A DNA stretch of 64,000 bases. Origin: Mytilus trossulus. Lineage: Eukaryota. Location of the stretch: positions 76,198,001-76,262,000 of the forward strand of contig NC_086380.1 in NCBI RefSeq assembly GCF_036588685.1, in the 5' to 3' direction. Shown here one piece after another: positions 1 to 64,000 of the stretch; position 1 is the first letter of the stretch, and each line of letters begins with the position of its first letter. The translations under genes were made by a program, and so were the position numbers. The notes beneath the pieces were generated by a model. It was not told where the DNA came from, did not search any database, and saw nothing but the letters and a program-made list of their open reading frames with translations.

Positions 1-898
1 GTCAATACCACGGTCCTGTGGGTAGTCTATATATCACGATATTGACCAGTTTTTCAATAACTATTATTTAATTACTTTTCAATAAAAAGGATGAACACGA
101 ATGCGGCCACTTTAGTTTTACACGAAAGCGTCTACAATTTAATTAAAATGCGGGAATTGTGAAGATTTCAGTACTTTGGCATAACTTAATGGTGGTAATA
201 CCCGATAAATGTGCATTGTCCTCTCAAAAATAACCCATAGTTATGTAGCAGAAGCATTCTACTGTACAATAAATAACTAAAAGTTTACATTTTAACCATT
301 GTGTAAAGCTGCTAAAAAGGGGTCTTACTGGACCTACTCCTTAAAACTGTTCACTAGACTTTTAACGCTAATTTTTGAAATTTTGGGTTTACAACTTTCT
401 TTGTCAATAAATCTATAGAGATCGGAATAGCTAAATACTTTAATATCTCGCCAATTATATTAAACTCTTTTGTTTTATGAATCAAAATTCCTTTTCTTAT
501 TATATCCTATAATTTGGTGTATTGAAAAGTTTCCTACTGTATTAATAACATGCGAATATATTAAACAGATGCATGTAACCTACGACCTTTCATTTATTTG
601 ATTTGGTTTTTATCTATGTGTTGTCGGTAGAAATCTACCTAGGACGTATTATATCACATGTAATACTAATACGTCATACATTGAATTTCTTACATAAGGG
701 AGGAATAACATATGATTTTCAAAATCTTTCATAGCAAAAATTCGAATTTTGTTTGTTTTCCTTAATAAACTGTAACCCTGATCTAAAAAAAAAACACGGT
801 AAAGTTTGTAAGTTACTTTTGTTGTTCTTTTTTTATGACGTTGTAATTTAGGTTAACCTTGTTTCAGTCGAATTAAAATTATTTTCAAAAGCATTTTC
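1..898. repeat. Segmental duplicate of 58265-59158
   Basis: Near-identical direct copy, including the 3' end of the TTAA-element (cctactcct, ends at 341) and a 5' gene module. Confidence 0.92.
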
Positions 899-1129
899 TA
901 ATTCGCATAACTATAACATATAATAATATTCTTAATACTAGTATATGTTTTGGTTTGAAACGAATATATGTTTTGCTTCGATTCATCTTTATATAACATA
1001 CATGTTAATTGAGCCACTGTTTGGAAAGTGCGAAGCGTTTGTACGGTCTATATTGTTTGTTGTAGGGTAACGTATAATAGTTTTCTCTAATAAAGGGTGA
1101 TTATTAAATTCTGATAAATAGTTGCTAGT

Positions 1130-1560
1130 AGATCTTTGTTAATTTATGTATTATTGTCATTTTGTTTAGCTTCTTTGATTACCTATTCTGACATTGGACT
1201 CGGACTTCTATTAAACTAAGTTTTATTGTGCATATTGTTGTGTGTTTGTTTTTTCTGCATTGGCTAGAGTAATAGGGGATAGGTTGAGATAAAACAAAAC
1301 AAAAATGTTAAACCCCGCCGCATTTTTGCACCTGTTCTAAGTCATCTATTATACATTTTGGAGTTTAGCATGACGTCCATTATTACTGAACTAATGAACA
1401 TATTTTTTAGGGGCCAGGTGGAGCACGCCTACGGGTGTAGGAGTTTCGTGTGGCTTTTAAAATTCATTTGTGGCCTTCGACTGTTAACTACTCTTTGGTT
1501 GGGTTGTTGTTTCTTTGACACATTCTCCATTTCCATTCTTAATTTTATTGTTTTGTATAT
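1130..1560. mobile_element. Interspersed repeat (unclassified); related partial copy at ~31400-31690
   Basis: Shared blocks ctattctgacattggact, ttggctagagg/agtaatagggg, ccccgccgcatttttgcacctg and gagtttagcatgacgtccattattactgaact. Confidence 0.6.
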
Positions 1561-1614
1561 CATTGATTGACAGTGTGGACTTTGTAAAATGCAGCAACAT
1601 TGTGATGAATTTAC

Positions 1615-2373
1615 TTTCTCCTGGTATAAATTATCCATCAATGTAGACATAAAACCAATACTTGCACCAAATAAACAAGTATAATCAATACTTGTACCAA
1701 ATATACAAAAATAACCAATACTTGTACCAAATATCCAAGTATATATGTATACACTCTAAATATTAACGCCATAAAAGGCTATAATAAATACCAAAGACTT
1801 TGTAAAGTGGATATTTGCACGACAACGCCGATGCTCTATATTTAATAAGAAATAAACACAATTCATACATATAGGTACACATATAATATATATAACTCAA
1901 ACATCAGTATCAACAAAAAACTCTCCAAATAAAAAGCTTAATAAACTTTTAACTAGAATTAAAATTTACCAAGAAAATTCGACTGCTCAGATTGACGATG
2001 TCGTGCTGAATAATTACATAGGCAATAAAATACCGCGAAAATAATTTTGAAGCGGGAAAACATAACGCCCTCTATGCTACATATGATGAAACACCCAGGA
2101 GAAATGCATTTCACTCTAATGCACTGCCCGTTTAAACGAATGAAATTATAATTCTCCTGGTATGAACCACCCATCAATGTAGACATAAAACCAATACTTG
2201 CACCAAATAAACAAGTATAATCAATACTTGTACCAAATATACAATTTATATAACCAATACTTGTACCAAATTTCCAAGTATATATGTATACACTCTGTAT
2301 ATAAACGCCATAAAAGGCTATAATAAATACCAAAGACTTTGTAAAGTGGATAGTCGCACGACAACGCCGATGC
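1615..2373 (+). repeat. ~220-bp direct duplication (1615-1833 and 2152-2373) with internal ~30-bp units (aatacttgtaccaaat)
   Basis: Both copies run tctcctggtat...catcaatgtagacataaaaccaatacttgcacc...gcacgacaacgccgatgct. Confidence 0.85.
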
Positions 2374-3069
2374 TGAACCCAAAGAACGGGAAGCTATTAA
2401 TTACTATGTATGGAAAATTATTCAGTCCAAAATGTAAAATAAAACAAAAAAAGATATTCATTTCCCAAATTCTTAGAAACAATCCATCGTTCTGATAAAT
2501 TGTCTTTCACATAGCCATCCTTTGAAATCTTGTATCTGAAAAAACAAACCTTGCAGCGGTAATAGCACCACAAGATCGTAAACTATATAATCTGTATGCT
2601 TTGATATCGGTTCACAAATGGAGAAAATTGCATCAAAGAAAGTTCCCTTATCCTTGTATAGCGTAAAGGCTAATTTGTTGAACGAAAAACGAAAAATTCT
2701 TTCACTTGTTACAAATTCCTGAATGAATTTATATTTCAATCAGATTAAATGCTACTCCATGCATATATAATTCCAAATTAGGACTGGATGCAAATTTGTG
2801 CGTTCTTCACAATAATAAAACAGTTTCCATCTCTGTAAATATCCGTTTTTTCGATAAAAGTTGAAATGTGTGTTGACTTGCAATTAACTTCATAATAACT
2901 CAGATTCAACAATTCTGATACCCGCATACAACCTAGATATCCCAATATACACGCACCAATGGTACGTTGTGTAAACTAATTATATGCACTAAATAACTTA
3001 TTAAACGCATCCTGTAATAACTCATCGACTCTTCCTTTCAGATTTGTGGGCCTAATTTCTTTATAAATA

Positions 3070-3530
3070 GACTTATAACAGCGTCACGTAGTGTTTAAAA
3101 ATGTCATACATGAAATTTTATCATTCTTTTATTATTCTAACACAACGTTCCAGATGGTATTTACTTAGATACATGTAAGTGTTGTCTATAGTATATAGCA
3201 AGTTAAACAGCAGAAAAGTCGTGGTTAATTTTGAATCTGTTGATCTCGTTTAAATCCAACAGGTAAGTTTTCTTAATTTAGCAGTGTAATTGTTTGTTTT
3301 GACGACAAGCTAATTTGGTTGATATGGTATAAACCGAAAGTAAATAATTTCACAATCCGTTCTTTATTGCGTTACTGTTAAACTATTTCAATAAAATATT
3401 CCTTTTTTTATTACTTCAATTTGGTTTCAAATGGATAAGGTTCTTACTGTTGGTCTACTATATAGAGACATCACTGTCAGAGAGAGTGCGAATCGTTTGA
3501 ACAGCCGATATAGTTTGTGATAAGGTAAAT
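3070..3530 (+). promoter_or_regulatory. Putative promoter, non-coding first exon and intron-1 conserved module for paralogue 1
   Basis: acagcgtcacgtag (~3078), donor CAG|GTAAGT at 3263, AAACCGAAAGT at 3331, TTGGTTTCAAATGGATA at 3421, AGTGCGAATCG near 3485. The same motifs occur in the same order at ~16300-16620 and ~20505-20950. Function is inferred from conservation only. Confidence 0.55.
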
Positions 3531-5354
3531 CTTTACAATTATATTATATATTTGAGCAGTGTGTTGTGTTGTATACAAACGATTCAATGTGCAGATTTTG
3601 TGAAATGAAGCAAGACCTTGCAAATATCAAATGAATGGATGTATTAAATTAAGACGATGAAAGAAGGTCTGTGTTTTTGGAACGAACACATATGTATTGA
3701 AAGAAGTAACAGGAGATGGTCAAGATTTGGACTGCAAAAAATAGCCAGTGAAATTGATATTTTACCTAAATTAAAGATGAAAAAAGTTTAAAAAATAGTA
3801 ACCGCTGTTTTGTTTGGTAAAATTGAATTCAAATCATCGGAAGCCTCGAAATTGATTTTGATTGGTTAATTCAGTTTAAAGATTGACTTGAAAATGAGCA
3901 GTTGGGCGATGTGCATCAGACATAACGGTCATTATAATCAAACAAAAGGTATCAATCAAAAGAGTTATGACACATAATAAACCTTTTAGTGAATACAAGC
4001 TATAAATCTCACCAGTATTTTTTTTATATCTTATCTTTAATGTATTTCATTTTGAGAACATGATCGAACATTTGGTGTTTATGAGAGATCTTGTATTATT
4101 TTTTCACAACTGTTAAAAAGTGAGGACGATTTATATCTTGATCTTTTATGTATTTTTCTGTGGACTCTTTTTGAATATAGGTATGCGACCCTCCAGTTGT
4201 CTTTTAACTGTATTTGTCGTTAACTTATTGTCTCATTGAGATTAACCCAGATGTTTTACCAAAAATTCAGTTGGCCAATTGTATTTTAAAATATCATCAA
4301 ACGATCGTTATATTATACTCAACGTAAAAACTTTTTTTCACACCGCGATGCATCACAGCTGGATATGTGATAATTCTAATATTTTTTATGAAATCACGCC
4401 TATGATAGTAAAAATGGTTTTTTTATGTGGGGGGGGGGATTGATATGCATTACTAATATTCAATGCATGATTTTTTTATTTTAAGATTTAAGCGTTTTAC
4501 TTATAGATTGCCGTCGTCATAATAGGGAAAACGTTTTGAAATATTCGTTGTTTTGGTTTCGTATTAGATTAGCCTTTTTCGCATCTGTGTACCAAATTAT
4601 CAGTCTGCTCTATTGTATGAGTTTTTGATATACAAGAAACATTACTTTTTTTGACTTAATTATTTCATCTAAATTAGATACATTTTTTTTAAATACACCA
4701 ACAAACAATGTTATTTAACAATGATTTCCGTCATTGTAATCAAATTCTGATATTGTGGTACACTACTCTGGGATGAATATAATCGTAGCTTAATCTAGCA
4801 GCCATTTTTATGTGAGTGGATCTCGGTTTTGATAGATTATGTGATAAATGACCTCATTAATCCAGTCAAGGAGTATCATAAAATGATTTACAAATAGCGG
4901 TTTGGTTTATAATATTGCTAAAGTTATCTTTCTTGAAACATAAGCAACTTCCATAACTACATATATAGTTTGTCATTGTCTCAGTTTTGATTAAAAATAA
5001 AAATAAATCTTAGTTTAAAAAAATAAATCGATCCTTTTCAAGGAAACCACACACACACTTTACCGTACTATGTGCCAAACAAAGAATCTAGTTTCAAATA
5101 CATAATGATACATTGTAATGTGACCAGTATAAATTCAAAGCGTGTTTATTTTTTATTGGTTAACTTTGGATTATTTGTCCCTTATTTTTGGTTTTCTGAA
5201 AAAATACTGCATTTGCTCTTTACCGTAGTGTAATCTTATCTTAGATCACAGTCTTTGTAATTTTGCAGTAATATTAAGACTTTTGATTTTGCTATGCTTT
5301 ACACTACTATTTCCATGCTCAGTCATATCTCATTTGTTTTCAGAAATTTTCTCT

Positions 5355-7004
5355 ATGGCATCAACTAGGTTCTGTGATCCTTGTTCCGAAGCTGACAAGT
5401 CTTCAACAGCAACAAAGTATTGCTCTGACTGTGAAGAAAGACTTTGTACAGACTGTGATGAATCACATTGCAGATTCAAAGCCTTCAAATCTCACCATGT
5501 TATCGACCTGACGTCCATCGGATCCAATAAACTGATGCCTGCGATAAAAAACTGCAATGTCCATTCAGGGATGCTTTTGGATTATTACTGCACAGATCAT
5601 GATATCGTTTGCTGTAGAGCCTGCATATCTAATGAACACAGGATTTGTCAGAACGTACTCCCATTGGAACTGGCCTCGAAGGATGTAAAAAAGTCTGCAC
5701 TGTTTAACGATGTTATGGAAGACATGACGCATCTTATTACAACATTGAATGCTTTGGACAATAACAGACAGTCAAACTTACAATCTATGAAGGAATCTAA
5801 ATCAACAATAACTAAGAAGATCCGAGCAGTGAAATCCAAATTTTTGAAACAAATTGACGATTTGGAGCGTGAATTAACGACCACTTTGTCATCTCTCCAA
5901 CGAAAACATGAAATGGAAATCAACAAACAAAAGCAAGAAATATCGCAAGTCTTGGTCAATGTTATAGAAAATAAAGACGAGATGGATTTTTTGAGAGATC
6001 ATGGATCTAAGAATCAGCTCTTTATATTCCTTCGCCAACAAGTAACAAATATTCATAGCGCCGAGGCCAAGATTCAGCAGATAGTATCCGATTCACAAGA
6101 ATTCAATATAACCTTTGACGAAAAGAAATATGGTAAGCTTGAGTCTTTCGGGTCACTGTCAGAGTATGTCCAACCATGTCAAGTTCAATACAAACCAAAG
6201 AAATTTCAACAAGCCCAGATAAAGGCAGAACCAATGAAAAATATTCTAGGGTTTAAGAAGGATACAGTATTAAAATTTAATACTGATGTGGTAAAAAGTA
6301 TTTTGAGTGTATCAGTGACAGATAATAATAAGCTCCTCATTACTAATACAGCATCATCTGATACCAAACTGTATGTTTACAGAGACTGTAAAGATTATGA
6401 AACAGAGATAGCTTTTTCCTCCGAACCTCATGGTGTTGTTGTGATACCTGGTACGGACAGAGCTGTTATTACCCTACCTAACGAGAATTCTATACAATTC
6501 ATCACTACGACAAAGATGACAAAGGACAACAAAGTTAACGTTGGATTTACATGTTATGGTATCACTGCTGGACATGACAGAATTTACGTTGGTGGTACAG
6601 GTGGTACTATCAAAACATTAGACCCCAATGGGACAGTTCTAAAAACGATTCAACAAGGATCTAATGATATTTTCTTCATAGCATATGATGATATTCATGA
6701 TCATTTGATTGTTAGATGTCATGACAAACTCCTATGTATCAAAGTAGATGGAACACAAGTATACAGCAAGGACGTCTCAGGTTTAGCAGGAGTAACACGC
6801 GATAGGCGTGGTAACATTTACTACGGTTGTTACTATGCCAACAGCATACAGAGAATATCATCAGATGGTGAAAACTGTGAAGAAATGCTGAACAAAGACA
6901 ATGGCATTTACCGTCCGTATGGAATGTGTTTTAATAACGACTTCACGAAACTGTTTGTAATTAATAACGAAGGTAAATCTGTTCGTGTATACAAATGCAA
7001 GTAA
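5355..7004 (+). CDS. RING-less TRIM-like protein (2 B-boxes, coiled coil, NHL-type beta-propeller), paralogue 1, 549 aa
   Basis: Intact ORF. B-box1 CDPC..YCSDC..LC..C..H..H, B-box2 CNVH..YYC..H..CC..C..H, heptad-rich helical region, propeller repeats (PHGVVV, CYGITAG, PYGMCF). True start is ATG 5355 (MAS.., shared by all paralogues), 11 nt after the polypyrimidine-CAG acceptor at 5341-5343. Confidence 0.9.
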   Translation: MASTRFCDPCSEADKSSTATKYCSDCEERLCTDCDESHCRFKAFKSHHVIDLTSIGSNKLMPAIKNCNVHSGMLLDYYCTDHDIVCCRACISNEHRICQNVLPLELASKDVKKSALFNDVMEDMTHLITTLNALDNNRQSNLQSMKESKSTITKKIRAVKSKFLKQIDDLERELTTTLSSLQRKHEMEINKQKQEISQVLVNVIENKDEMDFLRDHGSKNQLFIFLRQQVTNIHSAEAKIQQIVSDSQEFNITFDEKKYGKLESFGSLSEYVQPCQVQYKPKKFQQAQIKAEPMKNILGFKKDTVLKFNTDVVKSILSVSVTDNNKLLITNTASSDTKLYVYRDCKDYETEIAFSSEPHGVVVIPGTDRAVITLPNENSIQFITTTKMTKDNKVNVGFTCYGITAGHDRIYVGGTGGTIKTLDPNGTVLKTIQQGSNDIFFIAYDDIHDHLIVRCHDKLLCIKVDGTQVYSKDVSGLAGVTRDRRGNIYYGCYYANSIQRISSDGENCEEMLNKDNGIYRPYGMCFNNDFTKLFVINNEGKSVRVYKCK

Positions 7005-10000
7005 ATGTTTTTATGAAACAACATGAGTACTTGCATTTATATTATGTAATTTATCGTGTTACTTAAATATACACATATAAAGTGCAAACTTCTTTTTTAT
7101 ATTTTCTGTTTAATTTTTTTGCTTTTTTATGCGGTTACGAAGAAATAATATTCGGAGAAAAATAAGTAAAGTACAAACAAAGACGAAATAAACAAAAATG
7201 AATATAAAGATTGAGAATAAAAGTGGAAAAATAAAAAAAAAAATACAATAAATAGCGTTCATAAATAGCACGCATTAGTAAACAATACAGGCAAACAAAT
7301 GTTAAACAAACATTTACAAAGTCTTCGAAAAAAAGATGAAAAAGCCAAATAGAAATGAACAATTTAAACTCACTGACAAAGAAAAAGAAAATACCACAAA
7401 AAATCAAATAAAAATTGTAGATTCAATATATGAAATGATTCAAATGTTTACACAATTCATCTGCACTCAAAATATTGAAATTGGTACTTTAATTTAGAAA
7501 CCACATTTATTGTTATGCAGTGTCTGTTGTATAGTAGTATAATGTTTGGTGAAAATCTTTATATTGTGTATCGCCAACTTGTTTCATTACGTAATTTGCA
7601 CTTGGTACTTTTTTTGGGGGGTGATTAAGAATACAATATTACAATGTATTTCCTATTTCCTATTTCCTCTTAATACCGCATTTCTATAACGAAACCAACT
7701 TTGAGTAGTAATGAATGGTGATCTGCGGCTCACGAATTTTTTTTCCCTCAGGATCTAATTTTCAGTACATTTAGAAGACACATTACATGAACTTATAAAT
7801 GGATCAGCCACAGTTTCAAGTACTCATATAATCAGCATGTTCTGATGGAATGACAAGTTCACACAGGATATGGGAAATCGTGCGTGTACGAGGTAATACT
7901 CTCGGATTGTCTGGCGTCAGCTTTGTACCGAAAGATTTATGAATTAATATGAAAACTATGGTCGCACTCATTTGCACGATTATGGATTAGATTATAATGG
8001 TATGTATGCTCTGCAACCTAATCAATCTTTTCCTACCTTATCAGGCCATTATGATACCGTAAACTCTGATGAATATTAAAAGTTACATAGTGTGTAAGTG
8101 ACCTAATATGATATATACAGGGTCAGTAAATTCCATATGGGGTGAGAGGTCATTTGCACACTATGTAACGAATTTATCTTACCGACTATCTTTCTTTGTT
8201 GAATTTAGGCTAAAGCTTTCTTATTTGCTATCATAACACATCTCCTTATTTCTGTATTAAAAATGTTCAAGTGTTAAATTTTAAGAACCTTCTTCAATTG
8301 ATCTGCACTAAAAAAAACTAATGTAAACGATTAATAACTATGATAAACAACCTTGATATAACAATATAAAACAGAACTTTCAATATTTTAAATAATTAAT
8401 CAATGCCTAAGTGGCAAATTCACTACTAATCGCGTATTGAAATAAGCCTCGCCTCCCTACTACCCTAATATTGAATATGCACGGTCTCCACGAGGTCGCT
8501 TTTAACCAATCATATTCCTAGAAATGTATTTGAGGTAAGATAATATCCCGGATTGCCAAATTATTCAACACAAGTATCGATTGAAAACACAAAATCACTA
8601 TCAAATGGACATATGCAAAACGGTATAGATGAAGAAAATTGGTGTTACATGTGTGTTAATTTGTGTTTTGCTATTCCTTGTAGTTGTCATTCTCTTGTAT
8701 TCAACGACATAATTAATGTTATATATTAATTAATATCAAATTAGGTAATACTACGATCAATCAAAGGGTTGCCTAGTATGTGAAATCTGCGTAAGTTTTA
8801 TTTACAGTTTTTTGTGTGTTTATTTGACAGACAATAACAATCAAAACCAAGGAGTAAACAAAGACTTACAAAACCAAAAGACATTTACATGAACAGATAT
8901 AAATAAGAAATAAGAAACAACACGAACTCCACTAAAACATATGACGTGGTGCTGTACTTAAATATCCCGTCTTTAACATTGAGTTATTGTGCTATTGAAA
9001 ATGTTTTGTATTCCTGTATTTCATTTTGTTTATGTGCTTTGTTTACATGCCTTTTTTGTTACTTTGTTACTTTTTTGTAATGTTATAGTGATAAAGATTA
9101 TAACCCAATACTGAATGCTATACCCCTATTTTGATATTTTAGCCTATTAAGTCTGTTTTTTTCACACATTGTTGTCACTATAATATGTATTATCTGCATA
9201 AGAATATACCTGTACCTAGTCAGAAATTTTTTGTTATCCACTCATTTGATGCGTTTGAGCTTTTGTTTTTTTCCCATTTGATTAGGGTCTTTCTGTTTTA
9301 ATGTTTGCATTTTCGTGGGAGTTCAGTATTTTTGCGATTTCCTTTTACATGTAAAATTGTAAGATGTCGGCCGAAGAATGCCAACACGATCAGTTTTCAC
9401 ATTACATATGATTTGTAAAAACATTTTTTACGAAACCGAATAAATGACGGGTTATATTTTCTTTACTTCTGTAGCATATACATATCGGTGTGGTATATAC
9501 ATTTAATGATTTGGAACATCGCCAGTTTGTCAGTTTGTCAGTTTAGTGAACATGTTGAATTGTTAAATATTTTAAAACCGGAAATTGTAAAAGATAACAT
9601 CGTATTCACCTACATTGGGAGGCGTATTATTAAAATTTAAAAGTTAATAAATTTGAAAGAAATTGTGCTGTGTTAATGTATATTTTTAGCTGCACATTGA
9701 CACTTGAATAATTCAGTCAGTCTCCTTTCAAATTGAAATGCTAGGATTGCGAAGACTTCAATTGAATACTTTTGAAGCTAGATATCTTATTATATTTATG
9801 GAATAAAACTATAGTACAAACGTTTGAAGATAAAGTTCTCAGTGGATTATTGTAAACAACTTTTCATACTGTATATTTTGGTAGTTATTGCTTTTTAATT
9901 TCAATAAAACATTTTTTGTTGGTTTTATATTTTGTTGATTTTCGGAAAATAACTATAGAACATTATAGACGTATAGATTTGTAAAGTTATAATGTACAAA

Positions 10001-10269
10001 CCCACGATGAAAAGTAATAACCTGTACAAAATAATAACATGTTCATGGCATATATGTGTACAGAGCCACTTCATATGTATCAAAGAAGCACAAAAAGGCA
10101 CATGAACAAAACACATTAGCAAAAATGAAAGCCAAGAATACGAGCATTACCATAGAACAATAACACAATAACAGGTGAACAAGTGCCGAGCTACGTCAAA
10201 TGAATATCAATAAAAACAGACTAAACATAAAAGTAATATTACTAAACATATATAAAAAAATAGTATACA

Positions 10270-10735
10270 ACGTAGGTATCCCGAATCTCAACTTCATGAC
10301 CATCTTGTATTTGTGAAGTTGATACGGAATATTTATCAACAAGGTGGATGAATCTTTTGAGAAAAATTACAAGATGTTCTTTGATATACTCCTGGTTTAA
10401 CAACTTTCTTCTCATATACTTGTGACGTTTTACAAAGGCTGAGTAAGAGTTGCAAGCTCCTGAATATGGAATAAGTTTGAAAATGTATATCTCATATGCA
10501 GGTGAAGTTGGTATATTGCCACTATGGTGGAGAAATTGATAATTTTATTAAAATTAAAATCGTCTCGTTTGCCATAGATTATGGTACTGAGATGACCGAG
10601 TATGTCAAATTCGATAAATAAGTCTAAAAATGAGATGAAGGAAGTCGACTCTGTTGTTACTTTAATTTCAAGTTTTAGGGAATATATCAATGGAGTCCAA
10701 TCAGAAAAGTTTGGATTGTTAGTGGAAGAAACCTT
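10270..10735 (-). mobile_element. Penelope-like retroelement RT fragment (degenerate)
   Basis: Minus-strand peptide LEIKVTTESTSFISFLDLFIEFD..STIIYGKRDDFNF resembles the PLE RT thumb motif (FLDL..LYDKRDDFNF). Confidence 0.75.
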
Positions 10736-11210
10736 CGTCTTTTATTGTAATTGTATGTAATTGTATGTCAAGCGTGCCATAAAACTATCACTACAAACTG
10801 CGCAGAGTCTGAATTGACCAGTTTTTGTGCTTGACCAGTAAAATCGAGCACACATTTTACTCGACTAGTCTCGACATTGTCTTGACTGGACTTAACTGTA
10901 CTTAAGTGTACTCGACTAGGTCTCGACTTTACTTAATTAGTCTGAAATGGTTTTGACCAAGGCTTGACCTGTCTCGACCTGTCTTGACTATTCTCGACTC
11001 AGTCTGAACCAGTCTCGACTAGTCTTGACTCAGTCTCGACTAGTCTTGACCTTCAAATTTAGTTTTAACTGGTATAAAGAAGCCCATCTAACTAAATTAA
11101 ATATTGATCTTACAAAATTCAAGCTTATTAGGTAGTCTGATTACTGGCTGTGAAATAAAAAAAAAAAAAATTTACAATAGGTAAAAATAAAAATTATTAT
11201 ATAAATTCAG

Positions 11211-12930
11211 ATAGGCATCTTTAAATTTTCTTATTACTTTTTCAAATCAACTTGGATTTTCATCAAACTATGCACCTATCTAAGATATATATCAAGCTTA
11301 CTGAATCCCATTTTATTTACTTTTTTGTTGTATAGCTATGAAATTTAAGAACTAAAGTCATCTCGGTAAAAAAAGCTAGGATTTGCAATTTGGACAAAAT
11401 AGAGATAGGCATCTTTAATTTTTTAATAACTTTTTCAAAATCACTTGGATTTTCATCAAGCTATACAGCTATCTTAGATATATATGAAGCTTACTGAATC
11501 CCATTTCATTTACTTTTTTGTTGTATAGCTGTAAAATTTAAGAATTAAAGTCATCTCGATAAAAAAACCTAGGATTTGCAATTTGGACAAAATAGAGATA
11601 GGCATCTTTAATTTTTTAATAACTTTTTCAAATCAACTTGGATTGTCATCAAACTATGCAGCTATCTTAAATATATATCAAGCTTACTGAATCCCATTTC
11701 ATTTACTTTTTTATTGTATTGCTGTAAAATTTAGGAATTAAAGAAATGTTGGTAAAAAAAGCTAGGATTTGCAATTTCGGACAAAATAGAGATAGTACAC
11801 TTTAAATTTTCTAATAACTTTTTCAAAATCACTTGGATTTTCATCAAACTATGCAGCTATCTTAGATATATATCAAGCTTATTGAATCCCATTTCATTTA
11901 CTTTTTTGTTGTATTGCTGTAAAATTTAAGAATTAAAGTCATCTCGGTAAAAAAAGCTAGGATTTGCAGTTCAGACAAAATAGAGATAGGCATGTTTAAT
12001 TTTTTTAATAACTTTTTCAAATCAACTTGGATTGTCATCAAACTATGCAGCTATCTTAAATATATATCAAGCTTACTGAATCCCATTTCATTTACTTTTT
12101 TATTGTATTGCTGTAAAATTTAGGAATTAAAGAAATGTTGGTAAAAAAAGTTAGGATTTGCAATTTCGGACAAAATAGAGATAGTACACTTTAAATTTTC
12201 TAATAACTTTTTCAAAATCACTTGGATTTTCATCAAACTATGCAGCTATCTCAGATATATATCAAGCTTATTGAATCCCGTTTCATTTACTTTTTTGTTG
12301 TATTGCTGTAAAATTTAAGAATTAAAGTCATCTCGGAAAAAAAATCTAGGATTTGCAGTTCAGACAAAATAGAGATAGGCATCTTTAATTTTTTTAATAA
12401 CTTTTTCAAATCAACTTTGATTGTCATCAAACTATGCAGCTATCTTAGATATATCAAGCTTACTGAATCCTATTTCATTTAATTTTTTATTGTATTGCTG
12501 TAAAATTTAAGAATTAAAGAAATGTTTGTAAAAAAAGCTAGGATTTGCAATTCGGACAAAATAGAGATAGTACACTTTAAATTTTCTAATAACTTTTTCA
12601 AATCAACTTGGATTTTGATCAAACTAGGCAGCTCTCTTAGATATATATCAAGCTTACTGAATCCCAGGTTATTTTGTTTTTTGTTGAATTGCTGTCAAGT
12701 TAAAGAATTTAATTAATCTAGGTCAAGAAAGCTAGAATTTGCAGTTCAACCAAAATAAAGATAGTTCACTTTAATTTTTTTAATATTTTTTTCAAGTCAA
12801 CTTGGATTTTATTCAAACTATATAGCTACCTTGGTGATGTATCAGTTTTACTGAAACATAGGTTGTTATTTAGTTTAGTGTATTTCTGTCAAATTTAAGA
12901 ATTTAATTAGTCTACATGTAGGTTGAAAAG
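11211..12930 (+). repeat. ~194-bp tandem satellite, ~9 units, with a ~388-bp dimer pattern
   Basis: Unit marker atagg/atagt at 11211, 11405, 11598, 11792, 11986, 12181, 12375, 12567 and 12761. Variants agtcatctcgg and agaaatgttgg alternate. Confidence 0.93.
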
Positions 12931-13605
12931 CTTCAATATTAGATATATATCTTTCCTCATAATTTTGGAAAAAGTATATATAAATTAGTTATATAATTCC
13001 TTTAATGTTTTATTCCTTTTGATATATATATTCTATAAATATATCAAAAAGCAAAGAAAAAATAAAGAAATTATTCAAATAGTTCTTCTGATTTGCGATG
13101 ATTTATAAGGCAATACCTTCTATTTGGGGCAAACTTATTAAAAAGATCACATCTACCAGAGTTTTAAATTCTAAATAACATTTATTCAAAGTTGCAACAT
13201 CCTGTTAAATCTAAATCGCAAGGCTTTTTTAATTCTCTTGATAAGTAATACATGAGTTTAAGAAAAGTAGGGCTTTCTTTTTACCTGTAAAACTCAGGTG
13301 TACTGATGTAATTAAACCATTTATAGTGCCATGTCATTAAATTTGACAAAAAAATATTTTAAGATTTGATTAAAATAAATTTTTACTGTAACTTTGAAAC
13401 ACATTTCTTTTTTTAAAAGGTTATCAAGGATTGTTGTGAAACTTCATGATATTATTTTTTTGTTTTACTACAAAAAAAGGGGTTTATTTTGTTTAAGCTG
13501 ATTTTAAAAAGATATAAAATCTTAAAAAAGACACCTTTTTTTTGTTAAAACAAAAATTTAATATTTTTATTTAAAGAAAGATATATTTCGAATATCAAAG
13601 CTTTT

Positions 13606-14725
13606 TGACCTACATGTAGATTAATTAAATTCTTAAATTTGACAGAAATACACCAAACTAAATAACAACTTATGGTTTAGTAAGATATTTAGCAAGAATA
13701 TTGCAAATATAGTTATAGAGTTTGATGAAAATCTAAGTTTATTTCAAAAAATTAAAGTGTATTTTGTCAAAACTGCAAATCCTAGCTTTTTTACCTATAA
13801 TACGTTGATTCTTAAATTTTACAGCAATACAACCAAAAGCTAAATAACCTGGGTTTCAAGAAGCTTGATATGTATCTAAGATAGCTGCATAGTTTGATCA
13901 AAATCGGTGTTGATTTGAAAAAGTTATTAAAAAATTTAAAGTGTACTATCTCTATTTTGTCTGAATTGCAAATTCTAGCTTTTTTACCAACATTACTTTA
14001 AATCTTAAATTTTACAGCAATACAACAAAAAAGTAAATGAAATGGGATTCAGTAAGCTTGATATACATCTAAGATAGCTGCATAGTTTGATGACCATTCA
14101 AGTTGATTTGAAAAAGATATTAAAAAAAATAAAGATGCCTATCTCTATTTTGTCCAAATTGCAAATCCTAGCTTTTTTTACCGAGATGACTTTAATTCTT
14201 AAATTTTACAGCTATACAAAACAAAAGTAAATGAAATGGGATTCAGTAAGCTTGATATATATCTAAGATAGCTGCATAGTTTGATGACAATCCAAGTTGA
14301 TTTGAAAAAGTTTTAAAAAAAATTAGAGATGCCTATCTCTATTTTGTCTGAATTGCAAATCCTAGCTTGTTTTACCGAGATAACTTTAATTCTTAAATTT
14401 TACAGCAATACAACAAAAAAGTAAATGAAATGGGATTCAGTAAGCTTCATATATATCTAAGATAGCTGCAAAGCTTCATGAAAATCCAAGTGATTTTGAA
14501 AAAGTTATTAAAAAAATTAAAGATGCCTATCTCTAATTTGTCCAAATTTCAAATCCTAGCTTTTTTTACCGAGATGACTTTAATTCTTAAATTTCATAGC
14601 TATACAACAAAAAAGTAAATAAAATGGGATTCAGTAAGCTTGATATATATCTTAGATAGGTGCATAGTTTGATGAAAATCCAAGTTGATTTGAAAAAGTA
14701 ATTAGAAAATTTAAAGATGCCTATC
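13606..14725 (-). repeat. Inverted ~194-bp satellite array (~6 units), right arm of the CACTA element
   Basis: Reverse complement of the 11211-12930 unit (gatgcctatctctattttgtc, aatgggattcagtaagcttg). Confidence 0.9.
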
Positions 14726-15299
14726 TGAATTTATATAATAATTTTTATTTTTACCTATTGTAATTTTTTTTTTTTTATATTTCACAGCCAGTAATCAAAC
14801 TATCTACTAAAGCTTGAATTTGTAAGATCAATATTTAATTTAGTTAGATGGGCTTCTTTATACCAGTCAAAACTAAATTTGAAGGTCAAGACTAGTCGAG
14901 ACAGGTCGAGACTGGTTCAGACTGAGTCGAGACTAGTCGAGACAGGTCAAGACTGGTTCAGACTGAGTCGAGACTAGTCAAGACTGGTCGAGACAGGTCG
15001 AGCCTTGGTCAAGACCATTTCAGACTAATTAAGTAAAGTCGACACCTAGTGGAGTACACTTAAGTACAGTTAAGTCCAGTCGAGACAATGTCGAGGCTAG
15101 TTGAGTAAAATGTGTGCTCGATTTTACTGGTCGAGCACAAAAACTGGTCAATTCAGACTCTGAGCAGTTTGTAGTGTATACCTGTAGTGTCTCCAATGAG
15201 GTTTGAGTATTGAATCGAATTCATGTTTTTGTGGTTAATATACTGTTTTGAAATAAAAATTAAAAAAAAAAAATATCATACCACATTATTCACGATCCG

Positions 15300-15720
15300 A
15301 TTGAGACACTTGACCACCGAACTTTTGTTTTTTTTATACCATCGACGTATCGAGGATTATAACATTTTATAATTGTACGTCTCTACTTCATTGTGTCCAA
15401 AAAAAATTTCGTTCACTTATTTTAGTTTGCATCGTCCAAGTGTTAGAGCATCATCAATATTAATTTGTGAATCTTAATGACCCGGCTTCTTTGAAATTCT
15501 TGTTTTGACAAGTGTCTGAAGGATCTCCGATTCGTACAAAATTAGGAGAGATCGGCAAGAAGAAGTGCATAGTTCGTTCCCATTGGATTGACGACAATTT
15601 GTTGAACAAGTCTACCTCCAAATGAAAAAGATATATTGTCAAAATAAAACTTGCTACGTTTATTTACGCTCTTTCTTTGAACGCTACTTGGATATTTGTA
15701 ATAGTTTATTGGCTTTTTTG
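15300..15720 (-). mobile_element. Penelope-like RT fragment (duplicated at ~19530-19960)
   Basis: Minus strand reads GGRLVQQIVVNPMGTNYALLLADL, matching the RT motif PMGTNCAPLLADL. Confidence 0.7.
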
Positions 15721-16623
15721 AAATTTGTCTGTCTTTGACCTTGTCTTTGACCTTGTCTGTGACCTTGTCTTTGAGCTTGTCTGTTACTGAAGTTTGTTAT
15801 TGTATGTCTATGATTTCATATTAATGACAACTGAAAAAATAATAGCGTAGAATAAATATAAAATCTACCTATGTTATTAAAAATCATGATATTTTTTTTT
15901 CTGCACTCAACATGCTTAATGTTCATATGGACCCTTCGGCTTCACTTCCAATTTTACTCTGAGTACAGACAAACCTGTGCATCTGGAAAAAGATAAATAA
16001 AACTAAAATATATAGTATGTTTTAAAAAATTCAAAACTTAACTGGATTTTGCAGTCCACGTGGACCTTGATAGAAAAAATATTATAAGCTGTCTGTGTCA
16101 ATAAATCCCTAAGAATATAAAACCGAAAAATATTCCTGTGCAGCCGGCATAATTATATATTGTTATCATCATTACATTTTTTCTATATATAACTCTAGCA
16201 ATAAATAGTTTGATTTAAATATTGAAACTTCATATTTCATGATTTAAAATGTATTTAAATTGTGTGTTTATTTTTAACCAGGAAGTGTGCTTATTTTGTT
16301 AACAGCGCCACGTGGTGTATAAATTATCATACATCACACAGGTGTTTTACTGTTGTCTTCAAGAACCAGAATTACAAGTTAAACAGTAGAACCGTCGTGG
16401 TTTTATTCTTAATTAGAAGCTTAACGAAAATTAATCAGGTATGTAAACTCATTTTGTAATATTTTTTTTTTATGAAGAACTAAGCTAGCTTAGGTAGATA
16501 CCGTTAAAACCGAAAGTAAATATTTTATCAATCCTTTGTTTATTCCTTTTTTGTTAAGATAGTCACATGTTACTTTAAAAATATTCTGTTTTGTAAATAA
16601 ATTAATTTGGTTTCAAATGGATA

Positions 16624-19337
16624 CCCAGTCAACAGACTAACAGTGGGCCAACGTTGGCAAATGGTCGGCCCGTTGGTCGACCGTTGGTGTTGGCTTCACA
16701 ACATTGGCCCAACGTTGGCAAATTGTCGGTCCGTTGGTCGCAAGTTTATGTTGGCTGCACAACATTGGTCCAACGTTGGCAAATTGTTGGTCCGTTAGTC
16801 GCAAGTTTATGTTGGCTGCACAACATTGGCCCAACGTTGGCAAATTGTCGGTACATTGGTCGCACGTTGGTGTCGGCTGCACAACATTGGCCCAACGTTG
16901 GTCTGTTGTTGTAAATTCATATTATTATCTCATGTTGGTTATAAATAATCGGGCAAATGTTGGCATTATGTTAGTAGCAACATAGGGTCGATATGAAATT
17001 TTGTTAATAGAATTGATTATATAATATTTTACGTTTTATTTCTCTTGGGAGGCGGATAATTTCGATTGCAGCAGGCTTTATGAAAAGTTAATGTTATACC
17101 GAAAGTGTTTATCAACTGAAATTACATTTACAACTCTATGTTGGGCCAATGCTGGCCCAACATTGCGTGATCATATATTATACTCTATATATAAGTCAGG
17201 TAAAATCTATACTAGAATATCATTACTGTAATAAAAAAATGTATATAGTAAACATAGATTGCCTGGTTAAAAATTAAAATTTATTGCAATCATTATTTAT
17301 AATAACTTTATTCATTAAACTTTGTGAAACATAATAATAGCAATTATATGCAGAATGATATTTGATACAGCCAGTCTGTTAATCAAGCCCATTCTGATAA
17401 GGTTGACCATATGTTCGACAAATTTCAAAGATAGTTGCTATGGTAATTAAGTTTATAGGAAATCTGAATGTAATGGGATGGTCACTTTTGTGATTATTTC
17501 CTGTTGTGTATTTGTAAGAAAGCAGTGATACGAAGAAAACAAAAAGAGAATTTCAGGTCATCTGAGATTCAAAGAGAAAGATAGTAACATGTAAGTTGTA
17601 ACTTTAAAAAATCTGATATATATATATACGATTCAGAATGACAAATACAGTATGATTTTTTAATCTGAGGGATGTTGTTAAAAATCAAAACATATATTAA
17701 TTTCTATCATTTTATAATGCTGATCTTGAAGTTTATAAATTTCGGGTGAAATATTTTCTAGATTTTAAATCATTTCAATCCTATTAATTATCATGAAATA
17801 TTTGCCACTGAACATTAGTATCTTCAAACAAATGGTAAATTATATAAATCTATAACCACAACATGTATGATCATTACTGAAGTTAATGGAATAAAATTGT
17901 CTTAAGATGTAACTTATTCCGTAATGTTTCAAAAATGTGGTATAATGATTTCTACTTCATTAAAATATAAATGAATTTGTTAGTTTTATTGTATTTCTAA
18001 ATCGCATGCAAACAGATACGATATATTTGTGAAACCTGATCATATACACACTTGCATGTGTAACAGTGTTTTTATATATCAAATATATAACTGTTCATTA
18101 ATACACATCTTAATTATTCTTTATATATCATGACAAATCCGTCTAATACTAATGAATTTCTGACCATTAGACAAATAACCAATATAAAAAAAAAATGGTC
18201 ATTTAAGATTTTATTTTGTATTAAATAGTGTTTAAACTATTTAGAATATACATTAATTTATATTACATATCTAGAAGGGAGATTACGCACGCATGCATTA
18301 GACAAATGCGCAATTCGAGTTTACTTATAACTTTATTACAGAGTCGGTTAGAAAAAAAAAACATAGCTGTAAAGAGTCTTCGGATAAGGAGATAGATGAT
18401 GCAGCTAAAAATTGGCGGCGCTTAAGCCTTGACAGAGAAGGTGGCAAGAAACAGAGAAGGGAAAAAAGAATAACATATTATATAAATAATAATGACACTG
18501 TTGAAGTTCAAATTGAGGAGGACACTACTCGTGGTGACGACCAATGATATCAAATTTAAAATAAATAAAGTTGCATCTTCTGAATTATTTAATTTTCATT
18601 CTGGATCTGGAACCAATACAACTAAAATTACGTCTCCGAAAAAACTATTTGTATGATCGCCTAACCATAAGCCATACGTCATTTGTTCTGTTAAAGAAAT
18701 AAATGAAATTGATATGAAAAAAGAAGATGTGGTATGATTACTAATGAGACAACTCTTTACAAGACACCAAATGACACAGAGTTTATCTGGTCGATCCATC
18801 AAACATTGCCAAAGAAATATCTTAGCGTCACACAATAGATCAAATTAATGAGGCAAAGTTCATGAAAACAACAAGGACAGTAAAAACAATGGGTAATACA
18901 AAAATACAGAATTGCTACCTTAAACTTTGGCAGTTTGGAATACAAAAAAATATTAAATGCGCTCCGGAGTATTTATCATATACAGCTCCTCATGCAGCAT
19001 CCATTGTAATTTGGTTGAAACAATAGACCAACGTATTGCCAACATAAAAATGAGAAATACCTACCTTGGACCAACATAGTGCCAACCTAAGAAAAGATAT
19101 TTCTACGTTGGTCCAACGTTGTGCCAACATGGATTTCGTTTTTTATACAATGGGCCAACGTTGGCTCTATGTATTGCATATAATCGTACAACGTTGGGCC
19201 AACATGAAGCCATCATGTTGTGCCAACGTAGGCCCACTTTGCACTTATACGTTGGGCCAACGTTAAAATACAACGTTGGGCCAATGCAATGATATACGTT
19301 GTGCCAATGTTGGGCCAACATACTCATGTTGTCTGGG
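16624..19337 (+). mobile_element. EnSpm/CMC-type DNA transposon derivative (CCCAG...CTGGG, TA TSD)
   Basis: TIR cccagtcaaca / tgttgtctggg. TA duplicated at 16622-16623 and 19338-19339. The empty site ggaTAtttttc is present in the duplicate copy near 20823. Palindromic CCAACGTTGG subterminal repeats, including ~4 x 61-bp units at 16645-16900. Confidence 0.88.
18342..18547 (+). other. Putative terminal exon of a transposon accessory gene (DUF4806-like)
   Basis: Acceptor ttattacAG at 18340-18341. Open frame SVRKKKHSCKESSDKEIDDAAKNWRRLSLDREGGKKQRREK..DDQ* followed by AATAAA. The W..L..DR.GG+ motif resembles DUF4806 C-termini (recalled, not searched). Confidence 0.45.
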
Positions 19338-22148
19338 TATCTTTCTTTCTCTGATTCTTCTTTATGTAATCGATATTCAGGTAAAAATCACTGTTAAGAA
19401 AGTGCGAATCGTATCTTCAATAAGATTTGTGTATTGAATCGAATTCATTTATTTGTAGTTAAGATAATGTTTTGAAATAAAAGAAATAAAGCAAACAAAT
19501 AATATATTACCATACTATTTACGATCCGAGTGCGACACTTGACCACCGAATTTTTTTTTTTTTTTTATGTCATCGACGTATCGGGTAGTATTACATTTTA
19601 CAATTGTACGTCTCTACGTCCTTGCGTCCAACAGATATTTTCGTCCACTTATTTTTAGTTTGCATCATCCAAGTGTTAGAGCATCATCAATATTAATTTG
19701 TGAAATTTAATGACCCGGCTTCTTTGATATTCTTGTTTTGACAAGTGTTTGAAGGATCTCCGATTCGTACGAAAATAAGAAGAGATCGGCAAGAAGAAGC
19801 GGATATTTCGTTCCCGTAGGATTGACGACAATTTGTTGAACAAGCCTACCTCCAAATAAAATAGATATATTGTCACAAGAAAACTGGCTACGTTTATTTA
19901 CGCTCTTTCTTTGAACGCTACTTGGATATTTTTAAAAGTTTATTGGCTTTTTTGAAATTTGTCTGTCTATGACCTTGTCTTTGACCTTGTATGTTACTGA
20001 AGTTTGTAATTGTATGTCTATGATTTCGTATTAATGACAAATGAAAAAATAAGAGCGTAGAATGAAAATCTATCTATGTTATTAAAAATCATGATATCTT
20101 TTTTTCTGCACTCAACATGCTTAATGTTCATATGGACCCGTCGGCTTCAGTTCCAATTTTACTCTGAGTACTGACAAACCTGTGCATCTGGAAAAAGATA
20201 AATAAAACTAAAATATATAGTATGTTTTAAAAAATTCAAAACTAAACTGGATTTTGCAGTCCACATGAACCTTGATAGAAAAAATATTGTAAGCTGTCTG
20301 TGTCAATAAATCCCTAAGAATATAAAACCGAAAAATATTCCTGTGCAGCCGGCATAATTATATATTGTTATCATCATTACAATTTTTCTATATACAACTC
20401 TAGCAATAAATAGTTTGATTTAAATATTGAAACTTCATATTTCATGATTTAAAATGTATTTAAATTGTGTGTTTATTTTTAACCAGGAAGTGTGCCTATT
20501 TTGTTAACAGCGCCACGTAGTGTTTAAAATCATCATACATCACACAGGTGTTTTACTGTTGTCTTCAAGAACCAGAATTACTAGTTAAACAGTAGAACCG
20601 TCGTGGTTTCATTCTTAATTAGAAGCTTAACGAAAATTAATCAGGTATGTAATCTAATTTTGTAATATTTTTTTTATGAAGAGCTAAACTAGCTTAGGTA
20701 GATACCGTTAAAACCGAAAGTAAATATTTTAACAATCCTTTGTTTATTCCGTTTATGTTAAGATAGTCACATGTTACTTTAAAAGTATTCTGTTATGTAA
20801 ATAAATTAATTTGGTTTCAAATGGATATTTTTCTTTCTCTGATTCTTCTTTATGTAATCGATATTCAGGCAAAAATCACTGTTAAGAAAGTGCGAATCAT
20901 ATCTATGTTAGAAAAGTGCGAATCGATAAATGATCGATATCGCTTGTTGTAGGGTATATATTTTACTTTTATAAAATATAGGTAGATTGTAGTTATTAGA
21001 AAAGAGGGTCGAAAGATACCAGTGGGACAGTCAAACTTTCAACTGACGACGCCATGACTAAAACAGAGACATAATATCAGACAAATAACAGAACACAATA
21101 CACATGATACACAAAATAGAAAACTAAAAACAAAGTAACACAAACCCGACCAAACATTTGGGGTGATCTCAGATGGTCCAAAAAGGTGAGCAAATCCTGC
21201 TCAACAATATCAAATGTTCGGAATGTTATACACAATGGTTAGTACCACAATATACAGATATACTTTGATTTGCGTAGTGAATACATTACAATTAGCATTA
21301 TTAGGAAAACGATCAAATCATTAGAATATGCTTATTGACAATTCTACTAGGTAAATTATGTCTCTCGTCTATTTTATTCCTTTTCTGTTCTGGTTGAAAG
21401 ACAATAACAATCAAAACCAAGGAGTAAACAAAGTCTCACAAAACCAAACGACATTTACATCAACAGTTATAAATAATAAATAAGAAACAACACGAACTCC
21501 AATAAAAAATGGGAGTAAAATCAGGTGTTCCGGAAGGATAAGCATTTCCTGCACCGCATACGGCACCCGTCGTGTTATTTCTTTGTTCAGTTCGGTAATG
21601 ATGAAAAGTTATTATGACTGAGGAACATCATCACGCCATATTTATTGGTATTTGTACAATGTAGTTATAAGAAGATGTGGAATGAGTTTTCATTAGCATG
21701 ATTAGACAACTTTCCATCCAAGTCACAATTTGTAATAGTAAACCATTATAGGTCAATGCACGGTCTTCAACACGGTGGCGTGGCTCACACTTAACAGTTA
21801 GCACTAAAAGGCCCCTAAAAGGCTAGTTTACCTTGTTTTCAAACATGCAACACTTACATTTATGCATGTTTGAGTTTTTGTGTATTTAATGTCGCATTTG
21901 AATATACTGAACATCTCAAAATTTGACTATGGATGGTTTCACTCTGGTAGTTTTAGTCATATATCATTTCGATTAATTACAAGTTGCGTTTTAAAAAAAA
22001 ATTAGACTAAATTTAAATTCTAGATTGTCAAATGTTAATTGCTTATGTACTGCTTAGAAAAACTTTTATACAATACAGAACATGAAGACAAATCTTTTGA
22101 TTTAGAGTATAATAAAACCACACCTCTCCTTTTTTTAAAAGTTTTCTT

Positions 22149-23744
22149 ATGGCATCGGCTAGTTTATGTGATCCTTGTTCCGAAGCTGACAAGTCTTCAA
22201 CAGCAACAAAGTATTGTTCTGACTGTGAAGAAAGACTTTGTACAGACTGTGATGAATCACATTGCAGATTCAAAGCCTTCAAATCTCACCATGTTATCGA
22301 CCTGTCGTCCATCGGATCCAATAAACTTATGCCTGCGATAAAAAACTGCAATGTCCATTCAGAGATGCTTTTGGATTATTATTGCACAGATCATGATATC
22401 GTTTGCTGTAGAGCCTGCATATCTAATGAACACAGGGTTTGTCAGAACGTTCTCCCATTGGAACTTGCCTCGAAGGATGTAAAAAAGTCTGCACTGTTTA
22501 ACGATGTTATGGAAGACATGACGCATCTTATTACAACATTGAATGCTTTAGACAATAACAGACAGTCAAACTTACAATCAATAGAGGAATCCAAATCAAC
22601 AATAACTAAGAAGATCCGAGCAGTGAAATCCAAATTTTTGAAACAAATTGACGATTTGGAGCGTGAATTAACGACCACTTTGTCATCTCTCCAACGAAAA
22701 CATGAAATGGAAATCAACAAACAAAAGCAAGAAATATCGCAAGTCTTGGTCAATGTTATAGAAAATAAAAACGAGATGGATTTTTTGAGAGATCATGGAT
22801 CTAAGAATCAGCTCTTTATATTCCTTCGCCAACAAGTAACAAATATTCATAGCGCCGAGGCCAAGATTCAGCAGATAGTATCCGATTCACAAGAATTCAA
22901 TATAACCTTTGACGAAAAGAAAGATGGTAAGCTTGAGTCTTTCGGGTCACTGTCAGAGTATGTCCAACCATGTCAAGTTCAATACAAACCAAAGAAATTT
23001 CAACAAGCCCAGATAAAGGCAGAACCAATGAAAAACATTCAAGGGTTTGAGAAGGATACAGTATTAAAATTTAATACTGATATGGTAAAAAATCTTTTTA
23101 GTGTATCAGTGACAGATAATAATAAGCTGCTCATTACTAATGCAGCATCCTCCGATCCCATACTCTATGTTTATAGAGACTGTAAAGATTATGAGACAGA
23201 GATAGTTTTTTCCTCCGCACCTCATTGTGTTGCTGTGATACCTGGTACGGACAGAGCTGTTATTACCCTACCTATCGCGAAGTCTATACAATTCATAAAT
23301 ACGACAACGATGACAAAGGACAACAAAGTTAAAGTCGGATTTATATGTGTTTGTATCACTGCTGGACGTGACAGAATTTACGTTGGTGGTGATTATGGTA
23401 CTATCAAAACATTAGACACTAATGGAATAATACTTAAAACAATTCAACAAGGATTTGATAATATTTTATTCATAGCATACGATGATATTCATGATCATTT
23501 GATTGCTAGATGTCATGGTAAACTCCTTTGTATCAAAGTAGATGGAACACTAGTTTACAGTAAGGACGTTTCAGGAGTAGCAGGTTTAACACTTGATCGA
23601 CAGAGGAACATTTATTTTGGCGGTTTTAATACAAACATCATACAAAGAATGTCAACAGATGGAGACAATTGTGAAGAAATGCTGAACAAAGACAATGACA
23701 TTGACCGTCCGTATGCAAGTACTTGTAAAAACTTGAAAACTTAA
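22149..23744 (+). CDS. RING-less TRIM-like paralogue 2, last propeller blade lost by a ~76-bp frameshifting deletion (possibly a pseudogene)
   Basis: 531-aa ORF, N-terminal half nearly identical to paralogue 1. At 23715/23716 'ccgtatg|caagtacttgtaa' skips the GMCFNNDFTKLFVINN..VYK segment. The canonical CAG acceptor 10 nt before the ATG reads TAA (22136-22138). Confidence 0.75.
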   Translation: MASASLCDPCSEADKSSTATKYCSDCEERLCTDCDESHCRFKAFKSHHVIDLSSIGSNKLMPAIKNCNVHSEMLLDYYCTDHDIVCCRACISNEHRVCQNVLPLELASKDVKKSALFNDVMEDMTHLITTLNALDNNRQSNLQSIEESKSTITKKIRAVKSKFLKQIDDLERELTTTLSSLQRKHEMEINKQKQEISQVLVNVIENKNEMDFLRDHGSKNQLFIFLRQQVTNIHSAEAKIQQIVSDSQEFNITFDEKKDGKLESFGSLSEYVQPCQVQYKPKKFQQAQIKAEPMKNIQGFEKDTVLKFNTDMVKNLFSVSVTDNNKLLITNAASSDPILYVYRDCKDYETEIVFSSAPHCVAVIPGTDRAVITLPIAKSIQFINTTTMTKDNKVKVGFICVCITAGRDRIYVGGDYGTIKTLDTNGIILKTIQQGFDNILFIAYDDIHDHLIARCHGKLLCIKVDGTLVYSKDVSGVAGLTLDRQRNIYFGGFNTNIIQRMSTDGDNCEEMLNKDNDIDRPYASTCKNLKT

Positions 23745-24889
23745 AATCGGATTTTTATGGCATTGTGTTATTCACATGTACATAGTAAATATATTTAGTT
23801 TGTTTGTTTTTTGTATAATTTTCGATTTTCATTTTAGGCGAGTGACTTAACCATAAAATAAAAATTTTAATGCACCTACCTAACACACGGCTAAATTATA
23901 AATCATTTTAAAGCTACACATCTGTACTATCTGTTTTGGCCGGTCGTAAAAAAATCGTACGGTGCAATTTCTGTCAAATCGAGATCAAAGGCCAAGGACG
24001 AATAAGTGCATATTTTCGAAGATTTCAGCCTGATTGCATTATATGACTTTTATGTACTTAATTCACATATGCAAACAATTTAAACTTTTAGCAGAGCGAT
24101 TAACAGTCACTATTCAAATGCATTTTTTAATATTTAAAGCGTGTTTTTGACAAAGAGCACATGTTTCCTAAAATTCGAGTAAAAGTTAACAAAATGTGTG
24201 AAAACCCAAATTTTTCTTTCTGGTGCAACTGCTAATCACTTTAAACTAAGTAAAACCCTGTAATGACTATTAAAGAAGTTTTTGACATCATAAAATTTCC
24301 TAAAAGTAAGCTTACTTCTAATCAAACAGCAAATCAAAACAACTCATATAGTTGCCCAAAATACCGCCATCGTCGAAAACACAGCTTTATTAGAATTTCT
24401 TCCTAAAGTATTTAAACAATGTATGTGGTCAATATAAGATTTAATAAACAAATTCTTAACAATCTGAAAAATTTAGAGTAAAAAAATATGTACGCGAATC
24501 ATCTTATTGCTTGAAATAAAGGGGGTGAAACTAAGAGATTGCAATCTGCATTGTAACTACCAGTCTGAAATAAACATATTTTGACTTTTCTAATTGTTTG
24601 ATTTGTAGCTTCATTATAAATAATGATGTAGTGAAAAAAACCTTTATATTTATTTTATATGAATTAAAAATTTAGACCAAAACAAATAAAAATAAATTGA
24701 TGAAAATTGAAATTTCAAAGAATTTAAAAAAACTAGTAAACACATTATAAAACTTGATTTCTTGATTGCTTGAATTGCGTTGTCCATGTTTACACGTATT
24801 AATTCATAAAATAAGAATAATTTTGAAGAAAAAATATCCATTTATACGCAAAGATTCTAGTTATAACTAGACTTCCTGAATAGCTCGAA

Positions 24890-25257
24890 TGCCTAGTTCA
24901 TTTTTCATACGAGGATGACTTCATGCAATAGTTTCTGATGACGACTGAAAAGAAGCTATCATTATCTTGAAACTTCACTTTCCACTATATAGATGATGTC
25001 ATCTCACTAAAGAGTGCAAAATTTGTGACAATGTTGGTATCGTAGTATTTTCCTTTGAAATTGAAAATAAAAGACTCAACAGATATTGTTTACTCCATCA
25101 CGTACTTTGAAATCGATGATGAGGGTTGGTTGAAAAAAAGTTTTACAAGAGAAATGTGCATAAAGCAACCCATAAAACCACCCCTTACTACACAATTATA
25201 AACTTCTCATTTCCATCTAACAACATTATAGAATGCATATCTATACCACTAAAGGAG

Positions 25258-25292
<35 letters not shown>

Positions 25293-26250
25293 TAAAGGCA
25301 ACTATAGTATACCGCTTTTCAATAGTGATCAATCGATTTACTAGTAACTAAAATAAATCCGGATCACAAGGAAAAAAACTAGGGAAATGCATCAACTATA
25401 AGAGGAACACAACGATGTAACAGAAACACTGAACTGCTACAAAAAAAACCACGCCAACATACAAAGAAACAGATTATTCGATACCAACTGTCAAATGCCT
25501 GACTTGGTACAGGAAAATTTGAAGAAAAATGGTGGTTTGAACATGGTTCTAAACCAGAGTTCAAATGCAAAGTTTAAATCAGCCCTTTGAAAATTTCATG
25601 GACGCCTCTACGAGTTCGTTGACAATTATGAGATATCTGTTTCGCCAGATGACGACTGATAAGTTCCATCGACGTAACCAAATTGCTGTCATCTCTGCCG
25701 TGAATGTCACCAACCGATTAAGGCTTGGCACCGAGTTAGGAAATACATGAGCCACAAGACGGGTAAACGAGAGAAGTGGTGTAGTGGTTAGTGCATCGAA
25801 CTACTAACACAAAGGTTCCTGGTCCGATTCCCGTTCCGTGATGAAAATTTCAGGGACCAATTTTTCGGCTCTTCCTAGACACCATTTGTAAGTATGGTCT
25901 TAAGGAAACAATGAAAGTCCGTCGGAAGGGGACGATAAATGGCTGACCTGTGTAAAGAGAGAGCCATATCTCTTGCACATTAAACACACGTTTGTAGATT
26001 TCTAAAAAGAGCAGAATAATGCCGCTAGAAGGCAGCACTTGCACACGCAAAGTGGAAAGAGATTTATTTAAGTTGCAAAACTTGTTTCCCAATCCACTAT
26101 AAATAAATATGTTTAAACTAAGACAGTTGTCACATGTGGAACATAATCTGCCTACCCTTTAGGAGCCCCTGAGTTTACCCAAAACTTTTGTGGGAGATTT
26201 TGTTACTCAATCTGTAGCTTTATATTTTTGCGGATATTTGTCTTATTGCG
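24890..26250 (+). mobile_element. Penelope-like RT and 3' fragment nested in the Academ-like element
   Basis: Degenerate frame YEDDFMQ..NFTFHYIDDVISL (YIDD catalytic motif) followed by LKIKDSTD. The 3' part matches other PLE copies (29455-29900, 45030-45400). Confidence 0.75.
25765..26119 (+). mobile_element. tRNA-derived SINE (Deu/Nin-like core)
   Basis: A box TGGTGTAGTGG at 25777, B box GGTCCGATTCCC at 25821, core gtccgtcggaaggggacgataaa, AT-rich tail. Degenerate TSD aagacgggt / aagacagtt within the PLE copy. Confidence 0.8.
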
Positions 26251-27962
26251 CTTATCTTCTTCACTTTACCTTGAGGTGATTTTTGGCTTATTTTCATTAC
26301 TGCAACTTAATGTTTTTAAAGTAAAAAAATTCCAAAGGGACAATCAACATCTAAAACCATGAATCAAATAAAGTTAATTAAAACCATGAACAAAATTAAA
26401 TTAAAGTCCAAGAGACGAACAACAGTCCACAAAACACACAGCATACCACGAAAACGATCACTCCTAAACAGCGAATGATCTTAGAAGGTAAGGAAGGGTC
26501 TTTAACTTTGTCATTTTGTTATTATACACTGCTAATAGTGTTTTACATCCACAATGACATGATTTTGTATTTTAAAAGCTTATGTAGAAATTTCTCAAAG
26601 CATCTTTTATTCAAATAATTAAAGCAATTAAACTTCTAAACACATTTAATATGATTAAATATAACACGATTTTAAACTAAATAAGAAATAGCCGCATTTT
26701 ATTTAGTTCGTTTACATCCCGCTCTAGACAACCAAGTGTTTCTAACCAAGGTTACTTATTTCAATGTTGCCTACGATTTAGTAGCAAAGTCATGTTTGCA
26801 TTTAAACATAATTACAAAATTACAAAAAGTAAAAAAGTTTGACTTAGTAAAAAACAGATTTACCTCAATAATCTAGCATATATTATGTTCTAACTTTAAA
26901 TATCCCTTCTTTTATTATGAAATCTCATTCTCCTCCCTGATATTCACAATTAGCGATTTGCTATTTTAACATAAATTAAAAAAAAATGATCGCTATTTGA
27001 AGATGGTAGATTCTTGGGCAACTGCAAACACTTCAATAGAAGGCTGTATCATGAACAAAAATAAATAATAACATCTTAAAATTACAAAACAAATATTCCT
27101 TGACCTAAAATATATACATTTATCTATTTTTTTAGCATACAAATATCAATTCCCCAAGCTATATTTTGCTTTTTATTTTTTTTAGGATTTATGATAAATT
27201 TCAATTTACAGTAAATTTTGCGCCTCGAATTTCTTATTTTTTGTTTGATTTGGAAATTATGTATCATGTTCCATAAAGTTCATATGATCTTTGGAAAATT
27301 TTAAGGTACAAGAATTGGAAAATAGCGTTTTATTTAATAATCGCAAAAATTGGAATTTTTTTTCATGACATTTGACCTTGATTTAACAGAAAATGCACCG
27401 TACGATTTTTTACGACCGGGCAAAACAGAAAGTACAGATTATCAGCTTTCGAATGATATATAATACAGCCGTGTGTTAGGTGGGTGCATTAAAGTCGTTA
27501 ACTAAGCGTCTTAGTCACTCGCCTATTTGATGTTAAGAAGACAATAACAATATAGTTCAAATTTTCATTTTATAATGTCGTCTGGCATGACGTTAATTTG
27601 ATGGTAGGCGTTGAAAATTGATACCTAGTTCAAAACCTCAAAACGTCATGACATAGCAAATTCAAATCCATGTTTGATGTTTACATGTTAAGAAAAAAGT
27701 AGTATATCACTAATTAAAAGTCATAAATCGATTGAAAGAATACAAATACAAATACGGGTTACAAACTAAAACCGATGGAAACTCATCAACTGTATAAGTG
27801 GGAAACAAAGAAATAACACAACACTGAAGTGCATAAAAAAACAACCAAGCGAAAATCTGAAACACCAATTAAAAAGGAAATACTACGTAGGAGAGGCAAA
27901 GAAGCACAGAAAGACATTTGAAATATATATATATATATTCGAGAGCAAATAAAAAGATTTAA

Positions 27963-28738
27963 GGATGTATTCTTCTGACTTTTCAGTCTCGTTCAGTCTC
28001 GTTGAAATCTCGTTCTTAAATTATTTCCAAAACATATGATAGAAGTGGAAAATATCAATGAATTTTAAAAATATTATAATCAAACATAACTCTGTGAAAA
28101 AATTGTGCATTTACCATGAACGGTTTTTGAATAATCCAGTTTTCAAATTTTACGACCATTCAAGTCAGTATTTTTAGTCAAAATTTTGAGAAAATGGGTG
28201 AGGGATACAAAAAATGATTTTACAAGAATAATATACATCACATCTCATTTTGGTCTTTTCAAATTTCTTAGATATGTATTTTTTCAATCATTTATAACAA
28301 AAAAGTTGAATTAATATGCATTTTGTTCTTTAAAATGAGAAAAATCATAAAAATACAAAATTGGCAGTATGGTAAATATTTCACAAAAAAGCATCAAAAT
28401 ATGATAAAACTTTCTTATATTAACACCTACCTATAGTTTTTGTAAGTTAAATTTATTCAGATTGGTCCACTTCATCTTTATGGAAAGTATGAAAAAAAGT
28501 TTAATTGTGGAACTGTGATTTTTTTCACGATAATAGCCCAAAAATAGGTAAAAATCGATGAAAAGTGAGAAAATCATAAAAATTGGGCATTTTCAACGGG
28601 CCGTAGCAAAAAAAGAAGCACACCACCATATGATTTTTTCGTCACCAATTGTTTTGTTACAGTCTTATAAACCTAAAAATCAGGTTAAGAAAAAAAGTTT
28701 AATTCTAGAAATTTTTGGCTCCTCAGAGGTGTACATCC
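27963..28738. mobile_element. TTAA-targeting (Kolobok-like) MITE
   Basis: TTAA|GGATGTA...TACATCC|TTAA. The empty site aaagatTTAAgataagtgtg occurs near 44352. Confidence 0.85.
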
Positions 28739-29454
28739 TTAAGATAAGTGTGCAAAAATAAAAAAATACTCTATATCAAACAAAATAGTGACACTTCCCA
28801 AAAAACTAACAACTAACCAAACAATAAAAAAAACAGTTAAATGAATATACACAAAAAGCCCGAAAAAGAAATAAAAAAAAAGAAAAAAAAAGAAGAAAAA
28901 AACCCAAAACAAAACAAACAGAGATGAGAATTCCAAAATCATATAAAAATGAAGTACTTTAACATAACAGTAAAACAGAAATGACAAAAAGGTGTAGATT
29001 CAATATATGAAATTAGAAAAAGTAAACAACTCATTTCTGCTCAATATATTTAAAATAGTACTAAAAATTTAGAGTAGAATGTAGAGTGCTCTAGATTATA
29101 ACAAAAGTATCTGTTTTATGTCATGTTTGGTGTACACTCTTATATTGTGCATCGCCAACTATTTTACTTATCTACGCTTATCGAATATGTTTCTGAGTCC
29201 AACGGAAATATTTTATTCTCTGGATTCAATTTCTTGTACATTTGGAAGACTAACCAAGAGACATAAGCTTAACTTAAAAATGGATGAGCCAGAGTAAAAC
29301 GTATTTTATATATATAAGTTTCAGAATTGTTTAGCGAAATGAAAAGGGGTTCACACGGGATAATTGTAAACTTTTGGTATTCCGATAAGCACAAAAAAAT
29401 GTGAATATTAAATTATATAATGTATTGATATATATTCCTTGAGTTTTATTTACT

Positions 29455-29900
29455 TTCATGATTTCCTTGATAGAAGGTTGCTGAATACAAGGAAGCTATA
29501 AAACCTAGAGTTCCTATTGTTGAAGTTGAAATCACCCCTTCGTAAATTTAACGGTCTTCATCACGAGTTGTTTAACCGTTATGGAATTTCCGTTCAACAG
29601 ATGATATCAGAGATGTTCCTCATGTTGTTGCTACAATCCCGTTCCCTTTTTAAGAATATGACCTACCAAATCAGACTATTTACCGGGTTTAAAACAACAT
29701 AAGCTACACGACGGGTACCATATGTAGTGCAGGATCTGCTTACCCTTCCAGAGCACATGATATCACTCCTAGCTTATTGTGAGGTTTGTATTGCTTAGTC
29801 TTTAGTCTTCAATGTTGTGACTTATTTGTCCGTTTGCCTTTTTCAGTTTATTTTCGATCTATGAGTTGGAATGTTTCTTATATATCTTTCGGCCTTCTTT
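29455..29900 (+). mobile_element. Penelope-like 3' end (RT C-terminus plus 3' repeat)
   Basis: LKLKSPLRKFNGLHHELFNRYGISV motif. Homologous copies lie at the same position in the 3' flanks of paralogues 4 (45030-45400) and 5 (56050-56455). Confidence 0.78.
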
Positions 29901-32454
29901 TTCAAACAAGTTCAAACATGTAATGGTGTATTAAGTGTGCGTATAATGGGTTATGCTAGTTTGGCGTCAGCTCAGTATGGTAACATCTATCAGTGTTAAT
30001 TTGCACAATTCTTGATCATCAGATTGAATTATTTCAGTTTAAATAAGTCTATCCTTGTGAAACAGAAAACTTTCAGGTTCTTATGCCTGATTTCCAAATT
30101 ATTTACCAAATCTCGATTAAAAAAGCAAAATCAGGATCAAATTAATATATCGTTGACCGAAATTGTCTTTCAAGGGTGTCTAATTTAAAAAAAAAATCTT
30201 GTAGTTACCATCCTTGTGTACATAGTCATTGTTGTATTATTTAATATTACATTAGTTACTCATACAATTCTTATACGAGGGTTTCAAACATACGAAAATA
30301 GAGCTTTAGTCTTGTTATGAGATGTTGTACGAATGCAGTAGAACCACATCATAAAGTACACATGAATTGTACAATTAGTTCAACAATTGATTTCTTAGAA
30401 TGTTTAATTGTTATTGAAAAATTACTTATGATCAGAAAGAACCGTCACTAGCATTTTGTTATTAGTATTGTGTGGTTGAATATTTTTTAGTTTCCTGAGA
30501 GAAGTTCTTTAAATTTACCGTTTTTAATGACTTCGTTTTAATTTACTGTTCACTAGACTTGTAACACTACTTCTTGAATTTTTGGGTTTACAACTTTCTA
30601 TGTCAATAAATTTATAAATATCTGAATCGCTAAATACCCGAAGAGTCGGTATGATTTTCTACTGTAATATCTCGCCAATTCTATGTAAACTCTTTTGTTT
30701 TATGAATCAAAAGTCCTAGACTTAGCAATTTGATCTATTTAAAAGTTTCGTACTGTAAAAATAACAGAAGAATACATTAAACAGATGCATTTAACCTACA
30801 ATGATTTATTTGTTTGAAATGATTTTTATCAATGGGTTGTCGTTAGAAATCTACATAGGACAAATTATATCACATGTTATTTAAAAAACGCCATACATTG
30901 GAATAAGATAATATATGCCTGGAATAAGAAAATCCTTAGTTTTTCGAAAAATTCAAAGTTTTGTAAACAGGAAATTAAAAAAAATTACCACATAATTGAT
31001 ATTCATGCCAACACCGAAGTGTTAAACTGTTAAACTGTTACAGTTACTCTGATCTGAAAAAAAAACACTGTAAAGTTTGTAAGTTACTTTTGTTGTTCTT
31101 TTTTATGACGATGTAATTTATGTTTACATTGTTTAAATCGAATTTGATTCTTTTGAAAAGTACTTTTTAATTCGCATTACTATTACATATAATAATATTT
31201 TGTATATATGTTTTGGTTTGAAATGGATATAGTTTTTGCTTCAATTCATCTTTTTATCACATACATGTAAGTTGAGTCACGTTTTGGAAAGTGCGAAGCG
31301 TTTGTACGGTCTATATTGCTTGTTGTAGGGTTAATAATTATACTTTACTCGAATAAAGGGAGATTATTAACCTCTGATTTATAGTTGTTAGTAGATCTAA
31401 GTTAATTGATGTATCATTGTCAATTTGTTAGTATACCTATTTTGACATTGGACTTTCTACTATGTGTTATTGTGTTATTGTGTGTATTGTTTTTCTTGCA
31501 TTGGCTAGAGGTATAAGGGGTTGGTTGAGATCTAAACAAATCATGTTTAACCCCGCCGCATTTTGCACCTGTCCAAAGTCAGGAGCCTCTGGCAGTTGTT
31601 AGTCTTGTTTGATTTGTAATTTCTGTATCGAAGTTTAGTATGACGTTCATTATCACTGAACTAGTTAACACTTTTATTTAGGAGCCAGGTATTTAAAAAT
31701 CAATAATAGTTTGGGTGGAGTTTGTGTAGGTCAGTTTTATAAAGGTTTTATAGAGTGTTATTGGTATTTTGATCGTTTTGTGTATTGAGCATACAAATGT
31801 GTTTTTAAAATTAACAACTAACGTACCTTGAATGGAGAAGGATGAGGAGCTCGTTAGTTAGTTGCTAATTTCACAATATAATTAGATATTATGAAGTATA
31901 TCAAATACATACCATGGACATTTGATCATGGAGGTTGTAAACTGATTTTTAATGGGTAGTAACAACCCTTTGGCTAAAAAAAGTTACATACTCATCAAAT
32001 GTATTTAAAGTGTAAAGCATCAGATCCCCTGTTCCTCTGATCAGTCGCCAATTCACAGTCGTTGACAAAGCCATTTTAAAGTCTAACACATGCAAGTCAA
32101 ATACAGGGGTAGGTTAGAGGTGGAGGTGGTATTTCCATCATTACTTACTTTTCTACAAAATTGTACATTCAAGTAGTTTTTATTTTTGTGCTGGATTAGT
32201 TATCATTATATCAATATTTTTGATAAGAAATAAAATCGCAATTTCTAAAAAATATTTGAACCTTCCTATTATTGAATTGTGTTCAATTTCATTCACGACA
32301 CTATGTCAAACTTTCACGAACCGGTCACGATACTAAAACATCATTACTGATTATTCATGATTTTCGTTCGAAATACCGATAGACAGCTGTCTGTTAAATT
32401 TATTATAATGACCATAATTAAAATAATTATCTAATCATACAAGAGGTACATTTA

Positions 32455-33870
32455 CACTCATATGTTAAAAAATACACTGAAAACGACATGACGAAAAAAA
32501 ACAACGCGACAAGCAGACAAACATTAGGACACGAAACACAACACAGAAGACCAAATTCTGATCAGCACAAACCCCTCCATGAATTGGGGGTGATCCCACG
32601 TGCTTTGCAGAGATAAGGAGATCCAGCGCCACATCTGGCAATCGTCATGTTGCACGTGTAGTGCAAAGCCGGTTATCAGTTTAATTCGGTAGGTCACATT
32701 CAGGAACAATTGGACAGGATTATAGTTACGACTTAGGAACATATCTGTTATCATCTGTGAAACAGATATTCCATAACAGTAAACTAACTCGTTATGGCTT
32801 CCTTAAAAAATATATGACTACTGGGTACTTTTGGTTCAATAGCTTTATCATGAGCAGCAACTCTCTGTCAAGGAAATCATGATAATAATATAAAAGCCTT
32901 GAATTATCGTATCAACTAAAAGATATATACTCCATATACAAGCACTGCTGGAATGATGCTACATAGACATGGAAAGTTAACAATTTGGAAGCTGAATCTT
33001 CTGTCGTAAAGTTTTGTTAGTGACCGACCATCATGGTCGATTTCTGAATGTATTTCAAGATATGAGGCAGTCTTAATAGTATCTGTTGTATCCATGATCT
33101 GAAGTTCGATTTGATTGATGCGTTAAACATTATCTTTTGTCAGTGAACATCATCTATATAGCGGATAGTAAAGTTAAAAGATACTGCTAACTTCTGCTGT
33201 TAATTACTAAGAAATTCCTATATGCCGTCAGCTTAATATGAATAAAGGAACAAGTCAGCAAGAAGAGGGACACAGTTTTTTTCTCATGAAATTGCCGTTT
33301 GTTTGTTATAAAAGATCCTCCTAATAAATGTTACACACATATTGTTAAACAGGAAATCAGGCTGATTTAAAAAATCTGTTGTTTGAATATGAGAATATTT
33401 TTGCAAAGTATGATTTATCCCTCATTTAGACAATTTACTTGTGTCTATACTGGCCATGCTTTTCAATGAAACAAAGCAGGATAAAAAAAATTTAATTTGT
33501 TTTTTAGTTTGAAATGGGGAATTCTTGTTTAAGTAAAGAACAGTCAAATGTTTTCATACTATAACAAAGTGAAAGTGTGATAAATAGTATTTACCCAAAA
33601 AGATCTTTTGAAAAGAATAGGTAGTTTCACAATAACGGCTTTGTTTGTTGATACAATTGGTGTAAATAATTAAAAAAAGAGGTTTCATTGAGCAACTTGA
33701 AGACATGGCAATATTCTGTTGCTTTAAGGACTCGTATATAGTTTAGTTATCCAATACAGTGATGGAAGATCTTGTTCTTCATATGTGGTCGCAATTCATA
33801 CGAAACATAAAACAGACCTATGATTATCTACGATTTCAATTTAATACGTGTCGGGGGGAGGGGGAGGGTA
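32455..33870 (-). mobile_element. Penelope-like retroelement, ~1.4-kb degenerate RT region
   Basis: Minus strand reads NCVPLLADLFLYSY and YIDDV, and carries the 3' repeat shared with other copies. It abuts the 5'-truncated pseudogene. Confidence 0.78.
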
Positions 33871-33916
33871 TGTGTTGTGTTTGCAAGTCAACCGTAAATA
33901 CCTGCAAATACGTAAG

Positions 33917-35876
33917 CTGCAACATCCATTCAGAAATGATTTTAGATTATTAGTATACAGACCATGAGATCGTATACCATATATACTGAAGAGCCTGTAT
34001 ATCTAATGAACACAGGGTTAGTCAGAACGTACTTCAATTGGAACTTGCCTGAATGGATGTCAAAATGTCTGCACTGTTTGATGATGTTAGTAAAGACACA
34101 ACAATGCACAAAGCATCTTATTACAACATTGAACGCTTTGAGCGATAACAGACAGAAAAACTTACAATCAATAGAGAAATATAGATTCTTACACTGCAAC
34201 AAGTGTATTGCGATATTTCTCCACTCGAGACAGTTAAATTTTAGTATGTAAAGCGCGAGGCTTACCGGGCCCTTCAAATAATAAGATTTAACTGTCGTGA
34301 GTGGAGAAATATCGTAATACACGAGATATAGTGTCGGAATCTGTTTCTCTAATGCTTTTTATCGTTCTTTTTCAAAGATTTTCAGAAAATTGTGCTCTTT
34401 ATATGCGACGTCATCAGGCAAGGTCGCCTTTTTTCATGTTGTCACAATAGGAAAATTGAAAAGAAAACAAAAAATTTTGACGTCATAATCAAATTTAGAC
34501 TAATCATTTGCCGAGAACAGATTTTTCACTAGTGAGGAGAAATATTTTTCTCACACCGGTCAGAAAAGCTGAAAATAGCACAAAAATTAGAGAATTCTAA
34601 ATCATCAATAACTAACCAGATTCGAGTAAAGCAGTTAAATCCAAATTGTGAAACAAATAGACGAGTTGGAGCGTGAACTTTCTACGAGGTTCTCATTTCT
34701 TCAACGAAAACATAAAAAAATGAATAAACAAACAAAAGCAAGAAATGTCACAGGTCTTGGTCGATGTAATAGAAAATAAAACCGAAATGGATTTCTTACG
34801 AGATTATGGATTAAGGTATCAGATGTTTATATTCTTCGATAAAAAGTAACAAATATTCATAGTACCGAGGCTAAGATTCAGCAGATCGTATCCAAATCAC
34901 AAGAAATCGATATTATCTTTCATGAAAAGAAAAATTTTAAGCTCGAGTTTTTCAGGTCACTGTTAGAAAAATTATTAACCACGTCTGCTTCAATACAGAC
35001 CAAAGAGATTTCAGATAATGACCGAACCAAAGAATCGTATTGTCGAGTTTAAGAAGGATGATACAGAATTAAGAGTTAGAACTGAATCCTATGAAAAAAA
35101 AAGAGGGACGCAAGATACCAAAGGGACAGTCAAACTCATAAATGTAAAACAAACTGACAAAGCCATGGCTAAAAATGAAAAAAGACAAACAGAAAAACAA
35201 TAATACACATGACACAACATAGAAAACTAAAGAATATGTTTACAAAAAATGCAAAGATTATGAGATAAAGATACCATTTTCCCCTATTCTTTAAGGTGTA
35301 GCCGTGATACCTGATATCAATAGAGCTGTTGTTACTCTATCTGAATATCAGTCCATACAGTTTATAAACACTACAACGATGAAAAAAGACAAGAAAGTTA
35401 ACGTAGGATTTACATGTTATGGTATTACTGCTGGACGCGAGAGAGTGTACGTGGGTGGTGAAGGTGAAATTATCAGAACATTAGACATCAATGGGAAAAT
35501 TCTTAAAATACATTTGTAATTCAACAAGGATTTAATTGTATTTTCTTCATTGCATATGATGATATACATGATCAATTAATTGTTAGATGTCTTGACAAAC
35601 TCCTTTGGATAAAATTAAATGGAACACTTGTATACAGTAAGGACGCGTCAGGATCAGCAGGAGTAACAATTGATCGACAAGGGAACATTTATTGCGGTAG
35701 TTCCACGACCAACAACATACAGAAACTATCATCAGATAGAGAAATAAAAGGAAGAAATTCTTAACAAAGACAATGACATTAGACATCCGTCTGGAATGTG
35801 TTTTAATAATGACTTCACCAAACTGTTTGTCATTAATAACGTTTACGAGTCCGTATATGTATTCAAATGCAAGTAC
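33917..35876 (+). pseudogene. TRIM-like pseudogene (paralogue 3), 5'-truncated, with stops, frameshifts and two insertions
   Basis: Homology runs from B-box2 (ctgcaacatccattcagaaatgattttagattattag) to the FKCKY end. Fragments such as HLITTLNAL and KVNVGFTCYGITAGRERVYVGG remain. Insertions at ~34181-34595 and ~35093-35234. B-box1 is absent. Confidence 0.88.
34181..34595. mobile_element. ~415-bp insertion in pseudogene 3
   Basis: Interrupts caatcaatagagaa..tctaaatcatcaata. tagagaa is repeated on both sides (34172-34178 and 34588-34594) as a possible TSD. Family unknown. Confidence 0.7.
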
Positions 35877-36350
35877 AAGAGGGACGAAAGATACCAGAGG
35901 GACAGTCAAACTCATAAATCGAAAATAAACTGACAACGCCACGGCTAAAATGAAAAGGACAAACAGATATACAATAGTACACATGACACAACATAGAAAA
36001 CTAAAGAATAAACAACACGAACGCCACCAACAACTATGGGTGATCTCATGTGCTCCGGGAGGGTAAGTAGATCCTGTTCCATGTGTGGCACACGTCATGT
36101 TGTTGATGAGATAACAAATCCGGTAAATAGTCTAATTCGGTAGGTCACATTCATGAAAGGGAAGGGGATTGTAGTTACGACGTAAGGTACATATCCGATA
36201 TCATTTGGGAAATGGTTATTCCATAACGGTCAACTAATTCGTGATGGAGTCCGTAAAATTCACGAAGAGATGATTTCAACATCACCATTTGGAACTCTTG
36301 ATTGTATAGCTTCCTTGTGAGCAACAACCCTCTATTAAGAAAATCAGGAT
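35877..36350 (-). mobile_element. Penelope-like 3' end inserted at the stop of pseudogene 3
   Basis: Begins aagagggacgaaagataccagagggacagtcaaactc. The same end occurs at ~21002 and ~35093. It is the reverse complement of the 29455-29900 family. Confidence 0.78.
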
Positions 36351-36950
36351 AACATATATGGCAAAAAACATAAATAGTGGAATTTTGATTTCTATATAAA
36401 AATGTTACTTATATACAAAATTACATAGTTTTTAGCTTTAACTGAGAAATTTTCATTTTCTTTTACTAAACAAATGACCATTAACCATGCCGTTCATTAC
36501 TTTTCATTTAAAAGTTGTGTAAACTGGTGTGAAATTACAAATATTTGAAATCCATAAATGGCAAATGCGGGAAATTAATAAATTGTACACAATTTAGTAT
36601 AAATGACACATATTTATAAGTAAAACAAAAGGATAATTTTAGATACTGTTATCATTTGCTAATGACAGAATCGATATTACATGTATTAGTGCCAAAATGA
36701 ATGATTTGTGAAATGCTTTCAACTCTTTTAACAATCTACACAAAACTCAACAAAACAAATGCAGAACAATCCTGGGACAACATGTACCGATTAGATAGTA
36801 CTCGAAGTTACAAATAGCATGTTCAAAACCACTAATGTTGTATGATATAGGGAGTCAAAATAGTTTTTCATCATATTACCCCCTTTTGTTCTCTTTACAT
36901 CCTAATTTTGGCACCCATTGTTACACATCACATATAACCGAATACAAACT

Positions 36951-37030
36951 ATGGCATCAGCTAGTTTCTGTTATCTCTGCTCTGAGGCTGAAAAGTATTG
37001 CTCTGACTTTAAAGTATGAAGAAAGACTTA
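36951..37030 (+). pseudogene. Isolated 5' remnant of a TRIM-like paralogue
   Basis: atggcatcagctagtttctgttatctctgctctgaggctgaaaagtattgctctgac...gaagaaagact matches the paralogue start (MASASFC..CSEA..KYCSD..EERL) with internal deletions; homology then stops. Confidence 0.75.
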
Positions 37031-37633
37031 TTTGCGATCATCCGGACACTATACCTACCGTGCGTACCTTATATTTTCATTGCACTATCATGACTTATTA
37101 AATCTCAAATTAAAAAACAATATGTAAACTCTAGAATTTGCTTGAATTTTACTTAGTAACCTTTTATGATCTGTTGAAGTCTTAATTGAAAACTTAATCG
37201 GTGTTATTGGACGACACGATATTTTATCCTGTATTAAAGAGAGAAAAAATCAAGGAGTTCGAACATCTGAAGGAAGTTATTAAACCTGACCCAAGAACAT
37301 CCTTAAAGTGCAATCTCAACTGAAACATAAGCCGACCAAAATCGCAAATAAGCTTATATTCAGTCATAGTAGAAGTTTATAATACCTATATGTGAAGCTA
37401 AATATATGGTTAATACATAGACATTTTGCATGTCTAACTCCAAACATTGCAAAGGTAACACACGGGTAGAAGTATCTGCTATATTTTCCTAACCATCTCC
37501 GGTTTCTATAATTTGTTTACAATTTATTAATTTAGTTTGAGACCTGCCTACGTAACGGGAGGAATAGCTGATTCACTTATTATGATAAAACAGTTTCAAA
37601 TATTACAAATGATTGTACATGTTGTAATAAAAT

Positions 37634-38058
37634 AAAGAGCTGTGCTATAAGCGTATGATACGGCCGTTGCAAAAACTGGAAAAATACCCCTTTATAAGTA
37701 TGAAAATGCAAAACTGGAAAACGAAAAATCTGATATTTATAAAAATTAAAAGATAGCTTCAGTCAACAGATAAAAACAATTCACCAAAGTTTCATAAAAT
37801 TATGCGAAAGTGTTTATTAGTGATTGTCCGAAAACTGGAAAATCCACCCTTTTTTAATTATAAAAATTCATAACATGGAAACGAAAAATCTGAAATTTAT
37901 AAAAATAGAAAAGGGAGCTTACGTCAATAGATTACACAATTCCACAAAGTTTCATAAAAGTTGACGGAAGCGTTTGTTAGTTCTTCCGAAGTCTGGACGA
38001 CGGACGGACGAACAACGAAATACCATAATACGTCCCATCTGAGACGGGCGTATAAAAA
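37634..38058 (+). mobile_element. Helentron/DINE-1-like non-autonomous element
   Basis: aagagc.. start, internal ~140-bp tandem core (ggaaa(a)cgaaaaatctga twice), (GACG)n microsatellite, and 3' hairpin cgtcccatctgagacgggcg followed by tataaaaa. Confidence 0.6.
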
Positions 38059-41000
38059 CGGATCAAATTTTTTTCTATCCCTACTTTATGAAGTCACTTC
38101 TACCGCTGTAATATATCACACCTATGACTTCTTAAGTAGACATCCATTAAAGACGGTTTATAAGGTAGCAGATATTTTGGGTAGTAATAATACATTATGT
38201 TCATGTTCAACATGTTGCTAAAATAAAATCTCTATGGCTGTATGTTATACGTACACATATGCATGTCAATTTCCTAAACCTAAATATATAAAAAAACTAC
38301 AACTTGTTTGAGAGGTTTATAGTAATATTTGACATCTCAAAAACGGAGTAGAAAAATGCAACAAGAAAAACACAATTAAACCGACTACGGACTAAGTTTT
38401 CTTTACTGTAAAAGCAATAATTGTTTCTCTCTGACTATTCATGACGTCTTCATAGTAAATCCATTTAAGACTAAATGTGTTATAATTGATGTTTTAGTAT
38501 ACGTTGGCTGATTTGTTATCATAAGTTATAATTAGCTTTGAACTGGCAGTCAGTAACTGCTATTACTTTTAGATCTATACATTCCGTACTTATTGTCTTT
38601 TTGTTGTAAGGATGTATGAGCAACTTGCCACGTCCACTCTGTTGTTGTTACTTTTGTTTGCTTTGAAGCTATATGTTGGTGAGTTCTGGCTGTTTCAATT
38701 GAATTTGATAATTGCTATATAAATCTAAAGCGATAAATACTCCAACAGTCTGCATAATTAGCAATAGTGTAATAACTTTGCAATGCTATGCAACTCCTTC
38801 TCTATTGACTAAGGTGTTATAATAACCAATTTGGTGTATTATAAAATCTCTTCAACATAACAATCGAATATGTTTAAGATTGTTATCTAAACAAATGTAT
38901 TTTATCTAAAATCTTTAACTGAATTGATTTTTATGTATGTGTTGGTGGTAATCTAACTAGGGCACAGAGTATCAAGTGGTGTTTAATAAACGTCGTACAT
39001 GGAATTTAAATCTTAAGGTAGATATTTACATAGTTTTGTCGTCAAGAAATGTTCATAGCTAATATTCGGTGGAACAGTATTTTAATTGACTGTTTGTTTT
39101 CCAGAAACTATTCTTGTGATCTAGTATAACAAGGTACTGTATTTTAGTTACTTTTGTTTATTTAATTGATTACAGTTTGTATTATAGATATAATAATACT
39201 TTATTTCTTTTTATCTGCTATAGGTTGACATTGGTAAAAACGAAAGTAAATTAAGTGTGAAGTATAATTATTTCCCATCGCCAATTCAGCGTGTCAGTCG
39301 CAAGGAGACAACTTTTGATTTTTAAAAAGTCCTTTGAACATTATATTATATTACCGAAAAGACATTCTTACTATGGTTGTGGCCTGTCATCTACTTCTTG
39401 CATGCATAAATATTTCTCGAATCACACTGTACGAAGTGTGAAGCAAAACGAGATATCAGAATCAACATTAATTTGATTGGTTTAATCAGCATCACAAGAC
39501 GTTATTGCGACATTGCATTTGTCTTTTCGTGAGGTCATTGATGACTTTTAAAGGTTAAGATGATGCACATTTCGACAATGGAAACGGTCGTAGGTGATTT
39601 TTTTTTAAATTAAAAAACATTTGTGCATTTCACCTCACAATCTTCTTTTTGTAAAATGTCATTACATTCTGGATCATACAAATATTCTTTAGATGTCTGA
39701 TGTTTAATTTTGACACCGAAACATGAAAAATTACGTCATACTAGAAGCCGAAGCCTCGTTTATTATTATATTGAAATTAAATAAATCTAGTTAATATTAA
39801 GCGATGGGAACATGATTTTCTTTTGTCAATGTGCAGCAAAGATTATTTTTTTTTATAATTCAGTTTCAAAAGCTTCTAATGACATGGTATCGGTAAATAC
39901 GTACCATAAAAATTGAAATAACAAAAATACCGAACTCCAAGAAACAATTGAATCATAAAGTCCTTACCAAATGTCAGAATTGATCTTTATTTATATGTTG
40001 TCGTTAGATATCTGACTAGGGCACATTGTATCATATTGAATTGTTATATTTAATCGTGATGAATCGAATTTAAATTTTACCATAGAGAGGTTTTGCATTC
40101 ATAATTTTATCTTCAAAAAACCTAAATAACAATTCTAATATGACGTGCTTCTTTCGCTTTGTAAACAACACTGTGGTAAAATTCTCCATATCAGTCCAGT
40201 ATAATTTTTTTTACTAAAAGAGTTATCTTCCCTCAAATTGCTCATTTGAAAACAAATGATACAAAAAGCCCAAAAAAAATAGTTGTTTGAATATTTTGGA
40301 TTATACAATAAATTACCAAGTTTTCTTCATATAATTAAACAGTTTAACTATTTAATTGAAAATCTGTCTCCAAATTTGCAGATTAAGGCAAAAATCTAGA
40401 CCTATTTTTTACTGTAATTGTTCAATCAAAGGTTGCGGTATACCGTGAATCTACGGCAAAATTATAATTTTTACGCAAATTGCAAAAATGGCGACACCGC
40501 CAGCGGAAACCCTGATCTAGTGCCGATGAGACCACTTCTGAATGGTCCTTTGCAGGGCCATAAATATTTTACAAAAAGATTCTACCTTTGTTGTACATAC
40601 GGGACATTGTAAGACATACGTGTATTTTCAAACATCGATTTCTGTCTTGTGTAGGTTACTGAATTCTAAAGTAAGGTGAATGTTTTTCAATGATTAAAAA
40701 GCACCTTCCACTGTTAGTTCGATATAATTAAACAATGTGTGGCCCCTTAGAAGCGATGAATATTCAGAATCATTGGAAGTAAACTGATTTACAAAGTGAG
40801 TAATAACTCTTTCGCCAAAAAAAAAAAGCAAACTTATATAAAATGTATTTAAAGAAAGTATTATTTGAAACCCTTTCGCTTCCATCATTATAGGATTCAC
40901 ACTCGCGGATTCAGTAATTTTTAAAAGGGTGTTAAACAAATCCATGATACTGGTTTTTTATGATAATGTTTCTATAACAAAGTACAACTGTGTATTCATT

Positions 41001-41979
41001 ACAATTACCATAATGTTAAGAAGATAAAGTTATTGTGATATTTTTTGTTCATGGCAAATACTCAAATACTGTATCGCTTTGATTTCCCCCTTTCCTGTTC
41101 CATCGAAAAACCGTACAGCCATAGCCTCAAAGACATTGTTATTTGTACAACGTACTTGGTGCTGTTTTTTTTTTTTTTATATCAGGCGATTCTTATATTT
41201 TTTATACTTTTGCCTGCTTTTTTATAAATTATCATAATATTGAGACAACATTTATAAAGTTTCCCTACAATTTGAAAAAAAAACTCTAATGAAATTTGAA
41301 GTTTTGTCTGGTTGAGTTGTCGTTGTATTGGAATATAATCTACATTTTCAATTTTGCAGTCGTCGGTTATCAAACAGGTTCGATAACGGAAGTTCTGCTT
41401 TGGTAGTTTTAATCAAATATCATTCCGATCCGTTTCTGTGTGTGTCGTATTTTAACGTTGAGTCGTTTGTGTTTTCTCTTATTTTTGAGATATTGAGATG
41501 AGACGTGGCACGGTACTTGTTTATCCCAAATTCATGTATTTGGTTTTGATGTTATTTTCGTGGTGTTTTGTCTGATGCTTGGTCCGTTTCTGTGTGTGTT
41601 GCGTTTCGGTGTTGTGTCGTTGTTCTCCTCTTATATTTAATGCGTTTCCCTCGGTTTAGTTTGTTACCCCGATTCTGCTTTTGTTCATGGATTTATGAGT
41701 TTTAAACAGCGGTATACTACTGTTGCCTTTATTTACAACAAAATTCTGATCTGCTATCAATTAACTGAAAGGTTTTTTTCTTTTTGGTTGAAAACATGCT
41801 TACAAGTTGTTGTAAGATCTAATATGAATAAATGTATATGCACATAATCCCATACAGGATTTGATAAACCTCAACTGTTATAAATACACAAAGGAAAATT
41901 CGGAAAACAAGTAATCTAGGAGAATCTTTTGAGTTAAAGTATATTTAAAACACATTACTTATTTTTCAGACGTTTTCCT

Positions 41980-43638
41980 ATGGCAACAGCTAGTTTCTGT
42001 GATCCTTGCTCTGAAGCTGACAAGTCTTTAACAGCAACAAAATATTGCTCCGACTGTGAAGAAAAACTTTGTACAGACTGTGCTGATTCACATTGCAGAT
42101 TCAAAGCATTCAAATTTCATCATGTTATCGATCTGTCGGCTTTCGGATCAAATAAATTCATTTTTGCGAAGAAAAACTGCAATGTCTATTCAGAAATGAT
42201 ATTGGATTATTACTGCACAGATCATGAGATCGTATGCTGTAGAACCTGCATATCTAATGAGCACAGGCTTTGTCAGAACGTTCTCCCATTGGAACTTGCC
42301 TCGAAAGATGTTAAAAAGTCTGCACTGTTTAACAATGTTATGAAAGACATGACGCATCTTATTACAACATTGAGTGCTTTAGATAATAACAGACAGTCAA
42401 ACTTACAATCAATGGAAGAATCTAAATCAGCAATAAACAAGCAGATCCGAGCAGTGAAATCCAAATTGCTGAAACAAATTGATGAGTTGGAGCGTGAACT
42501 TACAACCAGTTTCTCGTCTCTCCAACGAAAACATGAAATGGAAATCAACCAACAAAAGCAAGAAATATCACACGTCTTGATCGATGTAGAGGAAAAGAAA
42601 AATAAAATGGATTTTTTAAGAGATCATGGATCAAAGAATCAGCTTTTTGTATTCTTGCGACAACAATTAACACATATTAATAGCACCGAAGCTAAGATTC
42701 AACAGATGGTATCCAATTCACAAGAATTCGATATTATCTTTGATGAAAAGAAAGATGGCATGCTTGAATCTCTTGGGTCCCTGATAGAGTATGTCCAACC
42801 TTGTCTAGTTCAATACAAACCACAGAAATGTCAACACCCCCAAATAAAGGCAGAACCGATGAAATACATTATTGGGTTTGAGAAGGATACAGGATTAAAA
42901 CTTGAAATTGGCGAAACATATGCTCTTCGAGATGTAACAGTCACAAACGATAATAAGCTACTTATCACTAATACATCATCATTCGATCCCAAACTCTATG
43001 TTTACAGAGACTGTGAAGATTATGAGACAGAGATAAGATTTTCCTCCGAACCTCATGGTGTTGCTGTGATACCTGGTACGGACAAAGCTGTTATTACCTT
43101 ACCTAACAAGAAGTCTATACAATTCATAAATACTAAAGATATGACAAAGAGCAACACAGTTAAAGTTGGATTTACATGTGTTGGTATCACTGCTGGACGT
43201 GACAGAATTTATGTTGGTGGTGTACATGGTGTAGGCGGTATTATTAAAATATTAGACACCAACGGGTCAATTTTGAAAACAATTAAACAAGAATCTGATT
43301 TTATTTGTTTCATAGGATACGATGGTAGAAAGGAAAAATTGATTGTTAGGTGTCTTGACAAACTCCTTTGTATTAAATTAGATGGAACACTATTATACAG
43401 TAAGGTCATTTCAGGAATATCAGGTATAACACTTGATCGACAGGGCAAGCTCTATTTCTGCGATTACCATGGCAGCAACATTCAAAGAATATCATCAGGT
43501 GGGAAATGCAGTGAAAAAATGCTGAACAAAGACAATAGTATTAACAAAACGTATGGAATGAGTGTTAACAATGACTTCACAAAACTGTTTGTTATGCATA
43601 ATCATTATAAGTGTGTATATAAATGCAAGTACTTGTAA
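41980..43638 (+). CDS. RING-less TRIM-like paralogue 4 (most divergent intact copy), 552 aa
   Basis: Intact ORF with the same architecture. Acceptor AG at 41968-41969, 10 nt before the ATG. B-box2 has CNVY in place of CNVH. 3-aa loop insertion (GGVHGVGG). Confidence 0.88.
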   Translation: MATASFCDPCSEADKSLTATKYCSDCEEKLCTDCADSHCRFKAFKFHHVIDLSAFGSNKFIFAKKNCNVYSEMILDYYCTDHEIVCCRTCISNEHRLCQNVLPLELASKDVKKSALFNNVMKDMTHLITTLSALDNNRQSNLQSMEESKSAINKQIRAVKSKLLKQIDELERELTTSFSSLQRKHEMEINQQKQEISHVLIDVEEKKNKMDFLRDHGSKNQLFVFLRQQLTHINSTEAKIQQMVSNSQEFDIIFDEKKDGMLESLGSLIEYVQPCLVQYKPQKCQHPQIKAEPMKYIIGFEKDTGLKLEIGETYALRDVTVTNDNKLLITNTSSFDPKLYVYRDCEDYETEIRFSSEPHGVAVIPGTDKAVITLPNKKSIQFINTKDMTKSNTVKVGFTCVGITAGRDRIYVGGVHGVGGIIKILDTNGSILKTIKQESDFICFIGYDGRKEKLIVRCLDKLLCIKLDGTLLYSKVISGISGITLDRQGKLYFCDYHGSNIQRISSGGKCSEKMLNKDNSINKTYGMSVNNDFTKLFVMHNHYKCVYKCKYL

Positions 43639-44111
43639 AAACTTGAAAACTTAAATTCGGATTTTTATAAAATTGTGTTATCCATATGTACTTAGTAAAT
43701 ATATCTAGTTTGTATGTTTTTTTTGTACAATTTTAGATTTTCATTTGATGTTTAGAAGAAAATAACAATATAGGTCAAATTCTAATTTAATTATGTCGTC
43801 TGGCATGGCGTTATTTTATAGGAAGGCGTTGCACATTGATACATAGTTCAAAACGTCATGACATAGCAAATCTAAATCTATGTTTGCTGTTTAAAAGTCA
43901 TAAATCGATTGAATGAAAATAAATCCGGGTTACAAACTAAAACCGATCGAAACTCATCAACTATATAAGAGGGAAACAAAGAAACAAGATAACACTGAAG
44001 TGCATTAAAAAAAGCAAGCGACAATTTGAAACACAAATTACAAAGGAAGTACTTACAAGGAGAGCAAAAGAGGAACAGAAAGACATTTGAAATATATATA
44101 TATATATATAC

Positions 44112-44337
44112 GAAAATATTAAAATCACAAAAATACTGAACTCAGAGGAAAATCAATTTGGAAAGTCCATAATCACATGGCAAAATCAAAAAACAAAACG
44201 TATCAAAAACGAATGGACAAGAACTGTCATATTCCGGACTTGGTACAGGCATTTTCAAATGTAGAAAATGGTGGAGTAAACCTGGTTCTATAGCGCTAAC
44301 CCTTTCACTTTAATAATAGTCTCATCAAATTCCGCTT
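44112..44337 (-). mobile_element. SINE-like or PLE-end repeat fragment (also at ~50022-50113 and, reversed, ~9210-9345)
   Basis: aaaatcacaaaaatactgaactc..ggaaaatcaatttggaaagtccataatcacatggcaaaatc. Absent from the homologous flank at ~27940. Confidence 0.65.
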
Positions 44338-45889
44338 CGATAGCAAGTAAAAAGATTTAAGATAAGTGTGCAAAAAAAAAGAAACCCAGTTAAACGCATA
44401 CACACAAAAAGTCAGAAAAAAGGAAGAAAAAAACAAACAAAAAACCCTGAACAATAACAAACAGAGATTGAAATTCCAAACTCTTAAAAAAAAAAGAAAT
44501 ACATTAAAATAACAGTAAAACAGAAATGACAAAAAGGTGTAGATTCAATATATGAAATAAGACAAAAATAAGTAAACAACTCATTTCCGCTCAATATATT
44601 TAAAATCTTACTTTTTTAAAGTAGAAAGTTGAGTGCTCTGGATTATTTTAAAGTATCTGTTGTATGTCAATTTTGGTGTTCACTCTTATATTGTGCATCA
44701 ATAATTTTTCTGTTATCTACACTTATCGAATATGTCAAACAGAAATATTTTATTCTCCGGATTCAATTTCTTGTACATTTGAAAGACCAACAAGACATAT
44801 AAACCTGTATTTTGGTGACACTTAAGCTTATAAATGGATTAGCCAGAGTAAAACGTATACCAAGATCTTGTATTAGCATTGCTTAGCGAAATGACAAGGG
44901 GTCACACGGGATACTCGTAGACTTATTGTATTCCGATGAGCACAAAAAAATGAAAATTAAATTTAATTCAAGTATCTAAAGTTCTTGTATATATTCCTGG
45001 TGTTGAATTTCCTATTATAATTTTCTTGATATAAGGTTGTTGCTCACAAGGAAGCTATTAAATCTAGAGTTCCTAGTGGTGATGACGAAATAATCTCTTC
45101 GTAAATTTAACGGTCGCCAACACGAGTTGGTTGACCGTTACGGAATATCCGTTTCACAGATGATATCGGAGATGTTCCTACTGTTGTTGCTACAATCTCG
45201 TTCCCTTTTCACGAATGTGACCTGCCTTATTGGAATATTTATCGGGTTTGAAATAGCATGAGCTACTCGACGGGTACCCCATGTTGTACAGGGTCGGCTT
45301 AACCTTCCAGAGCACATGATATCACTGAGGTTTGTGTTGCTTTTGTTGTCTTTAGTTTTCTATGCTGTGACTTGTGTACTTTTATTTTTCTGTTTACTTT
45401 TATCATCATGTATTTTTACTATTATATTTCGCCAATTCTGTGTACACAGTTTTGTTTTATGAATCAAAATTCCTATACATAGCAATTTGGTATTGTAAAA
45501 AGTTTCGTACTGTAAAAATAACATGCGAATACATTTAACTGATGCACTTATCCTACAATCATTTATTTGTTTGATTTAATTTTTATCTATGTGTTATCGT
45601 TAGAAATCTACATAGGACACATTATATCACATGTAATATCAAAACGTCATACTTTGAACTTTGATCTTACATTAGGGAGGTTTATCATATGATTGTCTTC
45701 AAAACCATTCATAACAAATATACGGATTTTGTGTGTTTTCTTAAACTGTAACTCCAATATAAAACAACACGGTACAGTTTGTAAGTTACTCTTATTATTC
45801 GCTTTTTATAACGATGTAATTAAGGTTCACATTCTTCAAATTGAATTTAAATTATTTAAAAAACAGTTTTTATTTTGCAAAACTGTTAA

Positions 45890-46252
45890 GGATGTTCGCT
45901 TCACTGTTGAAATAACATGTTTTTTAAAAGACTTTTATACATTGATAATATATAAATAGATAAACTAAAAAGCAGAGGTCTGTGTGCTTGTTTTCAAGAA
46001 ATAAGCCATTGAAAGTTTGGCGGGAAATAATTCTTCATACATTTAAGATTGGCAACTTTTTTGTTCCAAATAGTATGAAAAAATACAAGGATATTTTTTG
46101 CCTTTATTTGACGTATATTTTTTTTTTTATTAATTTAATAAAATAATGAAAAGAAAAGTATGCCTGTTTTGTTTTATTTAATTGCAAACATGGATAAAAT
46201 CAGAGGATCTCGAAAATCTGACAAAAATTCAAATAACAGAGAAGCAAAATCC
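45890..46252. mobile_element. TTAA-targeting (Kolobok-like) MITE
   Basis: TTAA|GGATGTTCGCTTC...GAAGCAAAATCC|TTAA. It interrupts a 5' gene module. Confidence 0.65.
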
Positions 46253-47589
46253 TTAATCAAAACATTTTTTTTTAGTTGAGATGTATATATGTTTTGTTTA
46301 CTTGGTAATCATTAAACTTATATAATATGTTAATAGTCATCAAAGGTACCAGGAGCTCGATGGTATAAATCCGTCTTTATTTTAGATATAGGATTTCGCT
46401 GTTTTTTCTTTTAATGAACTTTATCAAATACTAGATAAGACTAGAAGAAAAACATGGCGTTACCGTTCATATTAGCTCACAATCTGCCTAGCTACGAAAG
46501 GGTTATGCATTTCTGTTAAGGAACTTTGTTTCATTTTGAACTAATAGGAGTTAAGAAGTAATATCGAAATAAAAAAAGAACTTAATTACAGAAATCGTTT
46601 AGTTTATTTGAAAATATGATAATATGGGTCACCGATGAGTTAAATATTTCAGTTTTAATGAAAAGAAATAGTTTTTTGGCTTAAAGGGATACAACTTGTA
46701 GCTTTTGTGTTGATATAAATATTTTAAAACTCAGTTTGGGCTAAACAAAATGATTTTTTGGGTTGATTTCATAAAGTAAAAACTAATAGTGTAATAGATA
46801 TAACTTGTAATGAAAGCATTTTTTACTGATTTTTCTTTTGTTCCCTCAAAACTCTTTAAGTCACGGTATCGAAAGTGCGATTTGTTTGATTGGTCTATCT
46901 CGCTTGTTGCACGTAGATTAAATGCTTTAACTTCCACGAACAATAGGAGATTGCTAACTTCTTAGAAATAGTTAGTGTCTTGTTTAAAATGGACTTACAG
47001 TATGTAATTTATAAAATAAAGCAAGGTTCTTTCAATAAATTTACTGAGTTCATTTATAAAATCGCGACAAAAACCAAAAACACCCATGTACAGGAAAATA
47101 TAAATTGATAGGACGAGAAACACCAATGAACCGCACAAACAAAGGACTATCACTGAGCACCATAAATATAGTTTGTCCAATAATGTATCGCATTGATTTT
47201 CTCCTTTTGTCAGTCCGGATTAACAGCTATGACCTTATGAACATTGGTATTCTTATTTTGTACTTTTTAAAGAGGGTATTTTCAATGTAATCATTTCCCA
47301 TCCAGTGTACAAAGCTTAACTGTATATCCCTTGCGAAAAGGCAATTATATCATTGTTTCGTTTTGTAGATTATCTCTTACTAAAGAATCTTGTATACCAA
47401 CTGTAACATTTCTATATGTTAGGTTGAGTGTGTTATGTAATTGTATAAGGTTTACATGCATGAGTATTTTCACTCATATCCATTTGATACAGTTAGAAAA
47501 CATCAGAGATATTGATTAAGATATATATTTAGATTTCTTTTTTGACTAGTGAGCCCTAATAATTTGCATAAGGTGCCGTAGTAAATTTA

Positions 47590-50500
47590 TGTAAGGTGCA
47601 CGGAACGCTAGGAGCCCGGATTACCGGAGCATTCGAATTTCCGGAGCACCCGGATTTCCGGAGCACGGAATACACGGGGCCCGGCTGCAATAGTAGTTTA
47701 AATTTGTATCCGGACTTGTAGAAGTAGCATAAAAGAGAGAAAGAGCGTGAGTTAAAGGAGGAGAAATAATTTATAGTGAGAAGAGGACAGTTACGTTTGG
47801 AGAATAGAGATGAGAACTGTGTTGTTGAGCCTGAAGTTAGATGTACATTTTGTCATACTTGTAACTTTGTTATAGTCGTGTGATTTTAATAATACATTAT
47901 TGTACTTTTATTCAAATTCGTGTTTATGTTCACTTACAAGACTTCGTTCAGACTGCATTAGGCTCCATTTATTTATTGATGTGACCAGGATTCCCTTAAT
48001 CACGCTACCAAAAGATTATACTTGGCATTTGTCGTCCGTGTACAAGTGAATGGCACGACATGCAACTTATACACCCCAAAACATAGTAGTCCGGCGGCTT
48101 TGTGAAAAATTGTGCACATCCTGTTACAAGTATGAAATTTGGCATAGACCTTCCTCAACTATTACTCTTTTATTTCAGATAGGGAGGCATTTGAAAAAAA
48201 TGTCTCACTTCCGGTAAAATCCAAAATGACGGACGTCATACTTAAATCAGCCCGATATCGAAGGCTAGCGTGTAAAAATGTGTTATTATCATGATATTTG
48301 GTACAAACCTTTGTTTTTTACTACTTTTGGATAAATTAAATAGATAAGGTGTCTTCAGAAACCCCACTTCCGGTTAAAATCCAACATGGCGGACATTGTA
48401 CTTAAATAAGCTTATTTTTTAGGGAGGGTAATTGAAATGTATTTTAACGTATTGCTACTATCATTACAATGTATAGGAACCTTTCTTTGGTGCTTCTGAT
48501 GGCTAGAATGTATAAGACATATTTCTAAAAACCCTTACTTCCGGTAATAACCAAAACGAGGGACATATAAATATCATTTTTTTATTCCGATTTCAACCTT
48601 TTTTCAAAATGTAAAGAAAATTTTATTTTGTGTTGGTCATTAAACTTTTGGCTTTAACCAAAACCACTTATTCTAGCATGTTACAAATGTTTAGATATAA
48701 AGTTGACACTTCCGGTAAAAATATGACGTAAATTGCAAAGCTAAGTCCTCAATGTATTTCTTCGATGAAGAGTTTTGGATAGATTGATTTAAACAAAACA
48801 AAATCACTATAGTATTCAAAAATATTTAAAATTACTACTATTTGACCAAGAATACATTTTTATCCACAGTCACCACCACATGCACACATCGCAGTGCACG
48901 GAATACCCGGTTTTCCACATTAAAAATAACCGCGGCATCCTTTCTTACACCCATAATGTACAAGATTCTGAAAAAATGATGAGGTCTCAGAAAGAGTTTT
49001 TTTTAAGGGACCCTCTTTGTCCCTTCGCGATCCATTAATGACTAGACTAGGTAGCATAAGAGTCAATCCCAAGCTCGTCTTTCTAAACACCTGCATTATT
49101 ATATTGCACGTTTTACATGCTTGAAAAGACTAGGCCAAGTCGTGGGAATAGCCTCACTTATAATGAGCTTTCTTTTTTGTGCAAAAATTGACTTTCTTGC
49201 TTCGTTAATCATGTTAGCTCCATTTGATACAATTGTGCGATCTTACAGTAAAACCCCGGTGCTTAAGGCTGATTAATCATCATTCTTTATGTTAAAGTCA
49301 CATCTTCAATGTCTCCCTCACAGTCTTTTTTTCCTTTTAAAGCAAAGTGAGAACCGTATCACAACCGGTAAAGGTATGGGTTAGAAATAAGTGTGTGTGA
49401 TCACTCATTGCCTAGTGCATTTGAAAGGCCATTGATAGATATTAATCCAAAGATGTTTGCCTCCCCAAACACAATCCATAGTTTGTCTGCCCCTATGTCA
49501 CGGAATAGCGAAAAAGTATTGACAGCATCATCAGTGACTGTTTCGTGTTTCACTGCATCAGACACATGCACCATGATTGAAGTGTCAGTCTCTTTATGTG
49601 AACATGGTGCTACACTTAAAATACATCACGTGGTGGAAAAGATAGAATATCCTGAGCATTTGTTGCTACAACTATCATACTCATCAAAGACTTCATCCAC
49701 TCTTGTTACAGTCTCAATGTATTTTATCAAGGTAAGGACATAATACCTAATCATCATACTCGTTAGGAAACACCTTGAAACTGTAACAACAGTGGATGTA
49801 GTGTTGGATGTAAACATAGACAATACTGGTAGTTTGAAAGCTGCTAAAAGAAGCAAGAGCAATATTTAGGGGAAAGGGAATACACAGACGAATCCAGGAT
49901 TAAAAACATCCTCAAAATTGGCAAAGTTTTCTGAGAGATGACAACAGTAAGAAAGAACTTTTAAGTTTTCATTCACAGCAGCTTGCTCAATACAACTTTG
50001 AGTACAAGGTAGTTGAAGCAAAAAGTAAAATCACAAAAATACTGAACTCAAAGGAAAATCAATTTGGAAAGTCCATAATCACATGGCAAAATCAAAAAAC
50101 AAAACGCATCAACAAATGCTCAGGATGTTCAGTGTTATCCAAAACTTGATGATGTTTCAAGTTTAGCACCATGTTTACACGAAGAGGCTGACACTAGAAT
50201 CAAGATCGATGTGTCTGATGCGATGAAACACAGACTTAAATGAGTCATGACTCAAACAGATACTGATGTCATTGCTGTTTCGCTATTCCGTGACATAGGG
50301 GCAGACAAACTTTGTTTTGCATTTGGAAGGGAAAAGGTATAAGATATATATCAATCGATGACCTTTCAAATGCACTAGGCATTAAAAGATAACACGTTTG
50401 CTGACAAAGGAACTGCGTTGGTGACATTAATGGAGTTTGAAGATGTGACTATAGCATTTAGAATGTTGATTGACCAGCCAACATCACAATATGGATTTGA

Positions 50501-52227
50501 TAAGTTTAATGTCATTGAAAACGATACGTGGTTTTGTTGTAAGATCGAAAAAAAGAAACAGATTTGGTTAACAAGGCAAGAAAATATGTGTTTTTGGAAT
50601 TTAACGATGTGAGAAACAATACCACAGTCTTTGTAAATGTTGGAAATCAGCTCTCCGATTGTGAATTGCGGCCTAACGAGTATGCTGATGGGTATTATGT
50701 CCTTACCTTAATAAAATACCTTGAAACTGAAATACGAGTGGATACGTATGGTAGTTATAGCAACAAATGGTCAGAATATTCTATCTTATCCACCACGTGA
50801 TGTATTTCAAGTTCAGCACCAAGTTCACATTTAGAGGCAGACACAAAAATCATGGTGTATGTGTCTGATGCAGTCAAACACGAACTTAAACGAGTCATGA
50901 TTTGAACAGTCGTTAATGATGATGCTGTCACTACTGTTTCGCTATTCTGTCACATAGGGGTAGACGAACTATGCACTAGGCAATGAGTGATTTGATCAGA
51001 CTAAATCACCGGGGTTTTACTGTAAGATCGCACAAACTTAACAGATGGGTATACAATTGTAAACGAAGCAAGAAAATAACTCTTTGCGCAAAAGGGAAGG
51101 CTTTTTGATGCTGTCCCTCAACTTGGTCATGTCTTTTCCAGCATGTAAATCATGCAATATACTTAGGTAGGTGTTTAGGGAGACGAGCTTGGGATTGGCT
51201 CTTATGCTACCCATTCAAGGCGAGGACAAAGTGGATAGCTTTTTAAAAACTCCTTTTGAGACCTCATCATTTTGTCAGAATCTTGTACATTGTGGATGTA
51301 AGAAAGGATACCACGGTTATTTTTGATGTTGAAAATCGGGTATCCCGTGCACTGCGATGTGTGCATGTCATGGTGACTGTGAATAAAAATGTATTCTTGG
51401 CCAAATAGTAGTAACTTTAAATATTTTTTAGTATTATGGTGATTTTATTTTGTTTTCATCAATCTATCCAAAACTCTACATCGAAGAAATAGATTGAGGA
51501 CTCATCTTTGAAATTTACGTCATATTTTTACCGGAAGTGTCAACTTTATATCTAAACATTTACAACATGCTAGAATAAGTGGGTTTTTTTTGGGATAACT
51601 TTAAGCCAAAAGTTTAATGACCAGCACAAAATAACATCATTTTCTTTACATTTTGAAAAAAGTGGAAAATTTGAATAAAAAAATATATTTCTATGTCCGC
51701 CATTTTGGATATTTAAAGAAGTAACGGTTTTTAAGACATATGTCTTATACATTGTATCCATCAGAAGCACCAAAGAAAGAATCCTTCACAATGTAATGAT
51801 AGTAGCAATACGTTAAATCACATTTCAATTACCCTCCCTAAAAAATAAGCTTATTTAAGTACAATGTCCGCCATGTTGGATTTTAACCGGAAGTGGGGTT
51901 TCTGAAGACATCTTATCTTTTTAATTTATCCAAACGTAGTGAAAAACAAAGGTCTGTACCAAATATTATGATAGTAGCATGATAATAACACATTTTTACA
52001 CGCTAGCCCTCGATATTTGGCTGGTTTTAGTATGATGTCGCCATTTTAGATTTTACCGGAAGTGAGACATTTTTTTCAAATGCCTCCCTATCTGAAAAAA
52101 AAGAGTAATAGTTGAGGAAGGTCTATGCTAAATTTCATGCTTGTAACAGGATGTGCACAATTCGTCTGAAATAGGCTTGTAGCCGCCGGACTTTAGCACA
52201 AACACAGCACACGGATACACACCTTAG
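47590..52227. mobile_element. Possible solo LTR (~530 bp) split by the Academ foldback
   Basis: TGTAAGGTG...CACCTTAG termini flanked by TTTA on both sides, internal ccggagcac repeats and a purine-rich tract. The 3' end is not the canonical CA. Confidence 0.4.
48087..52193. mobile_element. Academ-derived foldback element (inverted dimer of transposase 3' ends)
   Basis: TAGTCCGGCGGCT...AGCCGCCGGACTT with 3-bp TSD TAG (48084-48086 and 52194-52196). Arms 48087-49767 and 50672-52193 are inverted. Remnants include LHEEADTR (50178), NWQSFLRD and the C-terminal CGCKKG..CTAMCACHGDC Cys-rich finger. Confidence 0.85.
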
Positions 52228-52974
52228 TTTAAAGTTGTATCTTAACTTCTTTTTCGTCACACAAACAACCATAAGACTATAAAATTATACCGATTCGTCC
52301 CTTAAAAAATCAGACTTAAAATTTATCTCAAAATAGAATATCCAATAAAAAATGCTAAATACGTATACATGGTATAAATCTGAACTTAGGCACAATTTAT
52401 ATGGACCGATGAAACTAAATATAAGTCTAACACAATTCAGATGCTTTTCATCGTTCTTGAACTTTGACTTGTTCAGACTCAATACACAATTTCCTTTTTG
52501 ACTGTTCTTTATTTACACACTTGGAAAACATTCTGATGAACAATCTAAGATGGCTCCCTGCTGACTTTATATTAAGTTATTAACATCTGGTAATCCGAAC
52601 ATTTCGTATCAACACTATGTCAATATATTCAACATTTATTAGAGTTTATAAAAAGCTCTGAGAGATTTGTTGTCAAAGCTATATTACTAATAGTGTATTT
52701 GAGGTACATTCACGTCATCATTTCCTCTTTTTCCGTTTTATTTTTTCTTCTTTTTTCAATAGATTGAATCTTAAAGTATTGTCAATTCTGATTATTTTTG
52801 CATGCTTGTATTTATATTGTGTTGTAACTTATTGTTATTCGGAACGGGCCTCATAAGTATGGTTAACTTAAGCTTGTGCCTAATCTATTTTACTTCGAGT
52901 AAATGCAATATGTAAAAACTTAAAACAAAACATGCGACACTTAAAAATCGTTTTCTTTTTGAAAGAACTCACGT

Positions 52975-53250
52975 TTGTGACATAAATATCAATTATATGG
53001 GCATTTTTATAAATTTTCTGTTTACAAAACTTTGAATTTTTCGAAAAACTAAGGATTTTCTCACCCCAAGGAGTAGATTACCTTAGCCGTATTTGGCACA
53101 ACTTTTTGGAATTTTGGGTCATCAATGCTCTTCAACTTTGTATTTGTTTGGCTTTTTAACTGTTTTGATCTGAGCGTCACTGATGAGTCTTATGTAGACG
53201 AAACGCTAGTCTGGCGTATTAAATTATAATCCTGGTACCTCTGATAACTT
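52975..53250 (+). mobile_element. Hammerhead-containing Penelope pLTR / retrozyme-like repeat
   Basis: The same repeat appears reversed at ~30915-31022 and degenerate at ~60300-60425 and ~60820-61090. It contains the ribozyme listed next. Confidence 0.7.
53175..53216 (+). ncRNA. Type I minimal hammerhead ribozyme
   Basis: CGUCA-CUGAUGA-GUC(uuaugua)GAC-GAAA-C(gcua)G-UC^-UGGCG. Intact core boxes, stem I CGUCA/UGGCG, stem II GUC/GAC, very short stem III. Predicted cut after GUC at 53211. Confidence 0.82.
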
Positions 53251-53674
53251 TTGTGAATGATCATTATATCGAGCCAATTTAAGTAACTATAAGGTATTTA
53301 TATATTTCTTTCTGGTCGCATTAGAGTATACTCGACGTGTCAACAAGACGACACGTTTATAGAACGGTATTCACTATGAATGGTTTACCGCCGGTAGTTT
53401 TAAGTCATTAACCATTCCAATCTTATAACAAAACGCCGTTCTGCTATTAGTTAACGGATGGTTGTTTTTTTCTTTATTTTAAAAGGCAATTGAATGTTCA
53501 ATTCTAGAAGGGTGAACATCCTATGTACAAATTTGCATGCATAAATTGATAAATTGTTTCTGCTAAAACTACTCTATAAAATTGAATTAAGAAAATTAAG
53601 GAAAACCTTTTGATTAGAAACGTAAAGAACACGTTTCATTTTTATTTACTATTTTTTTTTCCAGAAATCATTCT

Positions 53675-55330
53675 ATGGCATCAAGTAGTTTCTGTGATCC
53701 TTGTTCCGAAGCTGACAAGTCTTTAACAGCAACAAGGTATTGCTCAGACTGTGAAGAAAGACTTTGTACAGACTGTGCAGAGTCACATTGCAGATTCAAA
53801 GCTTTTAAATTTCACCATGTTATCGACCTGTCGTCCATTGGATCCAATATTCTTATGCCCGCGAAGAAACACTGCAATGTCCATTCAGAAATGATATTGG
53901 ATTATTACTGCACAGACCATGAGATCGTATGCTGTAGAGCCTGCATATCTAATGAACACAGGGTTTGTCGGAATGTACTCCCATTGGAACTGGCCTCGAA
54001 GGATGTAAAAAAGTCTGCACTATTTAACGATGTTACGGAAGACATAACGCATCTTATCACAACATTGAGTGCTTTAGACAATAACAGAGAGTCAAACTTA
54101 CAATCACTAGAGAAATCAAAATCAACAATAACTAAGAAGATCCGAGCAGTGAAATCAAAATTTTTGAAACAAATTGAAGATTTGGAGCGTGAATTAACGA
54201 CCACTTTTTCATCTCTCCAACGAAAACATGAAATCGAAATCAACAAACAAAAGCAAGAAATATCGCAAGTCTTGGTCAATGTTATAGAAAATAAAAACGA
54301 GATGGATTTTTTGAGAGATCATGGATCTAAGAATCAGCTCTTTTTATTCCTTCGCCAACAAGTAACAAATATTCATAGCGCTGAGGCCAAGATTCAGCAG
54401 ATAGTATCCGATTCACAAGAATTCGATATTACCTTTGACGAAAAGAAAGATGTTAAGCTTGAGTCTTTCGGGTCACTGTTAGAGTATGTCCAACCATGTC
54501 AAGTTCAATACAAACCAAAGAAACTTCAACAAGCCCAGATAAAGGCGGAACCAATGAAAAATATTCTAGGGTTTGAGAAGGATACATTATTAAAACTTAA
54601 TACTGATGTGGTAGAACTTTTTGTTAGTGTATCAGTGACAGATGATAATAAGCTCCTCATTACTAATACAGCATCATCCGATACCAAACTCTATGTTTAC
54701 AGAGACTGTAAAGATTATGAGACAGAGATAACATTATCCTCCGCACCTCATTGTGTTGCTGTGATACCTGGTACCAACAGAGCTGTTATTACCCTACATA
54801 ACGAACAGTCTATACAATTTATAAATACGACAACGATGACAAAGGACAACAAAGTTAAAGTCGGATTTACATGCTATGGTATCACTGCTGGACATGACAG
54901 AATTTTTGTTGGTGGTGATTATGGTACTATCAAAACATTAGACACCAATGGGGCAATTCTAAAAGCAACCACACATGGATCTAAATGTATTTACTTCATA
55001 GCATACGATGATTTACAAGATCAGTTGATTGTTAGATGTTGTAACAAGCTTCTTTGTGTCAAAGGAGATGGAACACTGGTGTACAGTAAGGACGTTTCGG
55101 GACAAGCAGGTTTAACACTTGATCGACGGAGGAACCTTTATTTTGGTGGTTTTTCAACTCACAACATACAAAGAATGTCAACAGACGGGGAAAATTGTGA
55201 AGAAATGCTGAACAAAGACAATGACATTAACCGTCCGTATGGAATGTGTTTTAACAATGACTTCACAAAATTATTTGTTATTAATAACCGTTGCACGTCC
55301 GTATGTGTATATAAATGCAAGTACTTGTAA
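53675..55330 (+). CDS. RING-less TRIM-like paralogue 5, 551 aa
   Basis: Intact ORF with all Cys/His ligands present. Acceptor (t)n-ccAG at 53663-53664, 10 nt before the ATG. Confidence 0.9.
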   Translation: MASSSFCDPCSEADKSLTATRYCSDCEERLCTDCAESHCRFKAFKFHHVIDLSSIGSNILMPAKKHCNVHSEMILDYYCTDHEIVCCRACISNEHRVCRNVLPLELASKDVKKSALFNDVTEDITHLITTLSALDNNRESNLQSLEKSKSTITKKIRAVKSKFLKQIEDLERELTTTFSSLQRKHEIEINKQKQEISQVLVNVIENKNEMDFLRDHGSKNQLFLFLRQQVTNIHSAEAKIQQIVSDSQEFDITFDEKKDVKLESFGSLLEYVQPCQVQYKPKKLQQAQIKAEPMKNILGFEKDTLLKLNTDVVELFVSVSVTDDNKLLITNTASSDTKLYVYRDCKDYETEITLSSAPHCVAVIPGTNRAVITLHNEQSIQFINTTTMTKDNKVKVGFTCYGITAGHDRIFVGGDYGTIKTLDTNGAILKATTHGSKCIYFIAYDDLQDQLIVRCCNKLLCVKGDGTLVYSKDVSGQAGLTLDRRRNLYFGGFSTHNIQRMSTDGENCEEMLNKDNDINRPYGMCFNNDFTKLFVINNRCTSVCVYKCKYL

Positions 55331-57400
55331 GAAACTTGAAATCGACTTTTTATAGCATTGTGTTATTCACATGTACAAAGTCAAAATATATTGTTTGTTT
55401 GTTTGTTTGTTTTTTGTTTGTTTAATTTTTGAAGAAGAAAATAAAAATATAGTTTCAAATTCCATTTTATAATGTCGTCTGGCGTGTCGTAATTTTAAAG
55501 GAATGCGTAGGAAATTGATGTATATTTCAAAATCTCAATACGTCATGCCATAGAAAATCCAAATCCATGTTTGTTGCTTGATATAGGCAAAAGAAGTATT
55601 CATTTCCGCTCAATATATTTAAAATAGTACTAAAATTTTAAATTAGAAAGTATAGTCCTCTGGATTATTATATAGTATCTGTTTTATGTCATGTTTGGTG
55701 TACACTCTTATATTGTGCATCCCAACTATTCTCGTTATTTACACTTATCGAATATGTTTCAGAGTACAACCAAAATATTTAATTCTTTGGATTCAATTTC
55801 TTGTACATTTTAAAGACCAACAAGACATAGAAGCATGTAGGATCTTAACAAATAAATGGATTATAATAAATGATAAAATGTATTCCAAGAACTAGTATTA
55901 AGATTGTTTAGCAAACTGACAAACAGTTCAAACGGGATAATTGTTAACTTATGGTATTCCGATGAGCACAACAAAATGTAAATATTGCATTCAATTCAAG
56001 TATATGATATTTGATATATATTCCTGGTGTTGTATTTACAATTATGATGTCCTCGATAGAAGAATGCTGCTAACAAAGGAACTATTAAACCTAAATATCA
56101 AAATTGTGAAGTTGAAATCATCCCTTTGTAAATGTTACGGTCGCCAACACGAGTATCGGATATGTTCCTCATATTGTTGCTACAATCCCGGTCCCTTTTC
56201 ATGAATGTGACCTACCTAACGACTATTTATTTGGTTTAAAATAACATGAGCTACATGACACATACCACTGGTGAAGTAGGATCGGCTTACCCATCTAGAG
56301 CACATGCGATCACTCCTAGTTTAAGGTGAGGTGTGTGTTGCTTAGTCTTTATGTTTCTATGTTTTTATCTGTGTTGTTTTATTTGTCCGTTTGTCTTTTT
56401 CAGTTTATTTTTGATCTATGAGTTTGAATGTCCCTCAAAGATCTTTCTGTCCTCATTTTAAAAATGTAATGGTGTTATTTTAAAAGTGTGCGTATAATGG
56501 GTTATGGCGTCAGCACAGTACGGAAACATCTATCAATAGGAAAACCAATCCCACGAATTTGCATAAGTTTTGATCATCCGATTATATTATGCAGTGCAAA
56601 TATCTTCGTGAAGCTTATCAGAATATTCTGCCACAGGAAACTTGAAGATTTTTATGCTTGATTGCTAAACTGTTCAACATAAATATCGATGAAAAAAGCT
56701 AAATCAGGATCAAATAAATCTATCGTTGACCAAAAATGTCTTTCAAAGGGTGTCTTATTTAAAAAAAAATCTTTTAGTTATCATCCTTGTGTACATAATC
56801 ATTGTATTATTTAATATTGAATTTGTTACTCATAAAATTCTTGTCTGAGGGTTTCATACGAGAATAGTGCTATGGTCTTGTTATGAAATGCTGTACGAAT
56901 GCAGTAAAATCACATCATTAGGGTGCTTTAAACAGTTTCGTATACACAACTAGGGGTTCTTCCCAGACTAAAAATAACCAGGGGGTGAAACCCCTGTTTA
57001 TTTACTTAATTATTCCATGTTATCCCATGTTCTTGGAATGGAATATTTTAAATATATTAAAAGTACACTTTATTTTTTATTTCATTATAAACTAGAGAAC
57101 ATTCCGATTCCTGTGATATCTAGTTTTATACAAGTATCTTTATTAAACACTAAGGTTCACTTATGCATGTTTCCTTAAAACCTGACGTCATAGAAAAAAA
57201 ACCTGTTGATTGCCACCTTTATTATACATGAATTGTACAATACATTCTAAGATTTCTAAGAATATTCAATTGTTTAAGAAAAATAACTTATGGTCAGACC
57301 GAACCGTCACTAGCATTGTGTTAGGATTGTGTGCTTGAATCTTTTTTTAGTTTCCTGATAGAATTTCTGTAAATTCATCTTTTTTAATGAGCTCGTTTAA

Positions 57401-58605
57401 AGGAGTAGGTACCGATTTTGGCCTCAAATTTCAAGTTCATCTGACGAAAGATTTTGACTACTTTTTAAACACTCAAGTATCTACTTCATTTGAATAAATT
57501 AGGATATGTAAAAGATTTTTGCTGATTTAGTCATTAAAAACGATCCGATTCATGCTCAAATATGACAAATCTACCAAATGTGCCGAAAAATGTAACTTTT
57601 CAGATCGTTTTTGTTCAAAATGAAAGTGGCCGCATCCGGGTTCATCCTCAACCTTTATATATGTTATGTATTATCATCAAATACAACTGATTTCATATCG
57701 GTTAAGAATAAGCTTATCTTATTGGATAAAAAGAGGCCACATTACATTCTTTATTCTTCAGTAATAAGTTCCATCGGACATTAACAGAACACCGGTCGTT
57801 AACAGACTTTTAAATGATAATGACCGGTGGGGCGTAGTTTGTCTGTTTGAGAGACGATCCGTAATAAAACGCAACGCGATTTAGACGTGTTTTCACTTTA
57901 CAGTTAGGAAAATGGAAGACGCGTCTACTAGTGTAGACAACTTTAATGACCGTTTTACTATTGATGAAATTAAAGTAAACTTCATTTTGTATTTTAAATA
58001 TTGAAGTGTATTATACTGATATCTAAAACTATGACCAGTTTTCACTCTTTCCTAAAGAATTTGAACATTATCTCACGGTAATTTTTAACAATTTGAATGT
58101 ATGAATTCTTTTTAAAACATACATGTAGTTTCTCAATGAAATAAACATAATAGTTATTGATAAACCTGTCATTATCGTGATATATGGACAGCCCTTAGGA
58201 CGGTTGTATTGACCGCGACAGCGATAATGACCTCACCTTTGGCTCAGTCATTATCGTTGTCTCAGTCAATACCACGGTCCTGTGGGTAGTCTATATATCA
58301 CGATATTGACCAGTTTTTCAATAACTATTATTTAATTACTTTTCAATAAAAAGGATGAACACGAATGCGGCCACTTTAGTTTTACACGAAACCGTCTAAA
58401 ATTTAATTAAAATGCGGGAATTGTGAAGATTTCAGTACTCTGGCATGACTTAATGGTGTTAATACCCGATATATGTGCATTGTCCTATCAAAAATAACCC
58501 ATATTTATGTAGCAGAAGCATTCTACTGTCCAATAAATAACTAAAAGTTTACATTTTAACAATTTTGTAAAGCTGCTAAAAAGGGGGCTTACTGGACCTA
58601 CTCCT
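57401..58605. mobile_element. TTAA-targeting (Kolobok-like) MITE with a nested ~640-bp insertion (~57700-58340)
   Basis: TTAA|AGGAGTAGG...CCTACTCCT|TAAA. Empty site at ~30535-30550. An uninterrupted relative lies at 61355-61856. Confidence 0.8.
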
Positions 58606-59775
58606 TAAAACTGTTCACTAGACTTTTAACGCTAATTTTTGAATTTTGGGGTTTACAACTTTCTTTGTCAATAAATCTATACAGATCTGAATCGCTAAAT
58701 ACTTTAATATCTCGCCAATTCTATTAAACTCTTTTGTTTTATGAATCAAAATTCCTGTTCTTATTATATCCTATAATTTGGTGTATTGAAAAGTTTCCTA
58801 CTGTATTAATAACATGCGAATATATAAAACAGATGCATGTAACCTGCGATCTTTCATTTATTTGATTTGGTTTTTATCTGTGTGTTGTCGGTAGAAATCT
58901 ACCTAGGACGTATTATATCACATGTTATACTAATACGTCATACATAGAATTTCTTACATAAGGGAGGAATAACATATGATTTTCAAAAACTTTCATAGCA
59001 AAAATTCGAATTTTGTTTGTTTTCCTTAACTGTAACCCTGATCTAAAAAAAAACACGGTAAAGTTTGTAAGTTACTTTTGTTGTTCTGTTTTTATGACGA
59101 TGTAATTTATGTTAACCTTGTTTCAGTAGAATTAAATTTATTTTCAAAAGCATTTTCTTAAGTCTACCAGAGAGGATAATTAATTATTCTCCTACAATTA
59201 GACAGGTATCTATGTTCTGTTATGCATCGGTCTGAGTCTGCAACAATTGTTTATGAATAAGTGGATAGTATCAAATGACTCATTACAACATATATATAGA
59301 AAAAAACTTAAAAAGAACAAAGAAAATAAAGAAAAGAAAAGATGACATACAATAAAAACACTTATAATTGACTGAAAATGCAGTGTACGTGGTTTATTCA
59401 TTTCGTTTTAAAAAATCAAAACAGGGTACGTTTATGCACACTGTTTCGTATCATTTCGTATGGTATCGTTAAATTTTTGTATTCTAAATTTTTTGAATGA
59501 ACGTTAACATGGTTGTTATATATAAGTGGATAGGTCGATTGTTTTTTTTTTTTTCAAATTTGGCTATTTTGTTGTGTGTCTGTCTTTGACTTTCCTCTTT
59601 ATTTACTACTTGTCCATCTTTTCGTATAAATGATAAATGAGAAAAAATATCTTAAAGTGAATATAAAGTCTACATCTTTAAATAAATTTACATTATTGTT
59701 TTTTTTTTGCATTATACATATTATAAGACATCTGTATGTGTCAATATTTCCGTAAATGATAATCGAAAAAACAAA

Positions 59776-60247
59776 TATATGTACTGTAGCTGGCATGATT
59801 ATCTATTGTATATATACTGTAGCTGGCATGATAATCTATTGCATATATACTGTAGCTGGCATGATTATCTTTTGTATATATACTGTAGCTGGCATGATTA
59901 TCTATTGTATATATACTGTAGCTGGCATGATTATCTATTATATATATACTGTAGCTGGCATGATTATCTATTGTATATATACTGTAGCTGGCATGATTAT
60001 CTTCTATTGTATATATACTGTAGCTGGCATGATTATCTATTGTATATATACTGTAGCTGGCATGATTATCTATTGTATATATACTGTAGCTGGCATGATT
60101 ATCTATTGTATATATACTGTAGCTGGCATGATTATCTATTGTATATATACTGTAGCTGGCATGATTACATGTATCTATTGTATATATACTGTAGCTGGCA
60201 TGATTATCTATTGTATCTATACTGTAGCTGGCATGATTATCTTCTAT
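59776..60247. repeat. 33-bp minisatellite, 14 copies
   Basis: Unit tatatatactgtagctggcatgattatctattg repeated with no spacers. Confidence 0.95.
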
Positions 60248-60430
60248 TTTACCTTTATCAAACAAAGGGCAAGTGTAGTTATTTATACGAATTTTTTGGT
60301 TTTATGCATTGATTTGGCCTTCCAATTATTTTTGATTCCCGCGTAATTGAGAGACTTATGTAGACGACAAATGCGATACACGAGTCTGGTTTATACAAGT
60401 ATAAGCCTACCATGTTTGATTAGATGTTAA

Positions 60431-60813
60431 GTGCCAGTCTTTGTAAGAATCAGGCAATTTACGTAAAAATCAAAACATGATCAGAAAAAAACCACCGAGC
60501 TAATCATTCTATTTAATACGTACTATCATCCTGAGTTAAAAATTATAAGTCTTCCGTTTATGTGTGTCTGGTAATATCAAATAACTCGGTTAGAATATTG
60601 ATTAGAATGATAGCAAATCACAGAGTTATCTCCCCTTATTTGTTAATTTCTAGTGCATTTCAACCAAATTGTATCTTCTATTACCAGAACAGAAAATAGA
60701 AATGAATTTTATTTTTGTACATAACTACATATTACGAACTGAAATCAATGTCAAATTGGGTAGGGTTTTTGGTCATGTTTTCATCACTGCCTGATTCTTA
60801 TGCAGACTGGCAC
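60431..60813. mobile_element. MITE with ~27-bp TIRs flanked by TTAA
   Basis: TTAA|GTGCCAGTCTTTGTAAGAATCAGGCA...TGCCTGATTCTTATGCAGACTGGCAC|TTAA. Confidence 0.8.
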
Positions 60814-61013
60814 TTAAATGTAATGCCACTGCTGGTGGTGTTTTGATTCAACGAGGTTTACACGAGCCTAGTAGTCAGCACTTCTATGATGACATAAATT
60901 ATTTTTGATATGGTCAGAGTGGAAAAAAAAACTGGTTAAAAAAATATTTAGGAATTTATGGTCTTCAATGCTAACTTTTTTGGCCTTTTAAATTTTGTTT
61001 AATTCGAGAGTAA

Positions 61014-61049
61014 CTGATGAGCCTTGTGTAGCTGAAACGTGCATCTGAC
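61014..61049 (+). ncRNA. Degenerate hammerhead ribozyme copy
   Basis: CTGATGA-gccttgtgtagct-GAAAC-gtgc-ATC. Core boxes are kept but stems I-III are mismatched, so it is probably inactive. Confidence 0.45.
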
Positions 61050-61354
61050 AAAATACAAAATGTCAATCCTGGTATCAATGATGAGTTTATTGACATTCCT
61101 TTTTTTCTAGGTCAGATATTGCTAAAAAATATATAAAAACAAAAAAAAACCATAAGAAACCCAAAACAAACAATATAACACAACAATGGATTCATGCGTA
61201 AATTTTTTTATTAAAAAATGAACTCATTCAGCCAGTTTCATATCATAATACATGATGTAATATACAAATAACATTTTGCACGATCCGATCGAGGCAATGG
61301 ACAACCGTTTTTTTAAATGATGTTTCAGAGGTGTACTCGTTATGATAAGATTAA

Positions 61355-61856
61355 AGGAGTAGGTTCAGAAAGACCTCTTTTTGACCCCAAAATATAACAG
61401 TTTTAGAAAATTGTGAAAATGTAATCTTTAAGTTATGTTTTGGAAAGTAAAATGCTTCTGCTACATACATATGAGCTGTTTTGTACAATACAATGCACAA
61501 ATATCGCGTTCTAGCATCAATCAGTCATGGAAAATTACTGAGATCTTCAAAATTTTAGCATTTTGGTTAATTTTTGGACGGTTTCTGCATTCATAATATT
61601 GAAATGTAAGTTGTATTTGATGATAATACAAAACATATATAAAGGTTGAGGATGAACACGGCTGCGGCAACTTTCATTTTTGACATATGTGATAGATTAT
61701 TCATATTTAAGCTTGCATCAGAGCGTTTTTAATGACTTAATTAGTTAAAATCTTTCACATAAACTAATTGAATTCATTGAAATAGACACTTAAGTGTTTA
61801 AAAAGTGTCCAAAATTTGAGGCCAAAATCGGCCCTTATCGGACCGGATCTACTCCT
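61355..61856. mobile_element. TTAA-targeting (Kolobok-like) MITE, inverted relative of the 57401 copy
   Basis: TTAA|AGGAGTAG...CTACTCCT|TTAA with perfect TSDs. Confidence 0.85.
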
Positions 61857-62137
61857 TTAAAAATGATCAAATTATTATAGTATTATTAAAATATACTCAA
61901 AATCTCCAACTTTTACTTCAGTTTAACAAGACGATTTGTTTATGGTACAGTATCGAACATGAATGGTTCAGCTGTGGTAGTTTAAGTCATATTACAAGAT
62001 CGCAAGCAAAATGTATTAACCTTTTACTGCTAATCTTGCTCATCATGGAAACTGGCTTAAAATAAGAATATGTAGAACAATATTATGATTTGGAGTATAA
62101 TCAAACCACACTAATCCTTTATTTCAGAAGGTTTACT

Positions 62138-63690
62138 ATGGCATCAGCTAGTTTCTGTGATCCTTGCTCTGAAGCTAATAAGTCATTAACAGCAACAAAA
62201 TATTGCTCCGACTGTGAAGAAAGACTTTGTACAGACTGTGCAGAATCACATTGCAGACTAAAAGCTTTTAAATCTCACCATGTTATCGACCTGTCGTCCA
62301 TTGGATCCAATATTCTTATGTCCGCGAAGAAACACTGCAATGTCCATTCAGAAATGATATTGGATTATTACTGCACAGACCATGAGATCGTATGCTGTAG
62401 AGCCTCCATATCTAATGAACACAGGGTTTGTCAGAACGTACTCCCATTGGAACTGGCCTCGAAGGATGTAAAAAAGTCTGCACTGTTTCACGATGTTATG
62501 GAAGATATGACGCATCTTATTACAACATTGAATGCTTTAGACAATAACAGAGAGTCAAACTTACAATCTATGGAGAAAACTAAATCAACAATAACTAAGA
62601 AGATCCGAGCAGTGAAATCCAAATTTTTGAAACAAATTGACGATTTGGAGCGTGAATTAACGACCACTTTGTCATATCTTCAACGAAAACATGAAATCGA
62701 AATCAACAAACAAAAGCAAGAAATATCGCAAGTCTTGGTCAATGTTATAGAAAATAAAAACGAGATGGATTTTTTGAGAGATCATGGATCTAAGAATCAG
62801 CTCTTTATATTCCTTCGCCAACAAGTAACAAATATTCATAGCGCTGAGGTCAAGATTCAGCAGATAGTATCTGATTCACAAGAATTCGATATAACCTTTG
62901 GTAAGCTTGAGTCTCTCGGGTCACTGTCAGAGTATGTTCAACAATGTCAAGTTCAATACAAACCAAAGAAATTTCAACAAGCCCAGATAAAGGCGGAACC
63001 AATGAAAAACATTCAAGGGTTTGAGAAGGAAACAGTATTAAAATTTAATACTGATGTGGTAAAAAGTCTTTTGAGTGTATCAGTGATAGATAATAATAAG
63101 CTGCTCATTACTAATGCAGCATCCTCCGATCCCATACTCTATGTTTACAGAGACTGTAAAGATTATGAGACAGAGATAGCTTTTTCCTCCGCACCTCATT
63201 GGGTTGATGTGATACCTGGTACCAATAGAGCTGTTATTACTCTACCTTACGAAAAGTCTATATAATTTATAAATACGACAACGATGACAAAGGTCAACAA
63301 AGTTAAAGTCGAATTTACATGTTATGGTATCACTGCTGGACATGACAGGGTTTACGTTGGTGGTCAAGATGGTACTATCAAAACATTAGACACAAATGGG
63401 ACAATTCTAACAACGATTCAACAAGGATATGGAAATATTTTCTTCATGGTATACAATGAGGTACAGCAGGTTTAACACTTGATCGACAGAAAAACATTTA
63501 TTTTTGCGGTTTTGAGACCAACAACATACAAAGAATGTCATCAGATGGAGAAAATAGTGAAGAAATGCTGAACAAAGACAATGACATTGACCGTCCATTG
63601 GGAATGTGTTTTAACGAAGACTTCACAAAACTGGTTGTTATCAATGAAAGTGGCAAGTCCGTATATGTATACAAGTGCAAGTACATGTGA
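62138..63690 (+). pseudogene. TRIM-like pseudogene (paralogue 6)
   Basis: ATG 62138 follows acceptor AG 62126-62127. CAA>TAA nonsense at 63263-63265, 15-bp in-frame deletion (DEKKD lost), B-box2 Cys>Ser (CCRAS), ~88-bp frameshifting deletion near 63465. Homology ends at YKCKYM* (TGA 63688-63690). Confidence 0.88.
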
Positions 63691-64000
63691 AACAACAAAA
63701 ACATTGAAAAAACGTATAGCGCATAGCCAGCTATAAAAGTCCGCGAAATGACAAATGGAAATAAACAATTTTTGACAATGGTGAAATCAAAAGAACACAC
63801 ATTAGCATGCAAACGTTTCGTCTCCGTTCAGCCACAAGAAATAAGTTATATGAGAATAAATAACAAAATGAGATATGACATACAATTAAACCAATGACTT
63901 AAATGTAGTGGGAATAGTGCTTACATATCAAACTCGTCTACGTTCATTCTAGTGATTTCGTACTATTTCGTGTCGTTAAGTTTTGAGTTTGCTTTATTTT

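What the first reader, a model, noticed from the sequence alone, without database searches (positions are those of the whole stretch)
6237..63690. Propeller patches are shuffled between paralogues, including pseudogenes (gene-conversion mosaicism)
Seen: sharing switches partner along the gene. The B-box region groups 1+2 (SSTATKY, KLMPAIKNC) against 5+6 (SLTAT, NILMxAKKHC). KNILG and NTASSDTKL group 1+5, while KNIQG and NAASSDPIL group 2+6. SSEPHG groups 1+4, SSAPHC and GGDYG group 2+5, GTNRA groups 5+6, YDDIHDHLI groups 1+2, and CVxITAGRDR groups 2+4. The 3' flank of paralogue 2 best matches paralogue 4 (aaaacttgaaaacttaaa.tcggattttta). No single tree fits. Inference: short conversion tracts or unequal crossovers recombine loop variants, and broken copies may act as donors.
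Basis: partly seen in the sequence, partly recalled or inferred. Interest (0 to 1): 0.75.

Follow-up and report, generated by a model that had tools for sequence, protein, structure and literature searches.

The report
Recombined mussel TRIM-like propeller gene array
Six neighbouring copies of a mussel zinc-finger/propeller gene (three intact, three broken) are patchworks of one another and differ most on one predicted face of the propeller, which likely lets recombination between copies remix a binding surface, a known strategy of immune gene families; broken copies acting as donors is not shown.

Summary
The window holds six same-strand copies of a Mytilus gene: B-box, B-box, coiled coil, six-bladed NHL-like propeller, no RING. 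Copies 1, 4 and 5 are intact; 2, 3 and 6 are broken. Silent divergence of copies 1 and 2 rises from 0.05 to 0.39 along the gene while that of copies 2 and 4 stays flat. Within the propeller the window alone is weak (p=0.04); only the 2+6 patch and copy 1's 3' third hold up, and several listed motifs are one or two sites or common states. Adding 29 database paralogues makes propeller mosaicism overwhelming (z=-10.6), with clean single-switch chimaeras. Variation concentrates on the predicted top-face loops (pN/pS about 1.1 against 0.26-0.46 elsewhere). Pseudogene donation is unsupported: copy 3 shows no recent exchange and copy 2 looks like a recipient. Likely germline unequal crossover plus gene conversion, as in fish btr TRIM and NLR-B30.2 families. 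Real, and a new member of a known kind.

The parts
5355..7004 (+). Copy 1, intact single-exon CDS, 549 aa: two B-boxes, coiled coil, six-bladed NHL-like propeller
   Evidence: ORF ATG..TAA; Pfam zf-B_box above cutoff; model and Foldseek
22149..23744 (+). Copy 2, 531 aa; a 76-nt deletion near 23715 (3-nt ATG microhomology) frameshifts and removes most of the last blade; likely non-functional; the most mosaic copy
33915..35876 (+). Copy 3, old pseudogene: no first B-box, six in-frame stops, a 416-nt insertion at 34180 and several frameshifts
41980..43638 (+). Copy 4, intact, 552 aa; divergent lineage with a whole-length counterpart in M. edulis (P0015)
53675..55330 (+). Copy 5, intact, 551 aa
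62138..63690 (+). Copy 6, pseudogene: 15-nt deletion near 62900, TAA at 63263, 88-nt frameshifting deletion near 63458
5403..5609 (+). B-box tract grouping 1+2 (22197-22403) against 5+6 (53723-53929, 62186-62392): 5 and 8 differences within the pairs, 24-26 between
23034..23162 (+). Blade-1 patch of copy 2 shared privately with copy 6 (aa 296-338): 5 differences to copy 6, 13 to copy 1
   Evidence: A332/P337/I338 in 0 of 32 other proteins
63008..63136 (+). The same blade-1 patch in copy 6: 5 differences to copy 2, 18 to copy 5
6807..6905 (+). 3' tract where copy 1 leaves its B-box partner: 22-23 differences to copies 2, 5, 6, which differ from each other by 10-15
23346..23399 (+). Micro-patches of copy 2: V401 shared with copy 4 (43177-43200) and GGDYG shared with copy 5 (54911-54925); too short to test singly
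23716..23834 (+). 3' end and flank of copy 2, 89% like copy 4 (43626-43746) and 82% like copy 5

Best explanation
This is a tandem array of RING-less TRIM-like genes of a Mytilus mussel whose copies are sequence mosaics, most likely made by germline recombination between misaligned copies (unequal crossover and gene conversion), which likely remixes the variable loops on the predicted top face of the propeller. Shown: the six copies, their lesions, the change of genealogy along the gene at silent as well as replacement sites, and the concentration of amino-acid variation in the d-a and b-c loops of the model. Inferred: the near-identical coiled-coil exon segment (0-4% apart among copies 1, 2, 5, 6 over nt 481-720) and the conserved strands offer the homology for mispairing; crossovers give chimaeras that switch parent once and run to the gene's end, conversion gives internal patches of tens to about 200 nt; the same mispairing changes copy number and leaves broken copies. 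Also inferred, and weaker (about 0.55): the protein dimerises through the coiled coil and uses the propeller's top face to bind variable foreign ligands in innate immunity, so selection keeps new loop combinations. Broken copies take part as by-products and recipients; a donor role is untested.
For: PHI p=0.0002, silent p=0.0014; 0 of 450 single-tree simulations as extreme. Silent divergence 1-2: 9/173 in aa 1-290 and 25/65 in aa 421-549 (Fisher p=1e-9), while 2-4 (49/171, 18/64) and 4-3 (45/125, 26/74) do not change, so regional mutation rate does not explain it. Breakpoint scan: AICc 9273 for one tree, 9125.6 for one topology with free branch lengths, 9077.5 for changing topologies. Triplet test: copy 2 switches from copy 1 to copy 6 at about nt 880, p at the permutation floor, Bonferroni 0.006. 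In 34 proteins the propeller gives PHI p=0.0002; z=-10.6 in 31 of them against a lowest z of +0.42 in 40 single-tree simulations. Clean chimaeras: P0003 differs from P0006 at 2 of 110 sites in aa 291-400 and 30 of 99 in aa 451-549, and from copy 1 at 16 of 110 and 2 of 99; P0082 and P0012 behave likewise; P0021 is 1 of 53 from copy 2 in B-box 1 but 45 of 190 in the coil. Top-face loops: 36% of 66 sites hypervariable against 4% of strand and bottom sites, p=8e-7; pN/pS 1.08 (0.75-1.65) against 0.26-0.46. Best Foldseek hits are NHL domains of TRIM71 and TRIM2.
Against: Window-only tests inside the propeller are weak: PHI p=0.04, 0.49 with copy 3 added, silent p=0.26; the whole propeller does not reject the N-terminal tree (AU p=0.087, third positions 0.43); intact copies alone give silent p=0.46 on 13 sites. 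The segments were chosen after seeing the data. Top-face pN/pS does not exceed 1 significantly, so relaxed constraint is not excluded. The database proteins are predicted gene models, most of them possibly from the same assembly as the window, and one (P0001) is visibly stitched. No child named M. edulis or M. californianus passed Bonferroni (0 of 5; best 0.076). No read or contig spans a junction. No ligand or immune role was tested.
Confidence: 0.82

Rival explanations
1. One tree, with convergent amino-acid changes at hypervariable surface loops creating apparent patches.
For: Several listed motifs are one or two non-silent sites on top-face loops (SSEPHG, V401). Top-face sites are very variable. 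Window-only propeller PHI is marginal. This likely does account for some micro-patches.
Against: Silent sites co-switch; tracts of 100-150 residues with 0-3 differences change partner in the wider family; simulations with ordered or regional rates never reach the signal.
Confidence: 0.04
2. The mosaics are assembly or gene-model chimaeras from a collapsed, heterozygous repeat array.
For: The family is highly repetitive and public contigs over copy 1 are short, none spanning the gene. P0001 is a stitched model. Most comparison proteins may share the window's assembly.
Against: Shared tracts in the window are not identical (5 differences in the 129-nt 2+6 patch; longest identical propeller run 60 nt), as expected of older events and not of a copied consensus. 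Each copy has its own flanks. The copy-1 combination of halves recurs in P0080 and P0084. M. edulis P0022 carries a P0017-like tract only in aa 401-450 (5 of 50, against 35 of 99 after it), though not significant after correction.
Confidence: 0.06
3. Copies were duplicated from divergent alleles that had already recombined at one locus (high heterozygosity or introgression), with little exchange between loci afterwards.
For: Copies 1, 2, 5, 6 are young (silent divergence 0.04-0.09 in the coil) and mussels carry high variation (PMC7653742, abstract start). This gives the same incongruence among close copies.
Against: Exchange also involves long-separated paralogues: a copy-4-type blade 1 sits in P0024 (7 of 55 from copy 4, 20 of 55 from its otherwise close relative P0018) and a copy-2-type B-box 1 sits in the 72%-identical P0021.
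Confidence: 0.08
4. A templated diversification system in which pseudogenes are donor cassettes for intact genes, possibly in somatic cells.
For: Three of six copies are broken and lie among intact ones; copy 6 shares YGN (aa 436-438) with intact P0006 only (1 of 31); copy 2 shares GGDYG with intact copy 5 only.
Against: No direction from broken to intact can be shown; copy 3 has no recent tract; copy 2 looks like a recipient; tracts have accumulated differences; broken copies are heavily decayed, unlike maintained donor arrays. No somatic data were available.
Confidence: 0.06

Closest known systems
TRIM-NHL proteins (TRIM71/LIN-41, TRIM2, TRIM3, Brat)
   Same: Two B-boxes, coiled coil and a six-bladed propeller; the top Foldseek hits are TRIM71 and TRIM2 NHL domains, TM 0.70-0.77 by target length, 15-16% identity. 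Database names are 'TRIM71-like' and 'TRIM45-like'.
   Different: No RING and no filamin domain; the NHL Pfam score is below cutoff; the top face is hypervariable with net charge -4 to +1 in 32 of 33 sequences, whereas Brat's RNA-binding top face is positively charged (PMC4015489, passages); multi-copy and fast-changing.
Zebrafish btr and fintrim TRIM families (B30.2)
   Same: Expanded TRIM paralogues with a variable C-terminal recognition domain; GARD found seven breakpoints in btr B30.2 (PMC3137616, passages).
   Different: PRY/SPRY sandwich there, NHL-like propeller here; RING present there; positive selection shown there, only pN/pS near 1 here.
Zebrafish NLR-B30.2 family
   Same: Gene conversion acting differently on two parts of the gene; the authors propose that short tracts recombine substitutions from different paralogues in the recognition domain (10.1101/027151, passages).
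   Different: NACHT-LRR-B30.2 architecture, hundreds of genes, vertebrate.
Primate chromosome 11 TRIM reservoir
   Same: Recombinationally volatile TRIM cluster with pseudogenes and copy-number change (PMC3228819, passages).
   Different: Only one breakpoint found there and conversion judged not extensive; here the best model has six breakpoints in five copies.
Pseudogene-templated gene conversion of chicken immunoglobulin V genes (recalled, no call)
   Same: Intact and broken copies side by side, patchwork sequences.
   Different: That system is somatic, one-directional and enzyme-driven; none of these is shown here and the broken copies are decayed.

Membership tests
TRIM / TRIM-NHL | N-terminal RING finger | tested here: not met
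   No RING Pfam hit in 4 of 4 proteins; a RING pattern found 0 matches in six frames of the window; the 10-11 nt between the putative splice acceptor and ATG differ in length between copies, against a coding upstream exon. Brat-like RING-less members exist (recalled).
TRIM / TRIM-NHL | One or two B-boxes followed by a coiled coil | tested here: met
   zf-B_box above cutoff in copies 1 and 2, below in 4 and 5; helix 115-246 in the model.
TRIM / TRIM-NHL | Six-bladed NHL propeller | tested here: inconclusive
   Fold met: 24 strands in six blades, best hits NHL domains. Sequence motif not met: PF01436 16.1 bits against cutoff 20 in copy 4 only.
TRIM / TRIM-NHL | Positively charged, RNA-binding top surface | tested here: not met
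   Count of R/K minus D/E over 66 top-loop positions is -4 to +1 in 32 of 33 sequences; only K307 and K514 are conserved. A residue count, not an electrostatic map; RNA binding itself was not testable.
Multigene family under interlocus recombination (birth-and-death with conversion) | Phylogenetic incongruence along the gene | tested here: met
Multigene family under interlocus recombination (birth-and-death with conversion) | Silent sites switch with the patches | tested here: met
   Whole gene p=0.0014, Fisher tests; inside the propeller alone p=0.26, so met for the large tracts only.
Multigene family under interlocus recombination (birth-and-death with conversion) | Junctions exist in single molecules | not testable with these tools
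   Only short assembled contigs were served; none spans the gene.
Variable immune recognition family (btr, fintrim, NLR-B30.2 type) | Positive selection on the binding surface | tested here: inconclusive
   Top-face pN/pS 1.08, 95% range 0.75-1.65, clearly above other parts but not above 1; no codon site model available.
Variable immune recognition family (btr, fintrim, NLR-B30.2 type) | Pathogen binding or induction by infection | not testable with these tools
   RNA runs hold parts of the sequence but contigs give no expression level.
Pseudogene-donor templated diversification | One-way transfer from pseudogenes into functional genes | tested here: not met
   only six copies have DNA, so the test is limited.
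Pseudogene-donor templated diversification | Somatic occurrence | not testable with these tools
   No paired tissue reads.

The most novel reading that the evidence does not exclude
The array is a combinatorial innate-receptor system of mussels: RING-less TRIM-like sensors swap propeller blades and loops as cassettes, broken copies serve as a sequence bank, and new combinations arise fast enough, perhaps in immune cells, to give each animal its own repertoire of binding surfaces.
Probability: 0.07. Interest if true: 0.85.

Novelty: new member of a known kind. Interest (0 to 1): 0.42.

Why it matters
Bivalve TRIM-like genes turn up in large numbers in disease-tolerance transcriptomes (79 transcripts in one oyster module; PMC9892467, passages) and are usually labelled TRIM71-like or TRIM45-like E3 ligases. 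This array suggests that at least one such family has no RING, has a hypervariable rather than RNA-binding propeller face, and is remixed by recombination, so it would be a candidate variable receptor built on an NHL-like fold. Practically, single gene trees, orthologue calls and short-read expression counts are unreliable for these genes. The mechanism itself is well known from fish TRIM and NLR-B30.2 families.

Tried and rejected
No whole genome is held for the window, so DNA of the other paralogues was unavailable. Reads: four runs laid on copy 1 gave only short contigs, no junction-spanning piece, no expression level; this neither supports nor refutes chimaerism. Triplets with copy 3 as minor parent were significant but rejected as donor evidence: its silent divergence from copy 1 is 0.32 in that region and 0.31-0.40 elsewhere and never under 13% total. 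GTNRA and YDDIHDHLI rejected as conflicts (they follow the B-box tree); KNILG and AGRDR rejected (common states). The 3' flank of copy 2 as proof of exchange with copy 4 is weak, since copy 5 may simply have lost 7 nt. A second protein search with the propeller of copy 5 returned 44 proteins, one new, and no allele of copies 2, 5 or 6 from another assembly. Earlier findings of the scan: nothing by place or by words. Literature: nine searches listed no paper on this Mytilus family or its recombination; the library lacks most subscription journals, and I did not open supplements (for example those of PMC7653742, whose main text has no TRIM mention).
Full report
WHAT IS THERE. Self-comparison and tblastn show exactly six copies of one gene, all on the + strand: copy 1 at 5355-7004, 2 at 22149-23744, 3 at 33915-35876, 4 at 41980-43638, 5 at 53675-55330 and 6 at 62138-63690. 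Each CDS is a single exon. Copies 1, 4, 5 are intact. Copy 2 has a 76-nt frameshifting deletion that removes most of the last blade. Copy 6 has a stop at 63263 and deletions of 15 and 88 nt. Copy 3 has six stops, a 416-nt insertion and no first B-box. The closest of 77 database hits are Mytilus trossulus proteins at 72-95% identity, so the organism is a Mytilus mussel. Pfam finds B-boxes and no RING. An AlphaFold model of copy 1 (61-sequence alignment, mean pLDDT 81.6, propeller mostly above 85) shows two zinc-finger modules, a long helix (115-246) and a six-bladed propeller whose best structural matches are the NHL domains of TRIM71 and TRIM2.

OBSERVATION CHECK. Every motif grouping is present. 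I aligned the six CDS on the columns of copy 1 and masked lesions and unalignable stretches. PHI on copies 1, 2, 4, 5, 6 gives p=0.0002 (93 informative sites), p=0.0014 on 35 silent sites and p=0.003 on 58 non-silent sites; with all six copies p=0.001. Simulating on the single best tree with independent, ordered or regionally amplified rates, 0 of 150 replicates in each model reached the observed z of -6.5. Among copies 1, 2, 5, 6 the split 12|56 holds 18 of 19 sites in nt 1-300, while 15|26 holds 7 of 9 in nt 871-1035. Silent divergence of copies 1 and 2 is 9/173 in aa 1-290 and 25/65 in aa 421-549 (p=1e-9), while pairs with the distant copies 3 and 4 stay flat. A breakpoint scan on a 75-nt grid prefers seven segments with changing topologies (AICc 9077.5) over one topology with free branch lengths (9125.6) and over one tree (9273.0); this scan was not calibrated by simulation.

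WHAT IS WEAKER. Inside the propeller alone the window gives PHI p=0.04 (five copies), 0.49 (six) and 0.26 (silent); 4-6 of 150 simulations per model matched its z. The propeller as a whole does not reject the N-terminal tree (AU p=0.087); the aa 291-345 and 476-523 segments do (p=0.03, 0.015), but I chose them after seeing the data. GGDYG (2+5) and V401 (2+4) are private but tiny. GTNRA and YDDIHDHLI follow the B-box tree. SSEPHG is two replacement sites. L298 and R407 are common states.

THE WIDER FAMILY. I aligned the window copies with 29 M. trossulus-named proteins (left out: the stitched model P0001, the partial P0048, the window's own P0007 and P0078, and all hits under 72%) and 5 from M. 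edulis and M. californianus, masking mis-modelled tails in seven. In the 34 window-plus-trossulus sequences (copy 3 excluded) the propeller gives PHI p=0.0002, its halves 0.0002 and 0.008, the coil 0.16-0.26. For 31 of the 34 with enough propeller, z=-10.6, while 40 single-tree simulations gave z of +0.42 or more. In triplet tests on the propeller 15 of 39 children passed Bonferroni over 51,466 triplets; many reflect the same few events, copy 1 was the only window copy among them, and none of the 5 from other species passed. The clearest cases switch once: P0003 is P0006-like to about aa 400 and copy-1-like after; P0082 is P0025-like then copy-1-like; P0012 has a P0016 blade 1 and a P0011 remainder; P0002 has another B-box on a copy-1 propeller. 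The full copy-1 type recurs (P0080, P0084), so copy 2 rather than copy 1 is likely the derived mosaic. These are predicted proteins without DNA, possibly from the window's own assembly.

WHERE THE VARIATION SITS. Using strand limits from the model and the definition of the top surface as the b-c and d-a loops (PMC4015489, passages), 36% of 66 top-loop sites are hypervariable in 24 paralogues, against 4% of 49 bottom-loop and 4% of 134 strand sites (p=8e-7 and 6e-9). In window DNA pN/pS is 1.08 (0.75-1.65) on top loops and 0.26-0.46 elsewhere (uncorrected, pairs not independent). The face is not basic, unlike the RNA-binding face of Brat. This fits a variable ligand-binding surface under diversifying selection, but relaxed constraint is not excluded.

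PSEUDOGENES AS DONORS. Not supported. Copy 3 is at least 13% from every copy in every 120-nt window scored. The 2+6 patch joins two broken copies. V401 is in copy 4 and its M. edulis counterpart, which points from 4 to 2. Copy 6 shares YGN with intact P0006 and copy 2 shares GGDYG with intact copy 5, direction unknown. By eye, the lesions of copies 2 and 6 do not recur in the aligned proteins.

MECHANISM. Most likely germline mispairing of tandem copies, giving unequal crossovers (single-switch chimaeras, copy-number change, broken copies) and conversion tracts (internal patches), with selection on the propeller's top face keeping new combinations. The incongruence and the location of variation are shown; the recombination route, the selection and the immune role are inferred. 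Rivals are convergence on one tree (0.04), assembly or model chimaeras (0.06), duplication of already recombined alleles (0.08) and a pseudogene-donor system (0.06, which overlaps the main reading). Junction-spanning reads were not available.

COMPARISON AND NOVELTY. It works like the zebrafish btr TRIM family (PMC3137616, passages) and the NLR-B30.2 family, for which short-tract conversion remixing the recognition domain was proposed (10.1101/027151, passages), and recalls the primate TRIM reservoir (PMC3228819, passages). It is not a canonical TRIM-NHL protein: no RING, no filamin, no basic top face. B-box families are listed as expanded in bivalves (PMC8382680, passage), and diversification of propellers by recombination was suggested for amphioxus TRADD-N proteins (PMC8195603, passages). 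PMC9334734 (passages) counts only RING-bearing TRIMs in Aplysia. Nine searches listed no paper on this Mytilus family; supplements were not opened. Verdict: real mosaicism, known kind of process, apparently undescribed family. Interest 0.42.

Noticed in passing
window 10789-15176: Large inverted structure (87% over about 1.6 kb): two opposed arrays of a 194-bp unit (11209-12821, 8.3 copies; 13760-14726, 5 copies) bounded by 10-bp GTCTCGACTA-type repeats; looks like a foldback or MITE-type element.
   Followed up: no
window 15187-16623 and 19411-20827: Direct duplication of about 1.4 kb at 91% identity; a 61-bp tandem repeat follows at 16639-16901.
   Followed up: no
window 48108-49284 and 50982-52162: Inverted repeat pair, 85% over 1.2 kb, with shorter inverted pieces between; a probable DNA transposon remnant.
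   Followed up: no
window 1-899 and 58265-59158: A 0.9-kb direct repeat at 96% identity, 58 kb apart; a young element or a possible substrate for unequal crossover in the array.
   Followed up: no
window 59776-60242: 33-bp minisatellite, 13.9 copies, 93% matches; gives spurious long open frames on both strands.
   Followed up: partly
window 5334-5354, 41959-41979, 53654-53674, 62117-62137, 22128-22148: A pyrimidine tract and CAG lie 10-11 nt before the ATG in copies 1, 4, 5, 6, like a splice acceptor after a non-coding first exon; copy 2 reads AAAAG there and may have lost it.
   Followed up: partly
window 41980-43638; P0015: Copy 4 has a whole-length counterpart in M. edulis and is its nearest neighbour in all eight segments, so this lineage seems largely to escape being converted while its blade 1 appears in P0024.
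   Followed up: partly
propeller positions 311, 360, 438 and others (copy 1 numbering): Cysteines appear and vanish at several hypervariable top-face positions across paralogues.
   Followed up: no
window 5787-6074 (nt 433-720 of the CDS): The coiled-coil segment is nearly homogenised among copies 1, 2, 5, 6 (identical runs of up to 177 nt) although the B-box and propeller on either side are far more diverged.
   Followed up: partly

What the first reader, a model, noticed from the sequence alone, without database searches (positions are those of the whole stretch)
5355..63690. Array of RING-less TRIM-NHL genes with a constant scaffold and a hypervariable propeller: a candidate diversifying intracellular sensor system
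Seen: by hand count, paralogues 1 and 2 differ at 10 of 294 aa in the B-box/coiled-coil half but at 51 of 228 aa in the propeller. Changes cluster in the same short stretches in every copy: KSILS/KNLFS/YALRD/ELFVS/KSLLS; EPHG/APHC/APHW; PNENS/PIAKS/PNKKS/HNEQS/PYEKS; GGTGG/GGDYG/GGVHGVGG/GGQDG/GGEGE; SNDIFF/FDNILF/SDFICF/SKCIYF/YGNIFF; GCYYAN/GGFNTN/CDYHGS/GGFSTH/CGFETN; NEGKS/NRCTS/ESGKS. Strand cores stay fixed. Known: NHL propellers (Brat, TRIM71/LIN-41) bind ligands with top-face loops, and TRIM coiled coils dimerise. Inference: a receptor repertoire under diversifying selection, analogous to TRIM5 PRY-SPRY variable loops but built on NHL. Lacking a RING, the proteins may heterodimerise through their near-identical coiled coils.
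Basis: partly seen in the sequence, partly recalled or inferred. Interest (0 to 1): 0.85.

Follow-up and report, generated by a model that had tools for sequence, protein, structure and literature searches.

The report
Mussel RING-less B-box/NHL gene array
A mussel chromosome carries a megabase-long tandem array of Brat-like (RING-less B-box, coiled-coil, NHL-propeller) genes; the loops on one face of the propeller evolve under diversifying selection while the copies keep exchanging segments, which fits a variable intracellular binding repertoire whose ligand and expression are still unknown.

Summary
The window (Mytilus, best matches M. trossulus) holds six head-to-tail copies of a single-coding-exon gene. 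Three are intact, one is truncated and two are pseudogenes. They belong to a ~1.1-Mb array of at least 52 copies, and a second scaffold carries at least 12 more. The protein has two B-boxes, a TRIM-type coiled coil and a six-bladed NHL-like propeller, with no RING.

For that pair, synonymous divergence is 0.058 in the front half and 0.268 in the propeller. The two halves, and even pairs of blades, reject each other's trees.

Diversifying selection is nevertheless supported:
- A site-class test gives 2ΔlnL 172, against 33 or less in recombination-aware null simulations.
- Sites chosen in one set of paralogues show dN/dS 2.4-2.8 in a disjoint set, and their dS is not raised.
- 16 of 19 selected sites lie in or next to the alternate loops that share one propeller face.
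- An independent clade at about 44% identity is hypervariable at the same positions.

I rate it a new variant of a known kind.

The parts
5355..7004 (+). Copy 1: intact 549-aa B-box1/B-box2/coiled-coil/NHL-like propeller gene (single coding exon)
   Evidence: ORF; tblastn 83% identity to copy 4; Pfam B-boxes; same as locus L014
22149..23744 (+). Copy 2: 531-aa ORF. A 70-bp deletion relative to copy 4 (its 55245-55314) shifts the frame and removes most of blade 6, so it is probably non-functional
33918..35876 (+). Decayed relic of a more divergent family member, in three frames, 38-71% identity piecewise
   Evidence: tblastn pieces in frames 1-3; blastn 77-78%
41980..43638 (+). Copy 3: intact 552-aa gene, the most divergent intact copy in the window (73% aa identity to copy 4)
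53675..55330 (+). Copy 4: intact 551-aa gene and the reference for the model. B-box1 53690-53821, B-box2 53864-53962, coiled coil 54017-54412, six-blade propeller 54563-55324
   Evidence: ORF; Pfam; AF2 model with pLDDT 85; Foldseek; PDB profile search
62138..63693 (+). Copy 5: pseudogene with a premature TAA at 63263-63265, an 87-bp deletion at about 63465 and a change of frame
53654..53674 (+). Conserved polypyrimidine/CAG splice acceptor 10-11 nt before the ATG. The same element precedes every copy (for example 5333-5354). The spacing to the ATG varies by 1 nt between copies, so this stretch is untranslated
   Evidence: alignment A2; homology between copies begins here
58700..59157 (+). Array-specific conserved block 3.0 kb upstream of copy 5. 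Counterparts lie at 436-912 (copy 1), 45417-45884 (copy 4) and 30656-30900 (relic). It contains a CCAAT motif, has no ORF and ends in a GTAAGT donor-like site. It is a candidate promoter plus non-coding exon 1 (inferred)

Best explanation
Shown:
- The window is a 64-kb slice of a head-to-tail array of about 1.1 Mb on a Mytilus chromosome.
- Each gene has one coding exon, preceded by a 5'-UTR intron. It encodes a cytosolic protein with the Brat architecture: B-box1, B-box2, a TRIM-type coiled coil and a six-bladed NHL-like propeller, with no RING.
- The array evolves by birth and death, with intact copies beside truncated and decayed ones.
- The copies exchange sequence frequently, by gene conversion or unequal crossing-over. 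This keeps the coding exon recognisable while the flanks have diverged, homogenises the B-box/coiled-coil half most strongly, and reassorts blades among copies.
- About 20-25 codons are under diversifying selection. Almost all lie in the alternate loops that share one face of the propeller, and nearly every paralogue carries its own combination of residues there.

Inferred:
- By the NHL repeat register, these are the D-A and B-C loops, which form the ligand-binding 'top' face.
- The proteins form a repertoire of intracellular binders whose targets change quickly. Pathogen or mobile-element products are the most likely targets.
- They probably act as coiled-coil dimers and by sequestration or recruitment rather than by their own E3 ligase activity, since they have no RING.
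- The mixed, slightly acidic loop face favours protein or other non-RNA ligands over a Brat-like RNA surface.
For: Architecture:
- Pfam finds two B-boxes and no RING.
- A family profile matches TRIM28 B-box1/B-box2/coiled coil at E 1.8e-17, and matches NHL repeats in Pizza/PknD (2e-11), Thin (1.6e-5) and TRIM3 (3.8e-5).
- The AF2 model has pLDDT 85 and 24 propeller strands.
- The best Foldseek matches are TRIM71, TRIM2, Brat, Thin and Mei-P26 NHL domains, with target-normalised TM-score 0.70-0.75.

Array:
- The genome holds at least 82 matches, nearly all copies of the C8 array are on the + strand, and 29 of 30 fetched loci have intact ORFs.

Exchange between copies:
- dS is 0.16 in the front half and 0.29 in the propeller.
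- The AU test rejects the other half's tree (ΔlnL 601 and 813) and the other blade pairs' trees (ΔlnL 139-424).
- In most pairs the homology stops at the acceptor and at the stop codon.

Selection:
- The omega>1 class gives 2ΔlnL 172 with a fixed synonymous rate and 75 with a free one. The front half gives about 5.
- Segment-specific trees give 47-102.
- Null simulations with recombination and a large neutral class give 0.9-32.8.
- Cross-validated omega is 2.2 by ML and 2.4-2.75 by Nei-Gojobori. The joint alpha/beta LRT gives p 0.002 and 2e-9, and dS is not raised at these sites.

One face:
- With structural classes fixed in advance, dN/dS is 1.01 in the one-face loops, 0.32 in the other-face loops and 0.37 in strands, with equal dS.
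- 12 of 63 one-face loop residues are selected, against 7 of 186 elsewhere (p 3e-4). Four of those seven sit within three residues of a one-face loop.

Independent replication:
- A clade at 44% identity is hypervariable at the same sites (entropy 1.99 against 0.55, p 5e-7).

Repertoire:
- 26 distinct site signatures occur in 30 copies.

Context:
- TRIM2/3/45/71-like transcripts track disease tolerance in oysters (PMC9892467).
- A B-box orthogroup is expanded in bivalves (PMC8382680).
Against:
- The one-face loop class as a whole has dN/dS of only 1.0, so the positive-selection claim rests on site models. Recombination inflates these models: null 2ΔlnL reached 33.
- The two cross-validation sets are not fully independent if tracts are copied between them.
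- The assignment to the 'top' face rests on strand order and the NHL motif register, not on coordinates, which the tool does not return.
- Three of the six window copies are broken.
- Pfam's NHL model stays below its threshold (best E 0.012).
Confidence: 0.6

Rival explanations
1. There is no adaptive diversification. The propeller loops are simply unconstrained (neutral), and the front half looks constant only because gene conversion homogenises it.
For: dS is 1.8-fold lower in the front half over all pairs and 4.6-fold lower for copies 1 and 2. Tree conflict is strong. The one-face loop class has dN/dS 1.01, which is the neutral value. Recombination alone produces false signals of 2ΔlnL up to 33 and up to 23 'selected' sites in simulations.
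Against: The observed 2ΔlnL of 172 is five times the largest null value. Sites chosen in one paralogue set have dN/dS 2.4-2.75 in the other set, significantly above 1 even with a free synonymous rate. The signal persists with separate trees for each blade pair.
Confidence: 0.12
2. The proteins are Brat/LIN-41-like post-transcriptional regulators. They bind RNA on the propeller's top face, and they diversify in conflict with transposon or viral RNAs, or to partition endogenous mRNA targets, rather than sensing proteins.
For: The architecture is the same as Brat: two B-boxes, coiled coil and NHL, with no RING. The best structural matches are RNA-bound NHL domains of TRIM71 and Brat. In the known NHL-RNA complexes the RNA sits on the top face (PMC9634614).
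Against: The loop face carries a net charge of about -2 (range -4 to +1), not the strongly positive surface described for TRIM71 (PMC9634614). The selected positions take acidic, aromatic and aliphatic residues alike. Sequence identity to the RNA-binding NHL domains is only 12-15%.
Confidence: 0.15
3. The array is mostly genomic debris: a recently amplified, decaying segmental duplication whose ORFs are not expressed or not functional.
For: Three of the six window copies are truncated or broken. Many fragments with stops occur elsewhere in the array. No expression evidence could be obtained.
Against: 29 of 30 fetched full-length loci keep intact 548-565-aa ORFs. Purifying selection acts on strands (0.37), other-face loops (0.32) and the front half (0.28). 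All zinc ligands are invariant across 63 family members. The family keeps the same length and architecture in other Mytilus species and in a clade at 44% identity.
Confidence: 0.05

Closest known systems
Drosophila Brat (Brain tumor) and the TRIM-NHL class (TRIM2, TRIM3, TRIM32/Thin, TRIM71/LIN-41, Mei-P26)
   Same: Both have B-box1, B-box2, an antiparallel-type coiled coil and a six-bladed NHL propeller. Like Brat, this family has no RING. The NHL domains of these proteins are the best structural matches, and blade 5 matches NHL repeats by profile. In these proteins ligands bind the top face around the central groove (PMC9634614).
   Different: The known members are single-copy, slowly evolving developmental regulators. 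Here there are at least 65 tandem copies with diversifying loops. There is no filamin domain, unlike TRIM2, TRIM3 and TRIM71. Identity is 12-15%. The loop face is not electropositive. Pfam's NHL model is not reached.
Fish finTRIM / bloodthirsty-like / TRIM35-like multigene sets and primate TRIM5alpha
   Same: Both are TRIM-type scaffolds amplified into large, partly tandem families, with positive selection concentrated in the surface loops of the C-terminal binding domain (PMC3137616). The same logic applies: a constant oligomerising scaffold carrying a variable recognition module.
   Different: Their recognition module is B30.2 (PRY-SPRY), not an NHL propeller. They carry a RING and can act as E3 ligases. 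They are vertebrate families.
Bivalve 'TRIM-like' or B-box expansions (orthogroup OG708 in PMC8382680; TRIM2/3/45/71-like transcripts in oysters, PMC9892467; mollusc B-box+NHL clusters in the ESM Atlas)
   Same: This is the same broad family. NCBI names the M. trossulus members 'TRIM71-like', 'TRIM45-like' or 'uncharacterized'. Many mollusc clusters carry B-box and NHL without RING.
   Different: In the papers I could search, these were reported as counts or as differentially expressed transcripts. I found no description of a megabase array, of one-face loop selection or of blade reassortment.

Membership tests
TRIM / RBCC family | N-terminal RING finger | tested here: not met
   There is no RING Pfam hit in any of five copies at E up to 0.1, and B-box1 starts at residue 6. 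A splice acceptor lies 10-11 nt before the ATG with spacing that is not a multiple of 3 and varies between copies. The conserved upstream block has no ORF. NCBI models of relatives are 548-550 aa and start at the same Met.
TRIM / RBCC family | One or two B-box zinc fingers | tested here: met
   PF22586 (B-box1-like) covers residues 6-49 and PF00643 covers 64-96. All Cys/His ligands are invariant in 63 sequences. The profile aligns to TRIM28 B-box1 and B-box2.
TRIM / RBCC family | Coiled coil following the B-boxes | tested here: met
   AF2 predicts helices at 115-162, 168-216 and 219-246. The profile alignment to the TRIM28 RBCC covers query 8-255 at E 1.8e-17. Dimerisation itself was not tested.
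TRIM-NHL (class VII) / Brat-like | C-terminal six-bladed NHL beta-propeller | tested here: met
   The model has 24 strands in 6x4 order at 297-550. The top Foldseek hits are all TRIM-NHL domains (E 6e-14 to 5e-12, target-normalised TM-score 0.70-0.75). Blade 5 matches NHL repeats by profile. Caveat: Pfam NHL is below its cut-off (E 0.012 in one copy), and other six- and seven-bladed propellers score only slightly worse.
TRIM-NHL (class VII) / Brat-like | Filamin/ABP280 domain between coiled coil and NHL (present in TRIM2, TRIM3 and TRIM71, absent in Brat and TRIM32) | tested here: not met
   There is no Filamin Pfam hit. The model shows only a two-strand hairpin at 248-274 and a disordered linker at 284-293.
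TRIM-NHL (class VII) / Brat-like | Electropositive top face that binds RNA | tested here: inconclusive
   Residues of the one-face loops have a net charge of -1.9 (range -4 to +1) in 30 paralogues. This is a residue count, not a surface calculation, and no binding data exist.
Diversified antiviral-type TRIM multigene families (finTRIM/btr/TRIM5-like) | Tandem multigene family with positive selection in loops of the C-terminal recognition domain | tested here: met
   Array. Selection. Loop location.
Diversified antiviral-type TRIM multigene families (finTRIM/btr/TRIM5-like) | B30.2 (PRY-SPRY) recognition domain | tested here: not met
   There is no SPRY/PRY hit, and the C-terminal domain is a propeller.
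Diversified antiviral-type TRIM multigene families (finTRIM/btr/TRIM5-like) | Induction by infection or interferon-like signals, or restriction activity | not testable with these tools

The most novel reading that the evidence does not exclude
Mussels have built a recombining intracellular recognition repertoire on an NHL propeller instead of B30.2 or LRR. The top-face loops diversify under positive selection. Whole blades are reassorted among at least 65 tandem genes by gene conversion. A homogenised RING-less coiled-coil scaffold lets paralogues pair as heterodimers, which would multiply specificities combinatorially against viruses, transmissible cancer cells or mobile elements.
Probability: 0.25. 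Interest if true: 0.85.

Novelty: new variant of a known kind. Interest (0 to 1): 0.62.

Why it matters
Bivalves have no adaptive immunity but resist disease well, and their genomes hold many expanded and largely unexplained 'TRIM-like' genes. This array gives a concrete, testable case. The recognition surface can be named residue by residue, as about 20 codons on one propeller face. The mode of diversification is visible, as point changes under selection plus reassortment of blades. The scaffold is kept uniform by exchange between copies.

It would be the first NHL-based counterpart of the B30.2-based TRIM5/finTRIM systems that I could find. That would show the same evolutionary solution reached with a different binding fold and without a RING.

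It also carries a methodological warning. A 'constant domain against variable domain' contrast between paralogues can be largely an artefact of gene conversion, so it has to be checked against dS.

Tried and rejected
- IQ-TREE codon models were too slow and timed out. I replaced them with my own GY94-F3x4 pruning code on nucleotide ML trees.
- The reading 'constant scaffold = stronger purifying selection only' is rejected. dS differs 1.8- to 4.6-fold and the trees conflict.
- The reading 'whole propeller under positive selection' is rejected. Domain omega is 0.54, and strands and other-face loops are at 0.32-0.37.
- A RING exon upstream is rejected. The acceptor-to-ATG spacing varies by 1 nt, and the conserved upstream block has no ORF.
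- A retrocopy origin is unlikely. Homology ends at an intron acceptor, and the copies keep the intron.
I made no further attempt, and read laying was not used.
- Ten literature searches found no paper on this array or on NHL loop selection in molluscs. The library misses most subscription journals, so this is weak evidence of novelty.
- Mapping onto 3-D coordinates was not possible, because structure prediction returns secondary structure only. I assigned faces from the alternation of loops in a 24-strand propeller and from the NHL motif register.
- The window has no N runs, and nothing in it was taken for human sequence.
Full report
WHAT IS THERE

The window is AT-rich (GC 0.28-0.35) and has no N runs. 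It contains five long + strand ORFs of one family. tblastn with the best copy finds six family members:
- copy 1, 5355-7004, 549 aa;
- copy 2, 22149-23744, 531 aa;
- a frameshifted relic, 33918-35876;
- copy 3, 41980-43638, 552 aa;
- copy 4, 53675-55330, 551 aa;
- copy 5, 62138-63693.

Copy 2 lacks 70 bp relative to copy 4. That shifts the frame and removes most of the last blade. Copy 5 has a premature TAA at 63263-63265, an 87-bp deletion and a frame change. So three of the six copies are intact.

The closest database proteins are Mytilus trossulus models named 'uncharacterized' or 'TRIM71-like/TRIM45-like' (81-90% identity). More distant members occur in M. edulis, M. californianus, M. galloprovincialis and M. 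coruscus.

In the window's own genome the family forms a head-to-tail array on contig C8 from about 75.33 to 76.46 Mb. It has at least 52 copies, all but one on the + strand. At least 12 more copies lie on scaffold C65, and older relatives lie at C8:72.3-72.4 Mb and elsewhere. Of 30 fetched loci, 29 have intact ORFs of 548-565 aa.

GENE AND PROTEIN ANATOMY

A conserved polypyrimidine/CAG acceptor lies 10 or 11 nt before every ATG. Because this spacing differs between copies, the stretch cannot be coding.

An array-specific block of about 450 bp lies 3-8 kb upstream of copies 1, 4 and 5 and of the relic. It carries a CCAAT motif, has no ORF and ends in a GTAAGT donor-like site. I take it as a candidate promoter plus non-coding first exon. 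This is inferred, because no RNA data were available.

Domain evidence:
- Pfam finds a B-box1-type finger (residues 6-49) and a B-box2 (64-96), and no RING.
- A 63-sequence family alignment has every zinc ligand invariant.
- As a profile, this alignment matches the TRIM28 B-box1/B-box2/coiled-coil structure at E 1.8e-17. Through blade 5 it also matches NHL repeats of Pizza/PknD (2e-11), Thin (1.6e-5), TRIM3, TRIM2 and TRIM71.
- AlphaFold2 (pLDDT 85) predicts three long helices (115-246), a hairpin, a disordered linker and 24 strands at 297-550, which is six four-stranded blades.
- The best Foldseek matches in the PDB are all TRIM-NHL propellers: TRIM71, TRIM2, Brat, Thin, Mei-P26 and TRIM3, with target-normalised TM-score 0.70-0.75 at 12-15% identity.

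The architecture is therefore that of Drosophila Brat: B-box1, B-box2, coiled coil and NHL, with no RING and no filamin domain. The ESM Atlas lists many mollusc clusters with B-box plus NHL and no RING, so the gene family as such is known, though it is barely characterised.

CHECKING THE OBSERVATION

WHY THE CONTRAST IS PARTLY MISLEADING

Nei-Gojobori estimates show that synonymous divergence also differs between the halves. For copies 1 and 2, dS is 0.058 in the front half and 0.268 in the propeller. The medians over 435 pairs are 0.16 and 0.29, with omega 0.28 and 0.49. Along the gene, pS is about 0.2 in the B-boxes, about 0.1 in the coiled coil and 0.2-0.4 in the propeller.

The two halves give conflicting trees, and each strongly rejects the other's tree (ΔlnL 601 and 813, AU p below 1e-7). 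The three blade pairs of the propeller also reject each other's trees (ΔlnL 139-424).

In most locus pairs the detectable homology starts about 28 bp before the ATG and ends about 2 bp after the stop codon. Subsets of loci share the 5' flank, yet their homology still breaks at the stop codon.

I read this as old duplicates whose coding exon is kept similar by repeated gene conversion or unequal exchange. The exchange is strongest in the scaffold half, and blades are reassorted among copies. In an independent clade at 44% identity, the front half is no more constant than the propeller (mean entropy 0.64 against 0.65).

IS THERE DIVERSIFYING SELECTION?

IQ-TREE codon models timed out, so I wrote a GY94-F3x4 likelihood on ML nucleotide trees. 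Global omega is 0.32 for the front half and 0.54 for the propeller.

A non-parametric mixture over omega needs a class above 1 in the propeller. This class holds about 12% of codons at omega 2-5. The test gives 2ΔlnL 172, or 75 when the synonymous rate also varies by site. The front half gives about 5. Nineteen propeller codons have posterior above 0.9.

Recombination inflates such tests, so I added four controls:
(a) Separate trees for each blade pair still give 2ΔlnL of 47-102.
(b) I ran fourteen simulations with three different segment trees, a neutral class of 34-49% and no omega above 1, and analysed each on one inferred tree. They give 2ΔlnL of 0.9-32.8. This confirms the inflation, but it stays far below 172.
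(c) In cross-validation, codons chosen in one set of paralogues have ML omega 2.2 and Nei-Gojobori dN/dS 2.4-2.75 in the disjoint set. dS at those codons is not raised (0.12-0.21 against 0.18-0.25 elsewhere). The joint alpha/beta LRT gives p 0.002 and 2e-9.
(d) With structural classes fixed in advance from the model, dN/dS is 1.01 in the loops of one face, 0.32 in the loops of the other face and 0.37 in strands, at equal dS of 0.26-0.31.

I conclude that a subset of loop codons is under diversifying selection. The loop class as a whole averages out to neutral, and the rest of the protein is under purifying selection.

WHERE THE SITES ARE

In a propeller of 24 consecutive antiparallel strands the loops alternate between the two faces. 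Twelve of the 19 sites lie in the loops that follow odd-numbered strands, out of 63 residues in those loops. Seven lie among the other 186 propeller residues (Fisher p 3e-4). Four of those seven are the second or third residue of the strand that follows such a loop.

Each of the twelve loops of that face carries at least one candidate site; in one of them (396-399) the only candidate, site 399, is weak (FEL-like p 0.04, posterior 0.60).

The NHL-like motif strand (small residues, P-x-G...D) is strand 2 of each group of four. If it is the innermost strand A, as in NHL domains, where the N-terminal strand completes blade 6 (PMC9634614), then these loops are the D-A and B-C loops. Those loops form the 'top' face that binds ligands in Brat, LIN-41 and TRIM2/3/71. 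The one-face statement follows from topology. The label 'top' is inferred, because the tool returns no coordinates.

In 36 proteins of a distant clade (about 44% identity, from metagenome-derived contigs, organism unknown) the same positions are the hypervariable ones. Entropy is 1.99 at the 19 sites against 0.55 elsewhere (p 5e-7), and 1.32 in the one-face loops against 0.33 in the other-face loops.

Thirty paralogues carry 26 different combinations at these sites. The residues include acidic, basic, aromatic and aliphatic types, and the loop face has a net charge of about -2. That does not resemble the strongly basic RNA-binding face of TRIM71 (PMC9634614).

MECHANISM

Shown: a birth-and-death tandem array, exchange between copies, purifying selection on the fold and scaffold, and diversifying selection on one propeller face.

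Inferred: the array encodes a cytosolic repertoire of binding modules on a TRIM-type dimerising scaffold. There is no signal peptide-like N-terminus, since B-box1 starts at residue 6. Without a RING, the proteins would act by binding, sequestering or recruiting partners rather than as E3 ligases. The near-identical coiled coils make heterodimers plausible, but this is untested.

A pathogen or mobile-element target is the most economical reading of recurrent selection on a binding face. It also fits reports that TRIM2/3/45/71-like transcripts track disease tolerance in oysters (PMC9892467) and that a B-box orthogroup is expanded in bivalves (PMC8382680). No data here show expression or induction.

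COMPARISON AND NOVELTY

Functionally, the closest analogues are the fish ftr/btr/hltr families and primate TRIM5alpha. In these, B30.2 loops are under positive selection on a constant RBCC scaffold (PMC3137616). Here the variable module is an NHL propeller and the RING is missing.

By membership, this is a RING-less, filamin-less TRIM-NHL-like (Brat-type) family. It does not meet the RING criterion of TRIM proper.

Ten literature searches found no description of this array, of NHL loop selection or of blade reassortment in molluscs. The library is incomplete, so I rate the finding as a new variant of a known kind.

LIMITS

- The site model is my own implementation with fixed branch lengths and grid optimisation.
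- Only 30 of at least 65 copies were analysed.
- The cross-validation sets may share converted tracts.
- Nothing in the window was taken for human sequence.

Noticed in passing
window 11209-12832 and 13760-14726: Two satellite arrays with a 194-bp unit (8.4 and 5 copies, 87-92% matches). The consensus units look like reverse complements of each other, and the arrays flank about 930 bp. This may be the two arms of a foldback or Helitron-like element.
   Followed up: no
window 48108-49284 and 50982-52162: A large inverted repeat with 1.2-kb arms at 85% identity and smaller nested inverted repeats between them. It lies between the conserved upstream block and copy 4, and it roughly doubles that copy's putative 5' intron (8.2 kb against 3-5 kb in other copies).
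   Followed up: partly
window 58336-58607: A dispersed repeat of about 280 bp (86-88% identity) present on many chromosomes, with 2672 first-look candidates in the genome. It is SINE- or MITE-like and is inserted next to the array-specific upstream block.
   Followed up: partly
window 59776-60242: A 33-bp tandem repeat (14 copies, 93% matches). The 170-200-aa 'ORFs' on both strands at 59707-60346 are artefacts of this repeat.
   Followed up: no
window 16639-16901: A 61-bp tandem repeat with 4.3 copies.
   Followed up: no
L012, L013, L015 (G000:C8:75623930-75625582 on the minus strand; 75640928 and 75612058 on the plus strand): Three copies are 99.5-99.7% identical over 2.6-4.6 kb including flanks, and one of them is inverted. 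This is a very recent segmental triplication with an inversion inside the array.
   Followed up: partly
G000:C65:1.38-2.15 Mb: A second array of at least 12 copies lies on a 4.2-Mb scaffold. None of the four intact copies analysed from it is near-identical to a C8 copy among the 30 analysed, so it could be either a highly divergent alternative haplotype or a separate paralogous array.
   Followed up: no
Proteins P0050-P0086: About 36 family members at 41-45% identity come from ENA/JGI metagenome contigs of up to 476 kb. They presumably derive from host DNA of another mytilid in symbiont or environmental metagenomes. Some source annotations are misleading, for example 'DNA-binding FrmR family transcriptional regulator'.
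   Followed up: partly
window 35583-36098 (minus strand): A 171-aa ATG ORF on the opposite strand overlaps the 3' end of the decayed family relic. It was not examined.
   Followed up: no
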